Below are positions 1 through 26,676 of a stretch of DNA of 26,676 nucleotides, in pieces. Source of the stretch: Bdellovibrionia bacterium. GTDB taxonomy: Bacteria; Bdellovibrionota; UBA1018. How positions within the stretch are numbered: the stretch's first letter is position 1; each line of letters starts with the position of its first letter. A program made the position numbers and the translations under genes. The stretch spans positions 1 to 26,676 of the forward strand of contig JBDSKY010000203.1 in assembly GCA_039916675.1 (NCBI GenBank), in the 5' to 3' direction. The notes below the pieces were generated by a model. It did not search any database. It was given only the letters and a program-made list of their open reading frames with translations, and had not been told where the DNA came from.

Positions 1-77
1 TCCCGAATAGTAAGGTGAACATCTTTCACAGCGCATACCGCACCATAAGATTTATTGAGGCCCTGTAATTCAAGCAT
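1..77 (-). CDS. ABC transporter ATP-binding protein, 5' fragment (runs off window start)
   Basis: Manual translation from ATG at 77 gives MLELQGLNKSYGAVCAVKDVHLTIR, the typical first strands of an ABC ATPase before Walker A. In-frame TAA just upstream. Not in the ORF track. Confidence 0.75.
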   Translation of the reverse strand, partial: MLELQGLNKSYGAVCAVKDVHLTIR

Positions 78-144
78 TGACGCGACTTATAACAGACTTT
101 GCTCGAATAAAAACCGGTTTTTTCCCCACAGCAAGGTCAAAAGA

Positions 145-393
145 CTATTCTTTCGAATGGCTCGCTGCTGCTGAACCCGCAGAGGACTTATGTCTCTCCT
201 CAGACTTCGTAGAAGTACTAGTGGGTTCTCCGCTAAGAACCTTAGACTTGACATCTGTTTTCGCTCCACAGGCGGATTGTGTCTCACCGGTTTCTCCGGT
301 TGAGGTAGGTTCCGTAGCGAAGGAAATAACTCCCCAAGTAACTCCGATAAATCCAAGGACAAGACCAAATACTGTTCTTAATGAAGCCTTCAT
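145..393 (-). CDS. Small secreted, Ser/Thr-rich, probably disordered protein; positional analogue of Bdellovibrio Bd0108 (hit)
   Basis: Strong RBS (AGAAGGAG) before ATG 393. Sec signal peptide ending S-F-A at residue 26. The 56-aa mature part has 21 Ser/Thr, no aromatic residues and one Cys. Lies directly downstream of the RHS gene at the end of a tad cluster. Confidence 0.7.
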   Translation of the reverse strand: MKASLRTVFGLVLGFIGVTWGVISFATEPTSTGETGETQSACGAKTDVKSKVLSGEPTSTSTKSEERHKSSAGSAAASHSKE

Positions 394-442
394 AAAAACT
401 CCTTCTATGATTTACACAAAATAAAATACATTAACTAAGCCA

Positions 443-2143
443 CTAAAAAGCTAAAGTAACTCCAGCTGGACCAATAATATCCAATAACTCTTGAAACTCT
501 TGAGTAACCTGGGAAGCGATTTTTCGTCCAGACGTGCTTTCGACTTTCTTAATATCGCCACTATTAGTGTAGCTTACCGTAATGGTTCCGACCTTGGGAT
601 CGGTAATTTCTATCGGTTTAGAATTCTCGTTGTACTTAAAAGTAATCTCATGACGGTCCTGATCGACTATGCCATGAATTCTTCCAACCGAGTCATAAAC
701 CAATTTTACAGCCTTAGACTGCGAGTTTTTCGCCGTGACAAGATTGCCCTTGCCGTCATAAGAAAATTTAGACCAACTGACTTCCTTTTCCTTACCATTT
801 TCTCGTGTCTTTTTACTTACAGATTCGACTTTACCGACCTTCGAATCATAAGTCAGGTCAGTGGTTTCTTCAGGGGTAACTTTTTTAACGACATGACACT
901 TGTTATCGTATTTAAACGTCGTAACCTGCCCACCCTGCTTAATGGATTCAGGAAGACCACAGGCTTCGCTATAAACTGTCTCCGAAGTCTCGCCGTCTAG
1001 AACGGTTACCAGTTTTTCTGTCCATTCCTCACCGTCTGCTTTTCTTTTATTAAAATACTCGTATTTGCTATCAGAAACCAGCTTACCGTCAGCACCCTTA
1101 ACTTTTACCGTTGCAGTGTAACGATCCTTATTTTCATTGGGGTAATCATAGGCAGTAATCGTTCCATCCCGGTCCTTAATACTCTTAACGCTTTCGAACT
1201 TATCTTTGCCATAATACTCAATGCCCATAGTGGTTTTGTCACCATAGGAGATTGAAATCAGATTGTGTCGTCCAAGTGAATCATACTTATAAGTAAATGT
1301 ATTTTTATCCACATCTACGCTACTCACCAATTCATCCTGGGCATTATAAGTGTATTTGGCGCGCTTCTGATTTTCACCTTCAATATCAGTCAACAACCCC
1401 TTGACATTAAAACGCAATATTATCTTTCTATTGAAATTATCCAGTAGCTCTTTGTAGCCGTTTTTATTATTGATCGAGATAAAATTTCCATTTTTATCAG
1501 AGATTTTTACCAAACGGCCAGATTCATCAAATTTTTCAACACGGCCTGAATCGAAATCTCTCTGATATCCATCGGCTATCTTAGTGATAAATTGATAACT
1601 AAATCGATTGGATTTGAGCTGAGTTCCTTTAGTTAACTGACGAGCCTTGATTTTACCTTGGGCCCGGAATTTTTCCCACTGGTCATTTCTAAAAGTAGCG
1701 TCGGTTTTGAGCTGTTGTCTATAGGAGGTCAGATGTTCCCCGCTTCCGACTACTCCGGAGGCTTGGGCAATTTTAACAATTTCATCTACTGCCTTATCCA
1801 GTTCGGCGGCATTGAATGAGAAGGGAATAAATCGATTTTCAGCGCCGCCACCGTACTCGTGCACTACTACGCTGCCATCAGGAGCTACAGAAAGAAAAAC
1901 TTCATATTCATTGCCCCAACCCCAGCCAAAAACACCTTTGAACGGAGTTTTTGAATTGTAAACCCTTTCTATCTTTGGATCGAATCCGCCCGAATAGACG
2001 ATATCCGTATAACCCACAAAGAAATTCCCGTTTTTCAGGCTTACATTTGCCCAGGTTGGCCCCGCGGACCAAAGGCTTAGCAATCCAGTAATTATCAAAC
2101 TTTTAAAAAACCAGCTTCTAAAAAACGTATTTTCAGTTGTCAT
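443..2143 (-). CDS. Secreted RHS/YD-repeat protein with DUF6531-like N-terminal domain (Bd0109-like)
   Basis: Signal peptide (..PTWA). NVSLKNGNFF..ERVYNS..FGWGW motif typical of the RHS N-terminal DUF6531 domain. Many YD-type repeats (YTYNAQDEL, FSYDGKGNL, VYDSVGRI). 566 aa. Confidence 0.88.
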   Translation of the reverse strand: MTTENTFFRSWFFKSLIITGLLSLWSAGPTWANVSLKNGNFFVGYTDIVYSGGFDPKIERVYNSKTPFKGVFGWGWGNEYEVFLSVAPDGSVVVHEYGGGAENRFIPFSFNAAELDKAVDEIVKIAQASGVVGSGEHLTSYRQQLKTDATFRNDQWEKFRAQGKIKARQLTKGTQLKSNRFSYQFITKIADGYQRDFDSGRVEKFDESGRLVKISDKNGNFISINNKNGYKELLDNFNRKIILRFNVKGLLTDIEGENQKRAKYTYNAQDELVSSVDVDKNTFTYKYDSLGRHNLISISYGDKTTMGIEYYGKDKFESVKSIKDRDGTITAYDYPNENKDRYTATVKVKGADGKLVSDSKYEYFNKRKADGEEWTEKLVTVLDGETSETVYSEACGLPESIKQGGQVTTFKYDNKCHVVKKVTPEETTDLTYDSKVGKVESVSKKTRENGKEKEVSWSKFSYDGKGNLVTAKNSQSKAVKLVYDSVGRIHGIVDQDRHEITFKYNENSKPIEITDPKVGTITVSYTNSGDIKKVESTSGRKIASQVTQEFQELLDIIGPAGVTLAF

Positions 2144-2276
2144 ATATTCCCCCGGATAACAAGTTTGATCTGAACACAGCCAGCCCTTCAGTCCAAATTC
2201 CCCTACAACATTGGACCTAGTTCCTTTACTCAGATATTATCATACATTTCTATAATCATAATATTTTTACTAAATA

Positions 2277-3140
2277 TTACACGTCAATTTTTACAATCTG
2301 CATGATCACAAAAAACCCGACTGCTTCCAACAGGAATATGCCCATTACAATAAGCCATCCAACAGGAGTCGTAACCAGAGGCCGCATAAAATCCGGGTCA
2401 GTTTGAAAGAACACCACCGCCAAAATAGGGGGAATAGCCATGACAAAAACCCCTTGATAAAATCCTTGCGCAGTTAAGGCCGAAATCTTGTTCTCTACCT
2501 TAATTCTTTCTCGGATAGTCGAAACGATGGTATCAAAAGTTTCCGCCAAATTTCCGCCGGTCTCCTTAAGAATATTGATCGAAGTCACAAACATTTCAAC
2601 ATCATCACTTTTTATCCTCTTCGAAAGATTCAAAAAAGCGTCTTCCAAAGATACCCCCACACGGTTTTCACTTAGGACTAACGTAAACTCCTGCTGAATC
2701 GGATTTGGCATTTCCTGGGTTACTAGGCCTAGGGATTGGACTACAGAAAGACCTGATTTCATACCATTGGACATCAAGGAAAGAGCATCCACCATCTGCA
2801 TTACAAACTTTTTCACCCGTTTATTATACATATAGTTGACGATCGGCTTAGGAAGCTTCCAACCTATTATGGTTCCAATAATGGCCAAGGGAATTCCTGG
2901 AAACAGATTGGGCAAAAAAGCCAAAAAGATCAGTGTTCCTAATCCAAAACTTATAGAGAACAATCCAAGCAGGATACGTTGTGGGGGAATATCAATAAAC
3001 ATCATACCTAGACGTTCAACAATATAGTCGCGTGTTCCTAAAGACTGAAATCTCAGCCAATCCAGGAAGCGAGTGCTGTAAATATAGGAAGCTAAAAAGA
3101 CGGATAAACCAAAAAGTAAGATACCCCCGATTTTCATCAT
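2277..3140 (-). CDS. tadB: Tad pilus inner-membrane platform protein TadB (T2SS F family)
   Basis: QMVDALSLMSNGMKSGLS..EF..V..E...G.SLEDA and LKETGGNLAETFDTIVSTIRERIKVENKISALTAQG motifs; TM helices; follows the ATPase gene. Confidence 0.93.
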   Translation of the reverse strand: MMKIGGILLFGLSVFLASYIYSTRFLDWLRFQSLGTRDYIVERLGMMFIDIPPQRILLGLFSISFGLGTLIFLAFLPNLFPGIPLAIIGTIIGWKLPKPIVNYMYNKRVKKFVMQMVDALSLMSNGMKSGLSVVQSLGLVTQEMPNPIQQEFTLVLSENRVGVSLEDAFLNLSKRIKSDDVEMFVTSINILKETGGNLAETFDTIVSTIRERIKVENKISALTAQGFYQGVFVMAIPPILAVVFFQTDPDFMRPLVTTPVGWLIVMGIFLLEAVGFFVIMQIVKIDV

Positions 3141-3155
3141 AATAAGTAAACCGCC

Positions 3156-5330
3156 TTATTTTGCAGAAAACAGTCCCCGTGATATTTTCATCCCCTTGGC
3201 TTCCATTTCCTCTACAAACTTCGGGATAAATCCGGTGGGAACAAACCTTCCGATGATTTTTCGCTTCTTATCTAACCCTTCTTGTTTGTAAATAAAGATG
3301 TCCTGAAGACTAATGACTTCGCCTTGCATCCCTACAACTTCGGTAATGTAGGTTACCTTTCTAGTTCCATCGCTCATTCTAGATTGTTGGATAATTAACC
3401 CGACGGCGGAGGCTATATTTTCCTTAATTGCTTTAGCCGGCAATCCGAGACCGGCCATCATCACGAGAGTCTCCAGACGGGCAATCGCTTCTCGAGGATT
3501 ATTGGCATGCAGAGTCGTCAGAGACCCGGAATGCCCGGTATTCATCGCTGAAAGCATGTCCAAGGCTTCCCCACTTCGACACTCACCCACCACAATTCGA
3601 TCGGGGCGCATTCTGAGACAACATTTAATGAGGTCCCGAATGCTAACTTCCCCTTCTCCTTCAATATTCTTCGGTCGTGATTCAAGTCGCACAACGTGTT
3701 CTTGACCCAATTGAATTTCGGCCGAATCCTCAACCGTAATAATTCGTTCTGACGCAGGGATAAAATTCGAGAGAACATTTAGGAGTGTAGTTTTTCCAGA
3801 TCCCGTACCTCCTGAAACAACAATGTTTAGTTTGGCTTCAACGCAGCATCGCAGAAAATCTGCAATTTCTTCTGTCATGGAGCCAAAAGTGACCAAATCC
3901 TTATATTCAATTCTTTTCTTGGGGAATTTTCTAATAGTAATAGTCGGACCGCGCAAAGAGAGGGGCGGAATAATAACATGCACTCGCGAACCATCTTGAA
4001 GTCTTGCGTCCACGTACGGAACCTTTTCATCAACTCTGCGCCCCAAAGGAGTAACTATTCTTTCGATGACATTCATCATTTGAGATTCACTCGAAAAGTT
4101 AACCTTGGACAACTGGGGCTTACCGGCTTTTTCGATGTAAATTTGGTCTCTGGCGTTCACCATAATTTCAGTCACAGAATCGTCTGCTAACAAATCCTCC
4201 AAGGGCCCCAATCCTAAAGCTTCGTCTAACACTTCCTTTAACATTTGTGCCTTCAGCTCACGAGTGGTGAGAAGGGAACTAGTGTCTTCAGATGCCAGAA
4301 TATCCAGCACACCCTTTTGCGTCTTTTCCCGTAAGATGGCTCGCTGTTTGGGGTCGCTCGTATCGATATTCATCTTTTTCAAATCCATCTGCTCTACCAA
4401 GGATTTGTGAATTCGTAGTTTCATTGCGGTCCAAGGATCCAAAGGAGCTGCGCTACTCCGAGCGCCAGGGCCTCCAGAAGGGTCCTTTCCACCATCGGCC
4501 CCACCGCTCAACAAATCCTTTGCTCCTGCGCCTGCTGCCGCCTTCGCAACTACTCCAGTAGGTTTTTTTAATTTAGCTAAGTTTTCATACAAATTAGTCT
4601 GCTGAATCTTACGAACTATATCGTGATAAGAGCGAGAGATTGGCGCCCCTGCTGCTGCAATACAGAAAGGAATACTTTTAGCCAGAGAACCGTCACAGGT
4701 TGCTACATCCTCTGGAATCGCAGCAAAAATGGCTCGATTCAGATTCTTTTGAATCATTTGTGGGGTAATAATATTGCTCTGTGAATACCTATTAACGACA
4801 ATCTGAACCATTTCCGGCGGGAAGAGTAATTCCTGAATTCTGGCCAATACTCTTTTTGTTTGGTTAATTACGATGACATCTGCCGTCGTAACAACAAAAA
4901 TGGCTGTGGAGTATTCAAAAGTTTTTAATGCCCAGGGGTCCGTACCATTCCCACAATCCACTACGACCAAATTAAATACGTTGGGTGCAGCCTTAAGAAA
5001 TCTGCCCAAGCCGTCAATGTCGATATCTCGAGCGAGAATTGCGTCTTTAGGTGACCCTATGTAACTGTAACCTGCGGGCGCATTTACCATGAAGGGAGCC
5101 AATGACTTAGGATCAATGGCGCCGCCTTGTAATTTCGAAACATCAACGATGCTCTTAGGCGGGTTTTGTCCCAAAATTATGTTTTGATCTCCTAGACTCC
5201 CAAGGTCCAGATCAATAATCAGTGGTCTTTGTTTAAACTCTTGAAGATACGCAATGGCAAGATTAGCGGCGAAGACACTCTTCCCCACTCCCCCTTTTCC
5301 TCCTACTACGGCTACAATATGACCGGCCAT
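3156..5330 (-). CDS. cpaF: CpaE/TadZ-like MinD-type ATPase fused to CpaF/TadA pilus assembly ATPase
   Basis: N-terminal deviant Walker A GGKGGVGKS and Walker B VVVDCG. C-terminal GGTGSGKTT, Asp box TVEDSAE, RMRPDRIVVGECR and His box TGHSGSLTTLHAN. The domains are joined by a Gly/Ala linker. RBS AAGGA. Confidence 0.93.
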   Translation of the reverse strand: MAGHIVAVVGGKGGVGKSVFAANLAIAYLQEFKQRPLIIDLDLGSLGDQNIILGQNPPKSIVDVSKLQGGAIDPKSLAPFMVNAPAGYSYIGSPKDAILARDIDIDGLGRFLKAAPNVFNLVVVDCGNGTDPWALKTFEYSTAIFVVTTADVIVINQTKRVLARIQELLFPPEMVQIVVNRYSQSNIITPQMIQKNLNRAIFAAIPEDVATCDGSLAKSIPFCIAAAGAPISRSYHDIVRKIQQTNLYENLAKLKKPTGVVAKAAAGAGAKDLLSGGADGGKDPSGGPGARSSAAPLDPWTAMKLRIHKSLVEQMDLKKMNIDTSDPKQRAILREKTQKGVLDILASEDTSSLLTTRELKAQMLKEVLDEALGLGPLEDLLADDSVTEIMVNARDQIYIEKAGKPQLSKVNFSSESQMMNVIERIVTPLGRRVDEKVPYVDARLQDGSRVHVIIPPLSLRGPTITIRKFPKKRIEYKDLVTFGSMTEEIADFLRCCVEAKLNIVVSGGTGSGKTTLLNVLSNFIPASERIITVEDSAEIQLGQEHVVRLESRPKNIEGEGEVSIRDLIKCCLRMRPDRIVVGECRSGEALDMLSAMNTGHSGSLTTLHANNPREAIARLETLVMMAGLGLPAKAIKENIASAVGLIIQQSRMSDGTRKVTYITEVVGMQGEVISLQDIFIYKQEGLDKKRKIIGRFVPTGFIPKFVEEMEAKGMKISRGLFSAK

Positions 5331-5357
5331 GACTTGAGTCCTTTCGTACTACGCCAC

Positions 5358-7046
5358 TTACTTTACTTTTACTCTGAAGTTTCTCTTCATATCGTCAGTA
5401 CCCTCTGAAGCATTTTCGATAATTTGAGGTGTTACAAAGATAACAAATTGAGACTTTTTCTTTCGATAGGCTTTGGATCTAAGAAGGGTAAACAAAGGAT
5501 CCGTACCTTGAGAAAAGGCCCCTGGCGAAGGATCATCTTTATTGAAATCGGTGCCTATATCACTTGAAATAACCCCTGCGACGGCTGCACTTTCGCCAGA
5601 TCTCACGTAAATGGTTGTCTTCACTTTATGTGTCGCGGTAATAGGGGGCGCCCCGGTAGCAGGGGCACGGCCTACCAAATTGGTTTGGTTCATTTCTACG
5701 TTAAGTTGGATATCTTCGCTCTGACCCAATATCAAAGGAGTTACTGCGGCGCTCAATCCGACGTCCTTGGTGGCTGCAGTAACTTGGCCATTTTGGCCAG
5801 CCTGATTATAAGGAATTTGCGTCGCCTCAGTAAGAGTTGCGGGTTGGCCACTTCGGACAATGAGTGTTCCTGTCTTAAGAATCCGGGCATAACCTGCTGC
5901 CTGAGAAGAGGCCAATTTAGGAAGAAGAGACGAAAGTGTACCACTAAAGGACGCTCCAGTTGATGCGCCAGCGGCACCTGTTTGGCTTTGTCCGACTTGA
6001 ATCTGAGGATCAGAAGTGAAACCCGGCTGCCATTTAAATCCAAATACCTTATTATAATCTTTGGACAACTCTACGAAATGAACAGTGACTCGAACTAATT
6101 TGTCTGTTTTTTGCGGCGGTGGCGGATTTATTACAATAAAACTCTCAATCAGTTTTCGAGGCGGCGCTCGTTGGACAGTGGGATCTTTTTCCAATAGGCT
6201 ACCTGGTTTCAAATCCGGAAGATAAAGATTGGCCAACTTAAACGCTCGATTAGACTGGTCCATATTGTCAACGGTTCCTTCTAGAAAAATTGTCCCGTTC
6301 ACAACCCGAGTCTTTACATTCGGAGCCCCCGCTGCATTCACATCGTCTTGGATCCTCTTAGCCATTACTTTCATAGCCAAAGGGGAAAGAGTGGTAAGAT
6401 TTAAGACAAAATCCGCGTAACTTTTGTCTTGAATGACCGTCAGCAATCTCCCGTAATCTATAGGTACGATTACTTCACCTTCGATTACCACCTTCGGACC
6501 TACGATCCGAATATCCAATCCCTCCACGTCCCTCAACAGATCTCTTATTTCGTTTGCGATCCTTAGTAGATTTGTCCCGGTTACTCGCACCATGAAAATT
6601 AATTTTAAACTGCCGTCGTTGTCCCGGACAGTAACCGTTGTCTCACCGGCCTTCAGCGGCTTAAAAACGAGTTGTCGTTTCTCTCCGATTTTGACTAGAG
6701 TCGTAGTGACGATTTGGGGATTCCCGTAACTAATCCCGTTTGCACCTGCATTGGCTTCGAAATCCAAATCAACCGCTTTATCTTCCCCGGTGGTTAGAAG
6801 TAAACGCCTTCTATCCGCTTCCCCTTCCGACTCATCATATGTTAGTTTAGATCTCTGATAACGATTTCGCTTTTTGGGAACCAATGTCGGCGGTGCATCC
6901 ACAGGACCATCAGCCGCCTCGGAGATAATATTCAAACTATAAATTAGGATGCTAAGGAGCAAGATTAGGCAAACCCGTCCCTTAAGGACCTTGCCCAAAG
7001 CAGACTGTTTCCAAACTGCATCCCGGAGTTTTTCAACCCATTTCAT
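5358..7046 (-). CDS. cpaC: Tad secretin CpaC/RcpA with pilus-secretin N domain and BON-like domains
   Basis: N domain (GNPQIV..LVFKPLKAGETTVTV); BON-like segments (IRIVGPKVVIEGEV; VKTRVVNGTIFLEGTV); secretin C-terminal motifs (VRSGQPATL, PLFTLLRSK..FVIFVTPQII). ATGA overlap with cpaB. Confidence 0.88.
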   Translation of the reverse strand: MKWVEKLRDAVWKQSALGKVLKGRVCLILLLSILIYSLNIISEAADGPVDAPPTLVPKKRNRYQRSKLTYDESEGEADRRRLLLTTGEDKAVDLDFEANAGANGISYGNPQIVTTTLVKIGEKRQLVFKPLKAGETTVTVRDNDGSLKLIFMVRVTGTNLLRIANEIRDLLRDVEGLDIRIVGPKVVIEGEVIVPIDYGRLLTVIQDKSYADFVLNLTTLSPLAMKVMAKRIQDDVNAAGAPNVKTRVVNGTIFLEGTVDNMDQSNRAFKLANLYLPDLKPGSLLEKDPTVQRAPPRKLIESFIVINPPPPQKTDKLVRVTVHFVELSKDYNKVFGFKWQPGFTSDPQIQVGQSQTGAAGASTGASFSGTLSSLLPKLASSQAAGYARILKTGTLIVRSGQPATLTEATQIPYNQAGQNGQVTAATKDVGLSAAVTPLILGQSEDIQLNVEMNQTNLVGRAPATGAPPITATHKVKTTIYVRSGESAAVAGVISSDIGTDFNKDDPSPGAFSQGTDPLFTLLRSKAYRKKKSQFVIFVTPQIIENASEGTDDMKRNFRVKVK

Positions 7047-7876
7047 CTCTTCAATTGAGCCCCTTTTACTCGACTCATCTCTGCACCTAGAACATCGGCC
7101 ATCACCGTAGCGGGAAAACTCAATCGCTCGGAATCATCATTGTTACGCAATGAGAGTGTCAATGCATTATCTCCATTGGCCATCACCAATGCCAAAGCTT
7201 GAGCCTGGGAAGGCTCCACCTCTAAAGTAACTGAATTATAACTAAAGTCCTGAGATAGGGGTCTTACTCTTTCCTTTCCCCCAGAACCGTCAGATTCAAT
7301 AATACGGGCCACGTTATTTGTGACATAACGACCAATAGATAAAATAATGACATCTTGTAGGACGGTCTTTGCAATTTTGTTTTCTTTACCGCCACCTGCC
7401 TCTAACACTGCAATCAGATCTACCCGATCTCCTGGCTTGATTAGCTTAGAGACACCTGAAGTTTCATTTACCGGAATAGATATTGCTCTTCTTCCCGGGG
7501 CAATTTGAGGTGCCAGCCCTGTCCTCATGCTCGGTTCGGTAATTTTATTGTAGGTAATCTGTTCACCCTTACGGATAGGGACGATTGCGACGACTCCTGC
7601 CAAACCCTTCAAGGCCTTGGAGGTTTCCTTGTCTTGCTCTTTCTTTTCCAAAGAGATCGCAGCAGGTTCTAAAAATCTTTTTGGAATTAACTTTAGCTCA
7701 AGTGAAGTTTCATTGAGCGTCTCCATTTCCTTAATGTCTCGTCGCGCTACAATCACGAGGATCTCAGTCCCAAATTTTTTCTTGGCTTCTTCTTCGATAC
7801 TGCTGACATAGCTCTGGACGAAAAAGACTGCAATCCCGGCCATCACTAAAGCTAAGGTAAGTGCTCTATTATTCAT
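7043..7876 (-). CDS. cpaB: Flp pilus assembly protein CpaB/RcpC (SAF domain)
   Basis: N-terminal TM; VARRDI SAF motif; GRRAISIPVNETSGVSKLIKPGDRVDLI; LQDVIILSIG; VTLEVEPSQAQALAL..LTLSLRN. Confidence 0.93.
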   Translation of the reverse strand: MNNRALTLALVMAGIAVFFVQSYVSSIEEEAKKKFGTEILVIVARRDIKEMETLNETSLELKLIPKRFLEPAAISLEKKEQDKETSKALKGLAGVVAIVPIRKGEQITYNKITEPSMRTGLAPQIAPGRRAISIPVNETSGVSKLIKPGDRVDLIAVLEAGGGKENKIAKTVLQDVIILSIGRYVTNNVARIIESDGSGGKERVRPLSQDFSYNSVTLEVEPSQAQALALVMANGDNALTLSLRNNDDSERLSFPATVMADVLGAEMSRVKGAQLKR

Positions 7877-7924
7877 ATTTAATAACCATTATCGCGAAAT
7901 CATGAACGGTTTACTCCTAAATAT

Positions 7925-7952
7925 GTATCGGAGTCCTGCTATCCCAACTTAA
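7925..7952 (-). promoter_or_regulatory. sigma28 (FliA)-like promoter of the cpaB-cpaC-cpaF-tadB genes
   Basis: TTAAG-N15-TCCGATAC, 48 nt upstream of the cpaB ATG. Same spacing as the motifs at 9263-9290 and 23973-24000. Confidence 0.65.
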
Positions 7953-8010
7953 ACCTTGCTTGTTATCTCCGACCGAAAAGCTCCATATCCAATTTAACCC
8001 CTTTTGGTGG

Positions 8011-8304
8011 TTAGTTGGCCTTGGGGTTCAGGAATACTCGAAACTTGGAATTGCTGAGAGGCCTAAGAAGATCTCCACTAGCTGAGTCGGCCCGACTGGG
8101 TATTTTGCCGTATTGGTAAGCAGACGCGAACTGTACTGTAATTGGAGACATCAGTTTCTGGGCCACCCCAATTCTACCTATTCCTTTGGCAATCATGAGG
8201 TAAAAGCTCAGGACAACTGCCATAAGCAAGACATATTCGGTAGTGGCTTGACCGCCTTCCTCCCGGACTACTAAGAGCTGCGGGCAACGGCCTAATGGAG
8301 CCAT
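8011..8304 (-). CDS. Flp/TadE-like minor pilin (third pilin)
   Basis: G|QATTEY class III cleavage motif with E+5/Y+6, followed by a hydrophobic helix and a longer C-terminal domain than the other two pilins. Confidence 0.78.
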   Translation of the reverse strand: MAPLGRCPQLLVVREEGGQATTEYVLLMAVVLSFYLMIAKGIGRIGVAQKLMSPITVQFASAYQYGKIPSRADSASGDLLRPLSNSKFRVFLNPKAN

Positions 8305-8840
8305 AAACCACCAAAATGGAGAAATGGGTTAGCAAAAGCTACCCAAACAGCCGCAATTGATAAAGGTATCCCGAAGGGCATCGTAAATGCCTTATCCACC
8401 TTGGGCAGCTGAACCTCTAATTCTCGAATAAATAAAGTGAGAAGAAAATTGTAGAATCGAAGGAGGAATCCGAGCAGTCTTCCGCTCGCTAATAGAATGA
8501 CAAAGGCAAATGCTCCGCCGATTACGATACCTAGAAGTGCTACTTGGAGCGTATATTCGGGACCTGCCAAAGCTCCAAATGCCATAAGCAATTTAACATC
8601 CCCGCCACCTATTATGCGAAGACCAAAGAGCCACCCATAAAATAATAGGCCTCCTAAAAAGCCCAACAAGGCTTGCCCTACCCCCGGCCAGCCCAAGAAA
8701 TAATAGCTGGCTAAAATTCCGCTCAAAGCTGTAGGGAGAGTGATCCAATTGTAAATTTTTCCGAAAAACAGATCGGTGAGTGTAGCCAGCCCGGCCACTC
8801 CCAAGATTAGATATTTGATGAATTCAATTTTGCCAAGCAC
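8292..8840 (-). CDS. cpaA: Prepilin peptidase, A24 family (CpaA/TadV)
   Basis: Catalytic motifs TDLFFGKIYNW and GGGDVKLL, C-terminal MPFGIPL, multiple TMs. GTG at 8840 (GGGG upstream) preferred over the track start at 8888, which would overlap the upstream pilin by 65 nt. Confidence 0.9.
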   Translation of the reverse strand: MLGKIEFIKYLILGVAGLATLTDLFFGKIYNWITLPTALSGILASYYFLGWPGVGQALLGFLGGLLFYGWLFGLRIIGGGDVKLLMAFGALAGPEYTLQVALLGIVIGGAFAFVILLASGRLLGFLLRFYNFLLTLFIRELEVQLPKVDKAFTMPFGIPLSIAAVWVAFANPFLHFGGLWLH

Positions 8841-9072
8841 TGGGCCCCAGTCTACCAGTTTTGAGATCCCGTTCAAGTTGAGCACCAATTAGCAATACAG
8901 CGCGGTCTAAAGTTGAAAGAATTTTCTTCGCAACCTGCGAAGCGGCAACAACTGATACAGATAAAATTAGGATATATTCCACAGTTCCTTGTCCGCGTTC
9001 ATCTTTAAGTAAGTCTATTAATCCAGGAATTAATACTGCCGCCCTAATTTGCGTTTGCTCTTCCTGCTTCAT
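8824..9072 (-). CDS. flp: Flp-family pilin (second pilin); start uncertain
   Basis: DERG|QGTVEYILIL motif with hydrophobic helix. The only canonical start (9072) overlaps the upstream pilin by 29 nt. Confidence 0.8.
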   Translation of the reverse strand: MKQEEQTQIRAAVLIPGLIDLLKDERGQGTVEYILILSVSVVAASQVAKKILSTLDRAVLLIGAQLERDLKTGRLGPSAWQN

Positions 9073-9232
9073 CGATTTCGTTACCTACTGTACCAATCAA
9101 GTTTTCCAACTTACTTTGGAATAAGGTTTTAAACCTCATAGTTACCATGACCACTACAGCCAGAATAAGAATGTATTCAGTCGTGGATTGCCCCGTATCG
9201 TCGGTCAATAATCTTTTTAAATACCTTTTCAT
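9044..9232 (-). CDS. flp: Flp-family major pilin candidate (62 aa)
   Basis: Very strong RBS (AAGGAAAGGAGG) before ATG 9232. MKRYLKRLLTDDTG|QSTTEYILIL leader and Flp motif. First gene after two promoter-like elements. Confidence 0.9.
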   Translation of the reverse strand: MKRYLKRLLTDDTGQSTTEYILILAVVVMVTMRFKTLFQSKLENLIGTVGNEIDEAGRANAN

Positions 9233-9262
9233 CGTGCCTCCTTTCCTTACCATGCGTCTAAG

Positions 9263-9290
9263 TGATCGGCATACCTCGATGAGGTCTTTA
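9263..9290 (-). promoter_or_regulatory. sigma28 (FliA)-like promoter of the pilin operon
   Basis: TAAAG-N15-GCCGATCA, 30 nt upstream of the flp ATG. The spacer contains the inverted repeat ACCTC-N3-GAGGT. Confidence 0.7.
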
Positions 9291-9328
9291 ATCTAGTCCT
9301 CAAATCAGGTTCACTTGCTCTACCTATT

Positions 9329-9356
9329 ATTATGCTACTTATATTTATAAAGTCAA
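9329..9356 (-). promoter_or_regulatory. sigma70-like promoter upstream of the pilin operon
   Basis: TTGACT-N16-CATAAT, each box matching TTGACA/TATAAT at 5 of 6 positions. Confidence 0.5.
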
Positions 9357-9374
9357 TACACCTAGTGCAGGCGA

Positions 9375-10133
9375 TTAGAAAATCACTAAAGATATCGAAG
9401 CATTATCCTCAAATTGAATCGAATTTAAGTATTTGCCAATTTCCTGCACGCTTATCGCCAAACCGGTGTTTTTACTCTGAATTATTGCAATTTGTTCGAT
9501 AACTTGACTCAGAATTCCATCTGTGTTGAGAACCAACCAATCGCCGGGAGTAATTCTATATTCTACGATTTCGGGTTCCAAATTCTCATACATGCCTAAA
9601 GCAATTAAGGGAGCTCGATATTCCATCGCACTATCACGCTCCAAAGGATCTCGGAGCCGGCCAAAACTCCTTGGCACCACTAATTCAATACTTCTACCTC
9701 CGCGAAATAACCAACCAGTGCAGACTCCTACATTCGCGAGCGCAAGCAAATCACCATCGATAAAACCAGCAAGGATTGAGGCGCCGCCTTTTTCATGTAT
9801 ATTTTTACCTTTATTGAGTGCATTGACTTTCTTATTAGCGAAAATCAGGGAATTGAAAAGAACGTTACCTGCGAGAGAAAAATAATTCTTTAAAACGAAA
9901 GGTAGCGTGGCCTCCAAATCCCCTGCCTCCTTATAGAGAAAGTGTTGCACACTTTCACAAGCTGTTTTTGCCGCCTGCTGTCCAGGAACCGGCCCTCCAA
10001 AACCATCGGCAATGATAAACATTCCTTTTTCCCTGTCGACTAAAAGGTAATCTTCCTGAGCGGGCCGACGGCCTTTACTAGCGAAGGTAGAGATGGCTTG
10101 CACAGGAATATTAAGATGTCTATTGGCACTCAC
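9375..10133 (-). CDS. PP2C/PPM-family Ser/Thr phosphatase-like protein (PrpC/Stp1 type) with degenerate motif 5
   Basis: Motifs RRPAQED, IADGFGG, LNTDGI and EDNAS are present. The usual ANVGDSR reads ANVGVCT. GTG start overlaps the stop of the upstream gene. Confidence 0.82.
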   Translation of the reverse strand: MSANRHLNIPVQAISTFASKGRRPAQEDYLLVDREKGMFIIADGFGGPVPGQQAAKTACESVQHFLYKEAGDLEATLPFVLKNYFSLAGNVLFNSLIFANKKVNALNKGKNIHEKGGASILAGFIDGDLLALANVGVCTGWLFRGGRSIELVVPRSFGRLRDPLERDSAMEYRAPLIALGMYENLEPEIVEYRITPGDWLVLNTDGILSQVIEQIAIIQSKNTGLAISVQEIGKYLNSIQFEDNASISLVIF

Positions 10134-12481
10134 GGCTGGGGTTCCTCTTTCTTTTCAAAATAGTGAGCCAATTTACGTGCTGCTCGCTCGTGGTAGATAT
10201 CATCCACAGGGGAACTATCTAAACATTGTTTAAACATTTTTTTAGCGTTTTCGAAATCACTGTAACTTTCGGCAATGATTGCTTCTGTGTAAATAACCTT
10301 GGCCCGATCATGAAGAATACCTTTAACTCGGTTCATACCGGCATATCCTCCTGGATGGGGAGGGTCAATTTGGGTAGCTTTTTTGTAAAGTTTAAAGGCC
10401 GTGAAATACTCACCAGCATCTTCTTTAACTTTAGCTTCCGCCAATACGGGCTCACGCGAAGCCTTGATCAAGGCCTGACAGCGCCGGATTTCTCCTTTTG
10501 CAAGGATGCCAATTTTCTTTTGGGTGGCACCTAATTCGAGCGCTCTTTGAAAAGAATTGATTGCGGTATGGTATTTTCCGGACTTTTTGAAGCTTAGCCC
10601 CTCTTTGTAGATCACCCATGCATTTTTATTGAGTGCAGCCACGACCTCTTTCTGTTGCTCAACCAGTTTCAGTTGTTCTTTATAAGCTTCAATTTCTTTT
10701 CGCCATCCAGCTACCGCAGTATTGTCAGGATCTAGAGAGAGAATTTGTGTGAAAAGTTCGTTCACGTTTTCGTAATCTTTCTTTCCCATTCTTACTTTTG
10801 TATCTTCCACCAGGTGATTGATTTTATCTTTCAACTGGGCTTCATCTTCTTTCTTTTTCCTTTCCTCTTCCAAGGCCTCTAATTTCCTTTTCCCTTCCTT
10901 CGCATATCGTTCAATTTCACGTGCATCTTTATAGTCAGGAATCAGAGCGAATATTTTTGTAATTTCAAATATCGATTTGTCATATTCTTTATTCTTATAA
11001 TAATCAAAAGCAAGGGCGTGTTGAGCTTCTACGAACCCCTTCTGTTCTGCGGAAAGCGAGTCAAAGCTAATAGGGGCAGTAGCTATTTTCGAGCCATCAG
11101 AATTTTTCTTCACGACGGCGGTTTTTTTCCCGGCACCCTTTTTCTTTTTTATTCCAGTAGCGTCTTCGTCGGTTAAAAACATGAAAAAAAGAATCGCGGC
11201 TATCGCGGTAATAATTTGAGTTCGCTTGGGGAGTTCTTTGAAGCGCTCAAGTAGAGTCCGCTTTTGGCTACTACCTCCCGCCAGTCCCGTTATTCCCATT
11301 GTTCCCGAGCCACCGGACATCCCCTGCACTCCGGGAATTCCTCCATTTTGGTTTCCCAAACTGGGTTGAGAACTTGCGAAAGATTGGGCGATTGGCATTT
11401 CTTGCTGTTGAAACTCTTCTGGGATCAACCCGCTTTCAGCATCCATCCCCGGCTCAGGGACAGACATTTCGAAACCCTCCACAGCTGGAGCATTATCGAC
11501 TTCCATAAAATTATTTTGATTTTTGGCGTATTCCGCACTTTCTGCTTTAAACTGAAACCGAACCTCTCCAATTTTGATATAATCATCCCCTGAAAGCTCG
11601 TGATCTTGGATTTTTGCTCCGTTGACATAAGTTCCGTTGGACGAGTTCAAATCTTTAATTAGGAAATTTAAACCTGCTTTTCTTATGACAGAATTTTTCC
11701 TTGAAGACTTTTTGTCATTTAGAACGATATCGCAATCCTTACCTCGACCAATGGAGGTTTCATCTTTCGTAATACTGTAGTCCGTGACGTTTGCTGTACC
11801 CGGCTCAAAAATCAGACGGACGTTGAGCGTGCTAGCTGGAGTAAACTTAGTTTTGCCGTCATCAGCAATTAATTCGGAGGGTTCAGGCTCTGGAGAGAAA
11901 TCCTGTGAGGAATCGGGAGCGTCTAACTCGAGATTACCTTCAGACGCAAATTCCAAGGCATTTCCATCTGGGCTAATCTCTTCGGATGGCGAGTTCTCCG
12001 ATGAGCTATCTGTGACTGAAGATTCAAGTGGGTCCGGTGCGTTGTCTATTAAAGGTGCCAACGATTCGGGCGAACTAGTCTCAGGATTATCGAGGCTAAG
12101 TGCTTCAGGCGGTGTAAGGTCGAGAGTTTTAATCGATAAATCTTCCGTCCCACCTAGTGTCTGGGTTGGAGCGGTAGAAATAGATTTTCCCGCTTCCATG
12201 GAAACCTTGATAAGATAAGGTCCAATTGAAATAACGTCTGAATGATTTAGCCTCGCCGAAACGCAATCGGCACCATTTACTATGAGGGTGCCAAATTCAC
12301 TTTTTTTCTCTACTTGAAGGTTTCCCCCCACCCACTTAAAAACAGCATGGTGTCGCGAAATTCCCTGATCATCGAGCCGGATTTCTGAATCCTTCGATCG
12401 ACCAAGAACTAACTCACCCTCCACTAGGCATGTCTTAACGACTACTCCTTCTTTGATAACGGTGAGATTGGCGGTACTCAT
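10130..12481 (-). CDS. Double-FHA, single-TM, TPR/coiled-coil membrane protein
   Basis: FHA1 (LGRS..ISRHH..SEFGT) and FHA2 (IGRG..SSRKN..SSNGT) separated by an acidic Ser/Pro/Glu linker. TM QIITAIAAILFFMFL. C-terminal TPR-like helices (ELFTQILSLDPDN, AINSFQRALEL, YKKATQIDPPH). Confidence 0.82.
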   Translation of the reverse strand: MSTANLTVIKEGVVVKTCLVEGELVLGRSKDSEIRLDDQGISRHHAVFKWVGGNLQVEKKSEFGTLIVNGADCVSARLNHSDVISIGPYLIKVSMEAGKSISTAPTQTLGGTEDLSIKTLDLTPPEALSLDNPETSSPESLAPLIDNAPDPLESSVTDSSSENSPSEEISPDGNALEFASEGNLELDAPDSSQDFSPEPEPSELIADDGKTKFTPASTLNVRLIFEPGTANVTDYSITKDETSIGRGKDCDIVLNDKKSSRKNSVIRKAGLNFLIKDLNSSNGTYVNGAKIQDHELSGDDYIKIGEVRFQFKAESAEYAKNQNNFMEVDNAPAVEGFEMSVPEPGMDAESGLIPEEFQQQEMPIAQSFASSQPSLGNQNGGIPGVQGMSGGSGTMGITGLAGGSSQKRTLLERFKELPKRTQIITAIAAILFFMFLTDEDATGIKKKKGAGKKTAVVKKNSDGSKIATAPISFDSLSAEQKGFVEAQHALAFDYYKNKEYDKSIFEITKIFALIPDYKDAREIERYAKEGKRKLEALEEERKKKEDEAQLKDKINHLVEDTKVRMGKKDYENVNELFTQILSLDPDNTAVAGWRKEIEAYKEQLKLVEQQKEVVAALNKNAWVIYKEGLSFKKSGKYHTAINSFQRALELGATQKKIGILAKGEIRRCQALIKASREPVLAEAKVKEDAGEYFTAFKLYKKATQIDPPHPGGYAGMNRVKGILHDRAKVIYTEAIIAESYSDFENAKKMFKQCLDSSPVDDIYHERAARKLAHYFEKKEEPQP

Positions 12482-13497
12482 GTCTTCCCTACCTCACCTT
12501 TGATTGTCTTGACCACCTGATCGAACTGATCTCGAGCTTCAATGTAAGCAGGATTTGCTTGGTCCCGAAAGAGCAAGCGCATAACTGTTTCGAAATGCCC
12601 CTTTGCATCACGAAGCTTGCCGGCTTCGAAAGATTTTTTGCCACCTTCCAAGTTGACTTTTACTTCTTCTTCTACGGCCTTATTACAATTCTCGAGGTAC
12701 AGGGTAGCCAATACATGGTTGGGACTGATTTGAAGTACAGTCTCGAATTGAATACGAGCCCTGCCATAATTGTGCACAAAATATTCTCTGAGACCGTCCT
12801 TGAAAATAGTTTCTGCCGATTTATTGAAATCAGGTGTCGGAAGAAAAGACGCAAGATCTTGACCTGATTCATTGCTTGGGGTTTTCGATTTCGGTTTTGC
12901 AGGTTTATCCGGATCTCCTAAAAGGAGTAAGCCGAGTCCTACAACCCCAACAATATAAATAAGAGGTTTTTTACTTTTTGATGCGCTCCCTGGGGCCGCA
13001 TTCCCACCAGCGGCATCGAAGACGTTAGCGGCTCTTCCCGTAAATTGACCAAAGCTTTGATTCACCCGATCTTTAGCTGCCTGGAATGTTCTTTGATGTA
13101 ATTTAACTTGGCCGGCCGATCTAGCCGGGGACATTAAAGTCTTGGTCCCCGCTTCTGGCGATATAAACTCAAGAGTAGTTTCTCCTAGAGTAAATACATC
13201 AAAGTACTGAAGTGCTGATTCCCGCGTAGGTTTTGAATTAATTAAAATCCCGTTTGAACTTCCATGATCCTTGATTCTCCAGTTTCCCCCCGGATCTTGG
13301 ATCATCATAGCATGTAATCTTGAGGCCTTGAGATCGATCAAGACAATATCATTATCCTCACCTCGACCAATAGAGGCAGTCGGACCTGTAATGATAAAGG
13401 TGGACCCGAAGTCAGCCCCTTGGACCACTTTTAGACGGGCCCTTTCTTGAGGGTGTCGCGGTACATTCGTATGCTTGTACTTTATAGCATTACCCAT
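12478..13497 (-). CDS. FHA - TM - TPR membrane protein
   Basis: Canonical FHA (IGRG..ASRLH..SSNG), TM LIYIVGVVGLGLLLL, TPR (ARIQFETVLQISPNH; AKGHFETVMRL). Confidence 0.82.
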   Translation of the reverse strand: MGNAIKYKHTNVPRHPQERARLKVVQGADFGSTFIITGPTASIGRGEDNDIVLIDLKASRLHAMMIQDPGGNWRIKDHGSSNGILINSKPTRESALQYFDVFTLGETTLEFISPEAGTKTLMSPARSAGQVKLHQRTFQAAKDRVNQSFGQFTGRAANVFDAAGGNAAPGSASKSKKPLIYIVGVVGLGLLLLGDPDKPAKPKSKTPSNESGQDLASFLPTPDFNKSAETIFKDGLREYFVHNYGRARIQFETVLQISPNHVLATLYLENCNKAVEEEVKVNLEGGKKSFEAGKLRDAKGHFETVMRLLFRDQANPAYIEARDQFDQVVKTIKGEVGKT

Positions 13498-13504
13498 CTC
13501 ACCT

Positions 13505-15142
13505 TCAGTCGACTTTCACGGCTGCCATTACAAAACATTTTGGGGCGTTTCCTTCGGAGCCAAAGCCAGCCATATAAATTTTGCAGCCCACTCCAGAAAA
13601 ATCAAAATCCTCAACGAGTCCCTCCCCTCCAGTTGACACTCTTCCCAGCAAATCGTTGGTCATCGACCCCATTGCCTGATCTCTTGCGACACTAGAAATA
13701 TCCTGCCCCATCGCAGATTCGGACCTAATGCCACTCATTTCTTCAAATATTGAGTTTATGAAAACAATTTTTCTCTCAGAATCAAAAATTAGAAATCCAA
13801 ATTTTACAAGGTTTCCAATCATTCTCAAAGGACCGACAAATGCTTCAGTGGATTCACCGGAATTACTTGAACTTTCAGGACTATTGTTCCTGGAGACCCG
13901 TTGAATGGCTGAATTAATAATATCCCAAAGTGGATTCAGCTCTTCGATTTTAAATTCATGTGTGACTTGGTTCATGTCTCCCTTTAAAGCTCTATCAATA
14001 TCTTCGTTAAGAACTTGGAAGGGTTTCAAGGTCATGCGATATAGAATTAAAAATATGAATCCCAAAATTATCGCGGTGATCGCAAGAATTTCGGAATAAA
14101 TCACGCCTAATTCGCCCATTTCAGGAGTGGCCAAGGAACTGTCGATTGAAACTATTGCCATGGCAACAACCACATTCCTTCCGGCAGTCGGACTCAGAAC
14201 TTTCACGGGCTCTACGGCAACTAGTGTGGACTCATCTGCCTCAATCCAATAACCTGTCTCTCTGCCCGATCGAAAAGAATCCCTGGCTTTAATGGCAACC
14301 GCAGCTTCAGCCCCTGACGCCAAATATTGATTCAACTTGGCTGAAGGAGCAATAATCCGATTATCCAAATCCACCAACATGGCGGTTCTAACTCCATCGG
14401 CATTTTCTATAATTCCAATTTCACTTTTAGTTTCCATTCTATTAGCAAGAAACGGGGCATTTTGATCCGCAATCTGCCTTGCCATAAAGAGGGCCCTTCG
14501 ACCGGTTTCTTTAATAATGGCTTGATGACTTGATTCCAAAAGTGGGTAGACTGATACCGTTAAATTCAGAAACGAAAACATCAGAAACATGCCAACGGCG
14601 ATGGCGCGCCATTCATATTTGAGATTGAGACTATAAAAAATAGGCATGAACTGGTGATCAAAGGCCCAGGCAATTTTGCCGCGAAGATCTTTCGGAGGAC
14701 CTTCCAGCTGACTCATTTCAGCCCCACTTCCCATTCCTGGAATGCCTGACATCCCCCCAGGGGGATTTGGAAAGCCGCTTCCTCCCATCGCCGGAGGTGA
14801 TTGAAACTGGCTCCTTATTTTCTTAGGAAGCGCCATGGGCTTCACTGCTTTTTTTACTGGCTTAGAAAGCTCAAATACATATTCTCCCACACTAATTCGG
14901 TCGCCCTCTTTGATTTTTCTGAATTTAGTAAGAGTGCCATTCACAAACGTTCCATTGGAACTTCCCTGATCTTTTAGAATCACCTCATCGCCGGTGACTG
15001 TGAGTGTGCAATGAATTTTGGAAACCTTGGAGGAGGGAAGGACTACCGCGTTTCCTGCTTGCCGACCAATGGCTAGCTCGCCTTCTTGGACCGCATAGGT
15101 CGTACCTTGGTTTGGACCGGAAATTACGGTTAACTTATACAC
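13505..15142 (-). CDS. FHA - TM - extracytoplasmic domain - TM - HAMP - PAS-like protein with no output domain
   Basis: FHA (IGRQ..VSKIH..SSNGTFVNG); TM1 WRAIAVGMFLMFSFLNLTV; TM2 ILAITAIILGFIFLIL; HAMP-like LKPFQVLNEDIDRALKGD..EELNPLWDIIN; PAS-like FLIFDSERKIVFINSIFEEMSG. GTG start. Confidence 0.78.
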   Translation of the reverse strand: MYKLTVISGPNQGTTYAVQEGELAIGRQAGNAVVLPSSKVSKIHCTLTVTGDEVILKDQGSSNGTFVNGTLTKFRKIKEGDRISVGEYVFELSKPVKKAVKPMALPKKIRSQFQSPPAMGGSGFPNPPGGMSGIPGMGSGAEMSQLEGPPKDLRGKIAWAFDHQFMPIFYSLNLKYEWRAIAVGMFLMFSFLNLTVSVYPLLESSHQAIIKETGRRALFMARQIADQNAPFLANRMETKSEIGIIENADGVRTAMLVDLDNRIIAPSAKLNQYLASGAEAAVAIKARDSFRSGRETGYWIEADESTLVAVEPVKVLSPTAGRNVVVAMAIVSIDSSLATPEMGELGVIYSEILAITAIILGFIFLILYRMTLKPFQVLNEDIDRALKGDMNQVTHEFKIEELNPLWDIINSAIQRVSRNNSPESSSNSGESTEAFVGPLRMIGNLVKFGFLIFDSERKIVFINSIFEEMSGIRSESAMGQDISSVARDQAMGSMTNDLLGRVSTGGEGLVEDFDFSGVGCKIYMAGFGSEGNAPKCFVMAAVKVD

Positions 15143-15534
15143 AGTTTGTCTCCCTCTCTAAGGTCACATCTTTGAATTGTCCCCACCGGTAATTCCAGAG
15201 TTTGAAACGCCTTAAAATCTCGCACGGGAAGAATGCGCCAAGGCCTCAGGTTTTCACGCACTGAGGTCACCTCGACAGTATTGTCAGAAGAATTTTGATC
15301 ACGTTTCAAGAACACTACGTCGATTGGAATCTTCATAAACCACATATGAATATCGTTACACGGACGCAAAAGTAATCCCTGCCCTTCCGCAAGGGCCCGC
15401 TTGCCCATCAAACCGATAAATCGACTTAGAAAAGTAGTTGCCACAGAACACTCTTCGGCAATCCAGGTACTATTTTTGACTGATTGAATACGAATTATTG
15501 ATCCGACGGACTTTTGAATAGTTTGGGTTTTCAT
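15130..15534 (-). CDS. DUF192 (UPF0127) family protein
   Basis: VATTFLSRFIGLM..GLLL....IHMWFMKIPIDVVFL..LELPVG motifs. Confidence 0.88.
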   Translation of the reverse strand: MKTQTIQKSVGSIIRIQSVKNSTWIAEECSVATTFLSRFIGLMGKRALAEGQGLLLRPCNDIHMWFMKIPIDVVFLKRDQNSSDNTVEVTSVRENLRPWRILPVRDFKAFQTLELPVGTIQRCDLREGDKLCIS

Positions 15535-15547
15535 TCAGTTATTATTA

Positions 15548-16462
15548 TTAAGCCGGGGGATAAATCAAACTTAAGCCGAAAGGACCAAAGATCATCAACA
15601 TAACTGCCGGTAAAATAAAGAGAACTAGGGGTAATAGAACTTTTTGAGCTGCCGCAGCGCCCGCCTTTTCGGCTCGAACCATGCGTTCTGACCTAATCTG
15701 CTCCGATTGCTGCCTCAGGATTTTGCCAATGGAAGCCCCCATTTGATCGGCAGAAATCAAAATTGCCACGAAAGAGTTCACCTGCGTCATATCGATTCGA
15801 GCGGCCATCTCTCGAAGCGCTTCTTGTCGCGATGCGCCAACTTTTATTTCTTTCAAAAGCTGAGAAAATTCTTCCACTATTGGACTGGAGGGAGCTTTGT
15901 CCACAACTTTACCAATAGCACCGACAAAATCGAGCCCCGCTTCTGTGGACAGGGCCAGAAGATCCACTATGAATGGCATCGCTCTTAGGACCTGTTTTTG
16001 GCGAGTCTCGATGCGACCATTAGCCCAAAAATTAGGGTAGAACCACCCGATTAGCCCAAATCCCAGAATATAATACCAGGCTAAATCAATGAAATCGCCC
16101 GCTTTTAGCATTCCACCCACGAGTGGGAAAAAAACGATCAAGGCGACTTTAAAAGAAATAAATTCGTCGGCAGTCAGCTCTTCTTTAAGCCCTGCTGCAA
16201 TAATTTTTCTTCGAAAGAATTTTCTCTTTTTATCCCAGAATGGCTTACCGCGGATGATTGGAACAACATACTGCGTAAAAAAAGGCCGGAGAAACTTAAC
16301 CAGCGGATTGCTAGCTTTGCGATCGCGCAGCTCGTCTAAATTCTCTTGAGCTGCACGCGACTCTTGCTCAACTAACACCATCCTAGCAACAATAAAGGCC
16401 GCCAGACCTACAAGCGCATAACCCGCATTGATAACAAACTGGCCTCGTTCAAATGCATCCAT
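15548..16462 (-). CDS. tadC: Tad pilus inner-membrane platform protein TadC (T2SS F family)
   Basis: RAMPFIVDLLALSTEAGLDF, GASRQEALREMAARI, ADQMGASIGKILRQQSEQIR, KVLLPLVLFILPAVML. Confidence 0.93.
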   Translation of the reverse strand: MDAFERGQFVINAGYALVGLAAFIVARMVLVEQESRAAQENLDELRDRKASNPLVKFLRPFFTQYVVPIIRGKPFWDKKRKFFRRKIIAAGLKEELTADEFISFKVALIVFFPLVGGMLKAGDFIDLAWYYILGFGLIGWFYPNFWANGRIETRQKQVLRAMPFIVDLLALSTEAGLDFVGAIGKVVDKAPSSPIVEEFSQLLKEIKVGASRQEALREMAARIDMTQVNSFVAILISADQMGASIGKILRQQSEQIRSERMVRAEKAGAAAAQKVLLPLVLFILPAVMLMIFGPFGLSLIYPPA

Positions 16463-16476
16463 AGTGTTCCTAGTAC

Positions 16477-16503
16477 TATTCGGACAAAATAAAAATTTCT
16501 GAA
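16477..16503 (-). promoter_or_regulatory. Possible weaker sigma28-like promoter of the tadC-FHA operon
   Basis: TTCAG-N14-TCCGAATA, 14 nt upstream of the tadC ATG. The spacer is one base shorter than at the other three sites. Confidence 0.35.
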
Positions 16504-16554
16504 TGAGTTGGCCCGGAAATAGGGTATCCTCTGCTTTTCATAGAGAGAGAGAAA

Positions 16555-17649
16555 ATGGCAACTTTCACAGAAGCGCAGCGAGCATTAGGCGAACTTTTTA
16601 TTATTGGTTTCAGTGGGTTAGAGTTAGCGGAGGAGACCTCCGCCTTCATTTCTCAAGCCGGCATTGGTGGTGTAATTTTATTTTCGCTCAATGCAGATAC
16701 TCCCGCTCAGATCGCTGAACTCACCAACGAAATCAAGGCATGCCGAAATGATACTCCTATGCTGATCAGCGTTGATCACGAAGGCGGGAGAGTCCAGCGA
16801 TTCAAAAAAGGATTTACCAAAATACCTGAAGCTGCCGCAATTGCAGCCATGAACTCACCTAAATTAGCTTTCGAAATTTCTGAAATCGTCGCAAAAGAAT
16901 TGAAAGCCGTCGGCATTAATTTAAATTTTTGTCCGGTCGCAGACATCGCCACCAATCCTAAAAATCCGGTAATTGGAAATCGCTCCTATGGAATTACAGA
17001 AGAAGCTGTATCTAAATATGTAACAGCGGTCATTCGGGGTCACTTGGTTCACGGTGTTCAAGTTTGTGTAAAACATTTTCCTGGCCATGGAGATACTTCG
17101 GTAGACTCCCATTTAGCGTTGCCTAGTGTAGACACCCCACTAGAAGTTTTGCGAGAACGTGAGTTTAAGCCGTTTCAAAAAGCCTTTAAAGCACGCTGCG
17201 GCATGGTCATGACAGCTCATATCCTCAATACAAAGATTGATTCTCAGTTTCCTGCCACATTATCTAAAATTTTCCTTCAGGACATTTTACGTAAAGAGCT
17301 TCGGTATGAAAAATTGATTGTAAGTGATGACCTGGACATGAAAGCCATTGCAGACAACTACGGCGCTGAAGAGGCACCCCGTTTAGCTCTGGAAGCGGGC
17401 TGCGATATGCTAATCTACAGAACCGAAGCTACTGCTCGTCATGGTTATGAATCGTTAATCAAGGCACTCGAGAACCAAACTCTCAGTGCAGAAACTGTCC
17501 TAAGATCAGTGGAACGAGTCATGGCCTTTAAGAGGGAGCATCTGGCAATGTGCCCACCAGTGTCCATACCGTCTGTCTCCGCACAACTTGCTACAACTGA
17601 GCATTTAGCCATCATCGAGAGAGTTGCTGAGAGATCCAAAAGGGGTTAG
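16555..17649 (+). CDS. nagZ: Beta-N-acetylhexosaminidase NagZ (GH3), cytoplasmic
   Basis: VDHEGGRVQRF, KHFPGHGDTSVDSH catalytic loop, IVSDDLDMKAI nucleophile region. No signal peptide. Confidence 0.92.
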   Translation: MATFTEAQRALGELFIIGFSGLELAEETSAFISQAGIGGVILFSLNADTPAQIAELTNEIKACRNDTPMLISVDHEGGRVQRFKKGFTKIPEAAAIAAMNSPKLAFEISEIVAKELKAVGINLNFCPVADIATNPKNPVIGNRSYGITEEAVSKYVTAVIRGHLVHGVQVCVKHFPGHGDTSVDSHLALPSVDTPLEVLREREFKPFQKAFKARCGMVMTAHILNTKIDSQFPATLSKIFLQDILRKELRYEKLIVSDDLDMKAIADNYGAEEAPRLALEAGCDMLIYRTEATARHGYESLIKALENQTLSAETVLRSVERVMAFKREHLAMCPPVSIPSVSAQLATTEHLAIIERVAERSKRG

Positions 17650-17667
17650 CGAAACTAAGCTTCAGAA

Positions 17668-18642
17668 TCACTCTATGAGCTTAATATCAGTCAAACGATC
17701 TTTTCGAAGCTGAAGTTTAATTTCTTTAGCTCGAGATGTATTGAGTATCTTATTAATTGAAACGACTTCTTCGACGCCAAAGACCGTGGGAGCCCGATGA
17801 TCTTTCAAGATAGACTCGACTTGTTGAATTGCCTGATGGGCCAGATCAGGCAGATTGGGCGTAATCGCGAAGACTCCAAACTTCATGTCCGTTGAAATTA
17901 GGTTTTCCGTACCTGTAATCACCGACAAACGAGATTCCTGCATTGCAGGCATCCAGACCTGATTGAAGCTAATCTGATTAATAAGAGCTGAATCCAAAAG
18001 TACCCACAAGGCACCCGTTTTATCACTATTATAGTTTTTCAAATTCTCTTTTAAAACTTCATTAATAGCTGCTTTGGAATTTCCCTTGGTTTCTACATCA
18101 ACAGCAATCAGCTCAATGCCTTCCCCTTTTAACTGACCTTGAACTTCACGAATCATGTTCTGGAAAAGACTCTTTCGATAAAAAACTACAACGTTCTTCA
18201 AAGTTTTTTCTAACAAGTATCTAAACTGAGTCACCAAAAGATAAGCAGACGGCTCAAAAGCAATTCCAGAAATTTCCTTAGAATCCTTAAGTAACTGCTT
18301 CAAGTTAAGACTCATGAGTGCAACGCCCTTAACTCTCTTTGCAGGATTGGGAAGAGCCGCGTTATATTTTAAGGCATACTCAACGGGCTTATTATCCATG
18401 AGGATAAGTAGCTGCGGCTCCTGTTTGGTCACAAGCGCCTTAAATTCATCAAAGGTCGAACTTTTCTCTAAAACTTGCTCTTTGATTTCATAACTTGTGG
18501 CGAGCTCTTCATTCATTGCTCGAAAGACTTCTTGAAATTGAACGCCTTCGCTTCGAACAAAGAGAATTTTTGGCTTAGCGCAGAAACCCAGATTTGTAAA
18601 AACTAGCTGAATCAAAACTAAAAATATTAACTTATTTTTCAT
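17668..18642 (-). CDS. Secreted periplasmic binding protein-like (ABC substrate-binding, type I-like)
   Basis: Signal peptide; alternating beta/alpha pattern (LLILMDN, VVVFY, ALWVLLDSALIN, GVFAITPN..LAHQA..V..IL). No permease or ATPase gene adjacent. Confidence 0.6.
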   Translation of the reverse strand: MKNKLIFLVLIQLVFTNLGFCAKPKILFVRSEGVQFQEVFRAMNEELATSYEIKEQVLEKSSTFDEFKALVTKQEPQLLILMDNKPVEYALKYNAALPNPAKRVKGVALMSLNLKQLLKDSKEISGIAFEPSAYLLVTQFRYLLEKTLKNVVVFYRKSLFQNMIREVQGQLKGEGIELIAVDVETKGNSKAAINEVLKENLKNYNSDKTGALWVLLDSALINQISFNQVWMPAMQESRLSVITGTENLISTDMKFGVFAITPNLPDLAHQAIQQVESILKDHRAPTVFGVEEVVSINKILNTSRAKEIKLQLRKDRLTDIKLIE

Positions 18643-19394
18643 TGGGTACAGCCCTCACAGGGCTCAAGCGATGTAAATCCAAGCGCAGCAGAGGTCACTG
18701 GAGTCAACTGAGATAGCTTCGCTACCAAGTCCTTTGTGCTTGCATCTTTCCGAACGAAAACGCCTGGAGCGTCCACAAATTCAGTCTCTTGAAGTAATTT
18801 TAACGGAGTTGTAAATTTTTCTTTTAGAATTTTCAAATTATCCGAGGAAACCATAATAAAATCCGCGGATTTAAAAATGAGAAGTGGAAATAAATCTTCC
18901 GGTTTCGTGACACCGCGGACCATTTGAAATTTTTTTCCAGTAATATCTAATAAAAAGTCGTTCAATTTTTCGCGAGGCACTTCTTCGACTACTCCGATCC
19001 TACCTGAACTTAAATCCTTATTTTTCCATTCATCTGAGAGAGCCAAAATCAAATACTTGAAGTTCTTATTGCCCGCATTGGAAAACCGGAGAACCGGACA
19101 ATAACCCGAATCGTATTTTCCAAAAAAGGAAGGTGCGATCACAATTTTGGATTTTTCTGAATTTACTTGCGCCATAAACTCTTTAAATTTTCCAAACACC
19201 ACAGGTTCTAAATCCAGCTTTTTCATCTCACTCTTAAAGGCATCTTGCCTTGTCTTGACTGTCTGCATTGTAGAGTAGTAGATCGGCAGACCTTCTGATG
19301 CGTAAACAGGAGTACAAAAAAAAGTAAAAATTACTAGACTTAAAACCTGTGAAACTCCTAGCAGCGTAGTTTGTAATTTACTTTTAAAAATCAT
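18639..19394 (-). CDS. Secreted periplasmic binding protein-like (PhnD/phosphonate-binding type II-like)
   Basis: Signal peptide (..PVYA); YLILAL..L...RIGVV and V.K..DL..LL.F..AD.I.V patterns resemble PBP2 family members. 4-nt overlap with the downstream gene. Confidence 0.5.
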   Translation of the reverse strand: MIFKSKLQTTLLGVSQVLSLVIFTFFCTPVYASEGLPIYYSTMQTVKTRQDAFKSEMKKLDLEPVVFGKFKEFMAQVNSEKSKIVIAPSFFGKYDSGYCPVLRFSNAGNKNFKYLILALSDEWKNKDLSSGRIGVVEEVPREKLNDFLLDITGKKFQMVRGVTKPEDLFPLLIFKSADFIMVSSDNLKILKEKFTTPLKLLQETEFVDAPGVFVRKDASTKDLVAKLSQLTPVTSAALGFTSLEPCEGCTQ

Positions 19395-19800
19395 TTTATG
19401 TGAAGCCTATTCAATTAAAATTACTACTATTTTGAAATGCTTTGCAAGCAAACTATAAACTATCTTATTCAATTCTCATGATGGCTCCGTAAGCAAATAC
19501 GTCAAGTAATAATCATCCACCATAAAGTATTAATTGGCTCATATTCTATTTTTTCGCAGCAGGGACTATTAAACAAAAGACACTGTCTTGTAATTGAATT
19601 GATGATTTTAACTAAACTGCTATTTGCATAAAAACGAGAACCTAGATACTTTATCTATCTGCCAAATTTTTCTGAGACTGCAAAGTTATCTAGAGAATGA
19701 GGGGCATGTATTTTTATGTTGTCGATATAGTAAGACAGTAATAATTTTAAAACAAAGTAATTTAAACTTGAATTCGAGAGAGGAATTTAGGTAGCAAAAT

Positions 19801-21987
19801 ATGAACATTACATTTAAAAAACAATCGATCGCCAGTTTATTGGCGCTCCTTTCCACATCCGGGGCATTCGCTCAGGAAGTTTCTAGCCCCATAAACTCTA
19901 GTTCCGAAGATGAACTTTCTTTGAAAGAAATCTTGGACGTTAAGGTCTCCGTCGCGTCACTCTTCGAAGAAAGAGATCTCGACGTTGGAGCTTCAGTCTT
20001 CGCGATTGATCACGATACCTGGAAGAAACAGGGAGCCCGCCGTACTTTTGAAGCAATTCGTACTGCACCAGGCACCATGGTTTATGAAAATAATATCTTC
20101 CAAGCCGGACCTACTGTTGCTACTCGCGGTTTCAATGATCCAGGCCAAATCCCTTCGATCAGCGTTCTCTTGGATGGCGTCAATATGTCCTCAATCTATC
20201 AACAATCTGCTATCCAAGCACGACCCAATATTGACCTGGGAGTCTTAGACCGGATCGAAATGATCATTGGTCCTGGTTCAACCTTGTATGGCAGCGACGC
20301 GCTTCAAGGTGTTATTTCTCTCAGAACTCCAGGCGTTGAGAAGGAAAATCTCTCTGCTTCTGTTAGAGGGGGATACTTTGGAAATTATCAATCTGAAGTA
20401 AAGTTTGCTAAGGAACTGGCTCCTAAACTCCATTTTAGTTTCAATGGGGCACTTAGTGGGCAAGACAGTCAAAACACTGGGGCTAAATATACGCCTATGG
20501 ATATACAACCAGGTGTACAAGCTGGAATGGAAGCGGGAGGAGCTCCACCATATCCCTATTTCGTTCTGGGCCAATCTGGCAGCGCCAGCAGTACACTCAC
20601 TGAGAACTTTGTTTCGAGCGCTATCGTATCCAAGCTTAAATATGAGCAAACTGAAGCTAGTTTTTATTGGACGCTTTATAACGCGAAGGGTTTCCCAGGT
20701 CCCGGAATTTCGGCTAGACAAACAGGGGTACAGACATACACGCCAAACACTGCTATCGGGGATACGGCTCGTCTAGATAGCAGTTTATTTATGGGTAAAT
20801 TGACCCAGGATTTCAACCTTCCCAATTCTGTTGATCTCCAAGCGATGGGCTATTATTGGGGTGGAAATAATTCCGCAGCTTATGGCGCGAGTGCGGGCGA
20901 TGTCGTATTGACTAATGCTACCGCTCAAACGATAGGTGATATGCGAACGGGTATCAGCTTAATTGCAAAAAGACAGTCTGACGCAAACTTCCCAGTAAGA
21001 ATCGCAGCCGGGTACTCTCTTGATTATACAAAAATCAACAGTGCAGTTGAGACGTTGCCCGGTTTAGCAGCTCGCTCTTTTGCAATCGAGGGAAAAGGCC
21101 GATCCATCAACGCAATATTTGTGGAAACAGATACTGCAATCATAGGAAGGACTCTCCATCTTTTGGCTGATGCTCGAGAAGACGTTTATTCCGATTTTGG
21201 GGGTCATCTCAGCCCCAGACTTGGCTTAATGCTTCAGCCGACCGATAATTCAGCGGTCAAAGCGCTCTACGGACACGCATTCCGAGCTCCTTCGGCTCTG
21301 GAATTACTGGGTAATGGGGGAATAGCAGGGAACGGAAATTTATCCCCAGATACTTTGGATACATTTCAACTCCAATACATGCAAAGAGCCAAGCATTGGA
21401 AATATGACATAACAGCTTATACCAGCACCTGGACTAATCAGGTTACAATTGATCCATTAACTATCACCTATAAAAACGCTACAGGCACTCCTCGTGCCTA
21501 CGGCTTAGAACTAGGCGGCCAATATGACCTGCTTGCCAACCTCCGATTAAATGGAACGGGAAGCTACGTTCGAAGCTTTGGAAATCCTGCCGAAGGTGGG
21601 GGTACTGCGCCTTACACGGTTTTCCCAACTTATATTCTCAACTGGGGATTGGATTACGAAATACCTTCTGCCCGAGTGAGTATCTCCTTGATGAATCGCC
21701 ATCAAATCAATCAGGGTCGATATATACAAGCCGCTATACCTGCACCAGGTTTGGGTAGTGTAACCACACCGGGAAGGATTACTCCAGCAACGATGGCAGA
21801 CTTCTTCCGCACAGACTTGGGAGCAACCTGGGATTTCGGCAAGAACGCGGGTGATTATCAGTTAACCTTGAATATCATCAACCTTCTCAACCGCGACCTC
21901 TACCAACCCGCCATCATTTCCAACTTTAATGGACAAATTCCACAAACTGGAATCAATGACACTATCGGATTGCGTGCTCGCATCTAA
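19801..21987 (+). CDS. TonB-dependent outer-membrane receptor
   Basis: Signal peptide (..GAFA); plug motifs VLLDGV and LDRIEMIIGPGSTLYGSDALQGVI; barrel motifs SPRLGLML..KALYGHAFRAPSALEL, LNIINLLNRDLY. Confidence 0.92.
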   Translation: MNITFKKQSIASLLALLSTSGAFAQEVSSPINSSSEDELSLKEILDVKVSVASLFEERDLDVGASVFAIDHDTWKKQGARRTFEAIRTAPGTMVYENNIFQAGPTVATRGFNDPGQIPSISVLLDGVNMSSIYQQSAIQARPNIDLGVLDRIEMIIGPGSTLYGSDALQGVISLRTPGVEKENLSASVRGGYFGNYQSEVKFAKELAPKLHFSFNGALSGQDSQNTGAKYTPMDIQPGVQAGMEAGGAPPYPYFVLGQSGSASSTLTENFVSSAIVSKLKYEQTEASFYWTLYNAKGFPGPGISARQTGVQTYTPNTAIGDTARLDSSLFMGKLTQDFNLPNSVDLQAMGYYWGGNNSAAYGASAGDVVLTNATAQTIGDMRTGISLIAKRQSDANFPVRIAAGYSLDYTKINSAVETLPGLAARSFAIEGKGRSINAIFVETDTAIIGRTLHLLADAREDVYSDFGGHLSPRLGLMLQPTDNSAVKALYGHAFRAPSALELLGNGGIAGNGNLSPDTLDTFQLQYMQRAKHWKYDITAYTSTWTNQVTIDPLTITYKNATGTPRAYGLELGGQYDLLANLRLNGTGSYVRSFGNPAEGGGTAPYTVFPTYILNWGLDYEIPSARVSISLMNRHQINQGRYIQAAIPAPGLGSVTTPGRITPATMADFFRTDLGATWDFGKNAGDYQLTLNIINLLNRDLYQPAIISNFNGQIPQTGINDTIGLRARI

Positions 21988-22011
21988 GAAGTTGAGTTAG
22001 TTCAATCAATA

Positions 22012-22054
22012 GGGGAGTCTCCTGACTTTTTCGTTCAAAGTCTGGAGACTCCCC
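22012..22054. terminator. Long hairpin downstream of the TBDR gene (terminator, processing or REP-like element)
   Basis: GGGGAGTCTCC-T-GACTTT / AAAGTC-T-GGAGACTCCCC: 17 paired bases with one T-T mismatch and a 7-nt loop. No clear U-tract. Confidence 0.5.
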
Positions 22055-22155
22055 AAGATCTGTTTCAACACCCCTCCTCTCAAATGAACCCTTAAAAGTT
22101 ATTCTTATAGACTATAGAATCAAACTTGCTAAAATCTAATTAAGGGATCAGAAAA

Positions 22156-22743
22156 ATGAAGCCTCAAGGAAAAGTATCTCCCACTATAGTGAAGAAAATT
22201 ACCAGTTTAATAAAACTGGCGTCACTATCCCAACTAAAGAGTTTTACACAAATCGAAGATTTACAAATTGAAGAACCAACCAATAACGAATTTCCTATTC
22301 GTGGCCACTGGATGGCTGTCATCTTACTCAAAGGCACAGAAATTAAAATAATTTTTAAAGCCCATTTTATGACTAAAAATGCGACTGCCTTGACAAGCAA
22401 TATCCGCAAATTCGAATCAGAAGAAAAATTAGTAACCCAGGCATTAGATTTTATTAAGGAATACTGCAACATGACTGTTGGTGCGATAAAAAGGGTCCTT
22501 GGAGAACAAGATATCTCTTCTGGAGTCAGCCTGCCTGCAATCATCCGAGGTTTTGACGACATTTTTTCTGATCGTGCCGATGGTAAGGAAAGCTTTGCGC
22601 CTTGCTGGACGCTAAAGAATCAAACAACCCAGATCGATTGCTCCGCATGGTTCGAAATTTATGAAGTCGACAGCTTTGCCGGTTTTAATTTCAAGGAAGC
22701 GGAGAATAATATTCAAGGAAACAATAACATAGAGTTTTTCTAA
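22156..22743 (+). CDS. CheX/CheC-family aspartyl-phosphate phosphatase-like protein
   Basis: LDFIKEYCNMTVGAIKRVL..SLPAIIRG matches the CheX D-x-x-x-E-x-x-N..G..SLP pattern (E102, N105). Confidence 0.65.
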   Translation: MKPQGKVSPTIVKKITSLIKLASLSQLKSFTQIEDLQIEEPTNNEFPIRGHWMAVILLKGTEIKIIFKAHFMTKNATALTSNIRKFESEEKLVTQALDFIKEYCNMTVGAIKRVLGEQDISSGVSLPAIIRGFDDIFSDRADGKESFAPCWTLKNQTTQIDCSAWFEIYEVDSFAGFNFKEAENNIQGNNNIEFF

Positions 22744-22753
22744 TGCAAAAATT

Positions 22754-23935
22754 ATGATCTCAATTAATACAAATCTGCAAGCCAATCATCAAATTCTCAA
22801 CTTATTCGAGCAATCCAAGCTTCGTATTGAAAGCATTATTGATCATCTTCCCATGTTCTTTGCTGTCATCAATGACAAGGGGATCATCTTAAAAGGAAAC
22901 ATTCAGGCCGCCGAAATATTTCAAACAGATTCGGAAGCAATTTTAGGGAAATCGCTCAAAAGCATTTTTTTGCCTGAAGCATTGGAATCATTTGAATTCA
23001 ATTTTAACCGCATTTTGGCCAAGAGCGAAACTTCTTTCGAGCTTGAAATCAACTTACAGCGAAGCGACAAGTCTCAGAGAGTACATGCTTGGAGAATTAG
23101 TGAGATCGAAAATTCAACGATTTCCAGTGGTAGAATTTTTTCTATCGTTGGCAATGATGTTACTGATTTTAAAAAAGCTCTGTCAGATCTGTACGGCGCC
23201 ACTAAAGATCTTGAAGTTACAAGAGCAGTACAGTCCCTTTTAATACCTAACAAAAGGGAACTGACTACTCAGAGCTATCGTTTAGTTTCTAGTTATCAAC
23301 CCGCAACTCAATCTGGCGGAGATTGGCTGTGGTATAACACGAAGGACGAAAACCGAAATGTTCTCTTCATAGGAGATGTTACCGGTCACGGCGCTGGTCC
23401 AGCTATGGTTACGGCCATTGTCGCGGGCTGCTATCATGCGATTAGCAGGCTACCTAACTCAAAGTTTACTTTGGGAGTCCGTGAAACATTCGAAATTATT
23501 GATAACAGCCTAAAAGATCTCGGAAATAATGATTACTGGATGACAATGTCATCTTTAGAAATCTTTCACGATAAGAAGGAAGTCAGTTGGTCGAACGCTG
23601 GCGCTCCATCCATACTTGTAATGAGAACAAATGGCGAAGTGGAAACCATTGGCGCTTCGGGCAATATATTGGGAGGGATGGACCTGGCCCTAGGGCACAA
23701 ATCCTTCGACTTTAACTCCGGAGACAGAATATTTCTGTTTACAGATGGTGCATTCGAAATCACCACGTCAACAGGGGGAAACTTTGGCTTAAAGGGGCTG
23801 AGACGTCTGTTCATGGAGACACGAAATTTATCACTAGAAGAATCACGCAAATTTTTTGAGCGTCGTTTTGTGGAGATACGTGGAGAGGCACCCCCTACAG
23901 ATGACAGTACCTTCATCCTTATTGAAAGAATTTAA
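22754..23935 (+). CDS. PAS domain + SpoIIE (RsbU/RsbP-type PP2C) Ser/Thr phosphatase
   Basis: PAS (FAVINDKGIILKGN..AAEIF); SpoIIE motifs SGGDWL, IGDVTGHGAGPAM, NAGAP, FLFTDGAFE and TDDSTF are all present. Confidence 0.9.
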   Translation: MISINTNLQANHQILNLFEQSKLRIESIIDHLPMFFAVINDKGIILKGNIQAAEIFQTDSEAILGKSLKSIFLPEALESFEFNFNRILAKSETSFELEINLQRSDKSQRVHAWRISEIENSTISSGRIFSIVGNDVTDFKKALSDLYGATKDLEVTRAVQSLLIPNKRELTTQSYRLVSSYQPATQSGGDWLWYNTKDENRNVLFIGDVTGHGAGPAMVTAIVAGCYHAISRLPNSKFTLGVRETFEIIDNSLKDLGNNDYWMTMSSLEIFHDKKEVSWSNAGAPSILVMRTNGEVETIGASGNILGGMDLALGHKSFDFNSGDRIFLFTDGAFEITTSTGGNFGLKGLRRLFMETRNLSLEESRKFFERRFVEIRGEAPPTDDSTFILIERI

Positions 23936-23972
23936 TCTTTCCGCTCAATTAGCGGCGGGCCCAATCCATAAC

Positions 23973-24000
23973 TAAAGAATTTCTTTGAGTAAACCGATAA
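23973..24000 (+). promoter_or_regulatory. sigma28 (FliA)-like promoter of the Hpt sensor gene
   Basis: TAAAG-N15-ACCGATAA, 48 nt upstream of ATG 24049. Confidence 0.7.
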
Positions 24001-24048
24001 AGCCTTTATGGCGACGTTCGGAAACTACCCAATGAAAGCACAGAGATA

Positions 24049-26676
24049 ATGATTCCATTGAGACAAAAGCTAGTAAGCATCAATCTGCTGATCTTACTTT
24101 TAGCGATAGTTTCGTTTGGCACAACTACCTACAAAGGCCTAATTGGCTTGTCAGAGAAGTTTTCAGGGTTGAATTTGCAGCGTTCGGAGTCGGTAAAAGA
24201 ATCCTACCGTAAGGTCTCCGACGAAAATATTCAAAAGATTAAAACCATTTACGAGCAAAACCTGAAAAACAAAGGCATACAGCTCCTGAGCAAGGACAGC
24301 ACTTCCTTAGCATCGATGATTGCTGACAACTCCTACACTGGGGTTGCTCAATTTTTACAAAAAACTTTTGAAAATGACCGCGACATTGTTTTGGCGACTT
24401 ATTTTACGGCGGATAAAAAAGACATTCAAGCCTGGCATTTTACATCCTCTCAATACAAAGATGGACTGGTATCGCCTACCGTTTACGACCGTAAAGCAAA
24501 AAGTTGGAGCGGGCACCTAAAAAACGGAAAAAAGGTCAAGGTCTCAGATCCCTCTATTTTAGAACTGATAAAATATAACGATAAATCTGTTAAGTTTGTG
24601 GAATATGAAATTAACGGAGAAAAAAAATTCGGCTTCGATTGTGTCATTCCATTCATAGAAGGAAAGTCAGGCAATTTGATAAAGATTGCCAGGGCAAAAG
24701 GAGAACTAGTTGGCTATTTGCGATACATTCTCTCACCCGAAGAAATGTATCGCGCAATTTCTTCGGAAAAAGCGACACTTGAAGAAAGACTAAAATCACT
24801 GGAGACTCAGAATCAAAGGATCCTAAAGACATCGCAAGAAACCGCATCCCAATCAAGCAAGCGAGTATTGGAAACCTTAGCCTTCGTAGGCTTGCTGGTC
24901 ATATTCTTCGGAACTTTAGTATCTCTAATGGGAGCGACTCGAATTTCAAATCCTGTTAAAATTTTGACCGAAATTGCAGGCAACATGGAAAAGGGCAACT
25001 ATTCCCAGACTATTAAACTTGTCAGCAATGACGAAATCGGCATTCTTGCAAATGCGTTCCAAAACATGAGCAACTCAATTCAAAGAAGAGACCAAGAGTT
25101 AGAAAATATTAATAGAAACTTAGAAGAAGCAATTGAGCTCCGAACGTTGGAGTTAAAAAATGAAAATCGAAAAATATCGGGTCTCCTAAATAACATGAAG
25201 CAGGCAGTTTTTGCGGTTTCCTCGGACTATAAAGCTGTTCCACCCGTATCTACTTTTTCTAATTCGGTCTTCAAACAACCCGTGGTCGGAAAATCGATTT
25301 TTGAATTTCTCTATAAAGACCTAGATCCCAATGGCGATCAAATGGCGAGTTTAAAATCCGCTTTGACCGCGGTCTACGGAGAGGATGATCTTCAATGGGA
25401 TCTCATGGAAGGACTATTCCCCAAGCGAATTGAAATTAAGGGAAATTCAACTGCAAAAACAATCGGAGCCGATGAATCATTGCAAGAAGACAATGAAGAT
25501 CGGGTACTACGTATCAGCTACAGCCCCCTGTTCGCAGAGAATCAAGTTATCGATAAGATTATGATGGTCGTCGAAGACATCACAAAAGTAGAATACTTAG
25601 AGAAAGAAATAATAGCTCAGCGACAGAAAGCAGAGATTCTCTTTCAGTTGACTGAGAATGACTTAGAGCTGGTGAAGGGGTACTTCAGCACCGCAGGGAA
25701 TATGTTAGCTGAGATCGCACAGACTTTGAGATCGAAAACTCCTGATGCAGCTATGATTAGCCAAGTGCTGAGACACTTACATACTGTAAAAGGAAATTCG
25801 AGGAGTTTAGATTTTTTTAGCGTGTCTAAAGTAACTCATGAGGTCGAAACTGAAGTTGAAGCTTTAAGAAAATACCTGAGTGTACCTGAGGATACTTTAA
25901 TACCACCCGAAGAACTTAAACCTCTTAGAGAGGGCGTGGCCAAAATACGTTCCGAAGTTCAGAAATACCTTCAAGTGGGTGCTCAACTTTTTGGTTTAGA
26001 GAACGACTTAGTTGTAAAAGGATCCTTCGAATTTCATGAAAAAATGGTTGCGGCGAGCTGGGATAAGCCGCCACAAAAACCCAAGATATTTCTGGCTGCA
26101 GAGATCGCTCAGGAGATCGGACATGGTGAGCTTTCACAGAGCCTCACTTCTTTGAGTTCTCCAGCATCAGAACCTCCTACCGAGGAAGAGTGGCTCAGAA
26201 TTATTCGGCAGAGCGTCTATTTGTTGTATAATTCCCCCATATTTGTTGAACATTCTCCCCTTCCAGCGGTGTGGGTGGCGCTGGGCTTAAAGCTTTGGGA
26301 AGTATCCGAAGGCTTAGAAAAATATAAAACTTCAGGATCGAGCAGTAGCGCAATGGTTGAGGCATTGGCGAAAATAGAGGATGCGTGGTCGTATACTTCT
26401 GCCGCTGGTCTATTTTTCTATGCGGGATACTTTCGCAAAATAGGGACTCTACTTGAGAGTGCAGAACATGAAGTGTTGTCGTCTCTTGAAGAAAATATGT
26501 GGGCCCAGTTTCTCTTGACCGCACGACTCCATACCAATTACAAGCTACAACCAGATGAATTGAAAAGACTGGGCACGGCACTATCGCAGTTAACAACAAA
26601 ATCAACAGACCAAGCTTCACTGCTTAAGTCGTTAAACGGTTACCAAACCTGGGTTGTATCATTATTTAATGCATTA
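24049..26676 (+). CDS. Membrane sensor with TM-periplasmic-TM-HAMP-PAS-Hpt architecture, probably a CheA-like histidine kinase; 3' end outside window
   Basis: Manual translation gives 876 codons without a stop (MIPLRQKLVSINLLILLLAIVSFG...). TM2 LAFVGLLVIFFGTLVSL; HAMP ISNPVKILTEIA..DEIGILANAFQNM; PAS-like LLNNMKQAVFAV..VVEDIT; Hpt RHLHTVKGNSR (His578, codon 25780-25782). Absent from the ORF track. Confidence 0.85.
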   Translation, partial: MIPLRQKLVSINLLILLLAIVSFGTTTYKGLIGLSEKFSGLNLQRSESVKESYRKVSDENIQKIKTIYEQNLKNKGIQLLSKDSTSLASMIADNSYTGVAQFLQKTFENDRDIVLATYFTADKKDIQAWHFTSSQYKDGLVSPTVYDRKAKSWSGHLKNGKKVKVSDPSILELIKYNDKSVKFVEYEINGEKKFGFDCVIPFIEGKSGNLIKIARAKGELVGYLRYILSPEEMYRAISSEKATLEERLKSLETQNQRILKTSQETASQSSKRVLETLAFVGLLVIFFGTLVSLMGATRISNPVKILTEIAGNMEKGNYSQTIKLVSNDEIGILANAFQNMSNSIQRRDQELENINRNLEEAIELRTLELKNENRKISGLLNNMKQAVFAVSSDYKAVPPVSTFSNSVFKQPVVGKSIFEFLYKDLDPNGDQMASLKSALTAVYGEDDLQWDLMEGLFPKRIEIKGNSTAKTIGADESLQEDNEDRVLRISYSPLFAENQVIDKIMMVVEDITKVEYLEKEIIAQRQKAEILFQLTENDLELVKGYFSTAGNMLAEIAQTLRSKTPDAAMISQVLRHLHTVKGNSRSLDFFSVSKVTHEVETEVEALRKYLSVPEDTLIPPEELKPLREGVAKIRSEVQKYLQVGAQLFGLENDLVVKGSFEFHEKMVAASWDKPPQKPKIFLAAEIAQEIGHGELSQSLTSLSSPASEPPTEEEWLRIIRQSVYLLYNSPIFVEHSPLPAVWVALGLKLWEVSEGLEKYKTSGSSSSAMVEALAKIEDAWSYTSAAGLFFYAGYFRKIGTLLESAEHEVLSSLEENMWAQFLLTARLHTNYKLQPDELKRLGTALSQLTTKSTDQASLLKSLNGYQTWVVSLFNAL

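What the first reader, a model, noticed from the sequence alone, without database searches (positions are those of the whole stretch)
145..393. Tiny secreted disordered protein in the position of the Bdellovibrio hit gene (Bd0108)
Seen: 82 aa with a strong RBS and signal peptide. The 56-aa mature chain has 21 Ser/Thr, no aromatics, a repeated EPTST motif and a single Cys (C42), and sits next to an RHS gene at the end of a tad cluster. Known: in B. bacteriovorus the small secreted, intrinsically disordered Bd0108 is adjacent to the RHS protein Bd0109, interacts with it, and affects pilus extrusion and the switch to host-independent growth. Inference: this is a functional analogue diverged beyond easy sequence detection, and annotation could miss it in favour of the overlapping spurious ORFs.
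Basis: partly seen in the sequence, partly recalled or inferred. Interest (0 to 1): 0.75.

Follow-up and report, generated by a model that had tools for sequence, protein, structure and literature searches.

The report
Fast-evolving Bd0108-like small secreted protein
This is a real gene for a tiny, exported, unstructured protein that occupies the same slot beside the RHS/pilus genes as the Bdellovibrio "hit" switch protein Bd0108; it shares no detectable sequence with Bd0108, and the field has taken Bd0108 to be confined to some Bdellovibrio species.

Summary
ORF 145-393(-) encodes 82 aa, with AAGGAG 5 nt before the ATG and a signal peptide ending ISFA|TE. The 56-aa mature chain has 21 Ser/Thr, no aromatics, EPTST twice and one Cys (C42).

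It is a real gene. Against its only sequence relative, dN/dS is 0.26 in this frame and 0.45-1.4 in the other five.

A same-strand small signal-peptide ORF starts within 300 nt after the RHS orthologue in 81 of 89 Bdellovibrionota loci. Shuffles give 22 of 1780. It also follows the RHS gene in 14 of 20 loci from more distant families. Almost every mature chain keeps at least one Cys; 24 of 28 in the window's order have exactly one.

In the HD100-sized genome the same slot holds Bd0108, and the five genes upstream are colinear with the window.

Sequence membership fails. NCBIfam hit_Bd0108 does not match the window protein and hits one genus only. Profile-profile comparison equals reversed controls. 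The CXXC motif and the NPGEDPNEA motif are absent.

Binding to the RHS protein is inferred only; the co-fold gave no verdict.

Verdict: a positional and architectural counterpart of Bd0108, a new variant of a known kind. Papers from 2014 and 2023 partly anticipated it. Interest is moderate.

The parts
145..393 (-). Small gene (82 codons plus stop): secreted, low-complexity, single-Cys protein; positional counterpart of Bd0108
   Evidence: ORF list. dN/dS 0.26 against P0002/L115 in this frame, 0.45-1.4 in the other five. Syntenic ORF in 81/89 and 14/20 loci.
399..404 (-). Shine-Dalgarno AAGGAG, 5-nt spacer to the ATG
   Evidence: Read directly from the sequence. An RBS-like motif precedes nearly all the syntenic ORFs.
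316..393 (-). Signal peptide, residues 1-26 (MKASLR, hydrophobic core, ISFA|TE)
   Evidence: Own hydropathy and -3/-1 rule script. Ala at -1 is at least 90% conserved in alignment A2. SignalP was not available.
253..315 (-). Conserved N-terminal part of the mature chain, residues 27-47, containing TGETGETQSAC-GAKTD; candidate short linear motif
   Evidence: About 18 of 21 residues are identical to P0002 here, while the C-terminal half is much less conserved. The order-wide pattern is C-x-[AG]-x-x-D, with G[ED] upstream in 12/28 against 3.4 expected.
268..270 (-). Codon of the single Cys (C42)
   Evidence: A Cys is present in essentially every syntenic small protein: 24 of 28 in the window's order have exactly one.
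443..2143 (-). RHS/YD-repeat protein, orthologue of Bd0109 and presumed partner
   Evidence: Pfam RHS_repeat and DUF6531. 33.5% identity to the HD100 protein, in colinear order. Model pLDDT 89.6, with beta repeats to residue 536 then one C-terminal helix. Best structural matches are T6SS Rhs cores. Found in 279 of 301 phylum genomes.
2277..7876 (-). Tad-type pilus genes upstream (T2SSF/TadB-C, CpaE-CpaF fusion, secretin, CpaB-like), colinear with HD100
   Evidence: Pfam. tblastn against the HD100-sized genome gives the same order and strand at 34-46% identity.

Best explanation
ORF 145-393(-) is an expressed-type gene, probably co-transcribed with the RHS gene 49 nt upstream. It encodes a Sec-exported, intrinsically disordered periplasmic protein of about 56 residues. 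It is the fast-evolving positional counterpart, most likely the orthologue, of the Bdellovibrio hit-locus protein Bd0108. By analogy it would bind the adjacent half-length RHS shell protein (the Bd0109 orthologue) weakly, through the conserved N-terminal stretch around its single Cys. In that way it would tune how the RHS protein acts on pilus extrusion and retraction, and hence on signalling of prey contact. Shown: the gene is real and under purifying selection; the signal peptide and the unfolded composition; the conserved position; the conserved Cys. Inferred: orthology with Bd0108, binding to the RHS protein, and any role in pilus control or in a lifestyle switch.
For: The frame is supported by dN/dS 0.26, with substitutions at codon positions 17/17/37. 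The locus is colinear with the 3,782,950-bp genome, whose slot holds a 101-aa protein with ASA|DE cleavage and CRECIA, ending in Q. That protein matches NF053838 hit_Bd0108 at 102 bits and fits the description in PMC3818213 and PMC4267844. A small signal-peptide ORF follows the RHS orthologue in 81/89 loci (1.2% of shuffles) and in 14/20 loci of distant families. Cys is retained in nearly all of them. The N-terminal mature segment is the conserved part, as reported for Bd0108 residues 24-66. No confident fold is predicted: Atlas pLDDT is 0.40 and co-fold partner pLDDT is 29-43. The RHS partner models as a confident Rhs-type beta spiral about half the size of a full cocoon, with no toxin tip.
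Against: No sequence homology to Bd0108 can be shown. NF053838 gives no hit at E<=0.1, and hhalign of mature chains gives 0.1%, the same as reversed controls. CXXC and NPGEDPNEA are absent. The co-fold with the RHS protein gave no verdict (median 0.02). There are no RNA or proteome data; the holders are rhizosphere and soil DNA runs. The signal peptide and disorder rest on heuristics and model confidence, not on dedicated predictors. Six of 20 loci from distant families lack such an ORF.
Confidence: 0.6

Rival explanations
1. A real small periplasmic protein that shares only the slot with Bd0108. Unrelated small secreted genes would have been recruited repeatedly downstream of the RHS gene. 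The window protein would then do something other than modulate the RHS protein or pilus, for example act as a redox-sensitive periplasmic factor or a disulfide-linked accessory of another envelope component.
For: There is no detectable homology between lineages: 55 of 81 mature chains are singletons at phmmer E<1e-3, and hhalign equals controls. Only one sequence relative exists among 1.84 billion representatives. Cys number differs by clade: 1, 2, 3 or 4.
Against: Position, strand, size, signal peptide, low complexity and a Cys near the N-terminus recur across more than 90 loci. Identity decays gradually, from 62% to about 20-30%, as RHS identity falls from 100% to 65-50%. That is the expected behaviour of a disordered orthologue. 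There is also a weak 15-bit C-terminal match between one same-order protein (L110) and Bdellovibrio Bd0108.
Confidence: 0.28
2. Spurious ORF: low-complexity sequence that happens to be open, with the true feature being the overlapping 115-aa (+) or 93-aa (-) ORF, or no gene at all.
For: Several frames are open here, and also in the relative L115. Only one pairwise comparison is available for dN/dS.
Against: dN/dS is lowest in the claimed frame (0.26). The antisense frame that shares its wobble positions gives 0.45, and the other frames give 1.0-1.4 and contain stops. The claimed frame has an RBS, a signal peptide and a conserved syntenic ORF on the RHS strand.
Confidence: 0.04
3. An Rhs immunity-type gene. 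The gene directly downstream of an rhs gene classically encodes the antidote to the Rhs C-terminal toxin.
For: It lies immediately downstream of an RHS-repeat gene.
Against: The RHS protein has no toxin tip. Repeats run to residue 536, followed by a single helix, and the C-terminus is conserved across the phylum (consensus). The small protein is exported and unfolded, which is unlike cytoplasmic immunity proteins.
Confidence: 0.03
4. A Flp-type pilin or pseudopilin of the Tad system.
For: It is a small protein with a hydrophobic N-terminus inside a Tad locus.
Against: No Pfam family matches, Flp_Fap included. The hydrophobic core ends in a signal peptidase I type S-F-A site, with no G/XXXXEY processing motif, and the mature chain is polar and lacks the pilin hydrophobic helix.
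Confidence: 0.02

Closest known systems
Bd0108 of Bdellovibrio bacteriovorus HD100 (hit locus; NCBIfam NF053838 hit_Bd0108, 'predatory lifecycle switch protein')
   Same: It is the gene immediately downstream of the Bd0109-type RHS gene, on the same strand, at the end of a colinear Tad-type locus. Both have a Sec signal peptide and a short mature chain with no predicted fold. In both, the N-terminal part of the mature chain is the conserved part, and Cys is present.
   Different: There is no sequence match to NF053838 and none by profile-profile comparison. It is 82 aa rather than 101 aa. It has one Cys instead of CXXC and lacks the NPGEDPNEA motif. It is Ser/Thr-rich with no aromatics, whereas Bd0108 has three. 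Binding to the RHS protein and any phenotype are untested.
BMS_0183/BMS_0184 of Bacteriovorax marinus SJ, and the small signal-peptide gene arrays next to Bd0109 homologues in Bdellovibrionales MAGs (PMC4267844; PMC10469934)
   Same: These are small secreted proteins adjacent to a Bd0109 homologue with no significant homology to Bd0108, the same situation as here. A same-order genome in my sample (L109) also carries two tandem small signal-peptide ORFs.
   Different: Those reports are passing remarks without evidence of selection or conserved features. Here the window has a single gene, the contig ends 144 nt after it, and a conserved Cys-centred motif is defined.
Rhs toxin / RhsI immunity pairs
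   Same: A small gene lies directly after an RHS-repeat gene.
   Different: The RHS protein has no C-terminal toxin, and the small protein is exported and disordered.

Membership tests
Bd0108 / NCBIfam NF053838 hit_Bd0108 | Match to the family HMM above its 40-bit cut-off | tested here: not met
   The window protein gives no hit at E<=0.1, while the HD100-slot protein scores 102 bits. The best hit anywhere in the window's genome is 16.6 bits on another contig. The family hits 17 of 301 phylum genomes, all in one genus.
Bd0108 / hit locus | Gene immediately downstream of the Bd0109-type RHS gene, same strand, in the Tad-type pilus locus | tested here: met
   The gap to the RHS stop is 49 nt. 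RHS, TadB/C, CpaE-CpaF, secretin and CpaB are colinear with the HD100-sized genome.
Bd0108 / hit locus | Cleavable Sec signal peptide (periplasmic protein) | tested here: met
   There is a positive n-region, a 17-residue hydrophobic core and S-F-A|T. The Ala at -1 is at least 90% conserved in A2. This rests on heuristics only; SignalP was not run.
Bd0108 / hit locus | Intrinsically disordered mature chain | tested here: met
   21 of 56 residues are Ser/Thr, there are no aromatics, and 15 residues are charged. Atlas model pLDDT is 0.40 and pTM 0.18. Partner pLDDT in the co-fold is 29-43. This is prediction, not measurement.
Bd0108 / hit locus | CXXC motif | tested here: not met
   There is a single Cys at residue 42. 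Bdellovibrio-family proteins carry C-P/R/T-E-C.
Bd0108 / hit locus | Conserved N-terminal Bd0109-binding segment (residues 32-40, NPGEDPNEA) | tested here: not met
   The motif is absent. The window has a different conserved N-terminal segment, TGETGETQSACGAKTD.
Bd0108 / hit locus | Direct binding to the adjacent RHS protein | tested here: inconclusive
   Complex prediction gave no verdict: scores 0.02, 0.70 and 0.01, median 0.02.
Bd0108 / hit locus | Mutations give prey-independent growth and altered pilus extrusion | not testable with these tools
   The organism is known only as a rhizosphere or soil metagenome assembly.
Rhs immunity protein | Cognate Rhs carries a C-terminal toxin domain; the immunity protein is cytoplasmic | tested here: not met
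   The RHS model ends in repeats plus one helix, and its C-terminus is conserved. The small protein has a signal peptide.
Flp pilin (PF04964) | Flp motif and family HMM match | tested here: not met
   No Pfam family matches at E<=0.01, and the mature chain is polar.

The most novel reading that the evidence does not exclude
The RHS protein plus a small exported Cys-bearing disordered protein form an ancestral, phylum-wide control module of the predatory Tad-type pilus locus in Bdellovibrionota. Bd0108 would be just its Bdellovibrio-genus version. The small partner evolves so fast that it looks lineage-specific, and its only durable determinant is a reactive Cys near the N-terminus. That Cys is unpaired in the window's order and in a second large family, which would point to disulfide chemistry (a dimer, or an exchange with the conserved Cys pair of the RHS protein) rather than a folded interface.
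Probability: 0.25. Interest if true: 0.7.

Novelty: new variant of a known kind. Interest (0 to 1): 0.5.

Why it matters
Bd0108 is the classic genetic handle on the switch between prey-dependent and prey-independent growth in Bdellovibrio. A 2025 review calls it unique to a subgroup of Bdellovibrio species (PMC12428579), and comparative studies score other predators as lacking it (PMC11870529). This window, together with about 95 related loci, shows that the slot is filled almost everywhere the Bd0109-type RHS gene occurs. The occupant has the same architecture and a conserved Cys but no recognisable sequence. Three consequences follow. 'Absence of bd0108' calls based on homology are unreliable. 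The RHS/small-protein pair can be studied comparatively. The Cys becomes a concrete, testable residue. For the window itself it gives a function-linked annotation to a near-orphan gene.

Tried and rejected
- Co-fold of the mature RHS (33-566) with the mature small protein (27-82), using my own alignments, gave no verdict: runs 0.02, 0.70 and 0.01 against a mark of 0.32. It is not evidence either way.
- Sequence searches found almost nothing. The word-indexed search found only P0002, at 61% identity. Exhaustive phmmer over 1.84 billion representatives found P0002 plus one low-complexity 481-aa hit. Pfam and NCBIfam found nothing. ESM Atlas feature hits were generic 'secreted protein', MarB and YbgS clusters below 0.9, which are leads only.
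- hhalign of mature-chain alignments between clades (window's order, Bdellovibrio family, two others) gave probabilities of 0.0-0.4%, the same as reversed controls.
- The hypothesis of an obligatory disulfide between the small protein and the RHS protein is weakened. RHS orthologues carry even Cys numbers: 2, 4 or 0. Three same-order genomes with a Cys-less RHS still keep the single Cys in the small protein.
- No expression evidence exists. Only DNA runs from rhizosphere, soil, air and sediment metagenomes hold the sequence.
- The terminator and promoter scan of 1-2400 found nothing above the shuffled expectation. A weak hairpin at 467-449(-) lies inside the RHS 3' end. The 73-nt downstream spacer does not fold better than shuffles.
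- My first two attempts to search the genomes with family id 'NF053838.1' failed on the id format.

Full report
**1. What is there**

The minus-strand ORF 145..393 encodes 82 aa.
- AAGGAG lies at 399-404(-), 5 nt before the ATG.
- The N-terminus reads MKASLR, then a 17-residue hydrophobic core, then ISFA|TE.
- The 56-aa remainder has 12 Ser and 9 Thr, no Phe/Trp/Tyr, EPTST at residues 28 and 56, and one Cys at residue 42.

The upstream genes on the same strand are a 566-aa RHS_repeat/DUF6531 protein (49-nt gap), a T2SSF protein, a CbiA/ParA-T2SSE fusion and a secretin.

The window is a whole contig. It ends 144 nt after the ORF, inside the start of a PotA-like ABC ATPase gene.

**2. Is it a gene?**

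Sequence relatives are almost absent. The word-indexed search and an exhaustive phmmer over 1.84 billion representatives found only P0002 (81 aa, about 61-64% identity).

I codon-aligned its DNA (L115) with the window.
- dN = 0.26 and dS = 0.99, so dN/dS = 0.26, with substitutions at codon positions 17/17/37.
- Repeating the calculation in all six frames gave 0.45 for the antisense frame that shares the wobble positions.
- The remaining frames gave 1.0-1.4 and also contain stops.

The claimed frame is therefore the selected one. The longer overlapping ORFs (77..424 +, 87..368 -) are by-products of the composition.

The exact 82-aa protein already exists in the public protein collection and in the ESM Atlas. 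Gene callers did not miss it.

**3. Conservation by position**

The RHS protein has an orthologue in 39 of 41 relatives and in 279 of 301 sampled genomes of the phylum. Record titles of relatives call them Bacteriovoracaceae, Oligoflexia or Bdellovibrionota MAGs.

I cut out the DNA after the RHS stop in 89 loci with at least 380 nt available. I then looked for a same-strand ORF of 40-140 aa starting within 300 nt, scored on N-terminal charge, hydrophobic core, RBS and start codon.

| Test set | Loci or trials with such an ORF |
|---|---|
| Downstream of the RHS orthologue | 81 of 89 (including the window) |
| Mononucleotide shuffles | 22 of 1780 |
| Slices inside the RHS gene | 0 of 89 |
| Antisense strand, over a wider span | 8 of 89 |
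| Loci from families with weaker RHS matches | 14 of 20 |

Several of the 'missing' loci do carry a lower-scoring candidate. The last row is; the six without such an ORF belong to three families.

These genomes are kin, so the counts are descriptive, not independent trials.

**4. Shared features**

All these proteins have a signal peptide followed by a polar, low-complexity chain.
- Every mature chain has at least one Cys, except one frameshifted copy.
- In the window's order, 24 of 28 have exactly one.
- There the Cys sits a median of 14 residues after the cleavage site, in a loose C-x-[AG]-x-x-D context. Asp occupies +5 in 14 of 28.
- G[ED] lies within 15 residues upstream in 12 of 28, against 3.4 expected from shuffles.
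- The window reads TGETGETQSAC-GAKTD and fits this pattern.

Against P0002, the N-terminal mature segment (residues 27-47) is nearly identical, while the C-terminal half has diverged.

No fold is predicted. Atlas model pLDDT is 0.40, and partner pLDDT in the co-fold is 29-43.

**5. Relation to Bd0108**

One sampled genome is a single contig of 3,782,950 bp. In it the ORF after the 550-aa RHS protein has these features:
- it is 101 aa;
- it is cleaved at ASA|DE;
- it contains CRECIA;
- it ends in Q.

The RHS protein there has AFA|LV and ends in L. This is exactly what the Bd0108/Bd0109 papers describe. The small protein matches NCBIfam NF053838 hit_Bd0108 at 102 bits.

The five genes upstream of the window ORF are colinear with that locus at 34-46% identity. 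So the window ORF occupies the Bd0108 slot.

By sequence, however, it is not a member.
- NF053838 gives nothing for it.
- NF053838 gives nothing above cut-off anywhere in its genome.
- The family matches only 17 of 301 phylum genomes, all in one genus.
- Profile-profile comparison of mature chains between clades equals reversed controls.
- 55 of 81 mature chains are singletons at phmmer E<1e-3.

One lead exists. A 15-bit match links a same-order protein (L110) to the C-terminal KH..ND..T.RP.G stretch of Bdellovibrio proteins.

CXXC and the NPGEDPNEA Bd0109-binding motif are absent from the window protein.

**6. The partner and the mechanism**

The RHS protein models confidently: pLDDT 89.6 and pTM 0.83. 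It consists of beta hairpin repeats up to residue 536, with a helical insertion at 112-161 and one C-terminal helix.

It matches T6SS Rhs cores (E 2e-23; TMq up to 0.55 over about half of a roughly 1000-residue cocoon) and has no toxin tip. That excludes an immunity-protein reading for the small gene.

The most likely mechanism follows Bd0108/Bd0109 (PMC3818213, PMC4267844). The unfolded periplasmic protein binds the RHS half-shell weakly through its conserved N-terminal motif. In doing so it sets how much free RHS protein acts on pilus extrusion and retraction.

This step is inferred. My co-fold gave no verdict, and no RNA or protein data exist.

The conserved Cys suggests thiol chemistry. 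RHS orthologues carry even Cys numbers. Small proteins in the window's order and in a second large family mostly carry odd numbers: 1, or 3. The Bdellovibrio family carries 2.

Three Cys-less RHS orthologues still pair with single-Cys small proteins. So an obligatory disulfide between the small protein and the RHS protein is unlikely. A homodimer or another partner remains possible.

**7. Novelty**

The literature treats bd0108 as having no homologues and as unique to a subgroup of Bdellovibrio. It also scores other predators as lacking it.

Passing remarks already note small signal-peptide neighbours of Bd0109 homologues in B. marinus and in Bdellovibrionales MAGs.

The window gene is thus a new, single-Cys variant of a known kind of gene. 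The wider pattern is a modest but useful extension of what is known: near phylum-wide occupancy, a conserved Cys and extreme divergence. It is not a new system.

Noticed in passing
L067 (G188:C1:90095-92787); NF053838 pieces at G188:C1:90770-90964 and 90922-91062: In a complete 3.0-Mb genome of the Bdellovibrio genus group, the bd0108 gene is broken. The family HMM matches in two pieces with a TAA between them, and the ORF reads through to an unrelated 65-aa product after NPGEDPNEA. This could be a natural hit-locus mutation of the host-independent type.
   Followed up: partly
L057, L061, L065, L069, L072, L074 at about +480-500 nt after the RHS stop; also L078, L092, L093, L096, L109, L136: Many loci carry a second small signal-peptide ORF in tandem after the first, again with one Cys soon after the cleavage site (for example ...ANPKCSHRVAS... 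in the Bdellovibrio group). This resembles the 'arrays' noted in PMC10469934. The window contig ends too soon to tell whether it has one.
   Followed up: partly
window 78-122 (minus strand, between the small ORF and the ABC ATPase start at 77): This 45-nt spacer (AAAACCGGTTTTTATTC...GTCGCGTCA) is 43/45 identical in L115, although synonymous sites of the neighbouring small gene are near saturation (dS about 1). It may be a conserved promoter or operator for the PotA-like ABC gene. It does not fold better than shuffles.
   Followed up: partly
window 3156-5330 versus L116 (HD100-sized genome) 5868-7913: The CpaE/ParA-CpaF fusion aligns over 706 of 724 residues in one piece at 46% identity to the HD100-sized genome. 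The double-ATPase fusion is therefore shared with Bdellovibrio and is not peculiar to this MAG.
   Followed up: partly
RHS orthologues and small proteins of L001-L114: Cys parity tracks clade. Where RHS has a 2-Cys pair (window positions 395/416), the small protein has 1 or 3 Cys. Where RHS has 4 Cys at other positions, it has CXXC. Where RHS is Cys-less, it mostly has 4 Cys. There are only about four independent clades, so this is a pattern to test, not a result.
   Followed up: partly
L110:649-903(-) versus L060 and L066 small proteins: A weak local match (15 bits, E about 1e-4 in a set of 81) links KHNNNDEITKRPEGSSGG of a same-order protein to KHGRINDDTTYRPAGTSS of Bdellovibrio Bd0108-type proteins. 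It is the only cross-clade sequence link seen.
   Followed up: partly

Follow-up and report, generated by a model that had tools for sequence, protein, structure and literature searches.

A single-block Tad (type IVc, Kil-like) pilus locus with an FHA-PP2C module in an uncultured UBA1018 bacterium

A cluster of genes from the uncultured UBA1018 lineage is very probably the orthologue, as one block, of the Tad (type IVc, 'Kil-like') pilus system that Bdellovibrio bacteriovorus uses for prey attachment and invasion. The cluster lies in a window of 26,676 nt, the whole stretch of DNA analysed here (contig JBDSKY010000203.1 of the Bdellovibrionia genome assembly GCA_039916675.1). From sequence homology we infer a role in predation, with the machine presumably under phosphorylation control. 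The locus adds one more instance of a system already known, and a Kil/Tad locus of a UBA1018 genome has been drawn in a recent report (PMC13200544, Fig. 6).

Gene content of the locus

The locus comprises 16 co-oriented open reading frames on the minus strand (145-16462, ~16 kb), encoding TadC, a DUF192 protein, three FHA membrane proteins, a PP2C phosphatase homologue, three Flp pilins, TadV, CpaB, a secretin, a TadZ-TadA fusion, TadB, an RHS protein and a small secreted disordered protein (Table 1). Pfam and NCBIfam profiles upheld the gene families given in a preliminary description of this DNA, and the open reading frames lie where it had placed them. The features that define Tad (type IVc) systems are present, namely Flp prepilins with a G/xxxxEY motif and a following helix, an A24 peptidase without methylase, an ATPase with two platform proteins, and a secretin with CpaB. 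The same description had called the machine near-complete, which is slightly overstated, as two TadE/TadF-like genes that 31 related loci carry are absent. TadD, TadG and RcpB were not seen in the locus.

Table 1. Features of the Tad locus and its flank, in window coordinates, with profile matches and motifs
Feature	Position	Strand	Evidence and remarks
Small secreted disordered protein, Bd0108 position	145..393	-	82 aa, signal peptide
Secreted RHS/YD-repeat protein, positional orthologue of Bd0109	443..2143	-	RHS_repeat 3.1e-18, DUF6531 4.2e-10
TadB, platform protein, KilG/Bd0110 type	2277..3140	-	T2SSF 9.7e-17; syntenic in 40/40 genomes
TadZA fusion: ParA/MinD-type TadZ + TadA/CpaF ATPase, Gly/Ala-rich linker	3156..5330	-	T2SSE 1.4e-64, CbiA 1.3e-13
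RcpA/CpaC secretin with BON and pil_N	5358..7046	-	Secretin 6.1e-18, BON 2.7e-4, pil_N 7.4e-3
CpaB/RcpC	7043..7876	-	TIGR03177 3.3e-47; RcpC 2.9e-24
Spacer, third pilin to CpaB	7877..8010	-	134 nt; relatives have two TadE/TadF-like minor-pilin genes there
Third Flp-type pilin	8011..8304	-	97 aa; motif G/QATTEY + hydrophobic helix
TadV prepilin peptidase, A24, without methyltransferase domain	8292..8888	-	Peptidase_A24 4.3e-14; Asp motifs LTDLF, GGGDVKLL
Flp2 pilin	8824..9072	-	ORF 82 aa; Class_IIIsignal and Flp1_like, both weak; motif G/QGTVEY
Flp1 pilin	9044..9253	-	69 aa; Flp1_like 2.3e-5; motif G/QSTTEY, then hydrophobic helix
TadC-module / pilin-core junction	9254..9374	-	121 nt; sigma-70-like site TTGACT-16-CATAAT, 9356-9329
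PP2C/PPM-type Ser/Thr phosphatase homologue, last gene of module	9375..10133	-	NCBIfam Stp1_PP2C (Stp1/IreP type) 2.9e-16, residues 23-250; PDB tPphA 2j82 7e-6
FHA-TPR protein	10130..12481	-	FHA 9.4e-30 in two stretches; C-terminal TPR families; one borderline membrane helix
FHA2	12478..13497	-	N-terminal FHA 5.9e-13; one predicted membrane helix 178-196
FHA3	13505..15142	-	N-terminal FHA 5.1e-16; Yop-YscD_cpl 6.7e-17; predicted helices 180-198, 352-370
DUF192 protein, without signal peptide or membrane helix	15130..15534	-	Pfam DUF192 1.5e-17
TadC, platform protein of inner membrane, KilH/Bd0470 type, first gene of cluster	15548..16462	-	Pfam T2SSF 6.6e-15; three predicted membrane helices
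NagZ-type GH3 beta-N-acetylhexosaminidase	16555..17649	+	NF003740 256.8 bits, cut-off 207

The starts of two genes in the pilin region probably need moving. The Flp2 reading frame overlaps Flp1 and its start is therefore probably later than annotated, and the true start of TadV, which is at most 198 aa long, probably lies downstream of 8824. The third Flp-type pilin is kept at the same position in relatives. The gap between this pilin and CpaB measures 1040-2427 nt in 31 related loci, compared with 134 nt here, and two TadE/TadF-like minor-pilin genes were seen at the gap in one relative (L006). No match to such minor pilins was found on the window's contig, and TadE/TadF are not encoded with the system; fragments do occur elsewhere in this genome, at the ends of two contigs (C436 and C311). 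The missing minor-pilin pair is the one feature particular to this window.

TadZA was matched at full length in 201/201 genomes sampled from the phylum; in the window its ParA/MinD domain begins at residue 4, a receiver-like domain is lacking, and Walker A motifs stand at residues 11 and 507. The order RHS-TadB-TadZA-RcpA-CpaB was found in all 40 genomes compared, from 24 families. The RHS gene follows TadB in each of these 40, and its counterparts in Bdellovibrio-type genomes are 32-34% identical. In the 566 aa of the window's RHS protein, Pfam/NCBIfam detected RHS repeats and DUF6531 alone, and no toxin domain. Once its signal peptide is removed, the small secreted protein has 56 aa, of which 21 are Ser/Thr, 1 is Cys and none is aromatic. 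Most genomes have a similar small secreted ORF behind the RHS gene, and in locus L040 it is the Bd0108 orthologue; the window's small protein shares no sequence similarity with Bd0108 and matches it by position and composition only.

The remaining six genes, from TadC to PP2C, form a module that was present in every locus with enough DNA across the phylum. Where the layout is split, the distant TadC is 42-45% identical to the window's protein. The DUF192 gene directly follows TadC in nearly all of ~100 loci examined, and a literature search found no paper linking DUF192 to Tad. Pfam found four FHA domains, spread over three proteins of which one also has TPR, an over-representation characteristic of Kil-like Tad systems; all three proteins are predicted to cross the membrane, with one or two helices each. 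In FHA3, ~150 aa separate the two helices, and the C-terminal part is weakly WalK/PAS-like (WalK-like 3.2e-5). The PP2C homologue retains the motifs DGFGG and TDG, and its motif 5 reads GVCT. The third-metal Asp motif appears to be lost, and the phosphatase may be weakly active or inactive. The FHA and PP2C genes have no cognate Ser/Thr kinase gene beside them: Pfam/NCBIfam found no Pkinase domain in the window, and the Hanks kinases of this genome, at least 13 in number, are encoded on other contigs. Upstream of the module, the NagZ-type gene adjoins TadC in 56/68 loci with enough upstream DNA, which makes it a conserved neighbour and a candidate member of the system.

Joined and split layouts across the phylum

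We next compared the arrangement of the two halves, the TadC module and the pilin core. The preliminary description had stressed that they are physically joined here. They are indeed contiguous, but this is not special to the window: the joined layout occurs in 32 of the 34 assessable loci of its uncultured class, UBA1018, with the same junction, which is also found in two deeper families (f12 and f23). Family f23 has an insertion precisely there, of three housekeeping genes on the reverse strand. A sigma-70-like site lies in the window's junction (Table 1); promoter-like sites overall were no more frequent than chance. The genome that holds the window is a fragmented, low-coverage metagenome product (578 contigs, 80.8% complete, word depth 2-5), which could raise the suspicion that the joined layout arose in assembly or binning. 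The same order and junction, however, turn up independently in 32 loci of other studies and in 18 of the 20 genomes of the class, and a Logan contig from one sequencing run crosses the PP2C/Flp1 junction (9153-9757) with zero differences. These observations effectively refute an artefact, whose probability we consider negligible.

Elsewhere in the phylum the halves are separated. None of 13 Bacteriovorax-type loci is joined, and Bdellovibrio-type genomes are likewise split. In five split genomes the halves are far apart or on separate contigs (a distance of ~366 kb in G099, a genome of Bdellovibrio type, and other contigs in G120), and TadC-DUF192-FHA-FHA/TPR stays together as a unit. Together with the published separation of Bd0470 in HD100, this confirms the earlier suggestion that the Bdellovibrio tadC and FHA genes lie apart from the hit locus. 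The association of FHA, RHS and DUF192 genes with Tad, on which the preliminary description depended, also withstood the survey, as these genes co-occur with Tad across the phylum, and the locus proved to be an orthologue of the Bdellovibrio TAD/hit locus with the same synteny. On the TadZA tree, parsimony is compatible with two joinings as well as with three to four splits. The layout in one piece characterizes the lineage and is probably the older state.

Relation to known Tad systems

The likeness to B. bacteriovorus HD100 (tad locus 1/TAD operon Bd0109-Bd0119, Bd0108 and the Bd0470 locus) extends to the same families in the same hit-RHS-TadB-TadZA-RcpA-CpaB-...-Flp order, a TadZ-TadA fusion without receiver-like domain, a TadC-DUF192-FHA-FHA/TPR unit and extra TadA paralogues elsewhere in the genome. 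Proteins of a Bdellovibrio-type genome are 34-49% identical to the window's. In B. bacteriovorus the Tad system is required for lasting prey attachment and invasion (10.64898/2026.07.08.737194; PMC5430801), and the Flp pilins are required for predation (PMC5430801). TadC in HD100 is encoded apart from tad locus 1 (bioRxiv 10.64898/2026.07.08.737194), Bd0470 being the KilH orthologue (Seef 2021 supplement, PMC8460266), whereas the two loci are contiguous in the window. Furthermore, Bdellovibrio lacks TadV, and PilD serves instead, whereas a dedicated TadV is encoded here; FHA2 and PP2C were not detected in the module of G099 at E<=1e-3, whereas both are detectable here; and TadE/F-like minor pilins are absent from the window's locus. 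The authors of 10.64898/2026.07.08.737194 regard the scattered genes, separate tadC and missing peptidase of B. bacteriovorus as signs of heavy remodelling.

Within the class UBA1018 ('Bdellonasia'), a Kil/Tad system has been reported, with its synteny drawn, for genomes such as FG-1 (ISME Commun 2026, PMC13200544, Fig. 6). Relatives that carry the genus labels of that report (CAIRTR01, our L052; JAMPXJ01, our L010 and L123) have TadC proteins 72-74% identical to the window's and fully syntenic loci. Neither the joined layout nor the FHA/DUF192 module nor the hit genes are analysed in the accessible part of its text.

The Kil system of Myxococcus xanthus (MXAN_3102-3108, MXAN_4648-4661) is likewise Tad-derived, with many FHA proteins, a single ATPase and no TadD or RcpB. 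KilD and MXAN_4648 combine FHA and TPR (Seef 2021 Supplementary file 1), the domain set of the window's FHA-TPR protein; the secretin KilC has BON and pil_N, as does the window's; and an FHA gene adjoins the TadC-type KilH, as here (PMC8460266 supplements). The two systems differ in the ATPase, since KilF has an N-terminal FHA domain, which is absent from the window's ATPase and replaced there by ParA/MinD (TadZ). Kil is also split differently, with both platform genes together, its clusters list no RHS/hit pair, DUF192 or PP2C, all of which the window has, and it assembles at contact sites, not at a pole. Placement of the ATPase, platform and CpaB in a Kil clade, apart from alphaproteobacterial Tad, has been published for the Bdellovibrio orthologues (Seef et al. 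2021), and UBA1018 genomes are classed as Kil in PMC13200544. Compared with canonical Tad/Cpa (Aggregatibacter tad, Caulobacter cpa), the functions of Flp, TadV/CpaA, TadA/CpaF, TadB, TadC, RcpA/CpaC, RcpC/CpaB and TadZ/CpaE are all here. In contrast to those systems, the window's TadZ is fused to TadA and has no receiver-like domain, TadC and TadB stand at opposite ends of the cluster, and the FHA/PP2C/DUF192 module and RHS/hit pair are added. The Pseudomonas aeruginosa T6SS (Fha1/PpkA/PppA) also encodes FHA and PP2C proteins with an envelope-spanning machine, and its threonine phosphorylation is the model cited by Seef et al. for the Kil FHA proteins. The machine is a different one, however, and the window's locus lacks a kinase gene; the resemblance is one of logic only.

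Two other uses of the locus were weighed. In most bacteria Tad pili serve adhesion and surface sensing (10.64898/2026.07.08.737194), and an ordinary pilus of this kind could be encoded here if the lineage were non-predatory, or facultatively so, and its homology to Bdellovibrio reflected ancestry rather than use. The window stems from a rhizosphere metagenome, and some of these bacteria may not rely on predation alone (PMC13200544). We nevertheless consider this improbable, given that the TadZA fusion, the RHS/hit pair and the FHA module are kept across a phylum whose members in culture are predators, and that the published Kil-type classification includes UBA1018 genomes (PMC13200544). A device mainly for secretion or toxin delivery, in which the RHS protein would be the effector or cargo and its small downstream neighbour the immunity factor or chaperone, is very unlikely. 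Such a gene order is typical of a toxin-immunity pair (discussed in PMC3818213), and Seef 2021 left open a type II secretion-like role of Kil; but the RHS protein is short and has no detected toxin domain, its neighbour is secreted and disordered, unlike a cytoplasmic immunity protein, and Bd0109 appears essential and periplasmic and interacts with Bd0108 (PMC3818213).

Proposed mechanism and significance

For an orthologue of the Bdellovibrio predatory pilus, TadV would cleave the Flp pilins, and TadZA, positioned by its ParA/MinD domain, would power the pilus on the TadB/TadC platform, extending and retracting it through CpaB and the secretin. Hanks kinases encoded elsewhere may set phosphothreonine marks that the three FHA membrane proteins bind and the PP2C erases, which would gate assembly or activity on envelope or prey contact. 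This gating is modelled on proposals for Myxococcus KilD/FHA proteins and T6SS Fha1/PpkA/PppA. By analogy with Bd0109/Bd0108, the RHS protein and its small partner may tune pilus extrusion and retraction.

It is possible, although we lean slightly against it, that the one-piece locus is ancestral to the predatory Tad machines of the whole phylum. DUF192, the three FHA proteins and PP2C would then be obligatory parts that form a threonine-phosphorylation checkpoint on TadC platform assembly, and the dispersal of genes and loss of TadV in Bdellovibrio would be secondary.

Apart from its missing minor-pilin genes, the window adds little beyond many sister loci. What these loci show is that a sister class of Bdellovibrio keeps the Tad parts in one block with their own peptidase, and that TadC-DUF192-FHA-FHA-FHA/TPR-PP2C stays together as a fixed module throughout the phylum. 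This is strong guilt-by-association evidence for the DUF192 protein, the FHA membrane proteins and the phosphatase as machine parts or regulators. The module thereby gives a short list of candidate genes for the model organism. If the ancestral-form reading is true, the genes welded to the machine would be parts of it not yet examined in Bdellovibrio work.

Composition and integrity of the locus

Searches against Pfam, NCBIfam and the PDB assigned 16 tightly packed minus-strand ORFs, and these domain assignments, together with processing motifs and predicted helices, bore out the preliminary description of a 16-gene Tad locus with FHA, DUF192, PP2C and RHS genes (Table). Every FHA protein of the locus is predicted to carry one or two membrane helices. 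A promoter and terminator scan found 31 promoter-like sites in the window and 28.5 ± 5.5 in shuffled sequences; this is no excess over chance, and the scan therefore defines no transcription units.

Table. Features of the Tad locus, its surroundings and related loci. Genes 1-16 are in transcription order, all on the minus strand within 145-16462; coordinates are those of the window unless a contig or locus is named.
Feature	Coordinates	Strand	Description
Tad locus	145-16462	-	16 ORFs
1 TadC		-	T2SSF
2 DUF192	15130-15534	-	directly after TadC
3 FHA3		-	FHA domain, two membrane helices, weak WalK/PAS-like tail
4 FHA2		-	FHA domain, one membrane helix
5 FHA-FHA-TPR protein		-	783 aa
6 PP2C/PPM phosphatase homologue		-	Stp1/IreP type, E 2.9e-16
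7-8 Flp1, Flp2		-	Flp processing motif present
9 TadV		-	A24 prepilin peptidase, both Asp motifs kept
10 third Flp-type pilin		-	97 aa, Flp processing motif present
11 CpaB/RcpC		-	
12 secretin		-	BON and pil_N regions
13 TadZA		-	724 aa, ParA/MinD (TadZ) domain fused to TadA/CpaF
14 TadB		-	
15 RHS/DUF6531 protein		-	566 aa
16 small secreted protein		-	82 aa; mature 56 aa with 21 Ser/Thr, one Cys, no aromatic residue
PP2C/Flp1 junction	9153-9757		spanned by a single-run contig
Third pilin-CpaB spacer	7877-8010		134 nt
NagZ-type gene	16555-17649	+	GH3 beta-N-acetylhexosaminidase, no signal peptide
Flanking genes	17668-26676		two unknown minus-strand genes, TonB-dependent receptor, CheX, PAS-SpoIIE, HAMP-Hpt sensor
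TadE/F fragment (L131)	C436:12589-12780		contig end
TadE/F fragment (L132)	C311:4993-5154		contig end
Insertion in f23	L043:3976-8168	reverse	three housekeeping genes
Rearranged variant	L098, about 14900-16400		TadZA match directly after PP2C

The genome is fragmented (3.43 Mb, 578 contigs, 80.8% complete), and the window is the entire contig C203. Its sequence was found at low depth in metagenome runs that one study produced from rhizosphere and soil. The PP2C/Flp1 junction, where the two halves of the locus meet, was spanned by the single-run contig with zero differences and recurs in dozens of independent assemblies; within the locus, the best sequencing run reported no joints or loose ends. 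The locus is genuine and well preserved, a copy in one piece of a machine already known.

A full-length TadZA match was found in each of the genomes sampled across the phylum (201/201). A TadC alignment scan of named genome records returned uncultured genomes only, all of them Bdellovibrionota, labelled 'Oligoflexia bacterium', 'Bacteriovoracaceae bacterium' (including UBA1018, 78% identity) or 'Bdellovibrionales bacterium'. To our knowledge, the UBA1018 class has no cultured member. A 2026 paper (PMC13200544) lists CAIRTR01 and JAMPXJ01, close relatives of the window, as genera of class UBA1018 (proposed name 'Bdellonasia'), describes vibrioid magnetotactic cells from this class, and places it as sister to Bacteriovoracia. 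Our TadZA tree agrees, with the window's class sister to the Bacteriovorax-type family.

Joined and split layouts in Bdellovibrionota

The TAD/hit locus, the TadZA fusion, a separate tadC locus with FHA/TPR genes and the relationship to Kil, the killing machine of Myxococcus xanthus, have all been published already. In B. bacteriovorus HD100, the bulk of the core genes lies in 'tad locus 1' beside the hit locus, and TadC is encoded elsewhere; locus 1 encodes the TadZA fusion, there are FHA/TPR regulators in the vicinity of tad genes, and the tad loci are without TadV, with Flp1 processed by PilD (July 2026 preprint, 10.64898/2026.07.08.737194). Bd0110 to Bd0113 are orthologues of KilG, KilF, KilC and KilB, in that order, and Bd0470 is the orthologue of the TadC-type KilH (Seef et al., PMC8460266). 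Direct inspection of five genomes of other classes showed TadC far from TadZA, at a distance of ~366 kb in a Bdellovibrio-type genome (G099) and on separate contigs in G120. The papers and these genomes confirm what the preliminary description had stated, that the Bdellovibrio tadC/FHA genes sit apart from the hit locus. In these five genomes TadC is still followed by DUF192, FHA3, (FHA2) and FHA/TPR genes, and in the Bacteriovorax type by PP2C too.

To map the layout, the 16 window proteins were searched by tblastn against a 20-kb region around TadZA in each of 40 genomes, which represent 24 families. All 40 share the order RHS-TadB-TadZA-RcpA-CpaB. The complete joined order, in which the six-gene TadC module (TadC to PP2C) is contiguous with the Flp-to-RHS core, was present in 18 of the 20 genomes of the window's class; one exception is cut by a contig end, and the other has its TadC half 33 kb off on the same contig. 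Family f12 also has the joined order, as does f23 apart from an insertion; the Bdellovibrio, Bacteriovorax and remaining types among the 40 genomes lack it. In 80 further named TadC-centred loci, the TadC module was present wherever there was enough DNA. Loci whose TadC was 49% or more identical to that of the window (the window's class) were joined in 32 cases and split in 2; those below 49% (Bacteriovorax/Halobacteriovorax type) were joined in none and split in 13. The two parts are physically joined in the window, as first proposed; by these counts, this is the rule for the class and not a peculiarity of the window. One relative (L098, JAALKR010000024.1) carries a rearranged variant of the locus, with no Flp, TadV, CpaB or secretin detectable between PP2C and the TadZA match.

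Placing the joined and split labels on the TadZA tree, which is unrooted, required at least three changes. In f12, two Flp genes come straight after the FHA/TPR gene, and then the third pilin, two TadE/F-like genes and CpaB. In the f23 genome G039, genes for a VIT1/CCC1-like membrane protein, a short-chain dehydrogenase and aminopeptidase N are inserted exactly between PP2C and the Flp genes; this arrangement resembles an ongoing split, a stage on the way from the joined layout to the separated one. Because the junction is identical in the deeper families f12 and f23, we consider it fairly probable that the joined layout is the ancestral one and was split several times.

Conserved companions and variable parts

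The DUF192 gene lies right after TadC in nearly all of about 100 related loci, joined or split. A literature search returned no paper connecting DUF192 with Tad pili; of the new leads, its invariant position behind TadC is the most specific. The NagZ-type gene is likewise a conserved neighbour of TadC, being divergent from it in the window's class (36/47 loci) and co-directional, immediately upstream, in Bacteriovorax/Halobacteriovorax-type loci (20/21); it was not found beside TadC in the Bdellovibrio-type genome. The genes beyond it were rejected as members of the system, since in 120 related loci none of them was found beside the Tad genes; they are chance neighbours. Elsewhere in the window's genome, contigs C365, C561 and C415 (L002-L004) hold further TadA-like ATPase genes (38-52% identity over the ATPase part), which recall tadA2 and tadA3, the paralogues reported from HD100.

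The interval between the third pilin and CpaB is 1040-2427 nt in 31 related loci, whereas the window has only a short spacer. In the closest relative this interval holds two TadE/TadF-like minor-pilin genes (185 and 201 aa), and in relatives the TadE-like gene is single-copy and inside the locus. The sole TadE/F matches in the window's genome were two gene fragments, each at the end of another contig and with unrelated surroundings. The C436 fragment adjoins sdhC/sdhA, and the sdhC there shares only 36-43% identity with the sdhC of family members; the C311 fragment adjoins an orphan gene for which no homologue was found in relatives. Relocation of the TadE/F genes, a strain mixture and mis-binning are all candidate explanations, and none is favoured. 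The absence of these genes matters because the tip of the Kil pilus, which recognises prey, is formed by minor pilins (PMC12075869).

As for the hit end, all 40 genomes have the RHS gene after TadB, and its identity in the Bdellovibrio type is 32-34%. In most genomes a small protein is encoded downstream of the RHS gene; it has a signal peptide, and its low-complexity tail is polar and contains Cys. In a Bdellovibrio-type genome this is a 101-aa ORF whose ...ASA/DE cleavage site agrees with the published Bd0108 site. The small protein of the window agrees with the Bd0108 type in position and composition only, as it showed no detectable sequence similarity to Bd0108 or in relatives, the closest genome included (no tblastn match). 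Capeness et al. (PMC3818213) showed that Bd0108 interacts with Bd0109, that both proteins are apparently periplasmic, and that Bd0108 mutations alter pilus extrusion. Four loci of families f15 and f25 (L026, L027, L028 and L044) contain two tandem CpaB genes. In the same loci, the small post-RHS protein is Lys-rich and helical-looking, without a signal peptide, and seems to have taken the place of the Bd0108-type partner.

Likeness to Kil and a proposed mechanism

In M. xanthus, KilD and MXAN_4648 are FHA+TPR proteins, MXAN_4649, encoded directly upstream of KilH, is of FHA (PrgH-like) type, and KilC has BON, pil_N and secretin regions (Seef et al., PMC8460266, supplementary table). All of these domain sets are matched in the window. 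In contrast, the N-terminal domain of the ATPase is FHA in KilF and TadZ in the window's TadZA, and the DUF192, PP2C and RHS/hit genes of the window are not listed for the Kil clusters. A protein atlas look-up of the window's TadC returned generic TadC clusters only; its putative membership of the Kil type relies on where published work places the Bdellovibrio orthologues and on UBA1018 genomes having been classified as Kil carriers, a UBA1018 Kil locus being drawn next to those of HD100 and M. xanthus in Fig. 6 of PMC13200544.

From this parts list we infer how the machine may work. TadV would mature the Flp pilins, and TadZA would power extension and retraction on TadB/TadC, via CpaB and the secretin. 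In Bdellovibrio, the TadZ part binds the polarity hub RomR. The window's genome encodes at least 13 Hanks kinases. The FHA membrane proteins may read phosphothreonine marks from kinases encoded elsewhere in the genome, and PP2C would strip those marks, whereby assembly would be gated on envelope or prey contact. The RHS/small-protein pair could tune pilus dynamics in the periplasm. The value of the locus is comparative: it presents a fixed accessory module, a contiguity that is probably ancestral, and a dedicated peptidase.

Follow-up and report, generated by a model that had tools for sequence, protein, structure and literature searches.

A PP2C-like protein without the third-metal aspartate in the FHA module of a Bdellovibrionota Tad locus

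Introduction

Bdellovibrio cannot invade its prey without the Tad machine, and the Kil system of Myxococcus is enriched in FHA proteins. In B. bacteriovorus HD100/109J, the tadC operon comprises Bd0470-Bd0475 (PMC6561027; PMC12034629; bioRxiv 10.64898/2026.07.08.737194). The last of these genes, Bd0475, is listed as a "hypothetical protein" in the published operon, with a Phyre hint of "serine phosphatase" in the supplement. On a scale where a neutral insertion scores about 1, transposon insertions in Bd0475 had predation fitness values of 0.023 and 0.13 (full screen) and 0.064, 0.058, 0.0049 and 0.0041 (mini screens; Duncan 2019, PMC6561027, Data Set S4). A contact between Bd0475 and the FHA protein Bd0473 has been predicted by AlphaFold-Multimer (ipTM 0.604; PMC12034629). 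The module is already known from genetics, and PP2C pseudoenzymes (RssB, TAB1 and PHLPP) are also known. In the papers searched on Bdellovibrio, PP2C, FHA and Tad we found no description of Bd0475 as a phosphatase relative.

The part played by the third metal (M3) in bacterial PP2C phosphatases is debated (PMC12088040). Activity falls sharply when the M3 aspartate of tPphA (D119) or PP2Calpha (D146) is substituted (data summarised in PMC3517971), and in PPM1B the D151E change leaves activity undetectable with the phosphopeptide still bound and a Tm shift of +4.3 degrees (PMC13142519). SpoIIE is active with a serine (Ser699) at the M3 position and a reduced flap (PMC3517971), and a 2025 survey describes M3 as supportive but not indispensable in bacterial PP2Cs (PMC12088040). 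The fold can also serve as a binding surface. The a1-a2 "switch" helices are the partner docking site in SpoIIE, RsbP, HAB1 and the pseudo-PP2C RssB (PMC5468089), and PHLPP is argued to be a pseudophosphatase (PMC13358185).

Results

The window, by which we mean the whole 26,676-nt stretch of DNA that was analysed, contains a contiguous minus-strand Tad locus with TadC first and an RHS protein last in transcription order. The PP2C-like gene, encoding P0001, lies downstream of genes for TadC, a DUF192 protein and FHA proteins of 545, 339 and 783 aa, and is followed by two Flp pilins, an A24 peptidase, RcpC, a secretin, a TadZ-TadA fusion, TadB and the RHS protein (Table 1). The module holds four FHA domains in all. 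The phospho-Thr-binding residues G-R, S-x-x-H and N-G are kept in the 339-aa and 545-aa proteins (the latter reading G-R, S-K-I-H and S-S-N-G-T), and both FHA domains of the 783-aa protein deviate at one such residue each (G-R, S-R-H-H, S-E-F-G-T in FHA1; G-R, S-R-K-N, S-S-N-G-T in FHA2). No Hanks kinase was found in the window, and the rest of the assembly (3.43 Mb in 578 contigs) encodes at least 13. The PP2C-like reading frame is intact. Its start codon GTG (10133-10131) shares two bases with TGA (10132-10130), the stop codon of the FHA-FHA-TPR gene, and about 9 nt before the start comes an AAGAGGA-like site; the translational coupling to the FHA gene proposed in an earlier, sequence-only reading of this DNA is borne out by these two features.

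Table 1. Features of the module and of the PP2C-like protein, in transcription order; residue numbers are those of P0001.
Feature	Position	Strand	Remarks
TadC-type platform protein, first gene of the module	15548..16462	-	Bd0470 counterpart; Pfam T2SSF 6.6e-15; syntenic
DUF192 protein	15130..15534	-	Bd0471 counterpart; Pfam 1.5e-17; syntenic
FHA protein, 545 aa, sensor-like C-terminal part	13505..15142	-	Bd0472 counterpart; Pfam FHA 5.1e-16
FHA protein, 339 aa	12478..13497	-	Bd0473 counterpart; Pfam FHA 5.9e-13; G-R, S-R-L-H, S-S-N-G intact
FHA-FHA-TPR protein, 783 aa	10130..12481	-	Bd0474 counterpart; Pfam FHA 9.4e-30 in two stretches, plus TPR
GTGA start/stop overlap with upstream FHA-FHA-TPR gene	10130..10133	-	Translational coupling
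Predicted PP2C-fold protein P0001, 252 aa, GTG start	9375..10133	-	Bd0475-family member of the window lineage
Motif 1, E27-D28 (within Q-E-D, 26-28)	10050..10055	-	E27-D28, M2 ligand side; invariant in 121/121 close homologues
Motif 2, D43-G-F-G-G (A-D-G-F-G-G, 42-47)	9993..10007	-	D43 and G44 without exception in 121 close homologues
Family-specific a1-a2 loop, D72-L-E-A-T76-L-P78-F79	9897..9920	-	Matches D-x-[DE]-x-T-x-P-[FY]
Motif 5, N-V-G-V137-C-T (134-139) for x-V-G-D-S-R	9717..9734	-	Third-metal (M3) Asp lost
Motif 6, V-V-P-R155-S (152-156) for T-x-D-H-S	9666..9680	-	Arg for Asp
Motif 8, N-T-D205-G (203-206)	9516..9527	-	M1/M3 ligand; Asp in 115/121 close homologues
Motif 11, E-D243-N (242-244)	9402..9410	-	M1 ligand; Asp in 108/121, Glu in 9/121

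Because it matches the Stp1_PP2C profile, is modelled with high confidence and finds tPphA as its closest structure, P0001 is a predicted member of the PPM/PP2C fold, an alpha-beta-beta-alpha sandwich. The profile match (NCBIfam NF033484) covers residues 23-250 at E 2.9e-16 and 59.7 bits and misses the cut-off of 230, and the sole Pfam match, to SpoIIE (PF07228), is sub-threshold (19.4 bits against a threshold of 25) and spans residues 173-208 only. The AlphaFold2 model, built from an alignment of 61 orthologues, has a pLDDT of 92.2 and a pTM of 0.90. Foldseek returned 170 PDB matches to it at E<=1e-3, the best being tPphA (2y09; E 8e-18, TM 0.80/0.85), and the top matches (tPphA, MspP, PstP and Stp1, at TM 0.72-0.85, and PppA) are flap-bearing bacterial PP2Cs. 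P0001 is itself modelled with a flap of about 35 residues (153-187) between motifs 6 and 8, at pLDDT >90. A canonical Stp1-type PP2C, P0271, is encoded elsewhere in the same genome and scores 250.7 bits, above the NF033484 cut-off.

The four M1/M2 aspartates reported in the sequence-only reading, D28, D43, D205 and D243, each occur in the translation at the position given, and all four align with those of P0271. Equally borne out is its description of motif 5 as G-V-C-T, with V137 encoded at 9725-9723 and VVPRS following, as a change of several residues. Because the corresponding columns of P0271 have the standard D-G-M-G-G-H, V-G-D-S-R and T-R-D-H-S, the multi-residue substitution in the window copy is real. 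The canonical His after the Gly-Gly of motif 2 is likewise replaced, by Pro48, which is shared by 104/121 close homologues; P154 of motif 6 is found in 120/121 and R155 in 117/121, the remainder having Lys. Near position 137 the alignment showed no conserved acidic residue that might compensate for the missing aspartate, position 139 being Asp or Glu in only 11/121 homologues. A ligand derived from the flap might still compensate, or Arg155 might occupy the M3 site. The phosphate-binding Arg23 is present in P0001 and in 112/121 close homologues, and its position holds Cys or Phe in the nearest relatives (L012 and L013).

These counts refer to a set of 121 sequences, the window copy and 120 homologues from Bdellovibrionota sources at 53-89% identity, collected by a word-indexed search. 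D28, D43, G44, G136, C138, R144 and N244 are invariant across the set. At position 137, between the invariant G136 and C138, the residues are A, V, G, L, T, S, I and C, N and D occurring once each, and its entropy of 2.65 bits falls at the 81st percentile of columns. The entropies of D205 (0.40 bits) and D243 (0.57 bits) compare with 1.18 bits for the median column; the D243 position is Asp or Glu in 117/121, and all four M1/M2 aspartates are kept together in 113/121. An exhaustive comparison with 1.84 billion cluster representatives gave 55 matches below 1e-30, with the same pattern and a second type reading V-G-N-C. Judged by these columns, selection keeps the binuclear M1/M2 site in the window's clade, so that a working site would still be needed there.

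Conservation was also followed through the operon. In a sample of 201 genomes of the phylum, 64 had a match to P0001 at E<=1e-20, and all 64 regions were retrieved; related genomes in these counts are not independent. In 60 of the 64, the start of the PP2C-like gene lies between -4 and +12 nt from the end of the FHA-TPR gene, the spacing in the other four deviating because of over-long ORF calls. The six-gene module TadC-DUF192-FHA-FHA-FHA/TPR-PP2C-like is syntenic in every region examined, and a homologue of the 545-aa FHA protein is present in 201/201 sampled genomes. The M3 position is Asp in none of 63 operon-verified orthologues, so the loss that the sequence-only reading had asked about is conserved and retention of G-D-S-R was not seen. 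The residue is Asn in 27 Bacteriovoracaceae and A, V, S, T, G, C, H or L elsewhere. These Bacteriovoracaceae orthologues, of the V-G-N-C type (family f19), read P-D-S at motif 6, and 26 of the 27 keep the Asn together with all four aspartates.

The remaining ligands are lost unevenly. All four M1/M2 aspartates are complete in 40/63 orthologues (one with Glu at motif 11), and the other 23 have lost the Asp of motif 8 and/or motif 11, mostly both, with D28 and D43 persisting in nearly all 23; D28 is kept in 95% of the 64 operon-verified orthologues. On a maximum-likelihood tree built without the trait columns, by a quick search that left many forks unsupported, loss of the M1 site requires at least seven changes, at least three of them forced by well-supported branches. 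The window copy groups there with three relatives that likewise keep the four aspartates. Metal-ligand loss is graded across the phylum, lineage by lineage, and the window copy is an intermediate in this decay series, with the M3 site gone and the M1/M2 ligands kept. Two genomes of family f13 have an ORF of about 205 aa at the same operon place that retains the loop motif only and is missed by the family HMM, and the examples from families f15 and f25 have no PP2C-like ORF after the FHA-TPR gene.

Bdellovibrio copies lie below detection at E<=1e-20 (0/20) and were found by walking downstream from the homologue of the 545-aa FHA protein, a walk that covered 20 further genomes. Bdellovibrio-type genomes have an ORF of about 228 aa after the FHA-TPR gene. 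The family profile detects one such ORF (L107:7422-8108) at E 2.6e-14, aligning positions 47-199, the region from a1 to motif 8, and blastp matches the ORF to the window protein at 2e-7. It reads I-L-R-P-K-P, A-T-S-W-G-Q, V-G-C-P-S and L-A-S-S-S at motifs 1, 2, 5 and 8. Its model, built from an alignment consisting largely of PP2C-like orthologues, shows a PP2C fold at a pLDDT of 91.5; its best structural match is tPphA, and P. aeruginosa RssB is also among the matches. Our identification of this ORF with Bd0475 rests on gene order and on the lengths of the protein and its neighbours, not on an accession. Like the window copy, Bd0475 is the last gene after TadC, DUF192 and three FHA genes, and it shares the modelled PP2C fold and the D..T-x-P-F loop. 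It differs in being without motifs 1, 2, 5 and 8, whereas the window copy has lost just two aspartates, those of M3 and motif 6, and in that tadC and its module are detached in Bdellovibrio but lie inside one contiguous Tad locus in the window. The gene 3' of the Bd0475-type ORF is convergent, which makes polarity of the Bd0475 insertions unlikely.

The best-kept columns across all orthologues are the loop between helices a1 and a2, N90, and structural Gly, Arg and Asp residues. With the ligand-less copies included, T76 is conserved in 76/79 orthologues, P78 in 75/79, N90 in 75/79 and D72 in 71/79, and wherever the alignment is reliable the loop Thr is never Ser. The loop is modelled at a pLDDT of about 64, below the rest of P0001, and the canonical P0271 is without it. 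So strict a Thr is the expected mark of an FHA ligand, and a structural role would fit equally well.

Discussion

The gene, its operon position and the Thr loop persist while the metal ligands decay by lineage, and this argues strongly that the conserved role of the Bd0475 family is non-catalytic. Bd0475 itself points the same way: if the Tn-seq is right, a protein without the ligands is nevertheless required, so the family role would not be hydrolysis. We propose that the members of the family serve to bind partners within the FHA module, the D72..T76-x-P78-F79 loop and N90/N94 being the probable contact surface, and that one of the four FHA domains possibly recognises T76 as its phospho-Thr ligand. 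The window copy keeps the M1/M2 site and Arg23, and residue 137 cannot hold M3. By analogy with tPphA, PPM1A and PPM1B mutated at the M3 site, it most likely binds a phospho-Ser/Thr partner and turns it over barely or not at all. The phosphosite that it holds or shields could be one read by the neighbouring FHA proteins, and could in this way gate Tad activity at prey contact. We think it reasonably probable that the window copy is such a natural substrate trap, or a slow phosphatase, inside the FHA module.

The sequence-only reading had proposed a low-activity or dead enzyme that might trap phospho-Thr sites or act as a scaffold for the FHA proteins. At the level of the family the first part holds, as true pseudophosphatases do arise (a third of the orthologues are without M1 ligands, and Bd0475 is dead yet needed). 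For this copy it holds only in part, as loss of the motif-5 Asp is insufficient to conclude inactivity, with SpoIIE active and the four aspartates kept. The trap idea fits the behaviour of PPM1B D151E, in which turnover is lost but phosphopeptide is still bound (PMC13142519). The scaffold role is plausible, given the operon linkage and one published AlphaFold-Multimer prediction.

Several other readings have to be weighed, and the most serious is that P0001 is a competent two-metal PP2C that does without M3, as do SpoIIE and RsbX, and that it strips the phospho-Thr read by the FHA proteins, thereby resetting the Tad module in the manner of PppA acting on Fha1 in type VI secretion. Some residual activity is possible, because SpoIIE works without the motif-5 Asp and carries Ser at the same position, and selection on the four aspartates, which we read as favouring a trap, would be expected of an active enzyme too. 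P0001 has those four residues together with G44 and Arg23, all of them conserved in its clade, nearly all of the Bacteriovoracaceae orthologues hold every Asp along with the Asn, the best structural matches are active enzymes with PppA among them, and operons pairing FHA with PP2C are a known regulatory arrangement. Against this, the SpoIIE-type flap is reduced and P0001 has the long flap of the M3-using enzymes, a class whose M3-site mutants lose activity; position 137 shows no constraint and Arg has taken the place of the motif-6 Asp; and sister lineages, like Bdellovibrio, keep the gene without metal ligands. We therefore regard an active phosphatase as possible but doubtful. At the opposite pole, P0001 might be an inert scaffold whose four aspartates are kept for fold stability or by phylogenetic inertia around an empty former active site. 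Bd0475-type copies do function without these residues, the best-conserved columns lie outside the active site, and L012 and L013 already have Cys or Phe instead of the phosphate-binding Arg, which also weakens phosphate binding as the selected function and so tells against a trap. Inertia is insufficient, however, to account for D205 and D243 lying far below the median entropy and D28 and D43 being invariant in 121 homologues, and we consider an inert scaffold very improbable.

A further possibility, which we hold to be unlikely though worth stating, is that the PP2C fold has turned into a phosphorylated client and adaptor: a Hanks kinase encoded at a distance would phosphorylate the T76 loop for recognition by an FHA domain of the operon, wiring prey contact to the Tad pilus, with the M3-less copy also clamping a second phosphosite with its two metals. 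Were this true, the orthologue series would be a stepwise record of an enzyme becoming a pseudoenzyme without leaving its complex. Strain-specific decay, in which P0001 would be an incipient pseudogene of an ordinary PP2C, has nothing in its favour except the substitutions themselves. The reading frame is intact, the operon position is conserved throughout the phylum, and the same substitutions with invariant flanks are carried by 120 homologues at 53-89% identity; with these homologues and the complete absence of the M3 Asp from the operon-verified orthologues, we rejected this explanation as having a negligible chance of being correct. The reading that we prefer remains a substrate trap or slow phosphatase within a family whose shared role is binding.

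In the literature searched, we found no description of the missing M3 Asp as a trait of the whole family, of the stepwise series of decay or of the conserved Thr loop. What the family offers is a rare case in which the transition from enzyme to pseudoenzyme can be traced among orthologues in a fixed genomic context. Intact, M3-less, M1-less and fully dead variants are at hand in nature together with one conserved Thr loop; loss of M3 is available in a natural background, and the window copy supplies the intermediate state of the series.

Among known systems, the nearest in structure are tPphA, PstP, MspP and Stp1, which resemble P0001 in length, in the flap, in the four aspartates of motifs 1, 2, 8 and 11, in D-G-x-G-G and in the phosphate-binding Arg. 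P0001 differs from them in having Val for the motif-5 Asp (D119 of tPphA), Cys for the Ser of G-D-S-R, V-x-P-R for T-x-D-H and Pro for the motif-2 His, as well as the extra Thr loop between a1 and a2. Phosphatases of the SpoIIE/RsbX type share the absence of the motif-5 Asp, yet dephosphorylate their substrates; their flap is much shorter and they dock regulatory domains, whereas the flap of P0001 is full.

In genomic arrangement, the PpkA-PppA-Fha1 set of type VI secretion and FhaA/FhaB-PstP of mycobacteria likewise co-encode FHA proteins with a PP2C to control an envelope machine, but there a kinase is co-encoded and the PP2C has its full catalytic set, unlike the kinase-less window. Kil of Myxococcus xanthus is a predatory Tad-type machine that is similarly rich in FHA and FHA-TPR proteins (Seef 2021, PMC8460266), and the genes given for its two clusters include none for a phosphatase-like protein (PMC8460266). 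The C-terminal domain of RssB, TAB1 and PHLPP all show the PP2C fold reused for protein binding, in RssB through the a1-a2 helices (PMC5468089). Each of these is a single fixed state and, unlike them, the window copy has a complete binuclear site; the Bd0475 family, by contrast, runs from nearly intact to fully degenerate orthologues within one operon.

Active-site residues of the PP2C-like protein

Where canonical enzymes have the Ser of the G-D-S-R motif, this protein has Cys138 (window 9720-9722). The Cys is shared by 121 of 121 close homologues, where it adjoins an unconstrained position, 137; over the whole set of orthologues its share is 86%. The phosphate-binding Arg (R23 in the window copy) is itself Cys or Phe in L012 and L013, the regions holding the two closest operon-verified relatives, despite which both retain all four metal-ligand Asp residues.

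Features of the window and of related genomes
Feature	Position	Strand	Remark
RHS-repeat protein	443-2143	-	directly downstream of TadB
A24 prepilin peptidase, the Tad locus's own	8292-8888	-	
R23 of PP2C-like protein			phosphate-binding Arg; equivalent to Arg13 of tPphA
545-aa FHA protein, sensor-like C-terminal part	13505-15142	-	homologue in 201/201 sampled Bdellovibrionota genomes
CheX-like gene, then PAS + SpoIIE-type PP2C	22156-23935	+	Pfam 1.7e-25 for the PAS + SpoIIE-type PP2C
Loop-motif ORF, f13 genome	L118:7779-8399	+	203-206 aa (range of both f13 ORFs)
Loop-motif ORF, f13 genome	L119:2721-3332	-	203-206 aa (range of both f13 ORFs)

Distribution and genomic context

In two genomes of family f13, an ORF overlaps the end of the FHA-TPR gene and contains N-D-A-T-L-P-F, a form of the family's loop motif; the family HMM picks up neither ORF. 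They are probably an even more degenerate orthologue of the PP2C-like gene. The module TadC-DUF192-FHA-FHA-FHA/TPR is also found in L114 (family f15) and L123 (family f25), where neither a PP2C-like ORF nor the loop motif follows it within the fetched stretch. Compared with the PP2C-like gene, the 545-aa FHA protein is far more widespread and better conserved across the sampled genomes.

The PAS and SpoIIE-type PP2C protein is a second, canonical-looking PPM phosphatase of the window and adjoins a large sensor gene.

Among the B. bacteriovorus genes with very low predation fitness (Duncan 2019, Data Set S4, PMC6561027) are Bd3148 and Bd1804, each encoding a Ser/Thr kinase, the former PknG-like. 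Both are candidates for the kinase that is absent from the operon.

Within the order to which the window belongs, the RHS-repeat protein is syntenic after TadB wherever the Tad locus is contiguous (L031-L038; 47-59% identity). The window's Tad locus carries its own prepilin peptidase. B. bacteriovorus reportedly lacks TadV and borrows PilD (bioRxiv 10.64898/2026.07.08.737194).

Follow-up and report, generated by a model that had tools for sequence, protein, structure and literature searches.

A candidate trans-envelope sensing cassette linking a TonB-dependent receptor and two orphan binding proteins to a CheA-type kinase

PfeA with PfeS/PfeR in P. aeruginosa and SusC/D with hybrid two-component sensors in Bacteroides combine import by a TonB-dependent receptor (TBDR) with periplasmic detection by an inner-membrane kinase encoded nearby. 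In LuxP-LuxQ, TorT-TorS, AioX-AioS / ArrX-ArrS and XAC2383-XAC2382, the last reportedly a binding-protein-dependent membrane sensor, the gene for a secreted periplasmic binding protein (PBP) without a transporter of its own lies next to that for a membrane signalling enzyme possessing a periplasmic domain. For the kinases of chemosensory pathways, a CheW-like P5 domain was a core domain in 100% of the CheA proteins surveyed (Berry, Andrianova and Zhulin 2023, PMC10782961). We analyzed a 26,676-nucleotide stretch of DNA (the window), which is the entire contig C203 of assembly G000. Like LuxP-LuxQ and its counterparts, it encodes transporter-less secreted PBPs together with a membrane signalling enzyme that has a periplasmic domain. 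In this predatory-type bacterium, an outer-membrane importer and two such PBPs are tied genetically to a membrane kinase with the components of a chemotaxis kinase, in a conserved, unstudied unit.

The six genes of the window

All six open reading frames that the initial annotation had placed between 17668 and 26676 were recovered at their coordinates, and we list them here with the neighboring sequence features.

17668..18642, minus strand: PBP_B, secreted, 324 aa, predicted class I PBP fold distant from PF04392/TrpX (signal peptide; AF2 model)
18639..19394, minus strand: PBP_A, secreted, 251 aa, predicted class II PBP fold, PhnD/PtxB/AioX/ArrX/XAC2383-like (signal peptide; AF2 model)
19395..19800, no strand: divergent PBP_A/TBDR intergenic region, AT-rich (GC ~0.35), presumed promoters
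19801..21987, plus strand: TBDR, 728 aa, with signal peptide, Plug (61-171) and barrel (Pfam Plug and TonB_dep_Rec_b-barrel)
22010-22024: smaller hairpin followed by a T-run (sequence listing)
22012..22054, plus strand: 11-bp perfect inverted repeat with a 21-nt loop, a possible terminator (read directly, just 3' of the TBDR stop)
22156..22743, plus strand: CheX1, CheX-like Asp-phosphate phosphatase, 195 aa (PF13690 and motif)
22754..23935, plus strand: PAS-SpoIIE (PP2C) Ser/Thr phosphatase, 393 aa, 10 bp after CheX1 (Pfam SpoIIE and PAS)
23973..23999, plus strand: sigma-28-like motif TAAA-N16-CCGATA(A), ~50 bp upstream of the sensor start (pattern match)
24049..26676, plus strand: membrane sensor kinase, first 876 aa, open at the contig end (Pfam HAMP and Hpt)

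The remainder of the window holds a Tad-pilus/FHA/RHS locus and a NagZ-like GH3 gene. As the initial annotation had noted for the vicinity of these genes, we found no ABC importer, FecR or ECF sigma gene, here anywhere in the window. The layout is looser than at most of the loci described below, with the PBPs divergent from the TBDR and separated from the sensor by three genes and ~4.6 kb. Sigma-70-like matches in the PBP_A/TBDR intergenic region did not rise above chance expectation. Downstream of the TBDR is a repeat resembling a terminator, and transcription of the sensor may start from a promoter of its own. A sigma28-like promoter shared with the pilus genes had been suggested earlier, which our search does not bear out: the pattern TAAA-N14-17-CCGATA gave a single match in the window and at least one match in 26 of 100 shuffles. 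The match at 23973..23999 is thus non-significant and provides no evidence of function.

Both PBP_A and PBP_B carry N-terminal signal peptides, and the 4-bp overlap of their genes constitutes translational coupling. Neither matched a Pfam family at threshold. Because of their predicted folds, with a pLDDT of 88 for PBP_A (Foldseek E 1e-12 to 1e-10) and of 92 for PBP_B (top folds 3lft, 6hni and 3lkv, E 1e-14 to 1e-12), we are confident in the model-based assignment of both as periplasmic binding proteins, each modelled as a complete two-lobed PBP. The predicted likeness of PBP_A to PhnD is one of fold and not of sequence membership in PF12974 (PhnD / Phosphonate-bd), which had no match in PBP_A even at E 10 and matched 2 of 15 family members weakly (best E 0.006). 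PBP_B had no Pfam match to PF04392 ABC_sub_bind, and 15 of the 17 members of its family matched NF041285 TrpX weakly (best E 1e-8), far under the 390-bit cut-off; with scores below threshold and no adjacent permease, we rejected PF04392/TrpX membership. A YfiR (DUF4154) identity was likewise rejected, given no PF13689 match at E up to 10 and folds that are those of two-lobed PBPs.

The TBDR has a signal peptide of ~24 aa and a Plug domain starting at residue 61, and no match to an STN signalling extension was found on it. With no STN, FecR or ECF sigma in the window, identity as a FecA-FecR-FecI-type transducer was discarded.

CheX1 scored 25.9 bits against PF13690, just below the cut-off of 27, and its G015 orthologue scored 31.2 bits. 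Compared with the CheX/CheC reference active-site motif, D/S-x3-E-x2-N-x22-P, CheX1 reads D98-x3-E102-x2-N105-x21-P127, and the x21 spacing recurs in CheX2, a second CheX described below. Orthologues of CheX1 were found at G015, G001, L028, L029 and L034. The metal-binding motifs of the PAS-PP2C protein (DVTGHG, TDG and DD) are intact. K2, a soluble second kinase that occupies the same slot in other cassettes, has an N-terminal PAS homologous to the PAS domain of this protein, which is present only in the Bacteriovoracaceae versions.

The sensor and its probable continuation on a second contig

The sensor begins with TM helices at ~2-27 and 272-296, which enclose a periplasmic domain of ~245 aa; as a lead only, this domain may be Cache/PDC-like. 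HAMP, a PAS-like domain, Hpt and a helical linker follow TM2 in that order. The Hpt domain is a match to PF01627, and its His578 lies inside HTVKG, which fits H-x-[IVL]-K-G. Since the window is a whole contig, the protein is cut at residue 876. Over this length it is 39% identical to residues 9-883 of a 1210-aa kinase from locus L028, and the remaining kinase (900-1206, CheA P3-P4) is encoded by another G000 contig, C552, where a fragment aligns to the P3-P4 region of the L028 protein. We infer the joining of C203 to C552 from abutting alignments rather than from overlapping DNA.

The P3-P4 region of the L028 orthologue scored 182 bits against NF041336 and matched the CheA structures 4xiv and 1b3q (T. 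maritima CheA) at E 1e-46. No match to a CheW-like P5 domain was found in either the L028 kinase or the C552 fragment. HATPase_c ends at 1208 of 1210 residues in the former and at 316 of 319 in the latter, such that the protein stops within ~3 residues. Judged from these alignments, the sensor is a putative CheA-type kinase, and more than an Hpt protein, whose predicted core is P3-P4 and ends after P4. The initial annotation was therefore right to describe a membrane Hpt protein with a periplasmic domain of this size, and its description was incomplete, as the contig end had cut a CheA-type kinase. Downstream of the kinase end, C552 encodes a receiver whose CheY active site is complete, together with CheX2, another CheX bearing D-x3-E-x2-N; these genes support the His-Asp output proposed earlier. 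Of the downstream partners that had been anticipated, the CheY-like receiver is thus in place on C552, and no STAS or anti-sigma gene was found there or in the window. A partner-switching output is not supported by what these two contigs contain, and the PAS-PP2C is lineage-specific.

Conservation of the cassette

We compared 18 loci, 17 of them informative, from Bdellovibrionota, Fibrobacterota and metagenomes; their sources include Bacteriovoracaceae, Pseudobacteriovorax, Pseudobdellovibrionaceae and Fibrobacterota MAGs, and identities among the loci cited are 25-55%. PBP_A is followed directly by PBP_B in 17 of 17 informative loci. A kinase with a homologous periplasmic domain was found in the same cluster in 14, often with a stop/start codon overlap with the kinase (G015, L026, L028 and L035-L038), and a TBDR was present in 13. 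No SBP-dependent permease or ATPase was seen beside the PBP pair in any of the 17. A profile of the PBP_A family retrieved 566 cluster representatives, five of which are PBP_A::PBP_B fusions (counted as 50%-identity clusters). One such fusion turned up independently in two samples, where its gene sits immediately between the kinase and a gene linked to a TBDR. Based on the adjacency of the PBPs, the counts for kinase and TBDR, the lack of a permease and the fusions, we conclude that the linkage is not due to chance. The receptor, both binding proteins and the sensor hence hold up as the linked unit proposed in the initial annotation, with a conserved neighborhood and no importer permease beside any pair.

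In L028 and L029, which carry the nearest homologues of the PBPs, close orthologues of the window TBDR adjoin those PBP genes. Only six Plug-domain genes were found in G000, two of them flanking its two PBP pairs. The TBDRs of different cassettes belong to different subfamilies and are similar at the plug level only; the PBPs and sensor domain stay homologous. No TBDR was found next to the G015 and L025 copies. This kinase is absent from three triads (the G000:C481 paralogue, L030 and L031), and therefore the input unit is not exclusive to it. In a set of 41 relatives, the phyletic pattern is the same for PBP_A, PBP_B and the kinase periplasmic domain: all three occur in G000 and G015 only. 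A further genome, G001, has a kinase/CheX/REC/PAS-PP2C set in which the kinase N-terminus is cytoplasmic, and no PBPs were found in it. When 301 genomes of the phylum were sampled, the PBP_A family was found in only 2, and it occurs also in Fibrobacterota, a distribution that lends no support to the prey-derived cue suggested earlier.

Proposed mechanism, alternatives and comparison with known systems

With synteny, fusions and the lack of a permease as its basis in comparative genomics, a trans-envelope sensing role for the cassette is well supported. For ligand entry, contact between the PBPs and the sensor, the direction of phosphoryl transfer and the output in the cell, we infer the following. 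A ligand too large or too scarce for porins would enter via the TBDR and be captured in the periplasm by a two-part co-receptor, in which class II PBP_A and class I PBP_B act as one unit. The loaded co-receptor would act on the putatively Cache-like periplasmic domain of the kinase, and the signal would pass through HAMP and PAS to the CheA-type core (Hpt/P1, P3 and P4). Since this core has no CheW-like P5, the kinase should need no chemoreceptor or CheW, and it probably reads the imported molecule without chemoreceptors. It would phosphorylate the single-domain CheY-like receiver, which two CheX-like phosphatases would reset. The PAS-PP2C would be an accessory confined to Bacteriovoracaceae, standing in for the second, soluble PAS-Hpt-CheA-like kinase of other versions. 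The absence of a DNA-binding regulator makes a protein-protein target, for example a motility or pilus apparatus, the probable output. In our judgment it is reasonably probable that the six genes represent a copy of a conserved cassette for trans-envelope sensing that operates by this mechanism.

Alternatively, uptake could come first, with the TBDR and PBPs feeding an ABC transporter encoded elsewhere and the kinase sharing the PBPs or only regulating the route. Dual use of SBPs is established, as MBP serves both transport and Tar, and ChvE works with VirA. PBP_B is distantly related to TrpX-type ABC SBPs and PBP_A to PhnD-type ones, and G000 has BPD_transp_2 permease genes in two pairs, on C173 and C415. 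However, these are LivH/LivM-like pairs, whereas PF04392 systems usually have a single-permease layout. The PBP pair adjoins no SBP-dependent permease or ATPase in 17 loci, shows translational coupling with the kinase in several, and tracks the kinase sensor domain in phyletic pattern, leaving uptake quite unlikely as the primary role.

Signalling of occupancy or stress without capture of a free ligand is also unlikely, though slightly less so. Here the PBP-fold proteins would regulate the kinase as YfiR does, or report to it what state the plug or TonB box of the TBDR is in, a FecA/FecR-like route built from different parts. Cassettes of TBDR, periplasmic regulator and sensor do recur with YfiR-like proteins (NCBIfam NF053590 and NF053592, both weak matches here), and TBDR subfamilies vary across cassettes as the PBPs and sensor domain stay homologous. 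Yet each of the two proteins is modelled with both lobes of a complete PBP, no STN extension is present on the TBDR, no FecR or ECF sigma gene was found, and some cassettes (G015 and L025) have no TBDR nearby. Lastly, the TBDR/PBP and CheX/PP2C/kinase genes could be merely adjacent and functionally unrelated, as the window appears to contain separate transcription units, given the divergent promoter region, the hairpin after the TBDR and the 113-bp gap before the sensor. The same association is nevertheless seen in more than one phylum, accompanied by gene fusions and a common phyletic pattern, and identities of 25-55% argue against near-identical copies of one mobile element; this explanation is strongly disfavored and very improbable.

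Returning to the sensing cassette, its parts resemble several known systems. As in YfiBNR and the TBDR/YfiR-like/sensor-kinase neighborhoods of NF053590 and NF053592, the latter also with a TBDR, a periplasmic regulator is encoded with a membrane signalling enzyme, but the periplasmic proteins here are two-lobed PBPs and not DUF4154/YfiR, and scores are low (TBDR, 83.6 bits against a cut-off of 645; kinase, 30.7 against 194). FecA-FecR-FecI also ties an outer-membrane TBDR genetically to an envelope-spanning signalling pathway; unlike it, the cassette has a TBDR lacking STN and includes neither a FecR-like anti-sigma nor an ECF sigma factor. A likeness to PfeA-PfeS/PfeR and SusC/D may be proposed in outer-membrane crossing via a TBDR and periplasmic detection by a kinase encoded nearby. 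The PfeS/PfeR and SusC/D sensors bind ligand directly and have classical HisKA transmitters and DNA-binding outputs, whereas the cassette interposes a PBP pair and has a CheY-like receiver and CheX.

The CheA-CheY-CheX pathways of Thermotoga and Borrelia share with the cassette the Hpt H-x-[IVL]-K-G motif, the P3-P4 core, a single-domain CheY-like receiver and the CheX D-x3-E-x2-N motif. In contrast to the surveyed CheA proteins (PMC10782961), the cassette kinase has no CheW-like P5 after its Hpt and P3-P4. It carries its own TM sensor, HAMP and PAS; no MCP, CheW, CheB or CheR genes were seen in cassette neighborhoods. Tentatively, and somewhat short of an even chance, this could be a chemoreceptor-free, CheW-free chemosensory-type pathway in which the role of transmembrane receptor falls to the CheA-derived kinase, fed by the TBDR via a class I/class II PBP heterodimer, with a CheY-like output steering a motility or pilus apparatus. 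If true, it would represent a distinct and horizontally mobile design by which scarce or large molecules are sensed. The cassette has the orphan PBP folds and the conserved adjacency to a membrane sensor (14/17 loci) that characterize LuxPQ-type systems, and AioX, ArrX and XAC2383 appear to share the PhnD-like fold modelled for PBP_A. It differs from LuxPQ, TorTS, AioXS and XAC2383-2382 in its linked TBDR, in a CheA-type Hpt-P3-P4 transmitter in place of a HisKA kinase or GGDEF enzyme, and in having two PBPs of different structural classes that form an obligate, sometimes fused, pair.

Gene content of the window and the truncated kinase

The source genome, G000, is a fragmented MAG of 578 contigs (80.8% complete), and the window is the entire contig C203. 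Its genes are arranged as follows.

1-16462: Tad-pilus/FHA/RHS locus, then a NagZ-like GH3 gene
17668-18642, minus strand: PBP_B, a secreted binding-protein-fold protein
18639-19394, minus strand: PBP_A, a second secreted binding-protein-fold protein, with a 4-bp overlap with PBP_B and co-transcribed with it
19801-21987, plus strand: TonB-dependent receptor (TBDR), divergent from the PBP genes
22156-22743, plus strand: CheX-like gene (CheX1)
22754-23935, plus strand: PAS-SpoIIE/PP2C gene
24049 to contig end, plus strand: membrane sensor

The initial annotation had read the last six of these as a candidate trans-envelope signalling cassette with no importer, FecR or ECF sigma genes nearby. This observation is confirmed, since all six genes are present, the whole window yielded no gene for an ABC importer, a FecR protein or an ECF sigma factor, and the TBDR has no STN extension. 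The PBP genes and the sensor gene belong to different transcription units with ~4.6 kb between them. Directly after the TBDR stop codon lies a perfect 11-bp inverted repeat with a 21-nt loop (22012-22054).

The sensor had been described as a membrane Hpt protein. Within the window, 876 residues are encoded, comprising TM1, a periplasmic domain of ~245 aa, TM2, HAMP, a PAS-like region and an Hpt domain with His578 in an H-T-V-K-G motif. The membrane location, Hpt and periplasmic domain thus stand, and the description needs amending in that the protein is a CheA-type kinase truncated by the contig end. A 1210-aa orthologue at comparison locus L028 shares 39% identity with these 876 residues over its positions 9-883; its C-terminus corresponds to Thermotoga CheA P3-P4 (E 1e-46), and the protein stops straight after P4. 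Another G000 contig, C552, starts with an open frame aligning to residues 900-1206 of the same orthologue, and by these alignments the frame almost certainly encodes the rest of the window kinase. No exact DNA overlap was found between the window end and C552; we infer the join from the abutting protein alignments. Atlas matches suggest a Cache/PDC-like periplasmic domain, which we treat as a lead only.

A CheW domain was present in every CheA of a published survey (PMC10782961). The window kinase has none and is therefore CheA-like, not a CheA. The 3.4-Mb G000 assembly contains seven or more additional CheA-P4-like kinase genes (contigs C291, C231, C543, C542, C316, C272 and C98), so that this genome seems to have an expanded set of CheA-type cores. 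Downstream of the kinase end, C552 carries three genes.

C552 (L045) 4162-5013, minus strand: protein of 283 aa that has TM helices at its N-terminus and a long coiled-coil stretch; its gene separates the kinase end from the receiver gene
C552: CheY-like receiver with residues D12, D13, D57, T87 and K109
C552: second CheX-like gene (CheX2) with the motif D94-x3-E98-x2-N101

The 283-aa protein had no Pfam match or family and was not seen in other cassettes.

The binding-protein pair and its conserved neighborhood

Neither PBP_A nor PBP_B was matched at threshold by a Pfam or NCBIfam model, and structure models of both were built with family alignments. PBP_A (pLDDT 88) was predicted to adopt the class II fold of PhnD/PtxB, in common with the signalling proteins AioX, ArrX and XAC2383 (Foldseek E 1e-12 to 1e-10). 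For PBP_B (pLDDT 92) the model shows a class I fold, as in PF04392/TrpX-like proteins such as 3lft, 6hni and 3lkv (E 1e-14 to 1e-12). The weak sequence matches of their relatives agree with these predicted folds: PF12974 was touched weakly by two of 15 PBP_A relatives, and the TrpX model, far under its cut-off, by 15 of 17 PBP_B relatives. Co-folding of the sensor periplasmic domain (30-275) with PBP_A (33-251) and PBP_B (23-324), using purpose-built alignments for all three, gave a score of 0.00, which counts neither for nor against binding.

To follow the pair across genomes, we collected 18 loci, 17 of them informative, and scanned them with purpose-built profiles. Two loci are from G000; the others are from a sister Bacteriovoracaceae MAG, from metagenomes, and from named MAGs assigned to Pseudobacteriovorax, Pseudobdellovibrionaceae and Fibrobacterota (four Fibrobacterota MAGs). 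PBP_B directly follows PBP_A in every locus. A kinase with a homologous periplasmic domain and HAMP-PAS-Hpt-P4 architecture lies in the cluster in 14 of the 17 informative loci, often overlapping the PBP_B stop codon (G015, L026, L028, L035-L038), and a TBDR is present in 13. The initial annotation had named conservation of the six-gene neighborhood as a check; judged from synteny, the linkage of PBP pair, kinase and TBDR is real. CheX-like and single-domain receiver genes are common among the loci, and TBDR subfamilies vary between cassettes. No SBP-dependent permease stands next to the PBP pair in any locus; BPD_transp_2 permeases are present elsewhere in G000.

The sister genome (G015), of the same family, is labelled Bacteriovoracaceae and encodes PBP_A, PBP_B, kinase, CheX and PAS-PP2C in that order on a single strand. 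Its kinase (L012, G015:C90, 1113-4744) consists of two ORFs of 724 and 494 aa with a 28-nt overlap within a poorly conserved linker, reflecting either a real split or an assembly frameshift. Of 41 relatives, the same two genomes yielded PBP_A, PBP_B and the periplasmic domain of the kinase. A variant in the relative G001 (L011, G001:C23, 1023-9159) comprises a related Hpt-CheA-like kinase that is cytoplasmic, its N-terminus included (1063 aa, no TM), together with a CheX-like protein, a receiver and a PAS-PP2C; no PBP_A or PBP_B was found in G001. Divergent from this kinase is a Peripla_BP_6 (LivK-like) gene.

Triads lacking the window-type kinase were found at G000:C481, L030 and L031. Only six Plug-domain genes occur in G000, two of which flank its two PBP pairs. 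The second, paralogous triad of G000 (L022, G000:C481, 4486-9598) encodes, on one strand, a TBDR, a PBP_A-like protein (33% identity) and a PBP_B-like protein (41% identity), with no CheA-like kinase after it. The triad is followed by a convergent gene for a protein with HATPase_c_2/HATPase_c and STAS-like DUF4325 domains; this gene recurs in no other locus and was dropped as a candidate PP2C partner. At the edge of the same contig (2-973, minus strand), a 324-aa ORF truncated by the contig end combines ankyrin repeats with a RING-type zinc finger, a eukaryote-like pair, and is possibly a secreted effector or contamination.

Searched against 1.84 billion cluster representatives, the PBP_A profile matched 566, and five of these are PBP_A::PBP_B fusions (570-614 aa). 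One fusion, seen in two independent samples, is preceded by a TBDR gene and a 324-aa gene and has the kinase gene just after it. Immediately before this fused cassette (L046/L047, 330-12386), and on its strand, lie flhA, flhF and a gene of the sigma-70 family (FliA-like), a hint of some connection with the flagellar regulon. Beside the cassette of L026/L027 (3824-7563), an IS110-family transposase separates a 383-aa Plug-containing fragment from a 328-aa ORF, apparently having inserted into a second TBDR gene.

Outputs, promoter and distribution

His-Asp and partner-switching outputs had been put forward, with inspection of downstream genes for CheY-like, STAS or anti-sigma partners as a check. 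A CheY-like receiver was indeed found on C552; partner switching is not supported, as no STAS or anti-sigma partner was found in the window or on C552. The PAS domain of the PP2C protein is homologous to the N-terminal PAS of K2 (E 4e-16; up to 2e-26 for relatives), a soluble PAS-Hpt-CheA-like second kinase that comes after CheX in other cassettes. The Bacteriovoracaceae PP2C appears to have taken the slot of K2.

The suggested sigma-28-like promoter shared with the pilus genes could not be upheld: the sole window match to a strict pattern (23973-23999) precedes the sensor gene and no other, and is not significant, being equalled in 26 of 100 shuffles. We also reject as unsupported the reading of the ligand as a prey cue: at E 1e-10 or better, PBP_A relatives turned up in 2 of 301 genomes sampled from the phylum, a sporadic occurrence, and the cassette is also found in Fibrobacterota. 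This distribution probably reflects horizontal transfer. The Tad pilus is needed for predation, and the cassette adjoins the Tad pilus locus in G000; no functional tie of the cassette to predation was found in this analysis.

A proposed sensing route and known systems

From gene content, folds and synteny, we infer a route of which every further step is conditional. The TBDR would import a ligand, which a PBP_A/PBP_B co-receptor would capture. The loaded co-receptor would then act on the Cache-like domain of the kinase, and the signal would pass via HAMP and PAS to the CheA-type core. Phosphorylation of Hpt His578 would be followed by transfer of the phosphoryl group to the CheY-like receiver, which CheX1 and CheX2 would reset.

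Sensors that depend on a binding protein are already known, as are import-then-sense routes through TBDRs. What appears new, at the level of genes and predicted folds, is the obligate pairing of a class II with a class I PBP, its tie to a TBDR, and a CheW-less CheA-type membrane kinase with CheY and CheX; our literature search found no description of a PBP pair, TBDR and CheW-less CheA-type kinase in combination. Two structurally different binding proteins that are obligately paired and sometimes fused are unusual, and the pair offers a concrete handle for ligand discovery. If the model is true, CheA-type catalytic cores would be able to act as self-contained membrane sensors outside chemoreceptor arrays. 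Likewise, the proposed route would give TonB-dependent receptors a third way to feed signalling, the other two being cell-surface signalling of the FecA type and direct sensing in the periplasm (PfeS, Bacteroides hybrid sensors).
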